The notes under the pieces: generated by a model
What the model was told of the DNA's origin: nothing
Databases searched by the model: none
The model's input: the letters and a program-made list of their open reading frames with translations, nothing else
Part shown: positions 1 through 64,000 of the stretch, one piece after another
Layout: each line of letters opens with the position of its first letter
How positions within the stretch are numbered: the stretch's first letter is position 1
From: Callorhinchus milii
Lineage: Eukaryota
Assembly (NCBI RefSeq): GCF_018977255.1
Contig: NW_024704748.1
Location: forward strand, 15,004,001-15,068,000
Reading direction: 5' to 3'
DNA length: 64,000 nt
Position numbers and translations under genes: made by a program

Positions 1-56
1 TTCCTGGAATTCCATCAATTTACAAAGGAGAAAAGGCTTTGGCATATAAAACTTAC

Positions 57-3000
57 TGTTATAATCACCATATCCTTGTCCATAACCATAATAGCCATAG
101 TTGTATGCTGGGTAGTCATAGCCGCTATACCCACCATAACCCTGGCCATAGCCATAGCTATAGTTTCCATAACTTGGGTTCCAATAGTTACTGTTGTAGC
201 TTTGGTTCCAGTTTTGGCTTTGTCCTAGTCAGGAGAGCAAAGAAAACAAATGTATTTAAAAATTGGGATTAAAAAATGATTTATAGCTAGTTTGCAAAGG
301 AGGAGCTAAAGGTGTCTTTAATATGTAAAAGAAAATGGAGCAGTCAAGTCAAAATACAAGTCTCCAGAGAGCCAATGTAGAGAACTGGTCTGTGGTAATG
401 ATTAAAATAAATGTTCGTGGGTGATACAGGAACTAGATGCAATTTACAGAACAATGCAAAAGAAGGCAAAATTATGCAGCAACACTGGCGCATGAGGGCA
501 TTCTTGCCACTGGTGCAGCTGGTGAGGGATACTATCAAGGGAGAAAACTAGATAGGAAAAAAAATGCTAAGTCTCCTACTGGATAGGCAACCAGGAAAAG
601 TACCAAGAGGCTTGCTCAAGTGGCTATTCTTCACATACAAGCCAAGCAAACAACCATTGACAAGTTAACTGACCTTGTGGGTATTGCTGTGAACCAATCC
701 AATGCCCACTTTCCATCTCAAATCACCGGATAGCAAACAGGAACACTGAGGGACTTCCTCCCTTCCTAGTAAGGAGGAACTGAAGCCAACTGCAATGTCC
801 CCATAACTCTATTTGCATGATTGAACAAAACCATTACTATTACTTCTTACCTTTTGATCCATCAGAGGTATCTCTTGCTGCTTGTATCATATCTTTGAAA
901 AATAAAAGTTCTTTGCAGATTTGAATCACTTAACTATGGTTTCCAATTCCAGGAACTTTTCCAAACACAAGTTTAATTTTGTAGCTGCTTAAATATGCAA
1001 GTATTATTTTCAGCATTAGCATTCCTCACCTTGAGCAATCTTTTTTTTCCGAACACCCACCAAAAGTGCTCGATAAATGTAACTACTCTAAAATGAAGTG
1101 ATTTGACCTTAAATGTTCTGAGATCTCATGCATTTATGATAATTTAAACATTGAATAAGATCATCAAAATTAATGATCCAAATATCCCTTCTTGAAATTA
1201 CACTTGGCAATCGCTCAATAGACACCAACACGGTGAACATGTATATGTGGGTACTGGCGAGATGAATTCTACAAAGCTCATGAATTACCATCATTGGCTA
1301 CAACAAAGAATTTTATCCCAAAATAAGCAGCTTTGAATAATTCACTTTTTTTTTACATTTTTACATGAAATGAGGGCTGAACACTTGATTAGAATATCCC
1401 AAACAATACCTCCTCTACCTCTTCCTCTACCAGAGAATCCACCTCGGCCTCCCCATTGCTGTTGCTGGTACACCTCCTTAGGCTGGGCCAATTTGATTTC
1501 AACCTTTGGGAAAAATGTATTGAAATATGAACTTTACTAATGTGGCAAATCACATTTATATGAAAATATAAATCATATTAACAATAAATATAATAAATAA
1601 ATAATCCTTGCATTTGATATAGCGCTTTTCACGTCGGGAGGATGTCCCAAAGCGCTTCACAGAACACACTGTAAAGTGAATTGACTGTATATTTGTGGAC
1701 CAACGCGGCAGCCAATTGCGCACAGCAATGTCCCACAAACAGTCGTAGATTGAAAATGACCAATTTATTATTGTTTTGGGTTTTTTGGAGGGATTATTAT
1801 TAGGCATATGGAGTAAGGAAACTTGCCCAAGGTTTCGCCCTGCCTGGAATTGAACTCAGGTCTCTCGCTTGCAAAGCGAGTGCTCTAACCACTGAGCTAC
1901 AGGACTCCACAATCCAAAGGATTTGAATAGCTGGATAGCTAAACTTTACATATTCCTAATTTAAGGAGGTCCTAAAAAGAGTTTGGAAAAAATGCCATGT
2001 ACCTCAAGGCCAAAACTTTTATAAAGCTTTCCACAATCACATTCGTACCTTGCTTGTACCAACATCATGGAACTTCTTTTCCATAATTGCCTTCACTGGA
2101 TTCTCATCTTTAAACGTTATGAAACAGAAACCTCTTCTCTTGTTGGTCTTAGTGTCCATAGGAAGCTCAATAGATTCAATCTATTAAATCAAACAAAACC
2201 ACTGTTAAGTATTTTTTTCCAAATTCCCTGGAAAGACATGGATATCTTCACAATAACCTAATTTTGAAGCTAAATACCCTCAAGGTTTAAGTAACTGCAA
2301 AGGGTTTTAATTTTTTTCAATTAACTATGTAGTGTGAATTTGTTATTCCAGCTCGGGATCTGGAACATTCCATTACCCAGCAAAGTGTTCAGAAACAACT
2401 TAAGTACAACCAAAATAAAGAGAATACATTTTAAAAATTCAAGCATAGAAATCTTCAGCACAGGAGATGGCCTGAAGTGTCTGGAAACCTTTCGAGGCAC
2501 TTAAAGTTTAGCTCTCGTTTTTATGATTCTGGGAAAAATAATTTAGAGTATCCTATAAGTTGAAATAAATAGATTGACAAATTCATTGCAACAACTTACC
2601 TCTCCAAAAGTTCCAAAATAGTTCCTCACTTTTTCCTCTGGACAGTCAGGGTCCAAACCACCCACAAAGATCTTTTTGATTGGTTCCTTTCCCTTCATAG
2701 CTTGAGCTCTCTTCGGATCAATAACTCTCCCATCAAGTTTGTGCTCTTTGTATTTCAATACCTGGACGTTTGCGAAGAAAATCATGATCATTCATTGCTT
2801 CAAATTGCAAAATGAATTGTACTAAAGTCAACTTTAAATGATAGAACATAGGTGAAGAAAGCCAAAGATTAAGATAAACAGAAGCAACACAATTTGCTTC
2901 AGAAAAATACTAGGACCTCATGCACAAGCACTTCATTCTTTTGAGAACAGTCATTAGGTATTGGATTTCTATTTAACCTAACCTTGGTCTATGTGCACAG

Positions 3001-6000
3001 CAAAATGCATTAGCTTTGTAGATAACCTGTACACTCACTTACATTGCAGCAAGGTAGGTTAAATGTACTACAATATCTATGCCTATATGAATACTTGCAG
3101 TAACAGTAGCAATAAACTACAAATATAAAAACATAGCAAATGATTCCAAACTAAAATTAAATGTGCTTTCAATCACTTTCTAGAAATTTTGCAACAATTA
3201 AGACTAACAATTTAAAGTTACAATTAGAGCGGTTATTAGATTTAAACATATTTAAAATTCCAGCCCAAATTATTAAAGTTTTCCCATGCTCCCATTAACA
3301 CTAATTATCTCATCTTAACAAGAAACCATGGAACATCCCTCTGCAGAGCAAGTTGAATAACGCTGTTCATTTAATCTTGGAAATATTCCAAAATCCAATA
3401 TAGCCTACGAGTGCCAAGAGTGCATGGTTCACAATAGAACTTCTGGCCAGAGTGCCATTGACAGTTTAGTGAGCAAATGCATCACCCAGTGTGATAGAGC
3501 CATACAAGCTAGAATGGTTCCACAATCCATTCCAGTTTGTCTTAGCCAATTTCAGCTAGGCTGAATGTTAGTAGAGGGCTGCTTAAATTTGCCTCAACAT
3601 CCTGGGTTCAAAGAGAAGAGGGGAAATGAACCAGGGTCTCCTGCTTGCTATCTAATCATTCCTCCCCTTCAAAAGCAGCAGCCTCTCCCATGGTTGAATA
3701 GCCTGCCGACACTCACTGCTGCTGCCCTTGGAACCCACCATGAGTCAGCACCTTTAGGAAAGGAGAGAAGAAAATTAGTAACCGATGCCAAACTATTTTC
3801 TCCTCCCGATCACAAATTTAATAAATCCACAAAATGCAAAAATATATTTTAAAATGGTATCAATTACTTATGGTACCATCTCTAAATCATACTGCCAATT
3901 ACAGTGGATATACTGGGTTTACTATTGTGAAGCATGTTCCTGACTGAATTTAACAGTTCCAAATATAACTGGATTGAACACACTGTTGAACGTGAATGCT
4001 TTATTTTGCAAGTTTCAAAGTGAATGCTCTCATCTTTCTTACTGAGTGCAGAACAATTCTTCGCAAAGATTAATTTTAATTCTACAATAGCACCTGAACC
4101 TTTTTTTTTTAATATACAGTTCTAAAGTTATAAATTAATAAGAGTTCACAATTTAACAATACTCATTGAATGAAGTTGTACAGTTTATTGGTATGGATTT
4201 TACTGTAGCAGTTTTAGAATTAAAACATTTGCTGGAATTGGAATACATTCGAACAAGAGCCAATTCCTGTATACTATCTGGCAAATTCCCTCAGTTAGAC
4301 ATAAACGACTGCAGAACAGAGATTAACAGGAATATTCATCTTTAAGAAGCAGCTGATTAACAACAAGAATCTTGTATATTCCAGCCACATATTTCTGGCC
4401 ATGAAATGAAAAAAAATCTCAAATTCACCACAATCAAATTATGATTCCCATAGATTCAACATTGTCCTAATACATTAGTGTCATGGTACAGAGTAGCTAA
4501 TGCCTTTTCAATCGTCAGCTGTAGGGACAAAAACTGATGAAAACAGAACAGAGTTCCTGGTCCTAATCACGAGTGAATAACCAATGTGTTGAGGTCATAG
4601 GGGGACTGAATCGAGCTTAGCGTTGATACAATTAGGATCCAACTTCCAGGTAAGATAAATATGACACACATTGCCCTGACTCAGACAATGGTCGCTCGGG
4701 CAAGGCAGACACAATCTAGCTCCAGAGTTGAAAGAGTAGAGGAATAAAAATGACATATGCATACAACCGCCAGGAAGGTGGAAGGCGAACTAGATGGACC
4801 ATGGTCTTTTTTAGGTCTAGCATTTCTTATGATCTCAGTTCAAACTATACTGGCAGTGTAAATGCTATCAAACCAGCATGCACATTATCCCATTTCAAAG
4901 TTTCCCATTTAGTTATGACTCTCCCCATGATGCAGATTCCATTGCAATATTTAAACTGATGCTAATACCTTCTCCCCATAGTGCTTGAGCTTCCAAAAAT
5001 CCTAGCTTTAAATGCAGCATTACAATTTTTCTCTATACGCAAGCTCTGTCTACACCTATTAGATTTCTCTAGATGATCCTACAAAAGTGAGTTCAACAAT
5101 GGATTTCAACATTAAAGATTGTTGTCTTATTTGCTGAAGCATTTGAAGATGTATTAATTTACAAACTTGCCTTCATCAAAATTTCAAAGTAATAAAGCTT
5201 CAAGGTAGTACAAAGAGTACTGAGATGCAGTGGCATGACTGGTACCAGAATACTCAAAATAGCTCAATTCTGAGAAATGATGCTTATTGTTTAAAAGTGG
5301 TCTTTGTATAGCTAAATCTGAGGTGCACGTCCCCACAAAAGCGTACACAGCAAAGTGCAAAGTTTATTATCAAGGTCAATTCTACTGACAGACACTCTCC
5401 ATCCAGGCTGATTGTGTTTGATAATCTTTAAAATTAACTCCAGTAAAGCTTTTCAACAAGCTGATGCAGAGCTGGCAGTAGATCATATCATGCTTCAACA
5501 ATAAACATCAGTATACCTAAAAAAAATGTGCAGCGTTGAAAGGGGGTAAAGAGAGTAATGGAAGAGATACTGAGAAATACCACAAATAGATAATGCAGCA
5601 AAATTCAGACATCCCAAAAGATTTACTCCCAGTGTTTTACGGAGGAAGTGCACATCTTCCTTTTGATGACCTGTCCTACATTTAAACTGTTTAGAACTAT
5701 ATTAGAACCACACTGAACAAGCAAAACTTTTTGCCACTTCTTGTTCCATGAATTCACAAAATAAAAAAAATACCTACAGCAGTAAACGACCCCAAAGCTC
5801 TCATATGTGCAGGTTTCAATTGAATCCATTTTTAAAACATCTTCAACAATTTAAAGAAAAAATACTCCATTTAAAAACACTTTAAAAAATAATCCTTTCA
5901 TTTGATATAAAAAAATAGTTCTGCCTACTTCAAAATGCTAACCCATTTTCCATTATGATAGAATTTTTGTACTAAGACATCCACCCAATTTTTCCAGATG

Positions 6001-9000
6001 TCAACCCCTGGATTTACATTAACTTATTATATAAGGCTTAATGTTTGACAGCCTTTTTTCATTTATACATTTTAGGAACTGTTGTATCACTGTAGTGCTG
6101 GACACAAGTTAACACCCAATCTTCTCAATCTCTACTATAGCATCGCAAAAACACATCCCTACAAAAAAGGGAAAGTAGAAGAGTAAATAAATTGTCACTA
6201 TGGGTTGATTACTCTCTTACACTTCCTAGTGGCAACTCAAGTGGCCTTTGCAAAGGCCTAGAAGCTGGTTGTCTGCCTTCTCGGTGAAATAACGGTGCAT
6301 GCATCTGGAGACCTGAAATGGGTGAAAATAAAAATCTAAAATGGAAACAAAAATTCTACTGTTCAACCTTGTACATTTTATAAAATCAGGATGCTTCTCA
6401 TTTGACCTGTTCAAAGCCAGGTTAAAAACAGGCAGTTAATACCAAATCCTACCTTGTCTACACTTTCAGGATCCTTGAAGAGGACAAAACCAAATCCTCG
6501 TGAACGCCCAGTCACAGGGTCCATTTTGATTACGCAGTCTACAATTTCTCCAAACTTAGAAAAGTAGTCCCTTAAATCTTTCTTGCTCGTTTCCCAGCTG
6601 AGTCCACCAACAAACATCTTCCTGCACAGTGATAATATAAAAAAGGAAGTGCAAATCAGTTTTTTAAAATAGTGCCAGTACAAATTATTATCTTAAGTCT
6701 GGTGTTGAGCAGCACTGGATAATGCTCACTTTCTCCTGCATTACCAGAACACTGCATCTCCAATTCTGGATTTTAACAGACAATTTTTACAATTATACTC
6801 TCAATTCTGGACCTGTGGTTACACAACTAATGTTAAATTACCAAGAACACTTGCAGTCACCCTGGCTCTCTCCTCGCCTAACACTTTGGACTCAAGTGGC
6901 TATTGTATAGGTGTGAGCCTACACAGCGAGTACTGACATGCTACAGTATTTGACTGGAGGGAGTGGCGATGAATCAAAGCACAGCTCAATTCTGTTCTCA
7001 CATGGCATTTACAAGCATGAGCTCCAAGCAGGAGTCACTGGTGCTGCAGGATCAAACCTACAGCAATTACAAATACAGTACTCAACAAATGTTCCAAATG
7101 CACAAATCCTCTTCATCTGTAACATTCTGAGGCCAGTAGTTGCCATAATAATGAAATCAAAGCTTTAAAAAAAAGCTCTGATCCATTAAAACAAATCATT
7201 AGCACACATATATCCACAAAACAATTTAATTACAAAGTTCCTATGCTTGAGGATAAAGGACAAAGGCAATTTTGTACCTCATCTTTCATCACAAATATGG
7301 AATTAATTTCCATTTAGGATACTGTACATAACAACACTACCACGTAAGACAACACTTTATTATAAAAATAGTAAATTGGTCACTTCAATCCACGACTGTT
7401 TGTGGGACACTGCTGGGCACAATTTGGCTGCTGCGTTTCGCCCACAAATATACAGTCAATTCACTTTACAGTATATTCTGTGAAGCGCTTTGAGACTTCT
7501 AGAAGACGTGAAAAGCGCTATATCAAATGCAAGGATTATTATTATTATACAAGTCATATATTAGCAACAATAAAAATGACCACTGATAATAATAATCCTA
7601 ATATTTGGTAGAGTGCTTTTCACATCGGGAGGATGTCCCAAAGCGCTTCACAGGATTTACTGTAAAGTGCAGTGACTGTTTTGGAGCAAACATGGCAGCC
7701 AATTTGCACACAGCATTGTCCTACAAACAGCCATAAAGTGAATGACCAATTTTATTTTGGGGATTGTTGGCCAGGACATGGGACAAACTCCCTTCAAACT
7801 ACTATAATGCTGGAGAATTTCCCAAAGGTAACATGAAAATGTTACAAGAATTCACATTCCCACCATTGCTCTTTACTGGAAACACAGTGACACATTTACA
7901 TACCTAAACAGATCAAATTTGAATCATATCTACAAATGCTATATATTTAATTTCTAAAGTTAGTTTGTTCCACTGTAAAACAAGTAGTAAGAAGTCTCCT
8001 GGCCACCTTTGCACAAATACACATATCAAAATCAAACCTGTTATCAAGACTGCTAACTGCCCAGATGTACACACTATAAGCCATGAAGAGTTGTAATATT
8101 TGCTCATTACCAAAAGTAGTATTGATATGCAGATGACCACACTAAAAGAGGTAATAGCCAAATGACAGGAGAAGTGGTTTCCATCGGAGAAAAAAATGTG
8201 GGTGCAGTTAAAGAGGAAAGACATGTTCCAAGAACTTTAAAATGGTGAGAAGCATAGATGAAGTAGATGTAGGCTATTCTACCAGTAAGAGTAGTTAATC
8301 ACTTGTTAACTAAGTCAGTTGAAAGAGAGTAGGATGAATAGGTCAGTTGGAAATGTGCTTAAGTTTATAAGGTTAGCCAAGGACAGATGAGCAAATATAC
8401 TGTGGATATTATGGTTTTGTTCCAAGCTGCTCAATCGGGATTGGGGAGGAATAGGGTGCAGCATGCTAGGAAATAATCCTTGCATTTGATATAGCGCCTT
8501 ATCACGTCTTCTCGAAACTTCTCAAAACGCTTCACAGAATATACTGTAAAGTGAATTGAGTGTATATTTTGTGGGAGAAACTCAGCAGTCAATTGGACAC
8601 ACCAGTGTTCCACAAACAGTTGTGGATTGAGTGACTAATTTTTTTTTAAGGAATTATTACCCCCAGAAAAGCAATTCACCAATCGACTAACAACCAGGTT
8701 CCTACTTACTGCTAGGTAAACAGAGGCATGTGGAGTAAGGAAACTTACCCAACGTTTCGCCCTGCCGGGTATCGAACCCAGATTTCTCTCTTGCTAGGTG
8801 AGTGCTCGAACTACTGAGCTACAGGACTATACATACATACCATTGGTATGAGCAGAAAGGTCAGCGGAAACTGGTTAGAAATATGGAACACAATCATGTA
8901 TTCAGATGCATTACAAATTACCTGTCAGACAAGTAGCAAACAGCTACTTATGTTTGAAGCTTTTACAAACTGATTGCTGTGGAGCAATGCGTTATGGAGT

Positions 9001-12000
9001 GGTAGGTGGGTTGAGTCACAATCCCCCCCTAAAGATTCTGGAGGCACAATCAAATGGGATGTGAAATAGATATATACTTGTACAGTAATGGTATTATGAA
9101 GAGTATGAAGAAAAGGTGAGGAAATGGAATTAAGAGATACAGGACTCGTACTACCGATTTGCTCAGTTACCTTTGGGAATCAATTTTGAGGTTGAGGGTT
9201 AAATCATTGGAATACAATCCTAAATAGGATAGTACATGGTCTGTGGAAGGAACAGACTTAATGATCTTTTGTTATTCTATGCATTCTCATGTTTTAATAG
9301 GTACTTGCCTCAGAATCATCTAATGATATTAGACACATCAATAGAACAGAGGGCATGTCTAATTGCTAAAACCCCTCACATTAACCAGCTAGTGCTGAGT
9401 AAGCCTGTTACTTGACAATAGACGTGGACCTTGAACTCATCAAAAAAACTGAAGCATCACAAGCCGTACTGTAAAGATCCTCTCACCACGCTGAAGGGAG
9501 ATGTCCATCAGACAGCTGATGAGGTAACTCTGAGGCATGGGATGACAGCTGCTGGAAAGTTTTATCTGGAATTTAAGATTGGGAATACACTTCCATACAC
9601 CCAACACTTGAAATCTACCTTGATTGGTTTGTAGAGAGGTAAGCAGCTGCTATTCAATCTCCTCACTGCCAACTGGTGGAACCATTGCTCAATGGGAAGG
9701 AATGTGTGTGCTCTCACACTTTTCATGCTGAGTTGTATGGCCACCAGGAATAATATTCCTTGTATTTGACTTATCACATTTCACATCTTCTAGACATCTC
9801 AAAGCTCTTCACAGAATATACTGTAACGTGAATTGACTGTATATTTGTGGGCAAAGGGAGGGAGTTCTGGTACTTGCCACCCACCTAGTGAGGGCTCAAA
9901 CCTGCATTTGTCAGATGTTAAATGACCAACTGGTAACTCTCCTCTGGAGTGCTCCAGGACACTGCTAAGGCAGCCTATTTCATCAGCAGACCCAGGAAGG
10001 GCAGACCAGTCACTGTGAGCAGGGACTCTTTCCACTGAGCTCTCATTAACTCTGCAAGCCAAAGCTCCAACAGGCACGGTGGCCCAATCTGGACAAGCAA
10101 TGGGAAAGCTTGCCAGCTGTGCTTTCAATGGCAAACTACGCAATTTCATCTGTTGACCAGTTGACCATCCAGTTGACCAAAAGAAATAATTGACAAAAAA
10201 AACAATCTTTGTGACTCATTTGTTACCTTTGCTCTACTAATACATACATAATCCCTCCTTGCATTTGATACAGAGCTTTTCACATCTTCCAAGACGTCTC
10301 AAAGCACTTCACAGAATACGCTGTAAAGTCAATTGTGACTGTATTTTGTGGGCGAAACGCGGCAGCCAATTGCGCACAGCAGTGTCCCACAAACAGTCGT
10401 GGATTTAGTGACCAAATTATTATCTATTTTTGAGGGATTATTATCTGCGGAAAAGCGATCCGCCAATCGACTAACAACCGGGTTCCTACTTACTGCTAGG
10501 TAAATAGAGGCGTGTGAAGTAAGGAAATTTGCCCAACGTTTCACCCAGCCGGGAATAGAACCCAGGTCTCTCACTTTAATACATTCATTAAAACTCCTAA
10601 TAATAATAATAATCCTTGTATTTGATATAGGGCTTTTCACGTCTTCTCGACATCTCAAAGCGCTTCAGGGAAGAGACTGCAAAATGAATGGACCGTATAG
10701 TTGCGGGCGAAATGCAACGTTGCTCACCCGCAAAAATTATATCCGCAAACAAACCCACAAAGAAACGCACAAATCCTTCAGAGAAGAAAGAAAATGTTTG
10801 AAACTGGAATTGTCAGAAAGTGCCGAGGAAATTCTAACTCTCGGTACTCGCTTTGCAAGCGAGAGACCTGAGTTCAATTCCAGGCAGAGGGCGAAACCTT
10901 GGGCAAGTTTCCTTACTCCACACAGAGCCTAATAATAATCCCTCCAAAACCAAAAACAATAATAAATTGGTCATTTTCAATCTACGACTGTTTGTGGGAC
11001 ATTGCTGTGCGCAATTGGCTGCCGCGTTCGCCCACAAATATACAGTCAATTCACTTTACAGTATATTCTGTGAAGCGCTTTGGGACGTCCTCCCAACGTG
11101 AAAAGCGCTATATCAAATGCAAGGATTATTATTATTATTAAGTGACTCAAAACTATAACTTGTGACTGATGACACCCTTCACCTCTCAGCCCCTCCACCC
11201 CCACACCTCACGGTGGGCAATCTTCGATGTGATTTAAACCGTTACATTCAGTGCATCTCCCCCCACCCCTCCCGGCGACTCGAGAAGCTTCTTTTTTCGG
11301 ACCTTGCGATAAATACCAAACCCCTATATTTTTTTTCCGCTCTACATATCTCCGCTCCGACACAGACACTCGCTGTGGGTTTGTGCACCTCAGGCGGGGG
11401 GGGGGGGGGGGTAGGGAGGGGGGAGTAAGGAGAGGGGGGGGTAAGGAGGGGGGGGGGGGTAAAGAGGGGGGAGGGGGGTAGTAGGTGGGTGGGGGGTAGT
11501 AGGTGGGGGGTTAAGGGGGGTAAGGAGGGGGGGGTAAGGGGGGGTAAGGAGGGGGGGTAAGGAGGGGGGGGTAAGGGGGGGTAAGGGTAAGGGGTAAGGG
11601 GGGGGAGGGGGAGGGAGGGCTGAAGTGAAGTGAATTCAAAGCCCGGGGTCACAGGCGCAATAACAGGGCCCGGGAGAGTTACAGCCCCGTTATGGTTACG
11701 GCTCAGGCCTCAGGCCTCGGAACCCAATTTTATACCCAAAAATATATAAAATGTACACAGGGGGTGAGGGTGGGGGAGAGGGGGAGAGGGGGAGAGGGCT
11801 CCCCTCGTACTGCAGCCCCTTCCCTCCCCGCGGCCTCCCTCTCGCTTACCCCTCATCCTCCTCGTTTTTACTGGCGTTAATCTTGGATCCTTCCACGTCT
11901 TTCTGCTCGGAGCTGCCGTCCTCGGCGCCTTCCATCCGCCCCGAGGCCTCGCTGCTCGTCGCCTCGCCGGTCGCGGCGGCGGCTGCTGCTGCTGCTGCTG

Positions 12001-12163
12001 CCGCCGCCTCCTCGGCCCCGGGCTTAGCTTTGGCCATGCCCGAAAAGGCGTTGTCGGCGCTGGGCTGCTGCGAGCCGTAACTGTAGAAGGCGGAGCCGAA
12101 GCCGTCGCCGTCCGCTCCAGCCGCCGCGCCGCCGTTTTCAGTGAATTGAACCGCGTCCGCCAT
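57..12163 (-). CDS. hnRNP A/B / D / DL-family RNA-binding protein (2 RRMs + RGG + Gly/Tyr-rich tail); 3' end lies beyond the window
   Basis: GT-AG exons in continuous frame: 12163-11850 (MADAVQF...[12 protein letters not shown]), 6621-6453 ([16 protein letters not shown]...[13 protein letters not shown]1), 2761-2600 ([14 protein letters not shown]...KKIFVGGL), 2180-2049 ([12 protein letters not shown]2), 1503-1410 ([21 protein letters not shown]), 224-57 ([12 protein letters not shown]...GYGDYN). Exact paralog not assignable by eye. Confidence 0.93.
1590..1908 (-). mobile_element. Full-length young tRNA(Ala-like)-derived SINE
   Basis: Minus strand reads GGAGTCCTGTAGCTCAGTGGTTAGAGCACTCGCTTTGCAAGCGAG (A-box, TGC anticodon loop), GAGTTCAATTCC (B-box), then AAGCGCTATATCAAATGCAAGG(ATT)n tail. 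Near-identical to 25231-25548. Confidence 0.9.
4250..4835 (+). mobile_element. Degenerate CR1-like LINE 3' end
   Basis: Ends in GCGAACTAGATGGACCATGGTCTTTTTT...TTTCTTATGATCT, resembling CR1 3' termini; no intact ORF. Confidence 0.45.
7371..7547 (+). mobile_element. 5'-truncated SINE copy
   Basis: Matches the 3' part of the SINE family and ends in GGATTATTATTATT. Confidence 0.85.
7590..7800 (-). mobile_element. Older diverged SINE fragment sharing the same 3' tail
   Basis: Degenerate reverse-complement match to the SINE tail (CCCAAAGCGCTTCACAG...ACTGTAAAGTG). Confidence 0.65.
8472..8828 (-). mobile_element. Full-length SINE, variant with an extra central segment
   Basis: tRNA head ending at 8828 (AGTCCTGTAGCTCAGTAG on minus), central GCCTCTGTTTACCTAGCAGTAAGTAGGAACC segment, shared 3' tail. 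Confidence 0.85.
9750..9853 (-). mobile_element. SINE 3' tail fragment
   Basis: Reverse-complement match to the SINE tail. Confidence 0.7.
10250..10668 (-). mobile_element. SINE (central-segment variant, 10250-10575) plus an adjacent tail fragment (10599-10668)
   Basis: Same central segment as 8472-8828; a second (ATT)n tail follows immediately. Confidence 0.8.
10845..11140 (+). mobile_element. Young SINE copy, slightly 5'-truncated
   Basis: Near-identical to 25231-25548; (ATT)n tail. Confidence 0.9.
11395..11620 (+). repeat. G-rich low-complexity tract with GGGGGTAA(GGA) units in hnRNP intron 1
   Basis: Visible runs of G interrupted by TAA/TAG. Confidence 0.85.
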
Positions 12164-12455
12164 CTTGCGAGAATCAGCGAGAGACTGGCTCAGGGCTGAT
12201 TGACAGGCGTCCCGGCCAATCGGGGGGCTGCTCCTGCCCGTCGTCAGGCGCTGAGGGCGGGACTGACTAGTGATTGACAGCCCCTTTTGCCAATCCGCGG
12301 GCGGAGGTGGGCGCACGGGAGGATTGACAGGTGATTGACGTCCCGCTTCGCCAATCAAAAGAGGAAAGCGGATCTGGCCAGCACAATGCAAGAATAAATT
12401 GAACCAATCAGCCTGGTGTTCCCACTGCCAGTCAGTCATCCTGGGCCAATAGGAA
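12157..12455 (-). promoter_or_regulatory. CpG-island promoter/5' UTR of the hnRNP gene with PBX-PREP/MEIS decamers, five CCAAT boxes and a YY1-type motif over the ATG
   Basis: TGATTGACAG at 12197 and 12271, variants at 12321 and 12332; CCAAT at 12216, 12290, 12351, 12404, 12446; AAGATGGCGG on minus at 12157-12166. Confidence 0.75.
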
Positions 12456-12509
12456 TGTGCGGCCGCACTTTATCCGCTACAAACAGCCTCTCGGGTACCA
12501 ACCTTTACA

Positions 12510-12692
12510 TCGGTCACTCAATCCACGGCTGTGTGCGGGTCACCGCCGAACACAATTGGCTGCTGCGTTTCGCCCACAAAATACACAGTCAATTCACTTA
12601 TATGTTTCCATGTTGCAGTATATTCTGTGAAGGGCTTTGAGATGTCTGGAAGATGTGATAAGGCGCTATATCAAATGCAAGGATTATTATTA
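12510..12692 (+). mobile_element. 5'-truncated SINE copy
   Basis: SINE 3' region ending GCGCTATATCAAATGCAAGGATTATTATT. Confidence 0.8.
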
Positions 12693-15600
12693 TGAAATGC
12701 TATTATAAGATAGGATGGATGCGTGCCTGAGCTGGGTAATAAGTAGAGGTTATTAGTGGCTGAACGTACAGTTGAAGAGTTAGGTTTTTAGACTAGGGGG
12801 GAAAAAATCAGAACGAGGGAGCTACAAAAAGTGGGGGCAACGTGGTAGAAAGGTTGTTCGGGCAGAGCAAACGGGGTGCATGAAGCAGGCCAGAGTTTGG
12901 TGGAACAAAGAGTGTTGTCCAAGGGAGTTGGATTGCATGAGATCACAGGGGTAAGGTGGGCTAAGCCTTTGGAGCATTTGAAGGTAAGGATAAGGAACTT
13001 GAAATTGATCTGCTGAGGGATAGGAAGTCAGTGGAACAGGACGAGGGTGAGGCAGGTTGTAGAGGCATTTGAAGGGGATGACAATGAACTTTCAATTCAA
13101 ACTACCAGGGGAGACGGGCGAGCAGGGGTTTGGAGGTGTCAAGTCTGAAGGTGACAAAGGCACGAGAATGAGTGTTCTGGCTATGTTGGGTAAACTAATA
13201 CCAATAATTTATAAATAAATGATTGTTTTAAATGATCGGTAAAAGAATATAAATTGGGAAAACTTGATTCAAAAACCTGTTGCCTCTTCAAGATATCGAT
13301 CCTGTTGTAATGTCAGGTTCCAGCCACTCTGTGACGCTGCAGAAACAACAGTAAATTGTAATTCTGCATTCTGCCTCCCAAGTCGCTGGGAAGAGGCAAT
13401 GCAATAAACGTAGTCAAATCTTTTAAAGATCAAGACCAGAAAAAATCTTTACTGAGCAAGGGCTACAAATCTTAATGTAATGAACTTACAACTTATTTGG
13501 ATACCTCTCAACTTTAGTTTTCCTCCTTTAACTCTGGCTGCTTTTTCTCCTTCCCATTGATTTTTTTTACTAAATCCGCATTTATTTTATTAACTCTGCA
13601 TATGCACTAGTGTCCACTTGCCACTCTTTAAAAGTAATCAGAGTTCTGAAACGCTATTCTGCATGAAGGATGTTCTACAAATGCAAGTTGTTGTTGAAAT
13701 TCATATGACCCTTTATCAATGTCAAAATGTCTCAGGGAGCTTCACATATTGAATTAGTTTGAAGTGTACCAAGCAGAAATGGCAGAGACATGGCATGGAG
13801 GCTGAGTGTCGATCTGTTTGTCGGGAAGTGATATACGTTTGAGGAGCAACTGTAGAAAGGAATGGGAGGGAGAGAAATTCTTTTTTTTAAAAAAAGGAAG
13901 CAGTTTAAGAAATCATGCAAAGAGAAACTGGATCATGAATATGACACTGCACAAATACAATGCAAATACTGAGAAATTACCAGCATGGAACTATAACTGG
14001 GAATGGATAGAAAGGGCAGATCAAAACTGATCATCCTGGCCTATCTGTCTGATGGGTTGATTAATCCATTGGTTGTTTAATTCTGACCACAAAGCAATCC
14101 TGGGTTTATGATACAGTTTATATTAAATTTAAGATTTATTTGTGAGCACTCACATTACTTAGTATTTACAACAGTAACAACATATTTCAGTAGAATCAGA
14201 AAGCATAGCAAAATTCAATTTTTGTTAACAAATTCATAAAACAGCATTTTATGATAGCTAATCCATTCAGCATCTTTAGAAACCTTTCTGTGACTGAAGA
14301 TGTAATCTCTAGTAAGTATACCAACCATAGAATTCCTAGTAATCAGATGCAGATTATCTCTCAATACACTTGCATTTATCTCATAATCATTATCTTTGAA
14401 TATCAAAATGCATTAACAGCCCTGAGTGCTCTGGCAATCAACAGCAGAAAAAAAGGAGCCTATAAAGGAATACAATCTCTATAAAATTCTCGGTATATAT
14501 GACAAAGAGATCACATCTCTGCAGTGATTACAAGCCTTTAATCCAGTATCAATGCTCATATATGGATATTAAATTATAAGCAGTTTATCTTGCAGTTAAC
14601 ATAAGAAAACTCTGGAATAAGATGATGCCATGAAGCCCACCAAAGCTGCTCATCCCATTGCTACATGAACTCATACTAGTGAGTTTTGACTAGCCCCAAT
14701 ATGTTTGCCTCTATTGCCTTTTTTAGTAGATTATTCCAATCTTGGGGGTCAAACAGATCTGACACATGCAGAAACCCACCACCAAGCATGAGTATCCAAG
14801 CAAGACAGTTCCACATTTGTATGTTACCCACATGTTGAAATTTTCCTCTGTCTGGAACAAAATGTGTACTCTCCTCCAGACAAACTCACTCTGCTTACCT
14901 ATTCGCGAGTATTAGTGCTAGTTGTTGAGGATCAAGTCTTGGGGACGGCAGAGTGAGCGTTGGGCTACCTCTAGTGTTTAACCAGCTAAAACAATAGCTT
15001 GCCATTAAGAGCAGTATTTGGCATGCTTCCCTCTGTTTGTCCAGCTAAGACCACCCTGCTTTAAGTGAGCAGGAGTTGGCCATCAGCTGTCTGCTTAGTT
15101 TAGCTTAATAAATATTCCTACAATACCATTTTGTTTTCAGTAGGTGGCAATGCAGTAGGTGTAGGAAATATATAATGTATTACAGCACTGCAGCGGAACT
15201 TGTTTCTCGGGCTACAATTACAAGTATTTATTGGTCATGGGTTCTCAAGTGAGCCTCACTTGTGGAGATATTTCTCATGACACTGTTGGCCACAACATAT
15301 CCTTAATGTAGTGCTTTGCTGGTCTGAAAAGGATAAGCCTTCAATATAGGTTTGGCCAAGAAAACAAAACAGATAAAAAAAAACTTTACCAGTGCTTTCA
15401 AGAGACACACAAGAACGATCTGCAAAGTACTGCATGTGGTACCGAACCTTTCAAACCTGCTTTTTCCCCTCAGGCTAATATTTGTGGAATTGTTTAACGG
15501 AGAGCTGTATTACTATTCCGAGCGGGGGGGATAAACCTATAAACAAGAGAACATTTTTTAAAAAATGTTTGCAGCCCAAATGGGCAGCAGTGGGGAGGGA

Positions 15601-16137
15601 AATTCTGTCCCTTTTTATAACTTTAACAACCTTGGGCAGCAAGCAAAGCATTCAGTCAACAAAACCCAACCACAGTTATTACGTGTAGTTACAAAGTGAG
15701 AATGGCCATCAACAGTTATAAGAAATCATTCTTCAGTGTTACCTCAGTCCTCCCAATCTCATTCTGTTGACTTGCACCATTATTGCCATGAGATCCTAAC
15801 ACAGAGGAGTGTATACAACAAAATTACATTTATATAGCGCCATTCACGTCGGAAGGATGTCCCAAGGCTCTAAGGACGTATAAGGAGCAGCATCTGTCTA
15901 TGTACCAAGTCACATTAATCTATGGCATTCACAAAATGATGTACCAGCACCTCTTGGATGAATGGACTCAACAATATAAGAAAGAACCTGCATTTCCATG
16001 CCTCCTTATGACACTGAAATATTTCAAATCACTTCAGAGTTGTGATGAGTGAGTTTTCACCATCCCTATTTACCACTGATATGTAGCTTGTTCAATACAG
16101 TGTGCTCCCCGTCCAAATTCAAACAATCCATCTGCAT

Positions 16138-19100
16138 TCATTTGCAGACCTGCTCCTTCAGGTGAAGCAGAAAATCATAGTATGACATGGTTGACTCATT
16201 GCGGTCCTCAACCATATGCTGAACAAACGTGTTCCTCGTAGTACTGTCATCCCTGCCGAATTAAGAAAGCAACCTTATTAGATCCTGGCTTAATGCAGCT
16301 ATAATCTATTATGGCATTTTAAATCCTGTTGTTACACTCAATCTGAAAGCCCTGATTTCAGAATTTATGACTGTAAGATACTGCCGCCTGCTGCCATGAC
16401 TGTTATTGCACACAATAAGAATCAAGTATGGAATGAAGCGAGGTAATTCAGCCCATCAAGTCATAAATAATCTACAACGAGCACAGCATGAAACTTTTCA
16501 GACAATTATTAACCTCAGATAAAACTAACAATTTAAAACTTCTTTTAAATTCAGTGATATTTCACCTTGTTTGGTATCAAAACTGTTTGGAAATTTCCAT
16601 TTCTCTCACCTCCACAGCAAGTGAGAACTTTATCCTCACCTCACACAAGCTTAGCTGCCAAAAGATAGAATCAGTTATCTATATGTAATTATTTAGTAAA
16701 TCATTGAGGGAGCTTGTTGGCAAACATATACTTAAGATTTTCTGCTGTTTTCTTAATAGGTACATTGAATTTGAGCCAAGGAGGATGTGTGACTGCTCCT
16801 TCTCATTCACTCCTGTCCTGTCTTCCTTTGTCTGATGGATGATCCAGAATTAGATCATATTAAAAGAAAATAGTAATGCTGCTCTTTGGTGTAGCCACGA
16901 GCAAGCAGTCTTGAGTAATAATAAAAAAATCCTTGTATTTGAAATATTGTAGTGCCTTATCAGTCAAAACATGTCAAAGTACTTCAGAGTTTTTTTGTAA
17001 TGTGTATTTGTAGATCAAAGATGCTGTCAATTTGTGCACAGCAAATGTGTCCCAAACAGTCATGATGTGACTGACCAATTTAACTAAAGGATTGACCAGG
17101 ATACTGAAGAAACTCCCTCTCTTTTCAAATAGTGTCACTGTACCTTTAATATCTACCCACAGATGATACCTTGATTTAACATCTCATGTTAAGGACGCCA
17201 CCTCTACTGCTTTCGAATGTGAGCCATAACTTACACTCGAATCAGTTGCAAATGTGGAACCAGCTGAGCCAGGCTGACACTCAAGTACTGTGGAAAGGAA
17301 CCTCTTGCAATCCCTCTCCAATCCACTCTGTAGTGCAAACACCAGTTAGAACTCAAGGATCCCAATCATAGGTAACTTGACCAACCCACGTGAGGATGTG
17401 AAGGTTGGTGGTTATTAATCAGTGGAGAATCAAAAACGTTCCCTTGAAAAGTTGATTAAGGACAATCAGAGAATCGCTCTTGATATGTAAACGTGTTTCC
17501 TCACTGTGAGACCAAGATTTCAGCATAGTGCAGGATATTTCTCCGGCTGTCTGAAAAAAAGTTTAAGTGATACTTTGTAAAAGTTTTCACTCACTTGATG
17601 ACGTAACATGGTGCATGAAAAAGTCTCCCATTTCTCATGGATGTTATTAATGTCTGAACAAGCTTTGAAGTGGGGTTCTGGAATTTAGGCAGTAATGTCT
17701 GAAATACAGCACAACAAAATAATCAATACTGTACAGCACTTAAGTTTTAGTTTGCACTTGTTTCCTTTCACTACGGAGCACAGAGAATTAGACAGACATC
17801 AGCAAACATATTGTATAAGCACAAATATCAATAAGCTGGGGTATGATGGGGTGAGAAAGAATATCCATATAATATGGCCATCTGACTAACGTATGTGAAA
17901 ATGACCTAAGCTGTATGAATCCCAGACATCCAATTCCTCAGTGATTTTGGTATGATGTAACTCTTTATGGAACATAACTTGCTTTTCCCTACTCATGATC
18001 TACCTTTTCAGTGTCCCCCAAGACCATGTACGTACTGCATATTGGAGGGCAGAACAAGTGAACTGCTCCCAGAGCAGTCTGTGCCACTCTTGGCCAATTG
18101 CTGAGCTGCACATCTTATGACCTGTCACCAAACAGACAAACCCTATCTTAATAACATAAAAAACAGCCCATAAATCACACTGAGATGAAAAAAAATGAAG
18201 AATTTAAATGGTTCTATTACTTGTTGGCACTGTGCTTCATTCTGACACTACTGTTGCAGCTGAGTTATGCTGTAACATCAGAAACACCAAGAATTTTATT
18301 CTTTAAAAGCCAATATCCAACTAATCCTTCCACAGCACACAGCTGAAAGTAAGCAATGGTCCAATCCATAGTCCACAGTAAATGTCTTGTGAGCAAATGG
18401 ACAGGTATCAATCTGATAGTCCTGTGTGATCAAAATTTAACACAGTTTTCTGGGTTTTAGAGAGCGAGAATTCTGCAGTGGATACAGATAGCAGATAAAC
18501 CACTTACCAGAGTAGGTGATAGAGAGGTATAACTCGACACTCCTAAAACCTTGTTCAAGAAGCTAGTGCTGCAATGCTTGCCAACCCAAATATACAAAAC
18601 CTAATGACAAGAACACAGAGCAGTCTGGTAACTGAAGCATTCCACCGAAGCAGCATTAGGGCATTTTTCAGAACTTGCCACAAATGGGACACCACTACTC
18701 ACTCACCAGCAATTATGTATGCCTGAATATGTAGCTGCTACCAGAATTTTGCTGGAATCTTGTACACTACACTCTCAGATAGGAGTTTTATCTGCTTTTT
18801 GTACTGTCATGTAATCCTAAATATCGTTAATGTCATATGTTCCATCATTTTAGATTTTAGGGCCAGCCCAATAAGAAAACATTAGCAATTAAAAATGTTA
18901 TGACATAGACACAAACAAAGAGACAGCTAATGGGTCTTTACCAGATTGTGCAATTCAGGTAAAGGGTAACGTTGGAAAAGCAAAAGCGATATTGAATCAG
19001 GCAGTTAGAAGAAAGCAGAAGATTCCAATACAAGTCCAAAAAAAGAGAGGGGAGAAATGTTATCTACAAGTTACCTTGACTCCACCTAGGTATAACTAAC

Positions 19101-22100
19101 AGTATTTTCTCTCAGTCAACATCTCTTAATAAGATCAATACATTAATTTGCAAGAAGAGTATATCTTTCAATGGGTTTCTAGAAACAATTTCTTTGCCAA
19201 GTTTCTTTGAACATTTATTAACACTTACATTGCCACAGTCCATTAGAAAGGCACCTTGAAGAGTAAGGTTATCTACAGAGAGCTGAATCAAGGCTGGTCT
19301 CTTCACTGTCTTATCTTCTGATTCCATGGAGGTCTGTTAGAGTAAAACAAAGAAAACAGGAGGGAAGCTTGTTTACCAATCTCACTATCATGTATCTGGG
19401 ATACCATTGAATGAACACCAATAGAAAAAAAACACTGAAAATCTATCATGCTACACATTAATTCCAGTGCTCACACCATACGTAACCTTGTCACTGGTGA
19501 AGGTATCAATTCGGAACAGGTCAGGGTACACCATCCGCATCACAAAAGTCAATGGCTGTGTCATCAGCTGGTACATAGTGAAAACACGCTCATCGAGGCT
19601 CAGAGCTACGTCTGTCTGAAAGGCCGACTGTAACATAAAATGTTTAATATCAGCAGTTGGTCCCATCAGTATCACACTATTAGGGGTTGTGCCTAAAATA
19701 CACAGTCGCCTATAGAAATGCACAGAAAACTCCGTGAAGCACTTTGAAACGTTTTGCCATGATAAAGTACTGCATCAAATTATTACTATCATCACACCTG
19801 CCCATTTTCTCAACAACATTGCATTGCACAGAGAGATGTAGAGAAAGGAAGTTAACAGAGATTGAAAGGATGCGCATAATACTCAAATTTCCCTCTCCTA
19901 GTTCATGACTTGTGAACTCGCAGAGCCCTACAACACACTGCTTTTGCAACAGTTCAAAGCATGGGGTCTGCGCAAGTGTTCAGACTTAAACATTGTGCAA
20001 TTTTATTTAGTGTTCCTAAAGGCTTAAAATAAATGCTGATTATCTAAACTTATGACCGCATTGCCATAGAGGAAAATCTGGTTGAAATCTGGAAGCAGTG
20101 TAGCAAGTCTGTACAAGTGATACAAGGAGACAGAAACATAGAACTATATCCTGCCGTGACCTTTTACCTGTTTGAGCAGGGCCAGTACATACAGCGGAAG
20201 TTGCTGTAAGCTATAAGGGACGATGAGGCCAAAATGGTGTGGACTGGAAGCTGAATTCTGGTAGGCAGTGAGAGCATCTGTCACAGCCTGCATCAGTTCT
20301 TCTCGGGCGTAAGCAAGGCAGGACCTCACTGCACGATCCACTGCTGTAAGAAACCACAAAACACACAGTCGCTACACTTTACAGTGTATCCTCTGAAGCG
20401 CTTTGAGACATGATAAGCCGCGGTATCAAATATAAGGATTATTATGATTATTATTATCAACCACACAGAGAAAGGAATACTTTGTAAAGAAACATGTAGA
20501 GAAGGACAAAACAGACCCTTTCATACATGTAACCCTTGGAATGTTGGCATCTCGCAAATTTTGAACTTCTTAAGTTTCAACTCCCCCTATTATTCTTAAC
20601 ATCCCTCCTTCTCATCCCTTCACCTAGAACCCCTATATTTAAATCCTCAAGCCTCCCAAAATTTCTAGAAAGCTGTGATTCCCAATCATAGTTATGCAGG
20701 CCGCCATCTTCTGTTGGCTAATTTTTTCACTTTCTAAACTTTTTTAATACTAAGGCAGATATTTTAAAACTGTGAACTCAAGTGAGGCTGAGATAAAGAA
20801 ATGGCCCCTGAAGTCTTGGAATCACTGAGGCATATTCTTGTAACTGTTTTCCGTGATTTTTCTGAAGAGTTGTTAACAAATATCAATTTGATATGGAAAG
20901 CATATGATCTAAGATCCTTCCAAATGGTCTTTGACAAAGCTCCATGTGAAATACTCCTTTACAAACTGATCACACTCGATATCAAAGATTAGACATAAAA
21001 TGTGACTTAGTAACTGTCTGAAAGGAAGGAAGCAGAAGATAGTCCTTAGTGGACCTAGGTCAAAATGGGGAGAGATATTAAATGTTTTACCTCAGGAATC
21101 TGTTCAGACATCCTTCCGGAGCCTTGTATACATCAATGGCCTAGCTTCACAGACTCAGTACAAGGTAGTAAAAGTGAAGGGTGCTATATAAAGGCAAGTT
21201 GTCCTTGTTGTTATAGTTAAATATGTAGGTAACACAAATTTAGGGAGTTAGGGAGTTTTGGTCAATTCTGTGCAAACCCACTGTACCTCCTTAATTCCCT
21301 GATACTAGATGAGAGTTGGAAGTTGCACCTGATCCACCCAACTATGTATCACCACTTTGCTCCACCACTAAGCAATATCACCATCATGCTTCATGTATGT
21401 TTGTGTGAAATTATTATTCGTTTCACCAGTTTGTAGATTATCTTACCTTTTTTAGAAAGAATTCCCACGGTAGCAAGTACATCAACTCCTGCATAAACCT
21501 CACTCGGGGAACTTACGACAGGTAAGCAATATGTGTGGATCCGAACCCGCCGCTCACCTACAAATGCAGCACTGAGTAAGGCCTGTAGTAACTTACAAAG
21601 TCAGCTCACAAACAACAGTGAAAATGGTTTGCAGCTACAGCATGCATGTTGGAGCAGCAGTTCACAGAACAGCTTTGCGGAGCCCTGGGAATAAAGTACC
21701 TGCCCTCTCACTCAGGGAGGGAGGCAACAAAAATAAAATATTACCTAACAAAGGGGAATACATTTACAATGTTAAGCAGGAAATGGGTGGATTATTCAGC
21801 ACCTTGACTGCCGCTAAAAAGCAGTATATCGTGGATGGCTTACCATCATGGGGGCAGGAAAAGCAGACACAGACTGAAGTAAATGTAAGGGAATAAAGCT
21901 AGTTCCAAAAGCATTCTCATTGAGAATGCGGAGAAGCTGGCAGAGTGGGTCGTACCTTGGCTGGAAGTGTAGATTAGAGATAACTGGAACACCACAAATG
22001 TGCTCTCACTCAGAGATCCATCAATCAACATCTGAACGGCAAATTCTGTGTGAGGACAGATAGTGGGCAGGCATAGCAGCTCAGTCGTCTGCAGGAAAGA

Positions 22101-25100
22101 ATTGCCATAAAATGTGTGCAGAAGGAGACCTGAATTTCATGGAGTTAAGACAAAGGTTACAATGAAGCATGCTTTCTTATAAACAGTCATAAGCTTAAGG
22201 ACTTGTCATAAATGTCCACACCCTGCTCCACCATATACTTTGATTATACACAGCTTATTCTGGATCAGTCATCCCACCTGTTTGGGTGCAAAGAAAATCC
22301 CTTCACCTTGTGTGTATCGTATCCTGAGCAGCGCCTCAAAGCCAACAGAACGGGTCAAATAGTACTGGAATTCTTCCTGAAACTTCTCAACCAAGAAATA
22401 GGTGTGTATATGATGGAGTCCTGGATAATAGTACACACAGCCACACGTGTACCTGGAAATACAAGCTGCAGAAACACATTGTAATCAAGAATTAAAGACG
22501 TCCACAGTAAGGAGTCATGGTCTGAAACTCAGAAGGGAATGGCTGAATAGCTAGTTCAGAATTAACTGCTTTACATAGAAAATAATTAACAATGCAGAAC
22601 AGTTTGCTCACAGAGTTGGTAGAGACAGGTGACACGGGCAATTTCAAGAGGGAATTGGATTCATTTTTGATGGCAAAATTGGTTGGAGCAACAGTGTGTG
22701 AGCTGGGAAGAAATGTCATTTGAAAATGACCTGGGGAGTTTCTAGTCCTATGTACTTATACACATTGTATAGTACGGTCACTAAACCGGGTTGTCTAAAC
22801 CAAAAAGTAACAATGTGTTTACAAGCTACATTCTTACAGAGATCTCCTTACAATCAATCTTTTTCAATTATCCCAACCCAACAGAGTTTCACTGCATGAC
22901 ATTGCCCCCAAAAAATACATTTGTGACAACTGTACTAATTTTTTTATCTCAACACCGTAAGTAGCATTTACCTATGGAAGCAAGGTCAGCATACTGCTCG
23001 CTGAGCAAGAACAAGTCCACACAGGTCTGCTGGCCACAGAACTCCAATGCAAGCACCTTGTAGAAGTCGATGGCTGGTCCCAATTGCTCACTTCCCTGAG
23101 AGAAGATAAGAGAAAAAAAAGGCTAGTAAATCTGAGCACTTTGAACTCAGCGCCCTTTTTAATCCTATTCAGGTGAACTTTGTTAATAGAAAAAAACATT
23201 AAATTGTAGGGTTGGAGGGGAGGAGAAAAAATTCTTCCAAGTAATTAATTGTTATTATTATTATTAAGAACAAAAGAATTGCTAGATGAAAGAAGACCAA
23301 GATCCATCCAGTTTGCCTTCCACCATCCTGGTAGTGGCATGCACATGTTATGTCCCAAACTGTATACTGTATCCCAAGATATTATTATTATTGAAACATG
23401 GCTTACATACCAGGTTACTTCCTCCAGGGCTTTCTCGTGGCTGCAGGGAGCCACAGCCTATGTTGGGTAACTGGGTCAAAAACACAGACACACGACCACC
23501 ACTGTAAGCCAGGAGTTTCTGAGCAGCCTGCAATGCAGGCCCCAAAGCGCACTGTGCCTGCTGAGTCTCTCGGAACATATCCGGCAATTCTTCAAGCAGA
23601 GAAACAAGCAGCTATTACAAAGAAAAGTTAGTGCAGGAATCAGAAAAAGGAAGGTAATGGTCAAACATTTAACAACACAGGAGCTATGTTTCATTTATTC
23701 GTAGGCTGTTTCAGAAACTAGTGGAGGCTTACAAGAAACAACATATCAACTTAATGAATACGGTTTTAAACACCAAGGTATGTAGAAAATATTGGTGAAT
23801 TTACAACTCTCGAGGATTAACTTAGATAATTAGTTTTCCAACCCAAAAAAAAATCCATATGAGACTTGGTTAAGCTGGCAAGAAGCACAAGGGTGTGTAA
23901 AATATCAATATCAATTGATATGTTACTATTATTTGTGGCTTAATGTTGAAGACAGGCCAAATATCAATTGAAAGGAACTGCTTAACTCATTTTTTAAAAA
24001 CTCTGGAGCCAGCTGATAGAAAACAATAAGATTGAATCCAATGAAATGCAAGGCAGTGATTAGCTATTATGCTTCATCAAACAGATTCACAAGGAATAAG
24101 TAAGGGCATGCAATTACCTCCCTGCTTTGGTGAAGATTCACTAGCAACTTCTCTTCATTCGGCACAAAGACATCTAGAACAAGAAAGACATACACAACAT
24201 CAATTCTTTTGAAGTACGGAGGCAATTGCCTGTGACTGCTTCCATCTGTGTGGAGGTTCATTGCCATTAAAGATATGGCTGACGTTTGGAAAATGTATAC
24301 CACAATGAAACTTATAATAAACTCAAATGTACGGAAAACATCCAACCTAATTTGTGTGTAAAGTGACTTACAGTGAACCTAAGTGTGATTTCCCATTGTT
24401 TGCCTGTAACTAGCAATAGAATGCTTTTAATATTCATTTAAACAATGACCAGAAAACAAACTAATCTTCGCCTGCAAAGCAACTGCTCAGAGACTCAGTA
24501 GACATATAGTGGTAACTTCAGTCAATGCAATGAAACATGCACAGCCATTTAGTGAGAGGGAAAACACAGTGCAGAATTCAAACCTCCACAGCCATCTGCA
24601 AATACATCAAATGCCAAACAAAGTGCTGAACTGTCCTGCATGCCACGTTAATACTGCAGCTCAGCTAGCAACCATGTTCAGAGCTGGGTTTTCTCAGTGC
24701 CTCTGGAGGAAGCACTGTCAGAACAAACAAGTTGAACATAACTTCAGGGCTGCTAGCTGTTATTTTCTGAGTGGTAAATGTATGAATACAGGAAAGTGTG
24801 GCAGGTTTGTTTTCCATTACTGGCCTGGAACAGAAGTTCCCCACACAGCAGCTGATGTAATATTTTGTGTCTTTGGAATCGACTACACACTGCTATAATC
24901 AGAAGTGCCACATCTTGGAGATTATGGGCTTTGTCTTTCTAATGAGGCACAAATATGCTCAGTGTCAGGTACACTGTTTGTATCCTTCTGTGGTTTGCAG
25001 TAGTGATTGACACCAGTTGTAATGGCTTACTACATCCATGGAATACAGTGAAAATGTATTAATAAAATTATTGATAAATCAAATCAGAATTAACAAAACT

Positions 25101-28100
25101 GTAAGTACAGAGCAATTACTAACTCATAAATGTTTAAATGTTAATTATTTAGGGCGAGCTAAAATATATTCAATCCCTCGTTTGAATTTGACTCATCTTT
25201 CCAATTAATACAGAGACATTATCTTAGTCCTGGAGTCCTGTAGCTCAGTGGTTAGAGCACTCGCTTTGTAAGCGAGAGACCTGAATTCAATTCCAGGCAG
25301 GGCGAAACCTTGGGCAAGTTTCCTTACTCCACACGCCTAATAATAATCCCTCCAAAACCAAAAACAATAATTAAATTGGTCATTTTCAATCTACGACTGT
25401 TTGTGGGACATTGCTGTGCGCAATTGGCTGCCGCGTTCGCCCACAAATATACAGTCAATTCACTTTACAGTGTGTTCTGTGAAGCGCTTTGGGACGTCCT
25501 CCCGACGTGAAAAGCGCTATATCAAATGCAAGGATTATTATTATTATTACAATCAGGTAACCATTTAGAATATAAACGCCACAATACCCTCATCAAGCAA
25601 GTATTTTGTACATATAATTATCACGCACGTATGCTGATATACACATAGATATCCTATACGTATACAGACACATCACATACAAATATATTCCAACATACTC
25701 ATTCAGACTCACATTCACATACATCAAAAGTCCCTATCTACTAACCGTAAGGAATTTAGCAAGTCTTCTGCAAAATGGTAGTTCACACATCTTCCATCAA
25801 ATATAACTCATCATATCCACAACAATTTGAGGTTATTTTGTATCAATAATGACAGACAGATGTTTTTACTGAATACTAATATGCAATCAATGTTTTACAG
25901 TCTATGTAATCTGTTCATTATAAAGATTTTTATGCAAAAATTCTGATTTTAATTATATGCCACAGAATCAAATGTCTGTATTCTAACACTGTCAAAGTGT
26001 CAAATAGCGACTTACCATCAATCTCGGACATGACCATCATACGCGGTCGGGAGAGACTCCTATGCAAATTGTAGAAGTTAACTGTGCTGTCAAAAGTGAT
26101 GAATCCAATGCGAGTTTCTGAATCTTCCAGTAACCTAGGTAACAAAGACAGGAGGCAATGTATGAATGGAATTATCTTTAAATTAGGATCTATAGTCATT
26201 TCTCGTCCATTGCTTGCTTGATCAGTAAGACTGCTCTGGGGAGGAATGATCTTGTCGGAACTCATCAGAAGCAAGTGAACCAAAGTAAAGGAACTTCACT
26301 ATAAAAAGGTTTTTCAACCCATCAAGACTGCCACTTCCACAAACGCCTGCATGAATGATTCTATTATGGATTCACACTCCTTCCCAATGATTTATTCTCC
26401 TGAGTCAATGTTCTGCATAAATTAGTGTCACTCAGTGAGGTTCTGCCAAGTCTTACGCTATGTTTTGCTGGAGGGCCATTTGCTGTAATACTCTAACATG
26501 CTGCAGCTCGAAGATCTGCGGTCAAAATTTCACCAACACATTGAAATTTCCAACAGTCCCTCATGGCAGCCAGATACGTCCACCATTAGAAGATGAGAAA
26601 ACAGTACACCCTCAAAGCCCACGATAGCTTTTAAATTCAAACGTTACAGCCTTAGGCATTAACAAATGTTTTGTTCTAAATTGAAAACAGCAGCATTTAC
26701 ATCTCCCTGATAATTTCTGGGCACATGAGCTCTGGTACAATGACAACTTGTAGTCCTTGCCAACAGATGAAACAGAAGCTCTGAAAGTAAACAAATGCAA
26801 GTATTTTTGCACTCTGATATCTCATTAATCAAAAAGAATCAACTTTATTTCCTTCAAGTTTTTGGGCTATTCCCAGAAATACCTTCAGACCAAAAACCAT
26901 AGTGAGATAGAGCTGCGTTAAGAGCTTTGCCTATAGCCACTGAATGCCTCACCTATCTATGTTGTCCAGCAGGATTTGGCAAACAATCTGCAGGTAGCCA
27001 GTTTCCACTGCTCTGTAACTGACGTCAAACATAAACAAGTATGTTGCAGGTTGAGGGGGACGAGCCTGAGGAGCCATAAAGAGATAATAAAGTGCAATCA
27101 GCAAACTTCATCCATCGGCCTGCTAATCAGTTACACGGTACATGTATGTTACTTCACAGTAATTGACTTGTATTGGGTACACCTCTACTGTGCCTTACCG
27201 TACAGTGTTGGTTGCTGACTCACTTCAACAGAGATTCTGTCAGTATCAACCCACTGTGCCACAATGTGCAACTTACACAAAGACACTGAGCAGAGGCTGG
27301 GCACTATGTCACAGCAACAGAAAATCTCTCCACATTTGTGGAGAGTCATTTGTGCCCTCATTTGATCTGCGATGTATGATGTGGTATTAAGTAAAACTTA
27401 GAGAGGGAAGAAAAGGTAAAATAACTTTCTAGTTTTAACAAAAGAGAGATACTTTTATCTGACCCAAGTGGAAGGGAAATGTTCAAGTACAATGGAAGAG
27501 GTAGCTATAACTGGTTCTGTACAGTGGGATGGTAGCTGTTCCCATTACAGCTGACCTGTAAACATTTTTGGGGGGTCAGCCAGGTGTTTGACATATGCAG
27601 AACCCATCACTATGCTTAAGAGTATCCAAACCAAGCTGAGATTTCCATGCGTCCTTCATACACATGGGAAATTCCAGAGATAGATTGTTGGAATGGAATG
27701 CGCACTCTCTCCCTGGAGGGATGCATCCTACTAACGTAATTCCAGAAGGTATTACGCCTTCCGATCTGTACAGAGTGATTATCAGTGGGTGGGGACATCC
27801 CCCCGACGTGAAAGACGCTCTATAATTTTAATTTTGTTGTTGTTGTTGTTTGTTGTTGTTGTATTTGGCACAGGTTGGCATGAGCCAAGGCTTGGGGACC
27901 TCAGGATGTGCATTGGGGTAACTGCTGGAGTCTAACAAACTACAACTACATAGCTTACAATGAAGGAAACTGCACAATTGGACACAACTGGACATGGTAC
28001 ATACAGATGGTCTGTACAGAGTGATGGTGAATGTACAAGTCGTACATGTGAATCAGATGGAAGAGGAAGTTCCTGCAACAGGTGATCTGTAAAGTGGAGG

Positions 28101-29978
28101 TTGTACCTGATGGTTGGATGTCGCAACAAACTCCAGAACAGCATGCTGCAGTTCAGGTCGCATGAGTGGGTTACAATAGCTGCCTGTAATGGGGTCATAG
28201 AGAAAATTCCCAGGAACTATAAAACAGAAACAAAATACAAGTAGTGAAACCTGCTGTTGATTAGGATTAAACCATTGATTACAATTGTACCTTGTAATAA
28301 TTCCAGATGTCTATTAGATACCTGAGGCCTTCATTACAATAGTGCCTTGTAATTATTCCAGGTATCTATTACAGTCTTTATAAATTACCTGACAACACTA
28401 CCTTGTAATTATTCACAGGTATTCATTATTCTCTATTTCATGGATATAAACATACAGGGGAATCTTGTTTTAATGCAGTCTTCCGGATTATAATACCTTA
28501 GAGGCCATGTTATAAGCAAAGCACAAAGTGACTTTGATATCATCATGTCTCTTCCTGCAAGTTGCATGCAGATGTGCTATATGCAGAAAACATTATTAAT
28601 ATCACTTCCTACATGTGTAGAATGCAGAAAGTGATGTGAGTGACAACTTGATGACCCAGAATTCAGTCTCATTTTAGCCTAGGAAACTGGTTTGTGAGCT
28701 CCAGAAGCTGAGTGCTATCTTGTGGTCACCAGCACTATTAGCAAAGCAGCAATATACAAGGTGACCAGGTCCCCCTTTATAAGGCATCACGGGTTCTGAG
28801 GGAGGTTAAATCCAACATTATTGCTGCTTTACCATCATTGAGTGAAAAACAAGTGTTGCATTTCCAGTGTCGCTGGTCTATGAAGATCACAAAAGGGTTT
28901 ATATAAGTCTGACACATTGAACAGCATGGAGGAGCTCCAGGAATCACTGGGAGAGGTTCCTGCGGAAGAAATTAAAGGCTGGGTCAGTAAAAACATTCAT
29001 TATTAAATTGTAAACTGATAAAGGCAAAAGATGATTTTTTTTCGCTAATCCGTAATGTATTTCGGGCTGTCTGCTCCTAAAGCAGCCGTCTTACACTGAA
29101 ATTCTTGAATGGGTGGAAAATCAGGCCAAGAGGAAGCATCACTTGTTTCAGGAGTGCCTGAGTCTGAGGAATATTCATCAGGGTGCATCGAAATATACTG
29201 TAGGAGGAAAAAAACAAAGAAAGCAGAAATGTTCGGGTCATTGATGTACTAATTTGAACTGTTACACAATGATTAGTTCATACTGTACATATTAAAAGAA
29301 GTTGCTGCTACCCAAAGGCTTATTGGTTAAATGCAATGTCTGATGTGATGTGGTCCTGAATAATCCAGACCAGGAAGGTACCAGATGTGATTTACAGTCT
29401 GTGCTGAGGTGATCAATCATGGAAAGGCAATGTCCCAGAGCTAGGCAGGGCAAACGCTCACATTCCATACTTTTTGTGCAGCTCACTCACTGCCAGCACT
29501 AAAAGCAAACCACATAGTGTGGTATACATGTCATATTTTATATCCTCTCGGTTCTTTGCCTGGTTAATATTTATCATATTGTTTAAACAGAATTACTCTG
29601 TGATGATGACTAGTAGGTATTTGTGGATCCTGTCCCAAGAGGCCAAGAATAGCTCATTCAAAAAGACTTTGCTGTGAGTAAATGTCCCAAATAAATAGTA
29701 TATGTACTATATAGAAAAAAATTAACACCTCCTAAACAATGTACACATCAAATACATACATTACCTTTTACAGTGTACCTAATGTTACTGACGTGTAAGA
29801 GAATATTGAGTTCTTACTCTGAGCTGCAGTTCAGTTTCCTGAGGGAGGGACTCAGGTTTGGCTCAGGGGTTGAAGCTGGTTCGACTGGGAGAACACATCT
29901 CTCTTGTAAAAGGTTCACTGGCCGCACATTGGCCTGCTGCAGATTTAAGTTTGGTGTCATCTCCTTCAGCTGATCCAT
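16138..29978 (-). CDS. Protein transport protein SEC24A/B-like (COPII cargo adaptor), divergent, predicted 769 aa
   Basis: 18 GT-AG exons totalling 2310 nt with no stop or frameshift: 29978-29818, 29197-29095, 28959-28833 (Zn finger CSMC...WKCNTC), 28086-27959, 27065-26953 (RPPQPATYLFMFDVS), 26134-26016 (RIGFITFDSTV), 24173-24118, 23611-23411 (ALGPALQAA...GGRVSVF), 23095-22972, 22465-22307 (GFEALLRIR), 22129-21956, 21557-21447 (GERRVRIHT), 20343-20168, 19627-19487, 19333-19229, 18600-18508, 17698-17595, 16252-16138 (MVEDRNESTMSYYDFLLHL...CK*). The start codon and exon 28086-27959 are the least certain parts. Confidence 0.9.
16925..17285 (-). mobile_element. Old Deu-domain SINE relic
   Basis: Degenerate reverse complement of the 62135-62435 element (CCAGGATACTGAAGAAACTCCCTCTCTTTTCAAATAGTG...TTTAACATCTCATGTTAAGGAC). 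Confidence 0.6.
20880..21150 (+). mobile_element. Degenerate CR1-type LINE reverse-transcriptase fragment
   Basis: Remnants FQMVFDKAP (cf. FQKAFDKVP), RKQKIVLSG (cf. RKQRVVxNG), LPQESV (cf. VPQGSV), YING (cf. YIND), broken by stops and frameshifts. Confidence 0.65.
25231..25548 (+). mobile_element. Full-length young tRNA-derived SINE (reference copy)
   Basis: GGAGTCCTGTAGCTCAGTGGTTAGAGCACTCGC head with Pol III boxes; LINE-type 3' tail AAGCGCTATATCAAATGCAAGG(ATT)n. Confidence 0.92.
28285..28425. repeat. Degenerate tandem repeat, about 55-bp period, three units
   Basis: CCTTGTAAT(A/T)ATTC recurs at about 28290, 28345 and 28400. Confidence 0.6.
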
Positions 29979-32900
29979 ACAGAATTCATACTACCAGACA
30001 ACTTTAAAAGTGTAGACAACTTTAAAATAAGAGGGATTTGTCTGAAAAACAAAGATAACTTATATTTCCAATCATACTTTGGCAGGAAACTTCAGTCTAC
30101 TGTGGTATTTCATATTTAAAGCCAATTATTTTTTCTTCTTCAAGTCTCTCAGCTCTATATTCCAGGCACCATCCCTCAGATGAGGGGAGGCAAACATCTG
30201 CCAATGTCCATCTGTAACTGGCTACCAAAAGATACGATGGTAAAGCAGCAATAATGTTAAGGGTAGCTTGATCTATCCTTAACAGCACAATCAAGGTCAA
30301 GAACTTCCCAATTGGAGTATTGCTTACACAATCCTGCTCAAAATCCCTTAAGTTCTCAGATTCCAACCAATTCTTCCATTTCCGTACAATGATTGTTCTC
30401 TTGACTCTATCCTCCCCCCTCCTTGCATAGTCAGAGCCTGAAAACAAACATTGCCCAACTGAGATGGAGTCTGCACAGTCTAAGTCTGGGGAGCCTTATT
30501 GGTAGACTTTATCTCTAGTAAATGGAGTTGAACAATACCATCTAAAAGATAAACTGGAAGGGTGAACAAGATGCACATTGGCTACCACTTTATGCAGCAG
30601 AGCAACATCACACATATAAGCTAGTTACCTTTCTACCTCTACTGCATCATAACTACTATGTACAGTGCACACAATTACAATTACAAGATATACTATTATT
30701 ATTGTTATTATTACATACTCCGAGGATCCTGAAGAAATTCCAAAGTGTCAACGGAGATAAAGTTTAAAAAAAAACAAGTGCCATATTCATAAAAATATTT
30801 TAACCTATTTCACATGTAACACTTCAACAGTTATTCCTAAATGCAATATCGATATTTTTTTAAATACTAAAGAAGTCCTAGGTTTGCAGCCAGCAGGATA
30901 AGGGTAAGTGATTTAATGAGTTTCACTGACATATGTGAAGGAGACAGACACACATGGAGATCATACTAGCTAGTGAAAACATGGCATCTTTCTCATTGGA
31001 AAATCATATGATCAATTATCAAAACATATTGCCTACCCATTCAATTCTTGCACCATAATGGTTGAATATATATTGAATATATATATATTGCAATATATGC
31101 ATATATTTGGACTGTACTGATACACTTTCCAGAATGATTATAACAGCCTGAGATTAGCGTTGATCCCAGACAACAGTGACATTTGATACTCCACTCTCTA
31201 TACAAACCGCAGATGGCTGAACTTTAATTACCACAGGACAGTATAATTTATTCAGGTGATAAACGATATCAACTCCCATGTAGTAGTAATGTATTCTAAT
31301 CACCTCTGTTGGCATAGCTACAGTATTTCAGCCACAGCAATACACACAGATACTCTTTGAGACACTGTGGTTCCACTCCACACAAAATCATGAAGGTCTG
31401 CCAGATAACCAATGTCTGATCTGTCACTTAATAGGGTACCTGACACTGAGCATTTTTGTGTCTCATTAGAAAGACAAAGCCCACAAACGATATGCTACAA
31501 ACATTGTCAGAATTTGAACATGGGAAATTAAGGTGCTGCAATACAACTACAAGTATTAGGTGATGAATGTGATATTGCAATCTATAATATAACATTATCC
31601 TCAAACAACTTTAGAAAGCCTCTACATTAAAGAAACAGCTCAGGTCAATCTCTATTTAAAAGAGACTTACAGCACTATTACCAGAGGTCGAAAGGTAATT
31701 ACAACACATCATTTCCATAATGAATTGAGATGTGGGAAAGAAAATAAAGTCACTTACAGAACATCTAGTATGTGGCAATTGATGCTTTGAAACAGTAAGA
31801 GGGCAAAAGATAAGAGACAGCATGAACTGAGAGAAGGACAGACCAACTCAGAGATTTATTGGACAGATTAGAATTAAACACTGGATTAGACATTTATTTC
31901 AGTAGAAGGAAAGCCTTTAGTCAGCAAGACAAACCAAACTGGTAAATATATTTCAAGCAATAAATACTCACATTAAAGTTTCAGTCACAATATACTTGAG
32001 ATTACGATGTTCATTTTGGTCCATCTAGTCTATCCAGCAGATTCAGTCACTATTAATTTTAGCTACACATGTTAAACTGATTCAGATACAATATAGCTGT
32101 AATCCCTATTCTGAAAAATCTCCTTGATGGACTGATAGAGAATTGAACACCTGCGTAACCTGATTACAGTGCTGTCACCACAGCAACATGTTCTACAACC
32201 AACCAGAGCTCAGGTAGTAAACACTTCTCTACTGATTCCTACATTACAGTTCCTACATTACAGTTCCTACCAGTCAGGTATCCCTTCTTTAATGTATTCG
32301 GATTGTTATAAAGACTGTAATATGTGATTGCAATACCAGAAGAGACGGACATTCAGCGCATTGACCCTGTCCCATCATTTTATTGTAAATAATAATAATA
32401 ATCCTTGCATTTGATGTAGCATCTTTCCCATCAAGAGGTCGACTCAAAGAGCTTCACAGGATTTACTGTACACTGCAATAATCGTGTAGTGTAGGAGAAT
32501 ATAGCTGACATTAGAACATGGCAGATCTTTTAATTCCATTTCCCCACCTTTTCTTCATACCCTTCGTAACACAGTACCATTACTGCCAAGTATATATCTA
32601 TTTCACATCCCATTTGATTGTGCCTCCAGAATCTTTAGGGGGGATTGTGACTCAACCTACCTGCCACTCCATAATGCAATGTTCCACAGCAATCAATTTA
32701 TAAAAACTTAAAACATAAGTAGCTGTTTGCTATTTGTCTGACAGGTAAATTGTAATACATCTGAATACATGATCGTATTCAATATTTCTAACCAGTTTCC
32801 ATTGACCTTTCTGTTTATACTATTTGTATATATAATGATGTTGTATCTTGTAGTATACTGTAGTAGTAATGTGATATGGCCTTACCGTGGATCAAAGAGA

Positions 32901-33529
32901 TGCAATGCCTTCACCAAGCAGAAAAAAACAAATGCTCAGTGGTTGTCACGAGCTTCTGCTAATTGGTTCAACGATAGCAATACAATTGCTAGGAGTACAT
33001 TTGTTGTCAAACATAGGATTTTCTCTATTGTATGGTAAAAGGAGGTTTAATTGGAAGCAGATCTAGGTTTGCCCACAAATGGAATGAAATTAGCTGAGAA
33101 ACTTTTATCTGAAGGCTGATATGGAAGAAAAATGCAGTTCTTGGATCAAATACAATGAAAATTCATAATTTTTCCAGCTATTAAACAGCAGAATGATTAT
33201 GCAATTATCATATGCACCTTTTTTGACAGCTGGTGCACTCTGCATTAGTTTTTGAGCTACTCTCTAAAAATCAATTCAATCTGAGCAATTGTGTGTATGT
33301 TTCTATCAGTTAATGTGATCGTGTGTCTCTCTACCAATTTTTGTGTATCTGTTTGTCAGTATATTTTCTCTCACTCTCTGAAAGTGTTTGTGTGTGTCCC
33401 TCTCTGTCTGTCTGTTACTGTAAGCGCTCTGAGACGCTACACTGCATGGAGGGCGCTATATACGTGCCAGCTGTTGTGTATTTCTCTCTTCCCCCTGGTT
33501 CTGTCTGTTTATTTCTCTTCCCTCTGTGT

Positions 33530-34075
33530 ACTTATACACTGTATTTCTCGTGTGTGTATATATTTACTGTATGTGTGTATATACTGTGTGTATATATACT
33601 GTTTATGTGTGTATATACTGTGTATATATATGTATACTGTATGTGTGTGTATATATTGTATGTGTGAGTATGCTGTATGTATATGTATGTGTGTATATAC
33701 TGTATGTGGGTAGTTACTNNNNNNNNNNNNNNNNNNNNNNNNNNNNNNNNNNNNNNNNNNNNNNNNNNNNNNNNNNNNNNNNNNNNNNNNNNNNNNNNNN
33801 NNNNNNNNNNNNNNNNNNNNNNNNNNNNNNNNNNNNNNNNNNNNNNNNNNNNNNNNNNNNNNNNNNNNNNNNNNNNNNNNNNNNNNNNNNNNNNNNNNNN
33901 NNNNNNNNNNNNNNNNNNNNNNNNNNNNNNNNNNNNNNNNNNNNNNNNNNNNNNNNNNNNNNNNNNNNNNNNNNNNNNNNNNNNNNNNNNNNNNNNNNNN
34001 NNNNNNNNNNNNGTACGTGTATATGTGGTTGTGTACGTGTATATGTGTGTGTATATATGTCTACACTGTGTGTGT
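33530..34075. repeat. (TG/TA)n microsatellite region containing assembly gap 33719-34012
   Basis: Visible dinucleotide-rich sequence on both sides of an N run. Confidence 0.9.
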
Positions 34076-34099
34076 AGTTAGTACAACCCTCTGTTTGAC

Positions 34100-34279
34100 T
34101 CCCTGTCTCTGTCACTTGACCCCGACCCGGAAGTGATGCTGTGCTGAGGCCGGAAACATTCCCGTTGGTTCCTGCGCTGCCGGGAGTCGGTGTCGGAGAG
34201 AGACCGCTCGGAGCCGCGAGACAGAGAGAGAGAGACGGAGAGAGAGAGAGAGAGAGAAAAAAAAGAGAAAGAGGATCAG
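34100..34279 (+). promoter_or_regulatory. SAR1A CpG promoter and probable non-coding exon 1; candidate bidirectional promoter with the SEC24-like gene
   Basis: ETS/GABP-type CCGGAAGTG at 34127-34135 and CCGGAAAC at about 34150; CpG-rich; donor CAG|GTCAGA after 34279. Confidence 0.6.
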
Positions 34280-34699
34280 GTCAGAGCACAGCACAGCCCC
34301 CCCCCCCCCCCCACCCACACCACCGGCTGTCAGACACCCCGAGTGCGCTCAGCTGGTGTGAGGGGTGTGAGGGGTGTGAGGGGGGGGGTCAGGCCCCACT
34401 GAGCGACACGTAACCGAGAAAGAGCCATGACGGGGGGGGGGGAGGGGAGAGGAAAGGAGGACACTGGAGAGGGAGGGAATGATTGAGCGTGTGGGGGGAG
34501 GGATGGAGGGAGGGAGGGGGTGAAGAGGAGAGACAGGAAGTGAAATGGGGGGGAGGGGGGGGAGAAAGAGTAGAGGGGGAAAAAAAGTAAGAGGTTGGGA
34601 GGGAGAAAGAGGAGGAGGAGGAGGAGGTTAGGAAGCAGAGGGGAAGTTGGTGGTTTGGGAGGAACACCAGATTTCTTCACCGAAGAGATCTGCGAAAAT

Positions 34700-35065
34700 A
34701 TGGAATAATAATCTTTGCCAAAGTGCTTCATACGAATTACTGTAAAGTATAGTGACTATACGTGTGTGGCAAATTGTGCACAGCAATGTCCCCCACACAC
34801 ACACAGCCAAGAACTGCACAGCCAATGTTTTATCTGGGGAATTGTCAGCCAGGACACCAGGAGAAACTCCTTTTTTTTGGAATAGCGCCATGGGATCTTT
34901 AACGTCCCCTTAAACAAGCAAACGCCTGAAGGATGACACTGATTATGCAGAGTTATCCCAGCACTGTATTGAAGTGTCAGCTCACACCACAAGTCAAAAT
35001 CCCGACGTGGCACTTTGAACACAACCGTCTAACTCAGAGATGAAAGTGTTGCCAGCTGAGCAGGC
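34700..35065 (-). mobile_element. Old Deu-domain SINE relic
   Basis: GCCAGGACACCAGGAGAAACTCC...AATAGCGCCATGGGATCTTTAACGTCC is the reverse complement of the Deu domain as recalled. Confidence 0.7.
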
Positions 35066-35347
35066 TGACTTGTACTGCCTTAAAGCTCCAGAGACAGAAT
35101 GAATTAGGATTGTTAAACTGGATCTAAATAGATACTTGGGGAAAAATAGCTAAAATGAAAAGGGGAGGTCATAGGATTAAAAGACATGTTGCTCATTTGT
35201 AGTGCAGAGCATTGGCTCTATTTAGGTTCCTTAAGGTTAGCTTCAGATATGTTGCAGTATCTGTAGCTTTTTAAGTAAATTCCATTGCTGTGTAACCAAG
35301 TAGTGATCCAGATTGTGTTTACATTTGTAGGTGTGTCCGATTCAGAA

Positions 35348-38300
35348 ATGGAGACCTTTTTCGATTGGATTTTTGGTAATATTACCAGTATGCTGCAATT
35401 CCTAGGTAAATGGGTTAGTCTTTTATTTCCTCTCCCTTTCTCCTTTAAACAAGGAATTTCCAGACTTCTAACAGCTTTTCTGATATCTATCCTACTTGTT
35501 TGCCTGATCGCAATTTAGATGTGATTACCCAAAAATGTGCTCTTAGTAGTAGGTTTATTGCACCATTTACCAGCCCACTGACTCAGTTTGTCCATCTCTG
35601 ATTTGTACTTTATTTTATTTTCATCTTTATTCAGCTCAGTAAATTACCTTTGGGATCCCCAAGACTATTTGTGCATTACCTCATGAATTATTGAGAAGAT
35701 CTTATAGATGCTCAGTGCCTCCTTTCTCCTTTTGTGCTGGTTTAACCCCCAGCTGAGAAAGCAGTCAGGCAATCCCGTTCTATAAAATACAACTCAAAAT
35801 ACTGCAGGTGCTGGAAATCTGAAAACAAAAACAGAAGTCGCTGGGAACACTCATCAGGTCAGGCAGCATCTATGGAAAAATGAAAGTGAGTCAACGTTTC
35901 GGGTCCACGACCCTTCATAAGAACTTCGTCAGTCCAGTTCTGTAACTGTATGGGGGACATGAGATCAGCCCAGGTTGTCTCACTTGCTTCTTTTCCCCAT
36001 TGTTGTCAAAGTCTCCTTCCCTTTTAGCCCAAAGAAGATCAAAATGTTCCTAAATTGAGAGTCGCTATAATAAACATTTCCAGTCCAAATCGGTATCCGT
36101 GCACTGGACTTACTACGGGTTTTTGTGTACAAAGCATTAGTAATGTTTGGAAAATTTGCATGCTGGTCAAAGCAAGAAATATTTTCTTTCAAAACTACAC
36201 TAATTTTCTTTGTCTAGGTTTATGTAAGAAGTCAGGAAAGTTGGTTTTCTTGGGTTTGGATAATGCTGGCAAGACAACCCTACTGCACATGTTGAAAGAT
36301 GACAGACTGGGACAGCATGTTCCTACATTACACCCGAGTAAGTATTTCCATCAATTTAGCATACTATTCCTCAGTGAACTGACTTTTCACAAAAGGCTGA
36401 GAATTCATCTTTTGGTTCATCATTTTAACTGGGGTAGTGATTTATAATGTTGACTGGCCATATTGTTCCTTAGATGGTGTCCAGTAGATAAATTGTTTAG
36501 TCTGAATATCAATAGACATCAGTCACAGAGCTCTTATAAGAAGTGCTACCTGCATGAATAGTCATTAAAGAATAGATCCAAACTTGAGTAATCACGCAAG
36601 CTGACAGGGTAGTAAACTAATTGAGGGATCTAGATGACCGTAATCCATTCACATTTCTCACTATTTATGCAATCTGATCTGCTAAATTAGATTACAGTCT
36701 TGTAATAATTCCCAGGAGTAATTTGATTTATTTAGTGGATGCACCATGGGTCTATTTTACCTAGAGTATACTGAGTTGTTGATTCCAAGTGATTGACAAC
36801 TAACTCCTATATTTCTGCAGTTTTCATCCCACTTGCAGCCACCAATTTTTGCCTTCCAGAATTAAGCAAACAAATCCCTTTATTTCCTTACAAAAGTATG
36901 TTCTAAGCATTGCATTCTTCAGTAAGAACAGACACAACGAGAAAAACTTGTGTACTTATGTACTGTCAATCAATGGTAGCTTTTTCTGGCCTTTTTCATG
37001 ATTTTTGTTCTTACTGTCTCCTAAGAGTTGTTTTGCTGCTAATTCTGCCCATAACTACAAACCCTGACGTGTGTAGATGGTTGTTTTATTTGTGGCTGTT
37101 GGAGCTTTGCAGGTTTTGGGAGCTCCATGGATCTGATTCATTCTCCTGATTAGGTCCTGTTTCTTTACACAGCATCGGAGGAACTGACCATTGCAGGAAT
37201 GACGTTTACCACGTTTGATCTTGGAGGTCATGCACAAGGTAAAATTCTCACAAGAGATGTTTTGTTACCTTTTAAAGCAGGATAAGCTGAATTTATATCA
37301 ACAGTCTTCATTCAGTACAGTATTTGAATTAAATTAGTTAAAGCTATGCTCCCTGTTTATACGTTGTTTTCTCTTACCGAGTCTCGCCATCAATAGCAGG
37401 TAGTGATGAAACCAATTACCTAGGATGCACAAAGTATCTGTAGACTGTCTCAACAGTGGATCCGAGAGAACTGGGTAGTGTTCAGTCAAGTGCTTCGGGA
37501 CACTAACCTGTGTGAAGTGCGCTATATAAATGCCAATTGTTGTTATTTGGGCTCTGGTTTTAAGAACTTTCATTTTGTTCATCTCCATTGGCAGAGATAA
37601 ATCAGTTAACCAGCCCAGTATTTGGCTTATAAGGACTTGATATGGTGACTGTAGCATGGCAGGCATTGTAGATTCACATCAGTAGCAGAGTAGTGGGCTC
37701 TTGGGGAACTGCCTTGTAAAGGGAAGAGGCACTCACAGTTGTAGCATTGTGACTCCGGATTTTCAAGATACACTCTATTTTCTTGATTAACAACAACCAT
37801 ATGAGTGCAGGACAACAACATGAGAAAATGAGGCAAGAGGAACAGAGGAGGAAAGAATCTTTGAATGTAAAATTAAACTTTGTCATTAATAATTATATAG
37901 GCTTTCAACTGTTAAATCTTTTCACTCTCATTCAAATAAATAAAAAAATGGACTATTCTCTGGAAAGGAGTTCTATTTAAACTCTCCTGCTTATTTGCAG
38001 CCCGACGAGTTTGGAAAAATTATCTCCCTGCCATTAATGGAATTGTTTTCTTGGTTGACTGCGCAGACCATTCACGGCTTGCTGAATCTAAGGTTGAGCT
38101 TGATGTAAGTCAAACAACATTAAGGTGAAGTTTTTGGGAGGTGTGTGGGAAAGGATTCTTGAATTCTAGAAATTGGGTTTGTATGATGTAACTCATTAAA
38201 GCAATGGTTGAACAGGTTAACTTTTCTGAATTACAAAATTATTTAAACGTATTCCCATAATTTAGCTGTAATAAATGCATGTGATGTTTCTACTGATTTG

Positions 38301-39924
38301 TTGGGGGGATTTTGTGTTGAAACTGCCTCAATTGTACCTTCACTTAATGCAAACATTGTGGTCAAATAACAGCTGGTGATTCAGCACTACTTGACCAGCA
38401 AACCTTATTTCAGTCGTAGGCTGTATGCAATGTAGTCAAATGTGCAACATAATCTAAAACTTTCCCTTCCCTTCCAGGCATTGATGACAGACGAAACAAT
38501 ATGTAATGTTCCAATTCTTATCCTTGGAAATAAAATTGATCGACCAGAAGCCATCAGTGAGGAAAAGCTAAGGGAAATCTTCGGTCTGTATGGACAGTCC
38601 ACAGGAAAGGTAAAATATGGTTTGGGTTTCCAGAGAGAACCTTTTTTCTTTGAGACCATGACCATTTGATTAGATGCCCAAAATGCTTGGGAAGCTCTAC
38701 TCATGTTACTCTGGGCATGATGCAGAAAAATAATTGCAGTCCTCAAAGGATTAATTAAACGTGTGGTTGGGTCACTTTCCCTGGAGTGGTTTCATTTTGC
38801 CTTACAAGTTGCAGTGATTTACAGTGACAGCTGACCATGTGCTGAGCTAGCACAGACAGCTGCTTGCCCTGTTGTTTGTGCCAGCGTTAGTGATAAGGGA
38901 ATTTTCCTTCCAACTGTTTTATAAATCGGACCTACAACCCTGTTAAGGTTATCTTTTTCTTTTTATATGAAATGCTGTTTCTTGTACACCTGGAGATTTA
39001 CAAGTCCATGCTGAGTGCCTTTTGCTTTTTAAATTGACCCCTGGTGAATACAATGAACAGGTTAAAATTATCAAAACTAAATAAGAGCAGGACAGTTTTG
39101 TATTTCAACCAATTCCTCTTTCAGTTATGTTTGCAGCCAAAATACAAAGGTATCTTAAGTTAGGAAAAAGGAAAGCATTAGGTCTTCATGCACCATTCCC
39201 TTAGTTGAGGGGGCATCAATTGATATACTCCTGTGTGCTCCGAGATGCTGTCTGTCGTGAACGGTGCTATATAAGTGCTAGTTGTTATTGCCTCTGACTG
39301 GTAGAACTTATTTTCAGCCACTCTCAAAAATGTGCATATGAGCAATCAGCTGACTCTTCCTGTGATTTTTTTCCTCTCTCTGTGGGTATCTTACCTCTCC
39401 TGTTTAATACCAGCAAAATCATAAGCTAACTGCTTGTGCTTTAATGAGCTCAAACCAGTGTCGTGTTCCATAGCATGTGTGCTGGTACACTTTGTACTGC
39501 CAAAAACTATTGCGCATTTGCTGGTACTAGTCATGACTCTCATGGACCATTAAATCTTGGTTCTAAGCAAGGAGTTGCTTTTTAATAATCAAGTCTACTT
39601 TGTCAACTGTCTTTATTATACACTCGGAATCTGACTCGGAATATATGAAATTAATGCAAGGAATCCTGCTTGCAAATAACATTTTAGACCTTGTTATGTT
39701 ATTATGGCATATATCAAGAAATATTCATCAAGGAAATGTATTTTGTTTTCACAAATCTTCTCCCCCTTAAAAAAACTGTATTAATTTCACACATTGATCT
39801 GTTCTAGGGTAATGTACCCCTCAAGGAGCTGAACACTCGGCCATTGGAGGTGTTTATGTGCAGTGTGCTAAAGCGTCAAGGTTATGGAGAAGGATTTCGC
39901 TGGCTTGCACAGTACATCGACTGA
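35348..39924 (+). CDS. SAR1A: Small COPII GTPase SAR1A, 198 aa
   Basis: Exons 35348-35405, 36218-36337 (GLDNAGKTT), 37173-37238 (DLGGH), 38001-38104, 38478-38609 (NKID), 39808-39924 (WLAQYID*), total 597 nt. KKSGK, DHSRL and ESKVEL plus adjacency to TYSND1 favour SAR1A over SAR1B. Confidence 0.95.
35795..35925 (-). mobile_element. Short repeat of probable Penelope-like origin carrying a degenerate hammerhead motif
   Basis: Minus strand: CTTATGA-A-GGGTC-GTG-GACCC-GAAA-CGTTGAC followed by AGATGCTGCCTGACCTGATGAGT...CCAGC. Confidence 0.55.
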
Positions 39925-42515
39925 ACTTAAAATTTGACTACTGTGGACTGAACTAGTTTGCCATTGTCATGTTTTTTTTCTTTTATTTAAAAAAAAACAG
40001 GATACACAACTGTCGACTCAACACATCATAATGCCAACCAGGAGATAATCCCCATTTTCTGAGTTTTTAAGTATAATTTGAGTTAAATGTTTGTACGATA
40101 ATTCAAATTGTAATGTTACACATGATCCTTTGTTTCATACTAGCTGAAAAATTTACACTTAAATGTATATTGTGCAACAGTCTCAGGATGTGTGCATTGT
40201 TCTTTTTTTGCTCTGCCCCTCTTCTCCCTTCCTCCCCTCTCACCACAGGGTTTTTTTGGTGCTCTTAAATTGTTTGGGAATGTTTATACTCAAAGGCCTT
40301 GTTGCAAACAACGTGCATTAATGAAACAGAACAGTTGTTAACTGGCCACTGATCTAAGTATATGCTGAAAGCATTTTAACCCAACTTGAAAATGGGAGGT
40401 TACAATTGGCCTTAGTTCCTACTCCCTCAACAGTGGGATCCTACTCCAGTTAGGAGGTTAAATACTGCCTGATTTTTTTCCTTCCACACCTCCCTCCTCC
40501 CCCCACTCAATCCCTCACTGGAAAGTGCAGACGTATGGGCATCGTTAACACAAACAGGCTGAGTTGTGATGCTATACAGAGTCGAGCAGCAGCCTGCTGA
40601 CATTTAGTAATGTAAAATAGATCACATGGTTTACCTGCTAGCACTATGTAACTGTATCCCAATAGGAGTCGGCACTTCAGGAGCAACAAAGGGGAGAAAA
40701 TTGACAAAAACATTTTTTTAACCCAAATAGGTTATCATTGTATTAAGAATTTTGTTGACTTTTCACATCTGTTTTTCTTCTTTGCAAGTTAATGTTTGCA
40801 ATTGAAGCCATTCTCAACATATTCTGGGTTGAGATACAGTTCACTACAAAATATGTACCTTGCACCTGTCTGGGTTGGTGAAAATGCTGTCTGATTTATA
40901 AACACAAGTAATTAGTTCAATATCCAGTTATCTTGCTCTCGATTCTCCAGTGATTATAGTTATTGTGTCAATGTGTGGTGCAGGTTAATTGTTACACCAA
41001 AGGTGGATCTTCGAAGACCTTTCAGTGTTACTGCAAATATTGCATCCCTCATTCAAACCTGCCAGTCTAGTTTTGTATGACTAATTAACTGTAAAGTTTA
41101 AAAATTCACTAAAACAAATTTTAAAAACAAATTATTGTGTCATAACTAAATGATGGCCTGGGTTTTTTTAAACCTTAGTAATTTTGAGAGTGAAAAAAAT
41201 TTAGACAACCAATACCCAGGTGGATTGAGTATAATGAAGTAGTTGTTTAAACTTCATGAGTGATTGTAAAGAACAAAGAAAATCTCCAGTTTGTAAACAC
41301 AGGTGGATGGCACAATCAAGAGCTATTCAGTGAATAACAAGTTTGACCCAGAATTTTATTTACTTCTCAGCGACTGAAATATTTGTAAACATTTCTATTG
41401 CACAATTTCTTGCACACTTTTAATTGTAATGAAAGTGTTTCTGATTCATACGGTTGGTTGCTTTTAGCTTTCTTCGTTGTGTGGTTTGATTGTAAAATTA
41501 CCATAGATAATGCAATGTGTTCTACAGATTGATAACAAGCAGCAGATATTCCCCTTACTCCTATTAATTATAGCTAATACAATAGAACAAATGTATTTGG
41601 GAATTCTTATTTTTTCTGTTCACTTCCAAGATTTGCTTATCACAGATTCACAAAAGTCGAATTGAGTAGCATTGTTATTGAATGGGAAAAACGTTTACAG
41701 TAGTCAATCGAAAAGAATGAGTGGTGGTCAGTCAACACTAAGTACTATAGTTATTATTTTGTTTGTGCATCTGAAGGCTTTAGTCACTTGTCAGAATGGT
41801 GGTGTTCTTTCAAACTGCTGAAAGAATGGAGGCATTCTATGTAATAGTTTTGTTTTTCTTTGCTGTGCTTCTACATGGGCCAGGCAGATTTCTCTAGAAA
41901 TAGCACTGCATCCCATTCCCAAGCTCAAATTGTTTTTTTTTGCTCGGTTTGCTCAACCCTAGTGCTCAGCCCCATGGTGGCAAGCCCTTACAGTGATGCA
42001 TTACTTCTTGAAATGGGAGTACAGCAGAAGCCAATTAATGGGAATGTATTTTCAAAAAGTCCATCTTGTACATTTTCAAAATGGTTTGCTTGATAAGGGT
42101 GAGCAGATTACTGGAATGTTTTGCTTATCACAGTTTGATTAGGTGGGGGTACCAATTAAGGAGTTTATATGCCAACTGCATTGTCAGCGGCATCCTATTC
42201 TCCAAAGCATGAATGCAAACTTTTTTTTTATCTCTTCCCCCCCCTCCCTCCCAAGACTTTAGGGCTTCTCACATAAGTTGGTACTGTACCTGCAGTATTA
42301 CTCCCATTATTGCAGTTCTACATGTTTGTAGTCATTATTCTCCACAGTTTTAAAGAGGGTATTGGTGACAAGTTTAGCCTCTCGCCAAATTATTGCCTTC
42401 ACCAATTAATTCTTGTAAAAGCTAGTTCATACCCTCGCTGTCAGTTCATTCTCCATCTAGGAGAAAAATAACCTGCAACATGTATAAATGTATTATAAAT
42501 CATTGCTTTATTTGA

Positions 42516-42521
42516 AATAAA
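42516..42521 (+). terminator. Candidate SAR1A polyadenylation signal
   Basis: AATAAA followed by GT/T-rich sequence, about 2.6 kb after the stop codon and before the TYSND1 promoter. Confidence 0.45.
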
Positions 42522-43504
42522 CATATAATTATATTGGTGTATTGTTTTCATTCCATTCAAGTGCATCCTGCGTAAATAGAAAAGCAATCTTGCCTGGAAA
42601 ATCTCGGCATCTGTTGCATTTCATCGTAACATTTCAGATGCCTTCTGTGCTGTTCATGCTTTCTGCGTTTTGCTAAATTTCCATAGAGAATGTGAAAAGC
42701 TCAGAAAGAAATGCAATTTAGAGAATCTGGGGCAATATTTGCACCGAACTGGTTGAATCCGAGTCTGCAATCCAAAAGCGTAAGCTTGCAATAAATCCCA
42801 AGATAAGGCTTTCGACTATCAAGATCTCTTGGTAGCCAGTTCTCGGTGCCTCCTCTAATAAGGTGTTCTTCACGTCGTGGATGGGAGTTTCCAATTACTT
42901 TTAGCATACTTTATAACTGAGCAATTGTGTTTTGCATCAAGTAAATTCACACCCCAGTCAGTGCCTCTGGAGAAAAATCATTTGGTGTCAAGTGAGTGGT
43001 TTGGTGTAGCAGGGCAGGATGTATTCCCTGTTACAAACAAAAAAAAACCCTTGGACGCTGCTCTGCCCTCACCTGATCAAAACAGAAGCATCTGAAAACA
43101 TATCCCAACCGCTGTGACCACTGTTACAAACTCCTGAGGATAATCAGGTTGCGACAAAAGTACTTGTAGCGACTTCTGAACAGCTGCACATTCAGAAACC
43201 CCCCCTCACCCCCCCCCCCCAAAAAAAATAGGTGGATTAAAAGCCTCCCAGGGACACTGTGGGCTGTTTTGCAATGAACAGGTCCTCCCGCAAGTTCAAG
43301 CCATTCTATTTGTCGCACACGTTACCATTGTGATTTTTAATATATATATATATCTAATACATTGCAATTGATTTAAAGCCACTCCTGGACTGGATCTCCC
43401 TGACACACAAATAACCTGCCATGTGATGTCAGTCACTGTCATCGCTTCCGGGTTAGAGAGAAGTAAATGTGGAGTCGTTGCTCCTCTCCAGCTCTTGGCC
43501 GCGA

Positions 43505-46500
43505 ATGATTGCTCCGGAAGACTGGAGTTGCATCGTCTCTGCCTCTGTGCAGCGCGGCGGTGCGGGTGGAATCGCGCCAGACCCGACTGGTCCTGAGCGC
43601 CCGGTGTCCTGTCCCGGGCAGGATCGCTCGTGCCGGGGCTCTGACCGGGACGGAGCGTGGAGCTGCAGTGGGGTGATCCTGGACCGCAGGCGTGGGGTGG
43701 TCCTGTGTCATGGGCTGATCTTTCTCCCCTTTCTCCAGCAGCCGGACCGCGACCTCACTCGCGGGACGTTCCTCCTGCCCGGGGCATTCCACAAGGATCT
43801 GCGGGTTCAGGTGCAGTTTTCCAGAAACGATTGCAAACCCAAACAGGTTCTTCCAGTTCGGGAGAATGATGCAACCGGACAGGACTTTGATGATCCCGCA
43901 TCGGGTTTCAAGCCCAGTTTGTCTTGGACTGCTGGTCGCCTGACAGATGCACAACTCCCCCATAGCCAGGCTGAGATGCTGATGTTGTGCTCTTGCCCAG
44001 AATTTAGGCAAATCTTCCGAACTTTGTTCAGCAAATTAGACAAGTGGCACTTCTACAGCGAGGAAGAAAAAAGCGAGTGCGGTAAACTTCAAAATGACAG
44101 CCTGGGTTTGGTTTGGTTTGGTGTGTTGCAGTGCCCAGGTTGGCAAGATTGCCCGGGAGGAGATCATCCCCAGTACATTAGTAGCACATCTTTACAGAAA
44201 GGGGAACCTCTATTCACTTGTGCTTCCCCATTTGCCTCTTTCTCTTCCCACATTTTCATGAACACTTTCAGTAAAGGAATAGTGAGTAATCTTGCAGGAG
44301 AAGACAATGCCATGATATTAACTGATGCCCGCTGTCTGCCGGGCACCGAAGGCGGTGGCGTTTATATAAAGTCGAAAGATCTGTATTATTTAGCCGGCTT
44401 AATTGTGGCCCCTCTTTGCTGGAAAGCCAATGAGTGGATTGGGTTGACGTTGGTGTGTTCAGTGGGTTCCATCATCAAGAATATTGGAAGGTTTTTGAAG
44501 GTTTTTGACTACAGTGGTAAGAGAATGTTGCCATTCTGGACAGTGCCTGACTACCTGACTATCCCAGGAAGGCACAGGTTAACTCAATTGCTTAGCACAG
44601 TAGCCCTGCTGGAGAGTGGAAGAGTTTGGGGATCAGGAGTGATTATCAGCCCCAAACTGATTCTTACTTGTCGACATGTGTTAAATGGAGAATCAACTGT
44701 GAAAGTGAAAATACACCCCGACTCAAACAGGTACAGTAATGAAAGTCGATTCTGCTGTGGTTGCACTTTGGTTAAAAGTGTTTAGCCTGTTGCCATCAAT
44801 TTCAACACTGCATTTACTGTTTCATATCTTCTTGTGAAATAGAAGTTCACACTTAAAAGGCCATAGATCATAATAACAATCACACCTCACCACATTGTCA
44901 AAATGATCCAAAGCACTTCACAGGATTTACTTAAGTTTAGTAACTGTGTATTTTGAATTGGTGTCTTGCAAACAGCCATGAATTAAATGACCAATTTTAT
45001 GTGGTAGTCTGTTGTTTCAGGACACATAGAGAACCTCTCTTCTTTCTTCAAATAACATCTGTCTAAACAGACAGACAGATCCTAATTTTAACACCTGATC
45101 TGAAGGACGGCATGTCCTACAATGCAGCACTCCCAAACACTGCAATGGAGTGTCAGGTAGACTATGAACTGAAAGTCCCAATGAAAGGCTTGAACCCATA
45201 ACCTTCCAGGCCAGAGTGCTACCAACTGAACCAAAGTAACATCAGTTCACATGGAACAAGTAGGTGGAAAGTGATCAGAAGAACATTGGCTGATTTGGCT
45301 TTCTACTCCCTCCCATGCCAGCATAGAACGAAAATCAAACCTATGACCTTTTCAGCTAAATGGTTTTATGCTACTTAATGGGTAAATTAACACAATTCAT
45401 TTACACATTAAGCACTGGGGCTTCACTGAATTTGCTAAGAAGAAAGTTTCCTATTTATGCCTACAGGTGCCTTGTGTTGAAGGGAAGAGTCTTGTTTGCT
45501 ACAAAAGATAATTCGGCTTATGATGTGGCAGTGGTGGAACTTGAAGAAGGTCTGTCAGCTGTTGAAACAATTACAGCTGCCTCTGAATTTAATACCGGTA
45601 AGGAAAAAATGTGTATAATGCTAAAATAAATGTAAGAAAAAAACATTTAATGTCCAAAATGAAAAAGATAAATAAGTCTGAACTAAACTTTCCAAATTGT
45701 ATGGATGAAGTGTATACATCTTCATTGCTAAAACATGTAGGTGTCATAAAATATCTACTGTAATAGTATATCTTTAAGCAAGTCTGTACTTGGGTCGTTC
45801 CCTTGATAATAGTGAAATCATGTTTACACCTGATATTTACACAATGTCAGGCATCTTCAAATCTATTTTAATCCATATCACAGAATGGATCTCCACTGTG
45901 TTGCTGACTAACTGCTACAGTGTTGATTCTCCATCTCAACTTCCCACTTGCTTAGCTCCTGATCTCTGCTGGCCTGGTATGAGGAGTTGATGAACCCACA
46001 CTATTTTCCAGAAAAGGGGGGAGCAGATATGAGTAAATCCATGATGGCTATTTTTGTTTTCCAGTTTTGAGTCTGATAACTAATTTGCACCATTATTTGA
46101 TACTCCACTTATATGGCTGGCCCACTCGTGAAAAAAATAAACATGGAAATATGATCCTCCTGTAGAGTGGGCAGCAACAAATATTTGTGCTTTTTGATTA
46201 TTGCTTTTTGATTACTGGGCAACTCTGTTCATACTGTATGGCCTTACTCAAGTCTTGTGCCTTAGTCCAAGTGAACAATATATTTATCGGCCATGGATGT
46301 TAAAATATTTTGTACATTTAAGTGTTCTTGCTTATGAGTAACATTGACACTCTGGCATATCTTTTAGTGGCTAAATATAAAGTGATACAAGGCCCTTGCT
46401 CACTCCTACTCCTGTAAGTGTGCCGACAAGAGGGGAAGTAGAATAAGGAGGGTTTTGCTTTTCAAAATCCAGCAATACTAACATCCAATGGGCATTCCAC

Positions 46501-48608
46501 ACGGACTCAAACCATTAATCGAAACTGCAGAGCAAAGCAGAGAATGACTGAGGTACAGTTAACTTTCTAGTTTAGTTCAAAAGTTTAACTTTAGTTCAAG
46601 ATCCCATTTAATAATTGCCTTTCTGCACTTGACTCCAGATTAAAAAACTATTTCCCACCAAGTGAGAAGCAAGATCCTGCACACCAATGAATGAGATACA
46701 AGGTCTATCTTAATCAATGTGAGATTGTTGGTAACTAATGAGAGACAAAGGCACCCAACTGCATTAGATAAAACTCTTATCTCCTTATTGATATATGGGA
46801 ATCCTGTTTATACAAGCAATGTTTATTTTCTGTTAATGTGTACATTTATTTATGGGACTGAAATGAACTTTAAAATTTGAACATTAGAGAGAAATTGTTT
46901 GAAGGAATGCACTGTTATACACTACAAATTATAAATTGGATTTTAGTTGCAATACATACTTCAAAGGGGAATAGAGATCATTATTGGGGGAATGGGATTT
47001 TCTTCACTTTTTGCAGTATTAAACGCTTTGAGACAGGTCAGATCTTGAGTAAAGTTCCCTCTAATCTGTCCAACAAGATATTTTAACCCTAGATTCAGAG
47101 GAATACCCCTGGATGAGATTGTTAATTTTGTGATCAGTTCTATGTGAAGATATGTGAAGATTCATTTTGGTTTGGTTTAGACTGCAGATTCCAGCTTGAA
47201 AGGGTGGTTTTCTAATCCACGGTGTTTCCCATTTGAACAGAATTTGGGGCTTGATGACTTTTAGAATATTAAGATACTGTGTATTCTCACTGAATAAACA
47301 TTATTGTGTAAAAACTGAAAATAATCATCTATGTGAATAACAAATACAACAAAGTAACATAGTGTGTCTCTGTCAACAGGAGAGGATGTCTACATTGTTG
47401 GTTATGGAGTCTTTGGCCAGCGTTGTAGTGCATCTGTGACTAGTGGTGTTGTGTCTGCTGTAGTTACTGCCGCCAGTCAGCCTGTGATGCTTCAGACAAC
47501 GTGTGCCGTCCACGCTGGAGCCAGTGGTGGACCTATCTTCAGAAAAAACAGCGGTGAATTGCTGGGTGGGTTGTTGCAACATTTTAACTGGTTTGAGATA
47601 CTGGTTTGAGTTTCTAGCTCATTGGCCACATTGAGGTAAAAAAGCTGTGGTTACACAGTATAGAAACCACAATATGAGAGTCCTATCAAACTGATGAAAA
47701 CTTAATACATAACAAGAAATGAATATTTGGGGTGATCGCAACAGGTACAAATGCAAAAGGGCAAAATGACCCCTTCTATCGTTTTCATAACGACGACCCT
47801 ACCATCTTCCAATTATAATATCAAGTGGTTTCTTAAATGCATGCCACATCCTGGCCTCTACTATTGTTTCTGGTCAGTTTCAACCTCCATATAAATAAAG
47901 TGTTCTTTAGATCATGTATTTGACGGTCACAGCAACCACCTGCATTTACCCTTCATAAGGTTATACGTGTAGACTCATGCAAAGAGTATTTACGAGGAGT
48001 GTGACTGTCATTCACATCATCCGTACTCCCTAACAAGTCACTAGCTTCATGAGAGGAGGAGGCAGATCAAACAATTTTGATGATTTAATTTTCTGTCTAT
48101 TAAAAAGCCATGCTTAAGCTGCTGTTGTACCACAGGTTGGTGAGACTCAGGAACTGATTTCCCCCCATTTGGCTGATTTAATGATCTTAGTGTCCAAATT
48201 GCTAAAAATAGGCCAGGTAGTTCTCCACTGGGAGAAATGGAAAACCGGAGGTGAAATCATTTACCAGCTAGCAACGAACAGAAACAGTTTGTTAAAATGA
48301 GGTTTGGCTGATTTTCATTATTCATGCCATTGTCTTTTTGTCTGATCTGAAAGTAACTAATTGTTAAATTTGCTGTATTTTTCCAAACAGGAATTGTATC
48401 CAGCAATGCCCGAAATAACACTGTGGGAGCCAGTTACCCCCATCTGAACTTCAGCATTCCTATCACAGTTCTGCAGCCTCTACTCTCTGTATACACCCAA
48501 AGCAGGGACATCAGTGTCTTTGAGACACTGAACACAGCAAATGATAGATTGCATGCACTATGGAGACTCCAAGGGAGACTTTCAAGTTTACAGAAGAGTA
48601 AATTGTAA
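43505..48608 (+). CDS. TYSND1: Peroxisomal leader peptide-processing protease TYSND1, about 586 aa
   Basis: Exons 43505-44730, 45467-45597, 47380-47565, 48391-48608 (1761 nt, in frame). Trypsin-like triad LTCRH / YDVAV / GASGG; N-terminal DARCLPGTEGG; C-terminal PTS1 SKL. Confidence 0.95.
44870..45235 (-). mobile_element. Old Deu-type SINE relic
   Basis: Degenerate TTTAACACCTGATCTGAAGGAC...CAGCACTCCC...GGAGTGTCAG plus the SINE tail in reverse orientation. Confidence 0.55.
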
Positions 48609-49719
48609 GTGTATGGTGATGCTTCAGATCCAAAAGTTAATACATTTCCTTCATAACCCAAAGATTTTTTTTTGCAAGAAAGTTAAAAGTCAAATTTATT
48701 TTTAAAAATTGTGAATGGCATTATTATTCAGTATCCTGACCAAGAAGTAGAACACAGTAGTGTTAAAAGCAGCACTTTTAAGAGTTAAGTTCTGGAGTAA
48801 AGTATTAGGTTTCAGGTGATTATGCTTTACCTGACCTACTTGCCCTGCAGATCTCTCCCAGATGCTCCTCTGATCTTTCTGATAGAAATAGGAGTAGGGG
48901 TGACAGGTGCTTAAGATAGGATCTAAAAGTGATCTTTGCTGAATATATTGACTGTTTCAAAGTGCTTATTAAGTTTTTTAAATGTGTTAAATTTATGTTA
49001 TTAAATCTTTGTCCCTTGCTCTCATCCATGCTTATTTAGAATTGGTAGTATTTTTTGTGATCAGATCGTAATTGCAGCTCCGAGCATTCCTCTCCAATCT
49101 TCTCGGACCACATTGGGAATGGGAGGCATCTGAGTTTCTGATCCTCTGGTACTCTTTCATCAAAAATATTTTCCTAGGTGACATTTGTTAAGTCTTTCTC
49201 TGTAAAAGAATTACTAACTTAGGCCTTGCAGAGTGTTAATTAAAAATATATTTTTTAAAAAGTCCTGGAATATCAGAATATTTATGAGTGTTCTTTTAGC
49301 CTGATTTATAAGTACGGTGGTGCAACGTATTGGATGAGGCTCCAAAATAGAGTGGTAAGTACCTGTAAATTTTCCACACTACGCCACATTGGGAATAGGT
49401 CTATACTTCCACACATATTTAGGTTCTCCTAAGACACATACTATTTGGTAGACAAGGTCAAGCATTTAACCTGCTCAAAGCCTGTTAGTAACTGCAAGTA
49501 ACTTGATGTTGGTGGATGCAGATTTTGGGATGATGCTGGGATCTGTAGAGCTCCCCATTTCTGCCAACTCTTGGACCAGACATATAAATCCCTTCATACC
49601 CTAGCACCTCCCTATCCCTAATCTGCTATCTCACTCTTCTGCTTGCAGGCTGCATTGAGTTTTACTTTTTTTTCTCTTCAGGGGCTGAGCTCCCCTAATC
49701 CCATCCTATTCAAGATATC

Positions 49720-50101
49720 AATATCTCCCACAAAACACACACTTTATATTCTGTGAAGCACTTTTTATAGACGTCTCAACAAGATAAGGAGCTATATCAA
49801 AAGCAAGGATTAGCACTCGCCTCACAAGTAAGAGACCTGGGTTCGATTCCCAGTAGGGTGAAACCTTGGGCAAGTTTTCTTACTCCACATGCCTGAAAAT
49901 AATCCCTCAAGAAAAAAAACAATAATAAATTGATCACCTCAATCCACGACTGTTTGTGGGACACTGCTGTGCGCATTTGACTGCCGTGTTTCGCCCACAA
50001 ATATACAATCAATTCACTTTACAATATATTCTGTGAAACGTTTTGAGATGCCTAGAAGATGTGAAAAGCGCTATATCAAATACAAGGATTATTATTATTA
50101 T
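49720..50101 (+). mobile_element. SINE copy (49815-50101) preceded by a tail fragment
   Basis: GCACTCGCCTCACAAGTAAGAGACCTGGGTTCGATTCCC head and (ATT)n tail. Confidence 0.85.
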
Positions 50102-51080
50102 CAACTCTCTCACAGCAAAGGACCAAGCTGAATGGTTTAGGGTACAGGCGAGCAGGAGATGGACCAAGAGACTTGTGTCAGATTGATATTCAGGATTTCT
50201 TACAAAACTAGGGAGGAAATCCTGAAACAAAGACATGTGTTCACCCGCTCATATTTTATTAAATGAAAGGAAGCAAAGCTTTTATAATATAAGTTTTGAA
50301 ATGAACAGAGCAAGCCTAGTTGCTAGATATCATAACCCAACTCAGGTTGACACAATGAAACCGAGCTCAATATGTCTGTCCAGAGATACATTTATGAAAC
50401 CCTCCGCAGCCTTTAGAAACAATTTATCACCAGCAAAGTTTTCTCCCGTGTATACAAAATGTAAAGGCATTTCCGAATGTGAATTTTCTTTTAGAACCAT
50501 TGAAGAAATAACAAAGGCAAGTTACAAAGAGAAACGTTTGGGTTTTTTTTTATTCAGTAAAAATCAGAGTAGAACTTAAAAGTAGGCATGTATATGTATA
50601 TATAAAAAAAAACATGCAGACTTAAAAGGTTCAGAACAATTTCCCCTTAAAAGTAGTCTGCCCTGCAGACCTACAAGGTCCCCATCTAGGAATATCTATG
50701 CTACATGAATCAGAATTAGCACCACTGTCATAGTACAACCCCCTCAAGAGAGCTTGAAAGCTTCAGGCAGAAGCTTATACGTTAAAAGAAAAGATCTCTG
50801 TACAAAGGAACTCTTTGCAATTAGTTATTGCTTCTCTAGAAGTCGATCCTCGTCCCGTGGCCTATTCGGGAGTTTTTTTTTAAAAAAAAACGGGACTGGA
50901 AATGTGCAAAATGTAGACCCCATCACGGGATCAGTCCGTCAGCCCGGGGATTGGGGTAATTTTTTTTCAAAAAAAGTTTGTTCTATAGCTTATCATCGCT
51001 GTCTGTGTCTGTCTGTCTGTCTGTCTGTCTGTTCCAACACGTCGGTTGGGGGAGTGCGGCGGCTGCTGCTCGGGGCTCAC

Positions 51081-51576
51081 TCAGCACTGCTCGATGACCA
51101 GCTCTGTGGGGCTGTACAGTTTCCTCTTAATGATCCTGAATCCCGGGCTCAGGCGCAGTGCTCGCCTGAAGCCCGGAGTGAAGGACGGGCCCGAGGTGAA
51201 GAGGTCCTGGATCTTGGGCCAGAGCCCAGCCTCGAGCCTCAGCACCAGGGTCAGCTCGAAGGTGGGCGACAGGCTGCCGTCCACGGCGAACCGGTCCACG
51301 TTCCTGAACAGCTTGTCGTCCTCCACGTTCAGGTCGATGACGGCCCCCCGCAGGCCGCACGGCTCGCTGGACGCCAACCGGAGCAGGTCCTCGGCCACCC
51401 GGGCCGTGAGCTGGTCGGGGATGAGCAGCTTGAAGCAGCGCAGGGCGCCGCGCTTCGCCTCCATCAGGCTCTGCTCGATCAGCTGCAGCACGTCGGCGCA
51501 CAGCGGCTCCTCGAACGGGTCGTCCACGATCGAGTCCTGGTCACTGCACGAGTCCAGGCTCTCATAGTCTTCACCC

Positions 51577-51615
<39 letters not shown>

Positions 51616-51742
51616 AGTATATATATATATAGAGAGAGAGAGAGAGCATTTAATTTACAGAGTTTCTTGTGCACAACGAGGCGTACGTAGGTGGGGAGGG
51701 AGGGAGGGGATGGGATGGGGAGACTGGGGTTGAGGTTTCAAA

Positions 51743-51792
<50 letters not shown>

Positions 51793-52186
51793 CACACGCG
51801 TTAATTCTTTTTAAAGCAAAAAAAAAGTGGGGAAGAGTGAACAGTGACAGCGCTCGCTCGCTGGGGCGCTATACCCCGAGTCAGGCGCGCTGTAGGCATG
51901 TCAATAGTTTGTTGTTGTTGTTGTTAACAGTATATATATATACACACATATATATATGTATAATCGAGTGGGGGAGAGGATTATAAGGGGGTTTGGACTT
52001 ACCGCTGTCGGTGTCACTCGCGTTGTCGGCACCGGTATCACACACCGATCCCTTGTGCTCCGGCCGGGCTGGAGGGAGGTTGGGATGAGGCACCGAACTC
52101 CCGGTCAGGTCGGCGATTCTCTGCAGCAGTTTACCCCAGGAGGAGGGCAGGGGCGGAGGGGGAGCAACCGCGCGCCCGTTACACAT
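51081..52186 (-). CDS. DDIT4: DNA damage-inducible transcript 4 (REDD1/RTP801), about 223 aa
   Basis: Coding exons 52186-52003 (SWGKLLQRI) and 51568-51081 (SEPCGLRGA, PTFELTLVLRL, LWPKIQ, GFRIIKRKLYS). LWPKIQ and linkage to SAR1A/TYSND1 favour DDIT4 over DDIT4L. Probable non-coding exon 1 with donor at about 52425 and acceptor at 52211. Confidence 0.92.
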
Positions 52187-52479
52187 CTTTCACCGGGGGC
52201 GGGGAGGGAACTGGGGGAGTGTTTGTGGTGGTGGGTGGGGGGGGTTCCTTCTTGGACGGGGAGTACCAGTAATTTTGGAGACTCTGCCGCTGGAAGTGCG
52301 AACTAAACCCAGGCCGAGCCACCGGGAGGGGAGACTGGTTCAGAAAAGTGCGTTGCGACCGACTTGGAAGACGGGTTGAAGGAGTGAGTGAGTGAGTGAG
52401 TGAGTGAGTGAGGCTGCGGCTTGACCTCGGCTCTAAGTGCTGTGCTGTGCCGGTGCTCCGCTACACCCCTCCTCCCTAA

Positions 52480-52645
52480 GTACTTGCGGCGACGCTCACG
52501 CGCGATGCGCGGCTATTTATGGAGCAGAGAGGGGGGCGCGGCGAGAGCGCGGTGATCGCCATATAAGGCGCGACGCTCCCTACATGGAGGGCGACTCGAT
52601 ACACGAGCCGCACCTCCGCCAATCAGGGCAGAGCGCACGTTCGCC
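52480..52645 (-). promoter_or_regulatory. DDIT4 core promoter: TATA-like box, CArG box, CCAAT box, HRE
   Basis: CATAAATAG on minus at about 52513-52521; CCATATAAGG 52559-52568; CCAAT 52619-52623; ACGTG on minus 52636-52640; CpG-rich. Confidence 0.7.
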
Positions 52646-52687
52646 TCGTCCGCTCTCAGCCTCAGCCTCGGGCTCAGGGACAAGGTG

Positions 52688-52965
52688 TCCTCCTCCATCC
52701 CTCCCTCCCCCCCTCCCTCCCTCCATCCATCCCCCCTCCCCCCTCTCCATCCCTCCTCCCTCCCTCCATCCCTCCTCCCCCTCCCTCCATCCATCCATCC
52801 CTCCTCCCCCCCTCCATCCATCCCTCCCTCCCCCCCTCCCTCCCTCCATCCCTCCTCCCCCTCCCTCCATCCATTCCTCCTCCCCCCTCCCCCCTCTCCA
52901 TCCCTCCTCCCCCCCACTCCCTCCTCCCCCCCTCCATCCATCCCTCCCTTCATCCCTCCTCCCTC
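52688..52965. repeat. Polypyrimidine/polypurine (CCTCCCTCCAT-like) low-complexity tract; assembly gap follows at 53051-53184
   Basis: Almost purely C/T with periodic A on the plus strand. Confidence 0.9.
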
Positions 52966-55900
52966 TCAGCCTCAGTCACAGATAGTGAGGCACAGAGAGA
53001 GAGGGAGACGTGCTGGACAAGAGAGTCAGAGAAATGTTCTCTGGCACAGANNNNNNNNNNNNNNNNNNNNNNNNNNNNNNNNNNNNNNNNNNNNNNNNNN
53101 NNNNNNNNNNNNNNNNNNNNNNNNNNNNNNNNNNNNNNNNNNNNNNNNNNNNNNNNNNNNNNNNNNNNNNNNNNNNNNNNNNNNNCGTCGTTGGATCCAA
53201 ATCACATGGCTCTCATCTCACCAATGGCACACAACGCAGTCTGTACATTTACTGCTCAAGTCGGTTTGTGGTTTTATTAAAACATCATCTGCGGTTGTTT
53301 GTGTCAAATTGATCCGTAAGAGGGGAGGAGGGGAGGGAGGGAAGAGTTTGATTTGCAGCTTTCAGGTGTCTTACCTTAAGTTTTTTTTAAAAAAAACACA
53401 TTTATTTTTTAAAAAATCAACCCGCGAGAGATTAGTTTTACAAATGCAATATGTTTTTTTTGAAGGGGGTTTTGCAACCGTCGCAATTTTTTTTAAAACA
53501 AACATTTCTATTAGTATTTTCTTTTGCCAATTAAGGAAAACCAACCCAAGCTCAAATGTCTGCGTCTTAAGCCCGAACTAAGAGGCTTTGCAGTTCAGAT
53601 AAGATGTTTAAGCGAGCAAAGAGGTTTAATACCCGCATCAGAATTAAATCTTTTGAGGTCCGAGAAATTAATTGTTCTAAACATATTCGGCAACAAAACG
53701 ATTTGTTGCAACAAAGTGGCCAAGGGCACAAAGTGCAAAACACTTATATTCAAAGTATTTATAAACAGTAATACACAATAATCGAGGTTTCCAATCTGTC
53801 CCGGAGATTTATAAACTAAAGCAAGACTTTGAAACAGTAAAGATGCTTTGTATCAATGTTTACAATTACATAATTGTAACCATTTTCCAGAATACAACAT
53901 TGCTGCTTATAGTAAATTAATATGTAAAAAAACATATTTTGTAGCAAGCAGTGAAGGGAAACGTTGTAGGAAAGAAAGCTAAACTGAAAATGTTTATAGT
54001 TAAACAGGATTTATTTCACTTCCTAGTCAATGGATATTAATCAGACATATTCTGTAGTAAATATCTTGTGTCAAACACGGTGGTGTGCCCTAAGTGATGC
54101 CACATTTCTAAACACTTATGATAATAATCATTACATTTGATATAACATCTTTCACTTTGGGACGACATCCCAAAAGATTTTCTTACTGTGAAGTATAGTG
54201 AAGAAGGCAATGCACTTCCATTTCACTTTATTTTTATTATGCTAGTAGCAAAATCATATTTATATTTATTATATATTTATATAAAAGATGCACTGTCCAA
54301 TTTTATAATGACTTATCCAAATATTGTATACATTATGCTGCACAAAAAAATGCATGGTTTACTTGTGTGGTTTATTTTGTTGATCAGAGATACATTGAAA
54401 CCTTTAAAGGTAAAATACTGTAAATAAACCACCTATCTGATACATCGATTCACCTTAGTACACAAATATCGTGTATATACCCTACAATGTTTTACAGAAA
54501 TATTGTAAAAACAACCCTACCTAACCCTAGAACATCACTTGCAAAATAGAATTTGACTTCCAGTTCGGTGAGCTTAGCTTTAAAATCTAATCAGTTCACT
54601 CTAATGTATATTTTTATATATTAAAAGGATTATTCGCTATAATAATGGGCAAGGCCATTTTTTTTGCACAATGCTATAGCATATTGTATTTGTGCCAAAT
54701 CTATATTCTATGGCATTGTGTAAACACAATATCGTTGCCCACCGCCCAATGTTATAAATGTTCTTTTGTTTTTCGAAGTTTTCGCTGATAGTTGTCTGAT
54801 TTACTTCACATCGCTATTGTGTCTATATCCTATTCAGTCAAAGCGATTCGACTGTTCATTCCGCCTATTGCTATTTGAAGTGACCTCTTTGTCTCTGAGA
54901 ACCTCGCGATGAATATATTTAAAATGTACGTTTTCACTCCAAATTAATGTAAAGGAGAGGGAGAGGCTCTGAGCCTACAGTTAAGAGGACATACAGACCA
55001 ACTCAAAGAGAACCAGCCGTGTGACGCTTGGGTCCTAACGCCTTTATGTCTACATAATTATAAAAACCTAATCTACATACTTCTAACCTCTGACAAATAG
55101 CACTTCTCAGGGTCTACGCAGAACCTGTACATTAAAAGCCAGACTGGGATATAAAAGAGTCCGTTTGTATCACATAAACATCCCTATCGGTGTATATTTC
55201 TTCCACATTTTCAGATTGCTCTGTTTCTTTGGCATTGGTCCGTTTGACAAGAGAGATACAGTAGCTGTTGGCTGTGGGAGCTCGGCTTATCTTTGGCTGC
55301 AGGAGGCTCAGAGGCTAAACTCGTAATGTCTGGTGATTGTGATCATTTTCTTACGCTGTATCTGCCCAAGAGCACGTTCCGATAGGGCTGATTTTTTTTC
55401 ATGGTAAATATGTCACGGGTAAGGAGGGTGGGGGGGAGGGGTGAAGACAGGACAAGATTCTTCAAACTTGAATCTGGTCTGGTAACGCAACACTGAAATG
55501 GATTGGATATGCAGCAAAACGCTTACTTAGTGCTTGGGGGCCCCTGAGGTTCTGGCTGTGTTTTCTAATCACTGGCAAATGGGTGTCTGCTGCACCCAGA
55601 GAAGAGCCGTCCTGTCCTGGCAACGGATATTCCTTCTCCTGTGAATGTTCTGCAGCCGGAATGAAAGAATACTGACGTGTCAAATAGCAACCGACTAAAA
55701 TAAACACAACGTAGAGATAAGCCAGACGTGTTCTATAAGGATATTAAAAAAACCTACATGTAACATGTTCTGGGGTTTAAAGTGTATACGTCAATCCAAA
55801 TGAGAACATTTGATCAGAGAGCTGCAGATTGAACAGGGTCGGCTTTAGGACCCGGAGTCGGTGCATATTGCAGCGCTGTTTGGAAGTTTGCAATAAACAC

Positions 55901-58219
55901 CGCAAACTCCAGGGCCAAATAGGTCAATGTGCTGAAAAACAGCCGATCACCTGAGAACCGTCTGTTCCGCTCATTGTCACTGCTTTGATATGCAAAACAG
56001 CTAAATGAAAGCGCGGCACTGCGTGGCGTTCTGTTGCGGCGGTATTTGCAGATCCCCTATTGAAACAAAACATTTTTCGAGATGTCAAAAATCTGTGAAA
56101 ATACGCAGCCGGACCTGACTGCCGCGAACTTTGCGAAACTTGTTTGCAGGAGTTGAAGGGAAACTTGAGAACTCGTGCGGTTCATATTTTTTGCCCAATG
56201 CACAAGATCCATAACCACGTCGTGACTTTGGTTGCATCAGTCCACCCTGAGAGCTTTCGCAAGCACTTGTATTACATCGGGAGCAGTTGCAGAGCAAAAA
56301 AAAACCTATATATCTAACTGCTGGTTTGTGTCTGCCTCCACCCCACCCCTCGCTCTCTGTTGCACAGTATCTCACCAGCTTCAGATTCTCTTAATACCCG
56401 AAGAATGGAGGTGGCAGTAAATGTACTCAAATCAATAAACTTTGGCCGAACAGTTATGCAGCTGCAGTTTCATCTTAGGCATTGATGATGCATAAAATCA
56501 TGTTCTTTTAGAGCAGTTCCAGCAGAAAACTAATATATTAAAGCAAGGGAGAAAATTCTGAAGGATTTTTAATACACCTATATACAAGTGAGTTCCGATG
56601 CAGGCAGACGGAGTGTCCAGGAAGACAGGGGGTTGGGATCTGGGTTAAAGAATGATGCAATTCATCAGAAATACTAATAACCGCAGCCCAAAACCATACA
56701 GCCGCCAGCAGTGAAAGTGGCAGCCGACGAAAAGTCATAGCAGAATTTTCTAGCAGTGCTCACTGATCAGACTTGCTCAGTGCAAGAGCAGGTAAGAACA
56801 AACCCAACAGCTGTGACCCAAGTGAACTCCTCCAACATCAGTTATTGAACTGTTAGGTTTATGACATACTGTACGACCACGGATGCACTGCCACAAAAAG
56901 GCAGAGAAAGATTTGAGTTCCCCTCCCCCATGTGCAGTCTTGATCATAATTAGATCCAAAAATATGAGGGATTTATTTGTTTTTCTTGTGCATCTGCTGG
57001 TCATTCGGTTCAAAGTAACATTGGTGGAAGCCTGTGAAAAGCAGATATTAAAGGAACTCATAATCCTTTCAAATCTCTGTTCTATTCCTCCATCCATGTT
57101 GGCATTTTGGGAGGGGGGAGAAATATCTGGACTGTAGGAACAATATGCCCAAATGTCACCTAGCCTTAGCCCTTACAACTATTTTGTGTTAAAATTTAAG
57201 ATCTGTGTAGAAATAGTGAAAAATTTAGACTTAATTTCGAAGCTGTTTTTTTCTGCAGTTCTTAAAAAGAACCAACTTCCAAAATAAGATTGAATTTAAG
57301 AATTTTCCATAATTCTTGGCCATCATAATTTTTTAAAAAAGAAATGGTCTGACAAGGTAAGACGAGGTGGAATTTCAGGCCAAGTCTAAATGATAACACA
57401 TACATGCTAGTGAGAATATTACTGAAGTGGTTGTTTTAGCATTGACATGACTGCTGCTGATGTTTACCCATTCACAATTGCAGATACTGATCCAAAATAA
57501 AGGGATATTTGTGGGGCTGAATTGGCAGACATATACTTTGTGAATCATCTAGGCTGGTAAACAGCAATGTCAAGCACTGTCTCAATAAAGGGAGGGAAAT
57601 GGGTAAAGGACATTGCATCAGGTTAGTGCGTAGTATTTTCAAAGAAATGATGCAATCACAGTGTCTCTCTTGCAAGTAATTGTGAATCACATGCTGCTGT
57701 TTTAATGTAACACTCAGTTCACATCAAGTTATCCATTAACCTGTTTGTACTGTTTTGCATTACCTAAAAATGGGTATGTCACTCTGTCATAATAGTCACT
57801 TCCATACATTTGATGCTGAATGGCTGAATAATAAAAGGTGTTTAAGTCACACCACCATATTCAAAGGTCATAAACCCTTTGGGAAGATATGATGAATTTC
57901 AAAAATACGTTTTCACAGATGTTGAACAGGATCAACCAATTTAACATGCACAGAATACATGTCCTTCGCATATCCCTGGCCTTTAAATAACATTAAAGTA
58001 ATCAGCTAACGAATGAAGTTTGTATTATAAAATCATAATTTTAATGATACACAAGGTTATTGGTTTGTCTTGTTTTCACAAAACGTCATCGGTTCCCTTC
58101 GGGTAGAATAACATTGTGGTGTTTTTTATTGTCTGCTGTAACAATGTACAAATATTGACTGCAGCTGTGGGCTATAGCAGCAGATAACTAATCTTGATTT
58201 ACATGAACAAGTGATAGTT

Positions 58220-58482
58220 CAGGCAGGGCGAAACCTTGGGCAAGTTTCCTTACTCCACACAGAGCCTAATAACAATCCCTCCAAAAACCCAAAACAATAA
58301 TAAATTGGTCATTTTCAATCTACGACTGTTTGTGGGACATTGCTGTGCGCAATTGGCTGCCGCGTTCGCCCACAAATATACAGTCAATTCACTTTACAGT
58401 GTGTTCTGTGAAGCGCTTTGGGACGTCCTCCTGACGTGAAAAGCGCTATATCAAATGCAAGGATTATTATTATTATTATTAT
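58220..58482 (+). mobile_element. Young SINE, 5'-truncated
   Basis: Near-identical to 10845-11140; a second short tail ending in (TTG)n follows at about 58515-58570. Confidence 0.9.
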
Positions 58483-60075
58483 AGTACAGCTCTAAAGATA
58501 TCTTCTAGTATGTTTGGGACGTCCTCCCGACGTGAAAGGCACTATACAAATGTAATTTTGTTGTTGTTGTTTTACACCGGATGAGAGGGCAGGATAGCTG
58601 ATCAAGCACACTTTGAAGGGCAGCGTGTCAGTGTTAAATAATGTAGGTTGTAGTAGGTTTGAATGGAATACGTTTTGTTTTATGACTCTTGTAGACAGGG
58701 AGAGACTTTGCAGAACCTTGCCTCAGGAGATGGAGTGGATTGAGTGGAATCTTGGGGGAAGGGGGCCGGTGGGGGCTAGGGAGCTCAATACAGGAAAAAT
58801 AATTCTTGGTTCTTTGCTTAAAGTACAAGACAGAGATTCATTTTCATAGTCAGCTCAGTGTGCTCTCTTCCAATCTAAAAAGCATAGTTGGCAAAATCGT
58901 CACAGAGTATGATCACAAAAGCCCTAGGTTTAATTCCTAGTCTGTGCTGAGTTAGCTGTTTTCATTCTGGGCTCACATGTAAAGTAGACACTTTGGTGAG
59001 TTACCAAAGAGTAACGTGGAACTGCACCCTAATAAAGGGAGAATGCCTTCTGGTGAGGAGCGAAAATTAGAGGGGGAAAATGTCACTAGATTATCAGTTC
59101 AGTTGATCAGTTTAGACAGAGGTGATATCTGATGTCTATGCTTACTTATAATTACTGCTGTGCTCAATCAATGCCCTGAGTACTCATTTCAGAGCTTTAC
59201 AATAATGTGACAGACACTTTGTCAGTGATCCAAAGGTGTTATATTCCCTGAAGATGAAGAGGGAGGTTACATTCTTATACACTCCAATTCATGTTACTAT
59301 AGAGGAAGAATTGACCAGATAGTTTGAAATCAGTAGTTGGATTAATATGTTCTTGTGTGCAAACATATTTCGTAAAACAGCAAATCTTTCTATCTGATTG
59401 ACGTGGGATTAACCTGCAGTGTATGACGAAAGCAGGCAATGTGGTCCATTCTACTTGATCATTTACTGAGCATTTGTGCTGACATTAATTAGACAGCACT
59501 TCAGCCAATCATGTTTGGAATTTCTGTCTAAGGTTATAGCATACCAGCAAAAATCTATCAATGTACTGTATTTTAGAATACGTGTCCCTTCGAAAGCCTT
59601 TGCATTTTTTATCTGAGCAAAAAACAGCATATAACATTTTAAATGGCATTGAAAATGTACACCCAGAGTACTACAAGACAGCAGAACAAGAGTACATAGG
59701 TTTAGAGTTGAAAAGGATAAATTCAGGACATACACCAACAAGTTACATTTGTTTAGAGCCTTTCACGACGGGAGGACATCCCAAGATGCTGGACAGTCAG
59801 GGATTTGGACACTGGACTAATTTTAGAAGAGTTTGATGCTGTGATGGGAAAACAATGGGATGGGTATTTTGGAATAATGAAATTAGATAAATCGAAGGGC
59901 CTTCTTCATCCAAACCAAACTCGTGATCTTTTGAATATACTTTTGGCAAATACTATATGTTTTACAGTTCAACAAACAACTTGTGCTTACATAGCTTCTT
60001 TCAACATAGGATCAACTTCTCAAAGTGCTTAGGATTTACAAAGGATTTGTAAATAGACGACACTTTGAAAAAATA

Positions 60076-60316
60076 GGCAAGTTTCCTTACTCCACACGCC
60101 TAATAATAATCCCTCCAAAACCAAAAACAATAATAAATTGGTCATTTTCAATCTACGACTGTTTGTGGGACATTGCTGTGCGCAATTGGCTGCCCCGTTC
60201 GCCCACAAATATACAGTCAATTCACTTTACAGTGTGTTCTGTGAAGCGCTTTGGGACGTACTACTGACGTGAAAAGCGCTATATCAAATGCAAGGATTAT
60301 TATTATTATTATTATT
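60076..60316 (+). mobile_element. Young SINE, 5'-truncated
   Basis: Near-identical to the 3' 240 bp of 25231-25548. Confidence 0.9.
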
Positions 60317-62134
60317 GACATTGAAGCAAAATTCCTAGGGTCAGTCATGACACAATAAGCATTTTGTCTACACAAATGCTTTTGCAAATTCTGCAAATAA
60401 CTTTTCTATAAAAATCATATAAAAATAATGGAAAAGCACATTTGTATAGACATAACAGAGTATATCTGGATTAAGAATACATGGCTCTAATGCTCTCGCT
60501 CACTTTTTATGAACATGTTAGGATTACTTGTTGACTCAAACAACTTTACCTTATGCCACCAATCACCACAAGTGGAGATAAGATTGACTGAATGATAAAG
60601 AACCCGTTTGCCCAGACCCTGAGGACTGCTAAACAAATTCAGAACGAAGGTTCAGGTGAGGGAGAATCAAGAATAACTATCACGCATTCTTTCCATAAGT
60701 AATTAGTAATATTACCAATACAATATTACCAACAAAGTAGGCAAACAATAGTGATATTGTCAAGAGCTATGAGCAGACAAGACTGAGTCAACAATGACTG
60801 GAGGTTCCTTAGTTACCGTAAAGCAGACAATAATTTGCATTTCATACGCAAAAGGCAACTTCCAGCTCCTGTCTATTGTACTGGAATTAGTCAGAATATC
60901 TCATTGCGCAAATCATGTTGCAGCTGTAGAGGCAAGTAGCAGATTGAAGGAACTTCCTATAGCGTCAGGAGGGCTTCACAATCCAACACAAGAAACATAT
61001 ATGTTATGTGAGCAGTTGGCTATATTTGGTTGATTCAGCTAAATCACTTCATGCGAAAGAAAGGGTCCATTTAACTGAACCCCGGGTTTTGGGAGAGGAA
61101 AATCTCCTTTTATTTATTTTCTTATCTATTGCAAACCCACTCTAATACTGCAATTGTTTCTGTCTTGAGGAGTTGTGACTTTAAGTTATTGGTCAGATAT
61201 GGAAGAACAGTAAAGTTTCTTCACTCAAACAGAACAGTTGTAGTAAATATCCCATTATCACCAGTCTGCAAATGATTAACATTGCAATGCAAGTGTAAAC
61301 AGCAAAAGGTTAGTTACTCTGATTTTACTTTGTTCAGAGTAAAACACTCTCTGAGATAGATTTAATTAAGCCAATATTAAAAGCCTTTATATCTTCACTG
61401 TTTCTCTCATTCACGTTACCTTTTTGCTCCTCATGATACATTGTCAAGTCTTTGCCTTCACTCTAAACACTAACCCTAATAACAAAGAGCTGTGCGAAAA
61501 CAGCTTGGATTATTTCTCCCTTTGATTTCTCACATGCATGGTCCCCTGCTGCCTTGCACCTTCCCTCTGACTCAGGAACTCTTTGTCGGAGAAAACCCAG
61601 AGTACACCCCAGAATCCTAATCGTTTTTGTTTGGTGAGCAAGTTGTCCCCACTCAACCCTACTATACTGAATTAATACCGTTCCTCAAACAGGAACACAG
61701 GTTGTCCCCCAGACAACCCTTTTCCCCCAAAATCTGGGACCCAAATTGTCAAAAAACAACATGAACCTGATTGCTTGCATCACCACCACTTGAGCAAATG
61801 GCTGTATCGCCTCTCTGACCTAGGCAAGCCCTGGTGACCAAGGTAGATCCATATCCCAGAGCCTCTATTACTTCTTGTGAGGGCTGATCATACTCCCCAA
61901 ATCACAGCCATACTGACTTCAGCCAAAAAAGGCTGAGGGCTGGCATTCCTGCGACCAGCTGCATTTATCCCCCATGAATAAAAATCATGTGGAGGAAGGC
62001 TCAGAGCATTGGGAGGGGGGGAGGGTACAGTGCTCTTGAGACCTCAAATACAGAGCTCACTGTGAGGAATTGCACTACACAAGGTGTAATTGATAGGAAC
62101 AGATACTTTATTCCACTTGATATCAGCCAATGTC

Positions 62135-62435
62135 TCGTCCTTTGGATGAGTCTTTAAATCGAGATCTTGTCTGCCTGTTGAGGTAGATATTAAAGATCCT
62201 AGGGCACCATTCAAAAAGGGAAGGGAGTTACTCCCTGTGTCCTGGCCAATAATCCCCCAAATAAAATAAATTGGTCACTCACTCCATGGCTGTTTTGCGG
62301 ACATTGTAGTGTGCAACTGGCTGCTGCGTTTTGCCCACAAATCACAGTCAATCCACTTTACAATATATCTTGTGAAGCATTTTAGATGTCTTGACAATGT
62401 GATAAGGTGCTATATCAAATGCAATAATTATTATT
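62135..62435 (+). mobile_element. Deu-domain SINE (AmnSINE1/SacSINE1 superfamily) 3' half
   Basis: GTCCTTTGGATGAG...AAAGATCCTAGGGCACCATT...GGGAGTTACTCCCTGTGTCCTGGCCAAT resembles the Deu domain as recalled, followed by the same tail as the young SINE. Confidence 0.75.
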
Positions 62436-64000
62436 GAAATACTGAGATAAAATCCTGATAGCTTAGTTGGTAAAGCCATTGCTCAATGCAAACTGAACCA
62501 TTTATGCTGAGTTACCTGATTTGAAACCCCATCATAAGTCAATAACTACAGAAAAGGGGAGAAAATTAAAGGGGAGGGGAAATGCTTTTAAATAGTGGAA
62601 TCTATAGGACTGTGTGTTTGTATTCATCACTGCATTGTACTTCACTTTACAACCGGCGAAACAATGGGTACAAAATGCCTTTGGTAAATAACGCTAATAT
62701 GCAATTCACAATAAGCCTGTCTTGAAAGCTGTTGTAAGACAGGCTTCTATCACTTTTTGCCTCAAAGGAAGCAGAACATATGCAGTAGGCTGGTAATTTA
62801 ACACCATCCAGCATGTGAACTGGATGACTGGATTGTGGGGGGGGGAGGAGGAGAGGGGGGTCAGAGGTGACTGAAAATGCTGAGCGAGCACATTCAGTTG
62901 GGATCACAATGATGGAAACTGAAATCCTCCCACTGAGGCAGGGCCTGTGATACTGGGGCTGTTCTGTGCTCAGCAGCAGATGGAGCTGGTTAGAGATTTT
63001 TTTTTAACCCTTTGAGAGTTTGCATTTCTGCTCTTAGGCAAAAAAAACTATTACACAAAAAGTGCAATTGTTTCAAGAATATCCTGACTGAAGGAATGTC
63101 TTGAACAGTTCTCTTGAGCCCCCTACACCCCCAAAAAAAATATTCTCCCTTTTTCAACTAAGTCACCATTTTTCATGCAGGCAGAGAGGTAACAAACAGA
63201 TAGTTTGATCATAAGATAGGTGTCATGATCTAGGTCAATTTTATCTTAATTCAGCGACTATTCACATGCCCCATCTGATTCACCCTTCGCCTAAATGACA
63301 ACTGTAGTGCCCCTATTCCTGCCCTGCTAGGCTGAATCATATAAAGACCAGGGATTGAACCTAGGACCTTACTGATCTACATGGCTCAGTGCATTTGTCC
63401 ACTGAGAACAAAGGAAGCCATTGTAAAATATCCATAATTCTCCACTTGTTTGTAGCTTTATGGACCCTGGCAGTGTTGGCTTATCATGGAATTCCTCATC
63501 ATAAATTAAGGTCTACGGTTTTGCTGCAACCAGAGAAATTACTCCCTAGAGTAATAGGACATAAGTTTGTTCTTCAGTTTCCTGCATTGTAAATTTCTAT
63601 TTTCAGCCATATCATAGATGGCTCAGCGAGCAGAAATTGGGAGCCTCCCCACAGGGAGATGGTGGAAAAACAGATGGGGGCAGGGGGAGGGGGGAGGTCA
63701 TCCAGTACATCTTGAAGCTGAATAAAAGGAGCCAGTCACACAGTAACATTTGGCAGGTTGCAGGGGAATAGGTGCAAACCAAAGCCAGTTTTAAAAAGGG
63801 GTGAAAATAACAACACACAGTAGATTAAAATAGTGTGGCCGTAATCTACTTTCTGAAGTCAGTGTTGCAATGCTATGGATCTAAAATGTAGGTGTTTATT
63901 AGCATTCTCATGTATTGCCTATATATTTGTCTTGGAGGAAGCAAGATATTTCAATGTCGCTTGTGATTCAATATATATTTTTAAAGTTTAAAAATGGCAT

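Follow-up and report, generated by a model that had tools for sequence, protein, structure and literature searches.

In the A/B class of SEC24 proteins, represented by SEC24A and SEC24B, several hundred Pro/Gln-rich, disordered residues precede the conserved core. One cell-biology text counts four SEC24 paralogs in vertebrates. Human SEC24A is presumably arranged head-to-head with SAR1B, SEC24C is taken here to lie on human 10q22, in the region orthologous to the block described below, and the human DDIT4L and hnRNP genes are assumed to be placed on the paralogous chromosomes (4, 5 and 10). In published sources, SAR1B, SEC24A and H2AFY all fall inside 1 Mb of human 5q31.1, and the human regions 4q25, 5q35 and 10q22 have paralogy blocks in common, a member of the Sec24 family being present in each (PMC4678570). 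A published list for the horse locus gives AIFM2, TYSND1, SAR1A, NPFFR1, LRRC20, PPA1 and MACROH2A2, and no SEC24.

The gene described here, SEC24 X, is located in a 64-kb stretch of Callorhinchus milii DNA (the window, to which all positions refer). It represents a third A/B-class SEC24 lineage of jawed vertebrates, distinct from SEC24A and SEC24B. No description of this lineage was found in the literature.

Gene structure and transcripts

The 763-residue NCBI protein XP_007897927.2 (P0164), automatically named 'protein transport protein Sec24B-like [Callorhinchus milii]', is matched exactly, in 18 pieces, by translations of minus-strand frames (Table 1). All 17 introns are GT-AG, each with a single frame-keeping GT-AG solution, and the 2292 nt of the exons account for 763 codons and the TGA. 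An earlier note, made from the letters of this DNA, had claimed an intact 18-exon SEC24 gene, and the exact protein match, the introns and the open frame bear this out; its length of 769 residues differs by six from the NCBI model and has to be corrected. An older NCBI model, XP_007897927.1 (P0505), has 779 residues.

Several 5' ends are indicated. An acceptor AG at 29992-29991 would allow exon 1 to begin, in frame, at 29990. The first 12 residues of XP_007897927.1 map to 30113-30078, from which the model continues at 29990, and RNA contig X6 record 20 spans 30102-30431, no splice from it to exon 1 being observed. Further upstream, X5 record 15 and X6 record 21 span 32894-33063, while in X7 record 26 the segment 32937-32886 is spliced straight to exon 2 (29197), skipping exon 1, and is thus an alternative 5' exon; it has a donor GT at 32885-32884 and stops in all three frames. 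Most X orthologs share a conserved N-terminal peptide, which was sought within the 64-kb window and not found; in view of this, of the alternative 5' exons and of the N gap, the N-terminus of the C. milii protein is unsettled.

The RNA contigs come from sequencing runs presumed, as a guess, to be of RNA, and the stretch covered is 5,901 bases. Contig X6 record 18 (770 nt) joins exons 1, 2, 3 and 4 (29959-29818, 29197-29094, 28958-28833 and 28216-28106, with 287 nt beyond the compared stretch), and the joint between exons 2 and 3 is repeated in X7 record 26. The DNA run X1 is contiguous across these same introns. A check of all 17 junctions in RNA had been proposed; the spliced contigs support all three of the coding junctions that fall in the bases compared. 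SEC24 X is intact, spliced and transcribed in C. milii.

Table 1. Features of the SEC24 X locus, in window positions
Feature	Position	Strand	Details
hnRNP A/B-D-DL-type gene, upstream neighbour	1..12469	-	runs off the window
SEC24 X coding part	16138..29990	-	18 coding exons, 763 aa; ATG at 29978, TGA at 16140-16138
SEC24 X exons 1-6	29978-29818, 29197-29095, 28959-28833, 28216-28107, 27065-26953, 26134-26016	-	
SEC24 X exons 7-12	24173-24118, 23611-23411, 23095-22972, 22465-22307, 22129-21956, 21557-21447	-	
SEC24 X exons 13-18	20343-20168, 19627-19487, 19333-19229, 18600-18508, 17698-17595, 16252-16138	-	
SEC24 X exons 1-4 joined in RNA	28107..29959	-	X6 record 18
SEC24 X candidate alternative first coding exon	30078..30431	-	older 779-aa model and RNA contig
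SEC24 X upstream non-coding 5' exon	32886..33063	-	RNA contigs X7 record 26, X5 record 15, X6 record 21
N assembly gap	33719..34012		between the 5' ends of SEC24 X and SAR1; no coding exon touched
CpG-rich stretch	34013..34450		GC 0.59, CpG observed/expected 0.60, 22 CpG
SAR1 gene (SAR1A by neighbourhood)	35348..39924	+	6 coding exons, 597 nt, 198 aa
SAR1 exons	35348-35405, 36218-36337, 37173-37238, 38001-38104, 38478-38609, 39808-39924	+	stop 39922-39924
TYSND1-like gene (peroxisomal leader peptide-processing protease)	43505..48605	+	Pfam Trypsin_2, Atlas clusters
DDIT4 (REDD1) last coding exon	51084..51737	-	chain match

Arrangement of the locus

SEC24 X (29978-16138, minus strand) stands 5'-to-5' with an intact SAR1 gene on the plus strand, in the divergent orientation that had been claimed. 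Their adjacency rests on the assembly's join across the N gap, which is flanked by TG/TA-rich tandem repeats (33551-33718 and 34030-34064). CpG observed/expected is 0.31 to the left of the gap (32800-33718), and the CpG-rich stretch on its other side is likely to be the SAR1 promoter or a shared divergent promoter. Human SEC24A is near SAR1B; SEC24 X likewise adjoins a SAR1 gene.

All five SAR1 introns, with boundaries read by eye, are GT-AG. Exons 4-6 align to residues 82-198 of the solved SAR1A and SAR1B chains, and the scores per exon against the human chains are 63.7 bits for A and 60.1 for B, 73.0 and 75.1, and 69.1 and 68.4. SAR1A is ahead in two of the three exons, but the sums (205.8 against 203.6 bits) do not tell A from B, and the SAR1A-type residues reported earlier are borne out only weakly. 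The identity of this gene as SAR1A, one of the weaker points of the analysis, rests on its neighbours and not on its residues. It did not prove to be SAR1B: the sequence is ambiguous, TYSND1 and DDIT4 follow, as had been proposed, and the horse list groups TYSND1 with SAR1A. The TYSND1-like gene begins about 3.6 kb past the SAR1 stop and is the immediate neighbour, as it is in mammals; Pfam Trypsin_2 occurs in pieces 43457-44782 and 47358-47606, and the closest Atlas clusters bear the name 'peroxisomal leader peptide-processing protease' (score 0.98). The next exon matches chain 7mop_B, 'DNA damage-inducible transcript 4 protein', with 163.3 bits, and is presumably DDIT4 rather than DDIT4L. 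In the hnRNP-type gene, CBFNT is found in 11849-12469 and RRM_1 in 6414-6692 and 2546-2791; the best solved match of the RRM1 exon is hnRNP D-like (138 bits), followed by D0 (106.7) and A/B (103.5).

Class and domain structure

SEC24 X is an A/B-class protein, closer to SEC24A and SEC24B than to SEC24C and SEC24D. Against solved chains, XP_007897927.2 scores 912 bits with SEC24B, 887 with SEC24A, 350 with SEC24C, 331 with yeast Sec24 and 319 with SEC24D, and its alignment with the human A/B cores known from crystals spans the full length. Even a single exon separates the classes, with 64.9 bits for A, 63.1 for B, 20 for C and 17 for D. Family and domain order are common to SEC24 X, SEC24C and SEC24D, but a C/D-class identity was rejected on the 350 and 319 bits, against about 900 for both A and B.

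All five Pfam domains exceed their own cut-offs: zf-Sec23_Sec24 (39.2 bits, cut-off 25), Sec23_trunk (238.2), Sec23_BS (68.6), Sec23_helical (72.3) and Gelsolin (35.4). Their order, zinc finger, trunk, beta-sandwich, helical and gelsolin, is that of Sec24, and the five-domain core and zinc ligands are common to X and SEC24A/SEC24B. The long tail of the A/B class is absent from X. Only 20 residues stand ahead of the first conserved core motif in XP_007897927.2 and 36 in XP_007897927.1, with about 65-100 in the X orthologs of other species, while the core of C. milii SEC24A begins at residue 470.

Phylogeny and distribution

The careful maximum-likelihood tree has 37 rows and 827 columns, with one lamprey protein and no SEC24C/D, amphioxus or tunicate rows. 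The window protein falls in a separate clade X (support 100/100, stem 0.59), outside the A clade (11 rows, 100/100), which includes bichir SEC24A and, at its base, that of C. milii, and outside the B clade (10 rows, 99/95), which includes skate and sawshark SEC24B and no X row. Orthology of the window protein to SEC24A or SEC24B was rejected on its position outside both clades, although X as the sister of B is not rejected (AU p 0.060). A and B group together with support of 96/92, which favours X as the sister of A+B; in this alignment X+A costs 7.2 lnL (AU p 0.043) and is marginally rejected, and X+B costs 6.8 lnL. The long stem of X invites long-branch effects on its placement, and the lamprey position, with one protein, is weakly supported (82/84).

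Each of the X, A and B clades contains cartilaginous and bony vertebrates, and the wasp, beetle and anemone rows fall outside all three. Within X the chimaera branches first, then rays and sharks, opposite coelacanth and bichirs, as in the species tree. Because X occurs in both the cartilaginous and the bony lineages, and C. milii and the bichirs carry both A and X, the duplication that produced X is older than the jawed-vertebrate crown; it is younger than the split from invertebrates. The early jawed-vertebrate ancestor had at least three A/B-class SEC24 genes.

X members were found in 13 cartilaginous-fish species, the coelacanth, two bichirs and, as a decayed fragment (P0030), a lungfish. 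This fragment lies inside X (100*) on a terminal branch of 1.75 and looks degraded. In a homolog search with P0001, 17 of the best 120 matches listed are X-type, all from cartilaginous fishes with 59-100% identity, and the other 103 have at most 50%. No X from tetrapods, gar, sturgeon or teleosts is present among the best-120 and best-150 matches listed. NCBI labels X models 'Sec24A-like' or 'Sec24B-like'. X is found together with A in Polypterus and Erpetoichthys and together with B in Pristiophorus and Latimeria. C. milii itself has a SEC24A of 1139 residues (XP_042195801.1; P0490/P0499) on a contig of 19,629,525, other than that of X (28,267,339), so the separate SEC24A locus that the earlier note wanted confirmed exists; of the fifth SEC24 that it claimed for this lineage, A plus X are now demonstrated in this genome.

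Functional sites and rate of change

The C site (R541 and K813) is taken to be the Sec22b site, and the numbering, that of human SEC24A, assumes that chain 2nup_B begins at residue 341. R541 and K813 are the C-site mutant residues, and Y437, Y496, R750 and R752 form the B-site pocket (bioRxiv 10.1101/2022.01.31.478454). All six positions are invariant in the A, B and lamprey rows of the alignment wherever these have a residue. The four zinc-ligand cysteines are kept in all 14 X rows. In the B site, Y437 is kept in 14 of 14 X rows, Y496 in 11 of 14, R750 in 12 of 13 and R752 in 10 of 13. C. milii X, with Y, H, R and R, has three of the four B-site residues of SEC24A/SEC24B, as does the coelacanth protein; seven shark rows and two of the three ray rows have all four, and the bichirs two. 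One shark isoform is without the R750 and R752 columns, and Mobula X has K at R750. In the C site, R541 remains in 7 of 14 X rows and K813 in 2 of 14, and both are changed in C. milii X (to E and Q, respectively), whereas SEC24A and SEC24B keep both.

Of 335 columns without variation in A+B, X proteins retain 54-71% (C. milii 71%) and the wasp ortholog 78%; relaxed constraint fits this low retention as well as a new function does. The path from coelacanth to chimaera is about 1.17 in X, against about 0.37 from coelacanth to sawshark in B, so that X evolves about three times faster than SEC24B.

Origin of the lineage

The account that we consider probable is that X, the third A/B-class lineage, derives from the early vertebrate genome duplications (2R), was lost in tetrapods and most ray-finned fishes, and is likely a COPII subunit. 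X would be the SEC24 copy that stayed on the paralogous region of SAR1A/10q22 type, the SEC24-SAR1 gene pair would then predate these duplications, and the losses in tetrapods and most ray-finned fishes would have come later. In the ohnolog claim of the earlier note, the separate A/B-class clade stands on the tree, while the 2R origin is inferred from the depth of the tree and the published 4q25/5q35/10q22 paralogy (PMC4678570). The tree dates X only to before the jawed-vertebrate crown, and the lamprey placement is weak, both of which would suit a small-scale duplication, of SEC24 alone or of the SEC24-SAR1 pair, in the jawed-vertebrate stem or earlier, with a secondary adjacency to SAR1A. 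This origin appears unlikely, since the X block also holds SAR1, DDIT4 and a member of the hnRNP A/B-D family, whose human relatives are on chromosomes 4, 5 and 10, in regions called paralogous in published work (PMC4678570), and a duplication that took in the entire block is the simplest way to account for an A/B-class SEC24 beside a SAR1 gene in two paralogous regions.

It is scarcely credible that the locus is the SEC24A-SAR1B pair with a fast-evolving SEC24A, or that X arose recently within cartilaginous fishes by duplication of A or B. The proximity of human SEC24A to SAR1B, the ambiguity of SAR1 between A and B, and the NCBI names would agree with such readings, but the true C. milii SEC24A sits at the base of the A clade and on another contig, TYSND1 and DDIT4 follow this SAR1, and the coelacanth, two bichirs and the lungfish fragment also belong to X, as expected of a lineage that is not a recent local duplicate.

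Function and comparison with known systems

X is a core-only SEC24 made up of the five domains named above, and its family membership suggests that it would bind SEC23 as a partner, be brought to ER exit sites through SAR1-GTP and choose the cargo of COPII vesicles; the heterodimer with SEC23 and the recruitment by Sar1-GTP are predicted from the end-to-end alignment with chains of the SEC23-SEC24 complex. Since X evolves at about three times the SEC24B rate, and with the tail missing and the C-site residues changed, its cargo range is probably narrowed or shifted relative to those of A and B.

The same rapid evolution, the 71% retention of A+B-invariant columns, the Y496H and R541E changes that C. 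milii alone has, the degraded look of lungfish X and the absence of the conserved N-terminal peptide from the window could also mark a slowly decaying or functionally idle copy in C. milii, transcribed yet not a working coat subunit. That seems very improbable in view of the open frame of 763 codons with its 17 canonical introns, the spliced RNA, the five domains above Pfam cut-offs, and the full-length orthologs with four zinc ligands in other cartilaginous fishes, coelacanth and bichirs. These groups have been separated by hundreds of millions of years. Starting from X as a likely COPII subunit, a more speculative extension, to which we give limited credence, is that X may be a specialised cargo adaptor that lacks the disordered tail and the Sec22 site and is transcribed together with SAR1A from a divergent promoter used by both genes; SAR1 and SEC24 would then form a linked coat module older than the duplications, and early jawed vertebrates would have had a COPII variant with its own cargo set, given up by land vertebrates and most ray-finned fishes.

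Early jawed vertebrates thus had one probable COPII coat subunit more than textbooks list, and its gene has persisted in an intact, expressed form in cartilaginous fishes, the coelacanth and bichirs, the RNA evidence being from C. milii. Comparison of X, tail-less and with an altered Sec22 site, with A and B offers a natural experiment on what those parts do. In at least 17 species, the naming of models as 'Sec24A-like' or 'Sec24B-like' is affected where orthology is concerned, X provides an additional marker for the chromosome 4/5/10 paralogy, and the question is raised whether the head-to-head arrangement of SAR1 and SEC24 is a conserved regulatory unit.

X does not introduce a novel type of machine but joins the 'cryptic' ancient paralogs, of which many examples precede it. 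In PMC2944030 and PMC6395752, such paralogs are retained in slowly evolving lineages and lost in others. Pdx2 and Bmp16 are kept in cartilaginous fishes and coelacanth and lost in mammals, and the pattern of X is alike. However, Pdx2 and Bmp16 are developmental regulators, whereas X would be a structural component of the basic secretory apparatus.

Gene model and class of SEC24 X

The SEC24 gene on the minus strand of the window belongs, by its sequence, to a third A/B-class clade beside SEC24A (A) and SEC24B (B), and is called SEC24 X, or X, here. The intact 18-exon gene read by the earlier note is borne out by the pieces of P0164, by the 17 introns, each of which has exactly one frame-keeping GT-AG solution, and by the TGA stop at 16140-16138. 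The coding exons sum to 2292 nt. At NCBI, P0164 is listed as 'protein transport protein Sec24B-like [Callorhinchus milii]', a model of 763 aa made automatically (XP_007897927.2), and its exact match identifies the window as elephant-shark DNA. An older NCBI model (P0505) has 779 aa, and the length of 769 aa first given for the protein corresponds to a model that differs slightly. The best matches of the exon at 23351-23611 (minus strand) among 1.84 billion representative proteins are the short SEC24-like proteins P0001 (728 aa), P0002 from the coelacanth (642 aa) and P0025 from the reedfish (813 aa, clustered together with a Polypterus protein). P0164 was obtained by a homolog search with P0001 as the query, and is used throughout as the proxy for the spliced product.

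Aligned over its full length with the crystallised human cores, P0164 scores 912 bits to SEC24B and 887 bits to SEC24A, compared with 350 bits to the solved chain of SEC24C, 331 bits to that of yeast Sec24 and 319 bits to that of SEC24D; it is an A/B-class SEC24. It shares 50% identity, end to end, with solved SEC24 cores, which makes structure prediction redundant. All five Sec24 domains score above the Pfam cut-offs, and the four zinc cysteines are kept in 14 of 14 X rows.

Features of the window and their positions
Feature	Position	Strand	Remarks
hnRNP gene, A/B-D-DL type	1-12469	minus	CBFNT domain, two RRMs, Gly/Tyr-rich tail; directly past the SEC24 X 3' end
SEC24 X gene, complete	29978-16138	minus	exact match to P0164 in 18 consecutive pieces
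Highly abundant interspersed repeats	27500-28090, 32228-32621		summed contig depths from thousands to >100,000 in every run aligned
Additional exon at the start of the 779-aa model	30113-30078		
5' untranslated exon of SEC24 X	32886 to at least 33063		stops in every frame, GT donor
TG/TA-rich tandem repeats	33551-33718, 34030-34064		on both sides of the N gap
N gap	33719-34012		between the SEC24 X and SAR1 5' ends; touches no coding exon of either model
SAR1 gene, 6 coding exons	35348-35405, 36218-36337, 37173-37238, 38001-38104, 38478-38609, 39808-39924	plus	AG/GT at all boundaries
Second assembly gap	53051-53185		just upstream of the DDIT4 5' region; GC-rich low-complexity flanks

Transcripts and the 5' end

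Three presumed RNA runs, all from one study, and one DNA run were aligned over 27500-33400. In record 18 of run X6 (770 nt), the segments 29959-29818, 29197-29094, 28958-28833 and 28216-28106 are spliced together, with 287 nt more running past the aligned stretch. Record 26 of run X7 skips exon 1: exons 3 and 2 are spliced there to an exon farther upstream (32937-32886). The DNA run X1 is unbroken across the introns that are spliced out in runs X6 and X7. The earlier note had proposed an RNA check of all 17 coding junctions; three of them lie inside the aligned stretch, and all three are seen spliced in these presumed RNA contigs. Because of the interspersed repeats, the read table contains numerous false 'joints', and an open-frame motif of the same repeat family recurs many times, on both strands, across the window.

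The upstream exon is read as a 5' untranslated exon because of its stops in all frames and its GT donor. The 779-aa model starts in the additional exon at 30113-30078, and an RNA contig spans 30102-30431. At least two 5' exons belong to SEC24 X; the start codon of the current models is provisional. The first conserved core motif is preceded by 20 residues in P0164, 36 in P0505 and about 65-100 in the other X orthologs. Most X orthologs, from sharks, rays and reedfish, begin with a conserved basic start peptide some 20 residues long, after which come 40-60 residues with little conservation (N-termini of P0151, P0153, P0154, P0159, P0161-P0163 and P0025). Neither tblastn with six N-terminal pieces nor three fuzzy peptide patterns found this start peptide in any of the six frames of the window. 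The best match, nine residues at 33232-33206 on the minus strand with an E of 20 and stops on either side, is too weak to be counted; possibly it is what remains of the ancestral first coding exon. This faint match falls within the RNA contig 33107-33338. The C. milii start peptide may lie inside the N gap or may have been lost. P0160, an X-type protein of Heterodontus francisci (1122 aa), has about 300 extra N-terminal residues, which are probably a prediction running in from upstream sequence, because the conserved start peptide lies inside the model.

Phylogeny and taxonomic distribution

A careful maximum-likelihood tree was built with the LG+C20+F+G4 model from 37 rows and 827 columns, with support given as ultrafast bootstrap / SH-aLRT; the rows include one lamprey and no invertebrate chordates. 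Left out were the isoforms P0152, P0156-P0158 and P0166, P0001 (an isoform without one exon), P0160 for its doubtful extension, the partial Pristis protein P0165, the partial coelacanth protein P0002 (replaced by P0273), and two outgroups, from a tapeworm and a choanoflagellate, whose long branches had joined in an earlier tree. The window protein falls in a distinct clade X (12 rows, 100/100, stem length 0.59), outside clade A (11 rows, 100/100), where the SEC24A of C. milii stands as sister to that of bony vertebrates, and outside clade B (10 rows, 99/95), which has skate and sawshark within it. Clades A and B join (21 rows, 96/92), and X joins them with the lamprey outside (33 rows, 82/84). 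Constraining X to join A lowers the fit by 7.2 lnL (AU test, p 0.043), and constraining it to join B lowers it by 6.8 (p 0.060); X as sister to A+B is the best reading of the alignment and is not secure.

Within X, the chimaera is the first split among cartilaginous fishes (100/100), followed by rays and sharks, and the other half consists of the coelacanth and bichirs (89/84), so that the branching agrees with the species tree. The lungfish protein P0030 (Protopterus annectens, X-type, 389 aa) falls in the bony half (support 100 in an 8-row X set) on an end branch of 1.75. With its odd repetitive N-terminus and truncated C-terminus, P0030 is possibly a pseudogene or a poorly predicted model; if it is real, the decay of X extends to the closest living relatives of tetrapods.

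Among the best 120 matches to P0001, 17 form a tight X group at 59-100% identity, all from 13 species of cartilaginous fishes (sharks, rays and chimaera), and the other 103 are ordinary SEC24A or SEC24B proteins at 50% identity or less. With coelacanth X as the query, 12 of the best 120 matches are X, all from the coelacanth or cartilaginous fishes, and no new X-bearing taxa appear above the A/B level among the 120 matches listed. Bichir and lungfish X were found only via the search of representative proteins; seven of the 150 representatives listed have X as their best BLAST match, namely those of shark, coelacanth, bichir and lungfish and three fragments (P0051, P0100 and P0114), which were dropped as X members for being short, unnamed or ambiguous.

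What decides the status of X is whether X-bearing species have an ordinary SEC24A as well. With a sturgeon SEC24A from the coelacanth X search as the query, the matches include the C. milii 'Sec24A-like protein' P0490 (1139 aa), Erpetoichthys SEC24A (P0387) and SEC24A proteins from gar, bowfin and numerous teleosts. The P0490 cluster includes NCBI XP_042195801.1, 'Sec24A [Callorhinchus milii]', whose contig measures 19,629,525 bases; the contig of X measures 28,267,339 bases. Since C. milii has its own SEC24A on another contig and the two clades are separate, X is rejected as the SEC24A ortholog; it is rejected as the SEC24B ortholog by its place outside clade B. A duplicate confined to cartilaginous fishes is likewise rejected, X containing coelacanth, bichirs and the lungfish fragment. 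Of separate SEC24A and SEC24B loci in C. milii, that of SEC24A is thus found. Same-species pairs are A and X in C. milii and in bichirs, and B and X in Pristiophorus and Latimeria. Because each of X, A and B holds cartilaginous fishes and bony vertebrates, all three are securely placed by the tree as older than the jawed-vertebrate crown, and X is orthologous to neither of the other two. To call X the 'fifth' SEC24 of the C. milii genome, in which A and X are identified, is an extrapolation.

Neighbouring genes and origin

The coding exons of the SAR1 gene total 597 nt, or 198 aa plus stop. Against the solved human chains, SAR1A and SAR1B score 63.7 and 60.1 bits with exon 4, 73.0 and 75.1 bits with exon 5, and 69.1 and 68.4 bits with exon 6. 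The 'SAR1A-type residues' reported at first are therefore weak evidence, since the scores for these three exons do not separate the two, but gene order points to SAR1A. The gene after SAR1 has Trypsin_2 exons whose nearest Atlas clusters (0.98) are named 'peroxisomal leader peptide-processing protease', that is, TYSND1, and an exon farther along is that of DDIT4 (163 bits to chain 7mop_B). The identity as SAR1A is favoured because these two genes follow and because TYSND1 stands with SAR1A in a horse association table, where the genes around one marker are AIFM2, TYSND1, SAR1A, NPFFR1, LRRC20, PPA1 and MACROH2A2, with no SEC24 among them.

For the RRM1 exon of the hnRNP gene, the bit scores are 138 with hnRNP D-like, 106.7 with D0 and 103.5 with A/B. 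In human, the genes of this family are on chromosomes 4 and 5, so this hnRNP gene may represent a further ancient paralog retained by the 10q22-type block.

The N gap raises no frame question because no coding exon touches it. Its flanking repeats look as if the gap lay within a single repeat array, and directly to its right is a CpG-rich stretch (GC 0.59, observed/expected 0.60). The head-to-head adjacency of SEC24 X and SAR1 rests on the assembly as joined across this gap.

In human, SEC24A and SAR1B are neighbours on 5q31 in a head-to-head arrangement, and SEC24B is on chromosome 4. In a table for human 5q31.1, SAR1B, SEC24A and H2AFY lie within 1 Mb, and a paper on membrane collagens describes paralogy blocks shared by human 4q25, 5q35 and 10q22 with one Sec24 family member each. 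The block of X is shared with SAR1, TYSND1 and DDIT4, which are 10q22-type genes. The simplest account of X, we infer, is whole-chromosome duplication of a SEC24-SAR1 pair and later loss: the early vertebrate duplications would have copied the whole chromosome that carried the ancestral pair, and the chromosome-10-type SEC24 copy would later have been lost in tetrapods and most ray-finned fishes. X may instead have arisen by a small-scale duplication, a less probable origin. The tree used for dating has a single lamprey and lacks invertebrate chordates.

Protein features and likely working

From family membership, X would pair with SEC23, be recruited by SAR1-GTP and act as a cargo adaptor. 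It is without the long disordered N-terminus. In a SEC24A study, Y437, Y496, R750 and R752 were mutated as the 'B-site' and R541 and K813 as the 'C-site'. The equivalent residues, located by alignment of P0164 to chain 2nup_B, are Y, H, R and R in the B site and E and Q in the C site of C. milii X. The numbering presumes that chain 2nup_B starts at residue 341. Across X, 2 of the 14 rows retain K813 and 7 retain R541, and the residues of both sites are unchanged in all filled A, B and lamprey cells. As judged from the alignment, the Sec22-type site is altered throughout X, and the B site is largely kept in shark X, whereas that of C. milii X has changes of its own. Of the 335 columns invariant in A+B, X keeps 54-71%, the lamprey 89% and the wasp 78%, and, in tree branch lengths, coelacanth and chimaera are about three times as far apart in X as coelacanth and sawshark are in B. 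The short N-terminus, the site changes and the fast rate would fit a shifted or narrowed cargo range, and would also be consistent with relaxed constraint.

Relation to known SEC24 genes

The literature searched, which took in few subscription journals and no supplements, held no fifth vertebrate SEC24 or separate ancient lineage, and 'Sec24E' appeared in it only in a moss preprint. Supplementary gene lists to the genome papers on elephant shark, coelacanth or bichir could mention the X gene, whose gene models are already public under '-like' names. X is useful for the naming of SEC24 orthologs and for comparative work on COPII. A preprint gives four SEC24 paralogs in vertebrates; X is one of a well-known class, the ancient paralogs kept in slowly evolving fishes.

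Follow-up and report, generated by a model that had tools for sequence, protein, structure and literature searches.

A fast-evolving third SEC24A/B-type gene in Callorhinchus milii with altered cargo sites on a conserved fold

In Callorhinchus milii, a fifth SEC24 gene holds the SEC24 fold and breaks parts of three mapped cargo sites, in a family whose B-site arginines are all but invariant among the sampled eukaryotic sequences. The best explanation, which on the whole we regard as probable, is that this third SEC24A/B copy encodes a structurally conserved coat subunit with relaxed cargo recognition. Judging from the sequences of its orthologs, its cargo pockets appear to have been worn away differently in each lineage, with the fold being kept. 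SEC24 proteins select the cargo that is exported from the ER. The literature describes four mammalian SEC24 genes; SEC24A and SEC24B form the Sec24I group (PMC4419792).

Gene structure and splicing

The gene lies on the minus strand of a 64-kb window, the whole stretch of DNA that was analysed. Its exons rebuild letter for letter the protein P0002, which carries the NCBI name 'Sec24B-like', with all introns GT-AG and with neither stop codons nor frameshifts; all five Pfam domains (Zn finger, trunk, beta-sandwich, helical, and gelsolin) score above their cut-offs. Residues are numbered as in human (index in chain 2nup_B plus 340), with an inferred offset under which every Arg, Tyr, and Leu that the literature names falls on the correct letter. 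The relevant features are the following:

16138..29978, minus strand: SEC24A/B-family gene, 18 coding exons, 763 aa
29818..29978, minus strand: first annotated coding exon, with an acceptor-like AG 12 nt upstream of the ATG
29095..29197, minus strand: 103-nt exon preceding the Zn finger
28833..28959, minus strand: 127-nt Zn-finger exon, with V429P, R430C, R432S, R435Q, R449H, and R457S; C431, C434, C452, C455, and Y437 kept
28107..28216, minus strand: true next exon, 110 nt, entered in phase 1 and left in phase 0, intact, ending ATSNHQ; Y496H at 28112-28110
27959..28106, minus strand: intronic stretch that the initial annotation took as coding
26953..27065, minus strand: 113-nt exon opening the trunk domain; L498A is its first codon
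26016..26134, minus strand: trunk exon, with C-site R541E at 26118-26116
24118..24173, minus strand: 56-nt exon encoding the F-x-P strand (counterpart of yeast F385/P387), kept
22972..23095, minus strand: D-site exon, Ser (yeast S491) to Cys at 23038-23036
22307..22465, minus strand: exon with V748L and M749L; R750 and R752 kept
21956..22129, minus strand: beta-sandwich exon, with F766S, R769Q (D-site, yeast R578), L808I, and K813Q (C-site); L773 kept
21447..21557, minus strand: exon with I818V (pocket lining)
34100..34420, no strand assigned: CpG-rich stretch between SEC24 and SAR1, with two CCGGAA cores (34127, 34150)
35345..39925 (approximate), plus strand: SAR1 gene, head-to-head with the fifth SEC24

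The Zn-finger exon reads APPCCSMCQTYINPFV...WKCNTC and matched SEC24B and SEC24A chains at E 6e-11 to 8e-11. As the initial annotation had proposed, R430 is replaced by Cys (codon TGC, 28926-28924) and R435 by Gln (CAG, 28911-28909), the four Zn cysteines and Y437 are retained in the same exon, and R750 (22325-22323) and R752 (22319-22317) are retained further along. Its view of the following exon, as largely replaced and ending in PVVSNCAVSFI, came from the wrong frame: the acceptor (28216) was right and the phase of 0 was not. Since the Zn-finger exon ends in phase 1, the true exon is 28107-28216, bordered by AG and GT. The PVVSNCAVSFI peptide overruns the true donor (28107) and continues up to an intronic GT (27958); its part encoded by 27959-28153 (65 aa) matched no Sec24 chain, the sole match at E up to 10 being unrelated (E 0.94), and a DNA search for repeat copies of intronic 27940-28100, by a program that skips common words, found only the query itself. 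The true exon aligns without gaps to SEC24B and SEC24A (E 3e-5 and 1e-4) and hence is not replaced, and the APSEYM motif that was thought to be lost is present as ATSNHQ, with Y496 substituted (His, CAT) rather than deleted.

The 127-, 110-, and 113-nt exons of this region have the same sizes in the SEC24A and SEC24B genes of the genome (3 of the 18 exons were compared to the base). In P0001, a second model of the gene, the 110-nt exon ends six residues early; because orthologs and both sister genes have these residues, we take the gap as a probable model error. Among the joints listed for spliced contigs from runs X1-X4, which are guessed to be RNA, a CT..AC joint at 21555/21954 occurs in all four runs and another at 22127/22305 in three of the four, showing splicing on both flanks of the beta-sandwich exon. 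The listing, from which 290 further joints are omitted, does not include those of the B-site exons.

Origin and distribution

Five SEC24 Zn-finger exons were found in the C. milii genome, two on contig C1, one on C13, and two on C7. The fifth SEC24 forms a clade of its own (support 100/100) within the vertebrate group, branching as the species tree does and comprising orthologs from 12 sharks and rays, the coelacanth, and two bichirs, which with C. milii make 16 species; no teleost or tetrapod member was present among the matches listed. It is not the C. milii ortholog of SEC24A or SEC24B, as the genes on C13 and C1 fill those clades at 100/99 and 99/98, respectively. The AU test rejected grouping of the clade with neither SEC24A (p 0.09) nor SEC24B (p 0.095). 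Timing on the tree fits a duplication after the split from invertebrates and before the jawed-vertebrate radiation. Three of four neighbours were tested for paralogy, the trypsin-like gene being left out, and all have paralogs on the contigs of the sister genes: SAR1 on C13, the RTP801 family on C1 and C13, and the hnRNP A/B/D family on C13 and C1. Thus, the vertebrate genome doublings are the most likely source of this third SEC24A/B copy. Like the fifth SEC24, the SEC24A gene on C13 lies head-to-head with SAR1; the CpG-rich stretch between the two genes in the window is a candidate shared promoter.

The extra T1R receptors, for one, reportedly show a comparable patchy distribution among slowly evolving jawed vertebrates, being ancient duplicates that cartilaginous fishes, the coelacanth, and bichirs alone have retained. 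The fifth SEC24 differs from these in being a core secretory coat subunit.

Fold and family comparison

The predicted model (pLDDT 91.6) bears out the earlier view that the fold is kept: it superposes on SEC24A/B (human structures 3egd, 2nup, and 3eh1) with TM 0.92-0.94 (0.94 for 3eh1). The protein is 51-54% identical to SEC24A/B. The fifth SEC24 shares with SEC24A/B the five domains, the three compared exon sizes, the Zn ligands, Y437, R750, R752, and L773. Unlike SEC24A/B, it is a separate gene that evolves about four times faster, has a short N-terminus as modelled, and is changed at R430, R435, Y496, L498, and V748 of the B-site, R541 and K813 of the C-site, and the equivalents of yeast S491 and R578 in the D-site.

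The gene does not belong with SEC24C/D (Sec24II), as seen from E values of 3e-103 versus 2e-273, a structural identity of 27-29%, and the lack of Asp at position 773. SEC24C/D are reported not to bind DxE or LxxLE signals and to lack the D-site residues, and the change at the S491 and R578 equivalents in the fifth SEC24 resembles this latter trait. At position 773, beside R750, Leu as against Asp (the residue of SEC24C/D) separates binders of DxE from nonbinders in mammals. The route taken by the fifth SEC24 is different: SEC24C/D lost acidic signals through L773D, keeping Arg 430 and Lys 435 in the C. milii genome, whereas here L773 is kept and the arginines are lost.

Cargo-site residues across the clade

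As the initial annotation held, R430, R435, R750, R752, Y437, and Y496 line the SEC24 B-site (PMC12463132; 10.1101/2022.01.31.478454); in C. milii, these read C, Q, R, R, Y, and H. The C-site residues R541 and K813 (10.1101/2022.01.31.478454) have become E and Q, and the D-site residues S491, F576, and R578 (yeast numbers) read C, F, and Q. The Zn-finger basic patch, described as yeast R232, R250, and R257 (PMC13640594), is altered in the clade as well. By comparison, among 136 of 147 other Sec24 cluster representatives in which the motif is visible, position 430 is Arg in all 136 and position 435 is Arg or Lys in 134. R430, R435, R750, R752, and L773 are invariant in 66 of 66 other sequences, but in 13 rows of the clade these columns show between 2 and 6 states.

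Within the clade, at least one B-site arginine is missing in every one of the 16 species: one is lost in the shark, two in C. milii and the skate, and three in the bichir. R430C and Y496H are seen in C. milii alone; R430 is still present in 11 of the 12 sharks and rays and Y496 in 13 of the 16 species, and position 435 has four states (Q/E/H/R), being Q or E in all 13 cartilaginous fishes. R752 is lost in the bony fish, and L773, Leu in C. milii, is Met, Thr, Lys, Gln, or Val in the remaining rows. Position 750 is Arg or Lys in the 14 rows with sequence, and Y437 and the four Zn ligands are kept in 16 of 16 species. Thus, remodelling of the B-site stands as far as each of the 16 species is altered there; the replaced exon does not, nor does the step to new cargo specificity, as the substitutions are mostly not shared by orthologs. 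Sharks retain R430, R750, R752, Y437, Y496, and R541, and their proteins may bind cargo much like SEC24A.

A different pattern is found in 14 columns where a family-conserved residue has given way to one that almost every clade member shares, including the D-site Cys (yeast S491), V429P, and I818V (each 16/16) and R769Q (15 of the 15 species with sequence). These columns, together with a long stem branch (0.5), the Q/E state at position 435 in cartilaginous fishes, and the N-terminal motif described below, argue for new cargo specificity at the level of the clade, with stem changes having built a binding surface that was then held, most plausibly at the D-site and along the pocket lining and not at R430/R435. 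We consider this rather unlikely, for the B-site is variable and not fixed, with R430C and Y496H seen in C. milii alone, there is no candidate cargo, and early loss of function also yields fixed stem changes. As for the fixed D-site changes, a new function would explain them no less well than a loss.

Rates and selection

Root-to-tip distances in the C. milii genome are 0.82 for the fifth SEC24, 0.20 for SEC24A, and 0.23 for SEC24B, and a quarter of the family-invariant positions (53/219) are changed in the C. milii protein. Within the clade, columns that are invariant in the family have undergone fewer changes than variable columns (1.22, n=219, versus 2.63, n=241; p 5e-20), indicating that the fold is under purifying selection. 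B-site positions show 2.5 parsimony changes against 1.31 for the invariant background (n=8 and 207; p 0.032) and against 1.64 for a polar/charged background that only approximates solvent exposure (n=80; p 0.115); in the C. milii protein alone, 4 of 8 B-site positions are changed versus 46 of 207 in the background (p 0.087). The excess of B-site change is modest, so general acceleration could account for much of it.

Invariant basic residues are not lost above other classes in the C. milii protein (9/25, p 0.15). As a class, basic residues show no significant selective loss in the C. milii protein, sharks, rays, or bichirs (p 0.10-0.28); only the coelacanth does (p 0.01, uncorrected). With respect to CpG decay as a cause of the arginine losses, CGN and AGR codons both occur at these sites in the sister genes, and C, H, Q, or W account for 15 of 43 replacement states.

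The fast rate, the lack of teleost and tetrapod members among the matches listed, and the low identity of bichir orthologs to the C. milii protein (44%) are what a dying duplicate in nearly neutral decay toward a pseudogene would show. This is very improbable and already largely refuted by the open frames of 16 species, which span the split between cartilaginous and bony fishes, the Zn ligands retained throughout, the strong constraint at invariant columns, and the intact splice sites and spliced contigs.

N-terminus

In the clade, the N-terminus has a median of 88 residues and PPP occurs in 0 of 18 rows, these being predicted gene models that may be incomplete, compared with 433 residues and PPP in 142 of 194 rows of vertebrate SEC24A/B. 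A conserved basic N-terminal motif is found in 14 of the 18 clade rows and in none of the 194. The P0002 model is about 60-70 residues shorter still than its orthologs, and this, along with the acceptor-like AG before its ATG, suggests that additional 5' exons may lie upstream of 29978. Pattern and tblastn searches of the 64-kb window, which has an N stretch at 33719-34012, gave no match to a 5' exon with the basic motif (best E ~1-10). The separate ancient lineage, the parallel C- and D-site changes, and the apparently much shorter N-terminus had escaped the initial annotation.

Were it to lack both working cargo sites and a long proline-rich tail, the protein could be a regulator or decoy that binds SEC23 or partners linked to Sec16/Sar1 and dampens or reshapes coat assembly, or acts outside vesicle budding. 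Alteration of the B-, C-, and D-sites and of the Zn-finger basic patch is consistent with such a role, as are the short, PPP-free N-terminus and the absence in bichirs of the F-x-P strand, which we take to function in Sec23 binding and which all 13 cartilaginous fishes keep. We find this role quite improbable, however, given the basic residue maintained at position 750 and the invariant Y437, and N-termini that are possibly incomplete in the predicted models.

A model for relaxed cargo recognition

According to our preferred explanation of relaxed recognition, a third SEC24A/B-type copy beside SAR1 was retained by cartilaginous fishes, the coelacanth, and bichirs. The protein would still pair with SEC23 as part of the inner COPII coat. 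The work on acidic signals (DxE, LxxLE), SEC22, and cornichon would be carried by SEC24A and SEC24B, and selection on the cargo-facing surface of the fifth protein would thereby have been relaxed. The D-site S to C, R769Q, V429P, M749L, and I818V changes would have been fixed early, followed by piecemeal loss of B-site and C-site residues, lineage by lineage. In C. milii, the pocket presumably keeps its terminal-carboxylate core (R750, R752, Y437, and a hydrophobic pocket with the conservative V748L, L808I, and I818V). Given that R430, R435, Y496, and L498 are lost, weak or no DxE/LxxLE binding is expected, as is no capture of SEC22 or cornichon; C-terminal hydrophobic signals would be bound weakly at best. 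The outcome would be a low-selectivity coat subunit, probably tissue-restricted. Retention of L773 in C. milii sits less easily with this model.

A broader scenario, which we offer tentatively and regard as less likely than not, is that an early jawed vertebrate possessed a fifth SEC24 that had dropped acidic-signal, SEC22, and cornichon capture and in which a short basic motif, similar to the one that opens yeast Sec24, had replaced the long proline-rich tail. Blind to cargo or tuned anew, such an inner-coat subunit might have served a special secretory job, in one tissue or for one product, and been kept in sharks, the coelacanth, and bichirs and lost in teleosts and tetrapods.

Significance

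Should relaxed selection on a redundant gene prove to be all that is at work, the finding neatly extends the list of ancient duplicates that these fishes have retained. It also represents a ready-made reagent for the separability of cargo capture from coat assembly and for the share of export that is selective, and the graded series of arginine losses (shark, C. milii/skate, bichir) provides natural variants for such tests. In the case of relaxed selection alone, the database labels 'Sec24A-like' and 'Sec24B-like' for members of this clade should be merged under one gene name.

Reading frame and gene structure

The SEC24 gene of the window comprises 18 coding exons with GT-AG introns, running from 29978 to 16138, which rebuild the 763-residue protein P0002 ('Sec24B-like' of Callorhinchus milii in NCBI naming) without one letter's difference. 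All five Sec23/24 Pfam domains of P0002 exceed their cut-offs. The exons at issue are:

28833-28959, minus strand, Zn-finger exon, 127 nt, ending in phase 1
28107-28216, minus strand, exon after the Zn-finger exon, 110 nt, read in phase 1

Human residue numbers are taken from alignment with chain 2nup_B and yeast numbers from chain 1m2v_B; by these alignments, the human counterparts of yeast R230, R342, R559, R561, R578 and L582 are R430, R541, R750, R752, R769 and L773. The initial annotation gave the Zn-finger exon its correct position and sequence, and the changes of R430 to Cys and R435 to Gln that it reported are recovered by window translation and alignment with the human chain. P0002 likewise retains Y437, R750, R752 and all four Zn cysteines. 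Its largely replaced next exon is, by contrast, the product of a wrong phase. Phase-0 reading from the acceptor at 28216 through to the GT at 27958 reproduces the proposed peptide exactly, and a search with 65 residues of this peptide matched no Sec24, whereas in phase 1 the true exon aligns gap-free to SEC24B and SEC24A over 35 of its 36 residues. Both sister genes share with this gene the sizes of the Zn-finger exon and the two that follow it, 127, 110 and 113 nt. Y496, whose motif had been thought lost, is exchanged for His and not deleted. We note that R430C sets a fifth Cys beside the first Zn ligand (CCxxC, window 28926-28921), unique to this species among 16.

Contigs from four sequencing runs (X1-X4; two studies, read type only presumed to be RNA) were placed on the window. 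Among the joints listed, splice joints at predicted borders occur at 21555/21954 in all four runs and at 22127/22305 in three, and a single X2 contig links four of the listed pieces between 26257 and 22305. In X3, contigs on the exons from 22465 downward have a depth of 78-225, versus about 10 on the exons upstream, and one of the former continues beyond 22465 for 76 nt of intron. Over 21447-22541 this pattern hints at either a tissue effect or a shorter 3' transcript; depth of contigs is, however, a poor measure. In each of the four runs, contigs are very deep over copies of a tRNA-derived SINE (25230-25550 and others).

A fifth SEC24 gene

A search of the genome for the Zn-finger family gave seven matches: the window's gene, SEC24A/B-type genes on contigs C1 and C13, one further match each on C1 and C7, and two more. 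From their motifs, we take the further C1 and C7 matches to be of SEC24C/D type and the last two of SEC23 type. The window's gene is the fifth SEC24 of this genome. It lies head-to-head with a SAR1 gene, as does SEC24A on C13, followed by trypsin-like peptidase and RTP801-family genes; these three neighbours presumably correspond to SAR1A, TYSND1 and DDIT4 of human 10q22. An hnRNP A/B/D-family gene flanks it on the side away from SAR1. The closest paralogs of the RTP801 and hnRNP genes are on C13 and C1.

1-12400, minus strand, hnRNP A/B/D-family gene with CBFNT and RRM exons
51084-51737, minus strand, RTP801 (DDIT4-family) gene; the genome's other two at 72.38 Mb of C1 and 5.51 Mb of C13

Mammals have three hnRNP A/B/D-family members and two RTP801 genes. 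Since the hnRNP gene has three close paralogs in the genome (one on C13, two on C1; 80-84% on the searched exon), the window's copy may be a fourth family member. Among the RTP801 genes, the C13 copy may likewise be an ancient duplicate that was kept. The SAR1 N-terminal exon (35345-35407, plus strand) and the next look slightly unusual, e.g., Cys for the Tyr of the C13 copy before KKSGK.

Among the matches listed, orthologs from 12 sharks and rays are 62-70% identical to P0002, versus 53-54% for SEC24B rows; coelacanth, reedfish and bichir orthologs were added through a representative search and name look-up. In a careful tree (24 chosen rows, 756 columns, invertebrate root), support is 100/100 for the clade and 98/98 for SEC24A plus SEC24B, the fork with cyclostomes being open; AU tests did not reject joining the clade to SEC24A (p 0.09) or SEC24B (p 0.095). 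Bichirs join the clade in a quick tree of 52 rows, built without four clade rows having partial or odd models. Among the listed matches from 351 further proteins, scores close to those of the clade were limited to rows from coelacanth and bichir; being based on top-match lists, this only suggests absence from teleosts and tetrapods.

The gene is already in databases, inconsistently named A-like or B-like. No account of a fifth SEC24 appeared among the open-literature titles and abstract openings searched, or in passages of a COPII evolution paper (PMC4419792); subscription papers and supplementary ohnolog tables of shark genomes lie outside this scope, and such tables could already list the gene.

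Change at the cargo sites

According to the accessible parts of published work, the B-site includes R430, R435, R750, R752, L498 and V748 (PMC12463132), or R750, R752, Y437 and Y496, with R541 and K813 in the C-site (10.1101/2022.01.31.478454); R750, R752 and Y496 serve C-terminal hydrophobic signals, and L773 is the switch between SEC24A/B and C/D (PMC5464768). V748, L808, I818 and Y437 line the pocket in a docking model (PMC10142963), yeast S491, F576 and R578 form the D-site (10.1101/253294), and a basic patch of R232, R250, R252 and R257 has been modelled (PMC13640594).

The B-site arginines and L773 are without variation in 66 other rows. States across the 16 clade species are as follows.

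Cargo-site residues in the clade
R430: Arg in 11/12 sharks and rays; Cys in Callorhinchus milii; Gln in skate, coelacanth and bichirs
R435: Gln/Glu in 13/13 cartilaginous fishes; Arg in coelacanth; His in bichirs
Y496: Tyr in 13/16 species; His in Callorhinchus milii; Ser in bichirs
R750: Arg/Lys in 14/14 species with sequence there
R752: Arg in 11 species; Ser in 3 bony fishes
L773: six states
R541: Arg in 8 species; Gln in 7; Glu in Callorhinchus milii
D-site Ser (yeast S491): Cys in 16/16 species
R769: Gln in 15/15 species

It follows that no species has all four B-site arginines, the set that is missing differing by lineage. The initial annotation had proposed a remodelled pocket with new cargo specificity; the orthologs share no single set of substitutions, and the B-site changes, as far as sequences can tell, are a pattern of relaxed constraint and not one new pocket. 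The private substitutions of Callorhinchus milii fit relaxed selection too. A change made once and held since is seen only at the D-site and in a few lining residues (V429P, M749L, I818V). New specificity is an unlikely explanation.

Cargo-site change was compared with its background in columns identical in 36 or more of the 38 canonical rows, of which P0002 has changed at 53/219. By parsimony, with the species tree fixed and 14 of the 16 species included, B-site columns underwent 2.5 changes, versus 1.31 in other invariant columns (nominal p 0.032) and 1.64 in polar columns (nominal p 0.115). With the C- and D-sites, which entered post hoc once their changes were seen, 6/11 columns are changed in P0002 versus 46/207 of the other invariant columns (p 0.024) and 17/80 of the polar ones (p 0.027), or 8/13 versus 67/288 at a looser cut (p 0.005), all nominal. 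On these counts the excess of cargo-site change is real and modest.

Fold and function

In the careful tree, P0002 has accumulated 0.82 changes per column from the vertebrate node, versus 0.20 and 0.23 for SEC24A and SEC24B of the same genome. Within the clade, invariant columns underwent 1.22 changes versus 2.63 in variable ones (p 5e-20), and the Zn ligands are present in 16/16 species; judged from the alignment, fold constraint is strong. As a reading of the gene, slow decay is most improbable. An AlphaFold2 model of P0002 (79-row alignment; pLDDT 91.6) resembles human SEC24B (TM 0.94) and SEC24A (TM 0.92), a result that shows fold compatibility and not function, as the input alignment is mostly canonical Sec24. 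A role as decoy or regulator seems to us quite doubtful.

The gene's structure, its clade, its rate and its residue states are shown by the sequences. From established structure-function work, loss of B-site arginines and Y496 should weaken binding of acidic and hydrophobic signals, and the R541 and R769 losses should abolish SEC22 and cornichon capture. We infer that the window's SEC24 is probably still a SEC23 partner, working as a low-selectivity inner-coat subunit. The F-x-P strand (yeast F385/P387) is absent in the bichir proteins P0143 and P0275, and coelacanth has Val for Phe; bichirs may have lost SEC23 binding, if the gene models are right.

The N-terminus

The stretch ahead of the core has a median length of 88 residues in clade models versus 433 residues in vertebrate SEC24A/B rows. 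These rows include isoforms and are thus non-independent: a PPP motif occurs in 0/18 clade versus 142/194 vertebrate SEC24A/B rows, and a basic motif that closes with VHP or IHP in 14/18 versus 0/194. The latter resembles a motif in 11/129 other rows and one at the start of yeast Sec24. The exon carrying it has no match within the window. A stretch at 33206-33250 (minus strand), reading QLSKKVHM, is like the orthologs' motif; with no in-frame start and an E of 9.5, at chance level, it is either a remnant or a coincidence.
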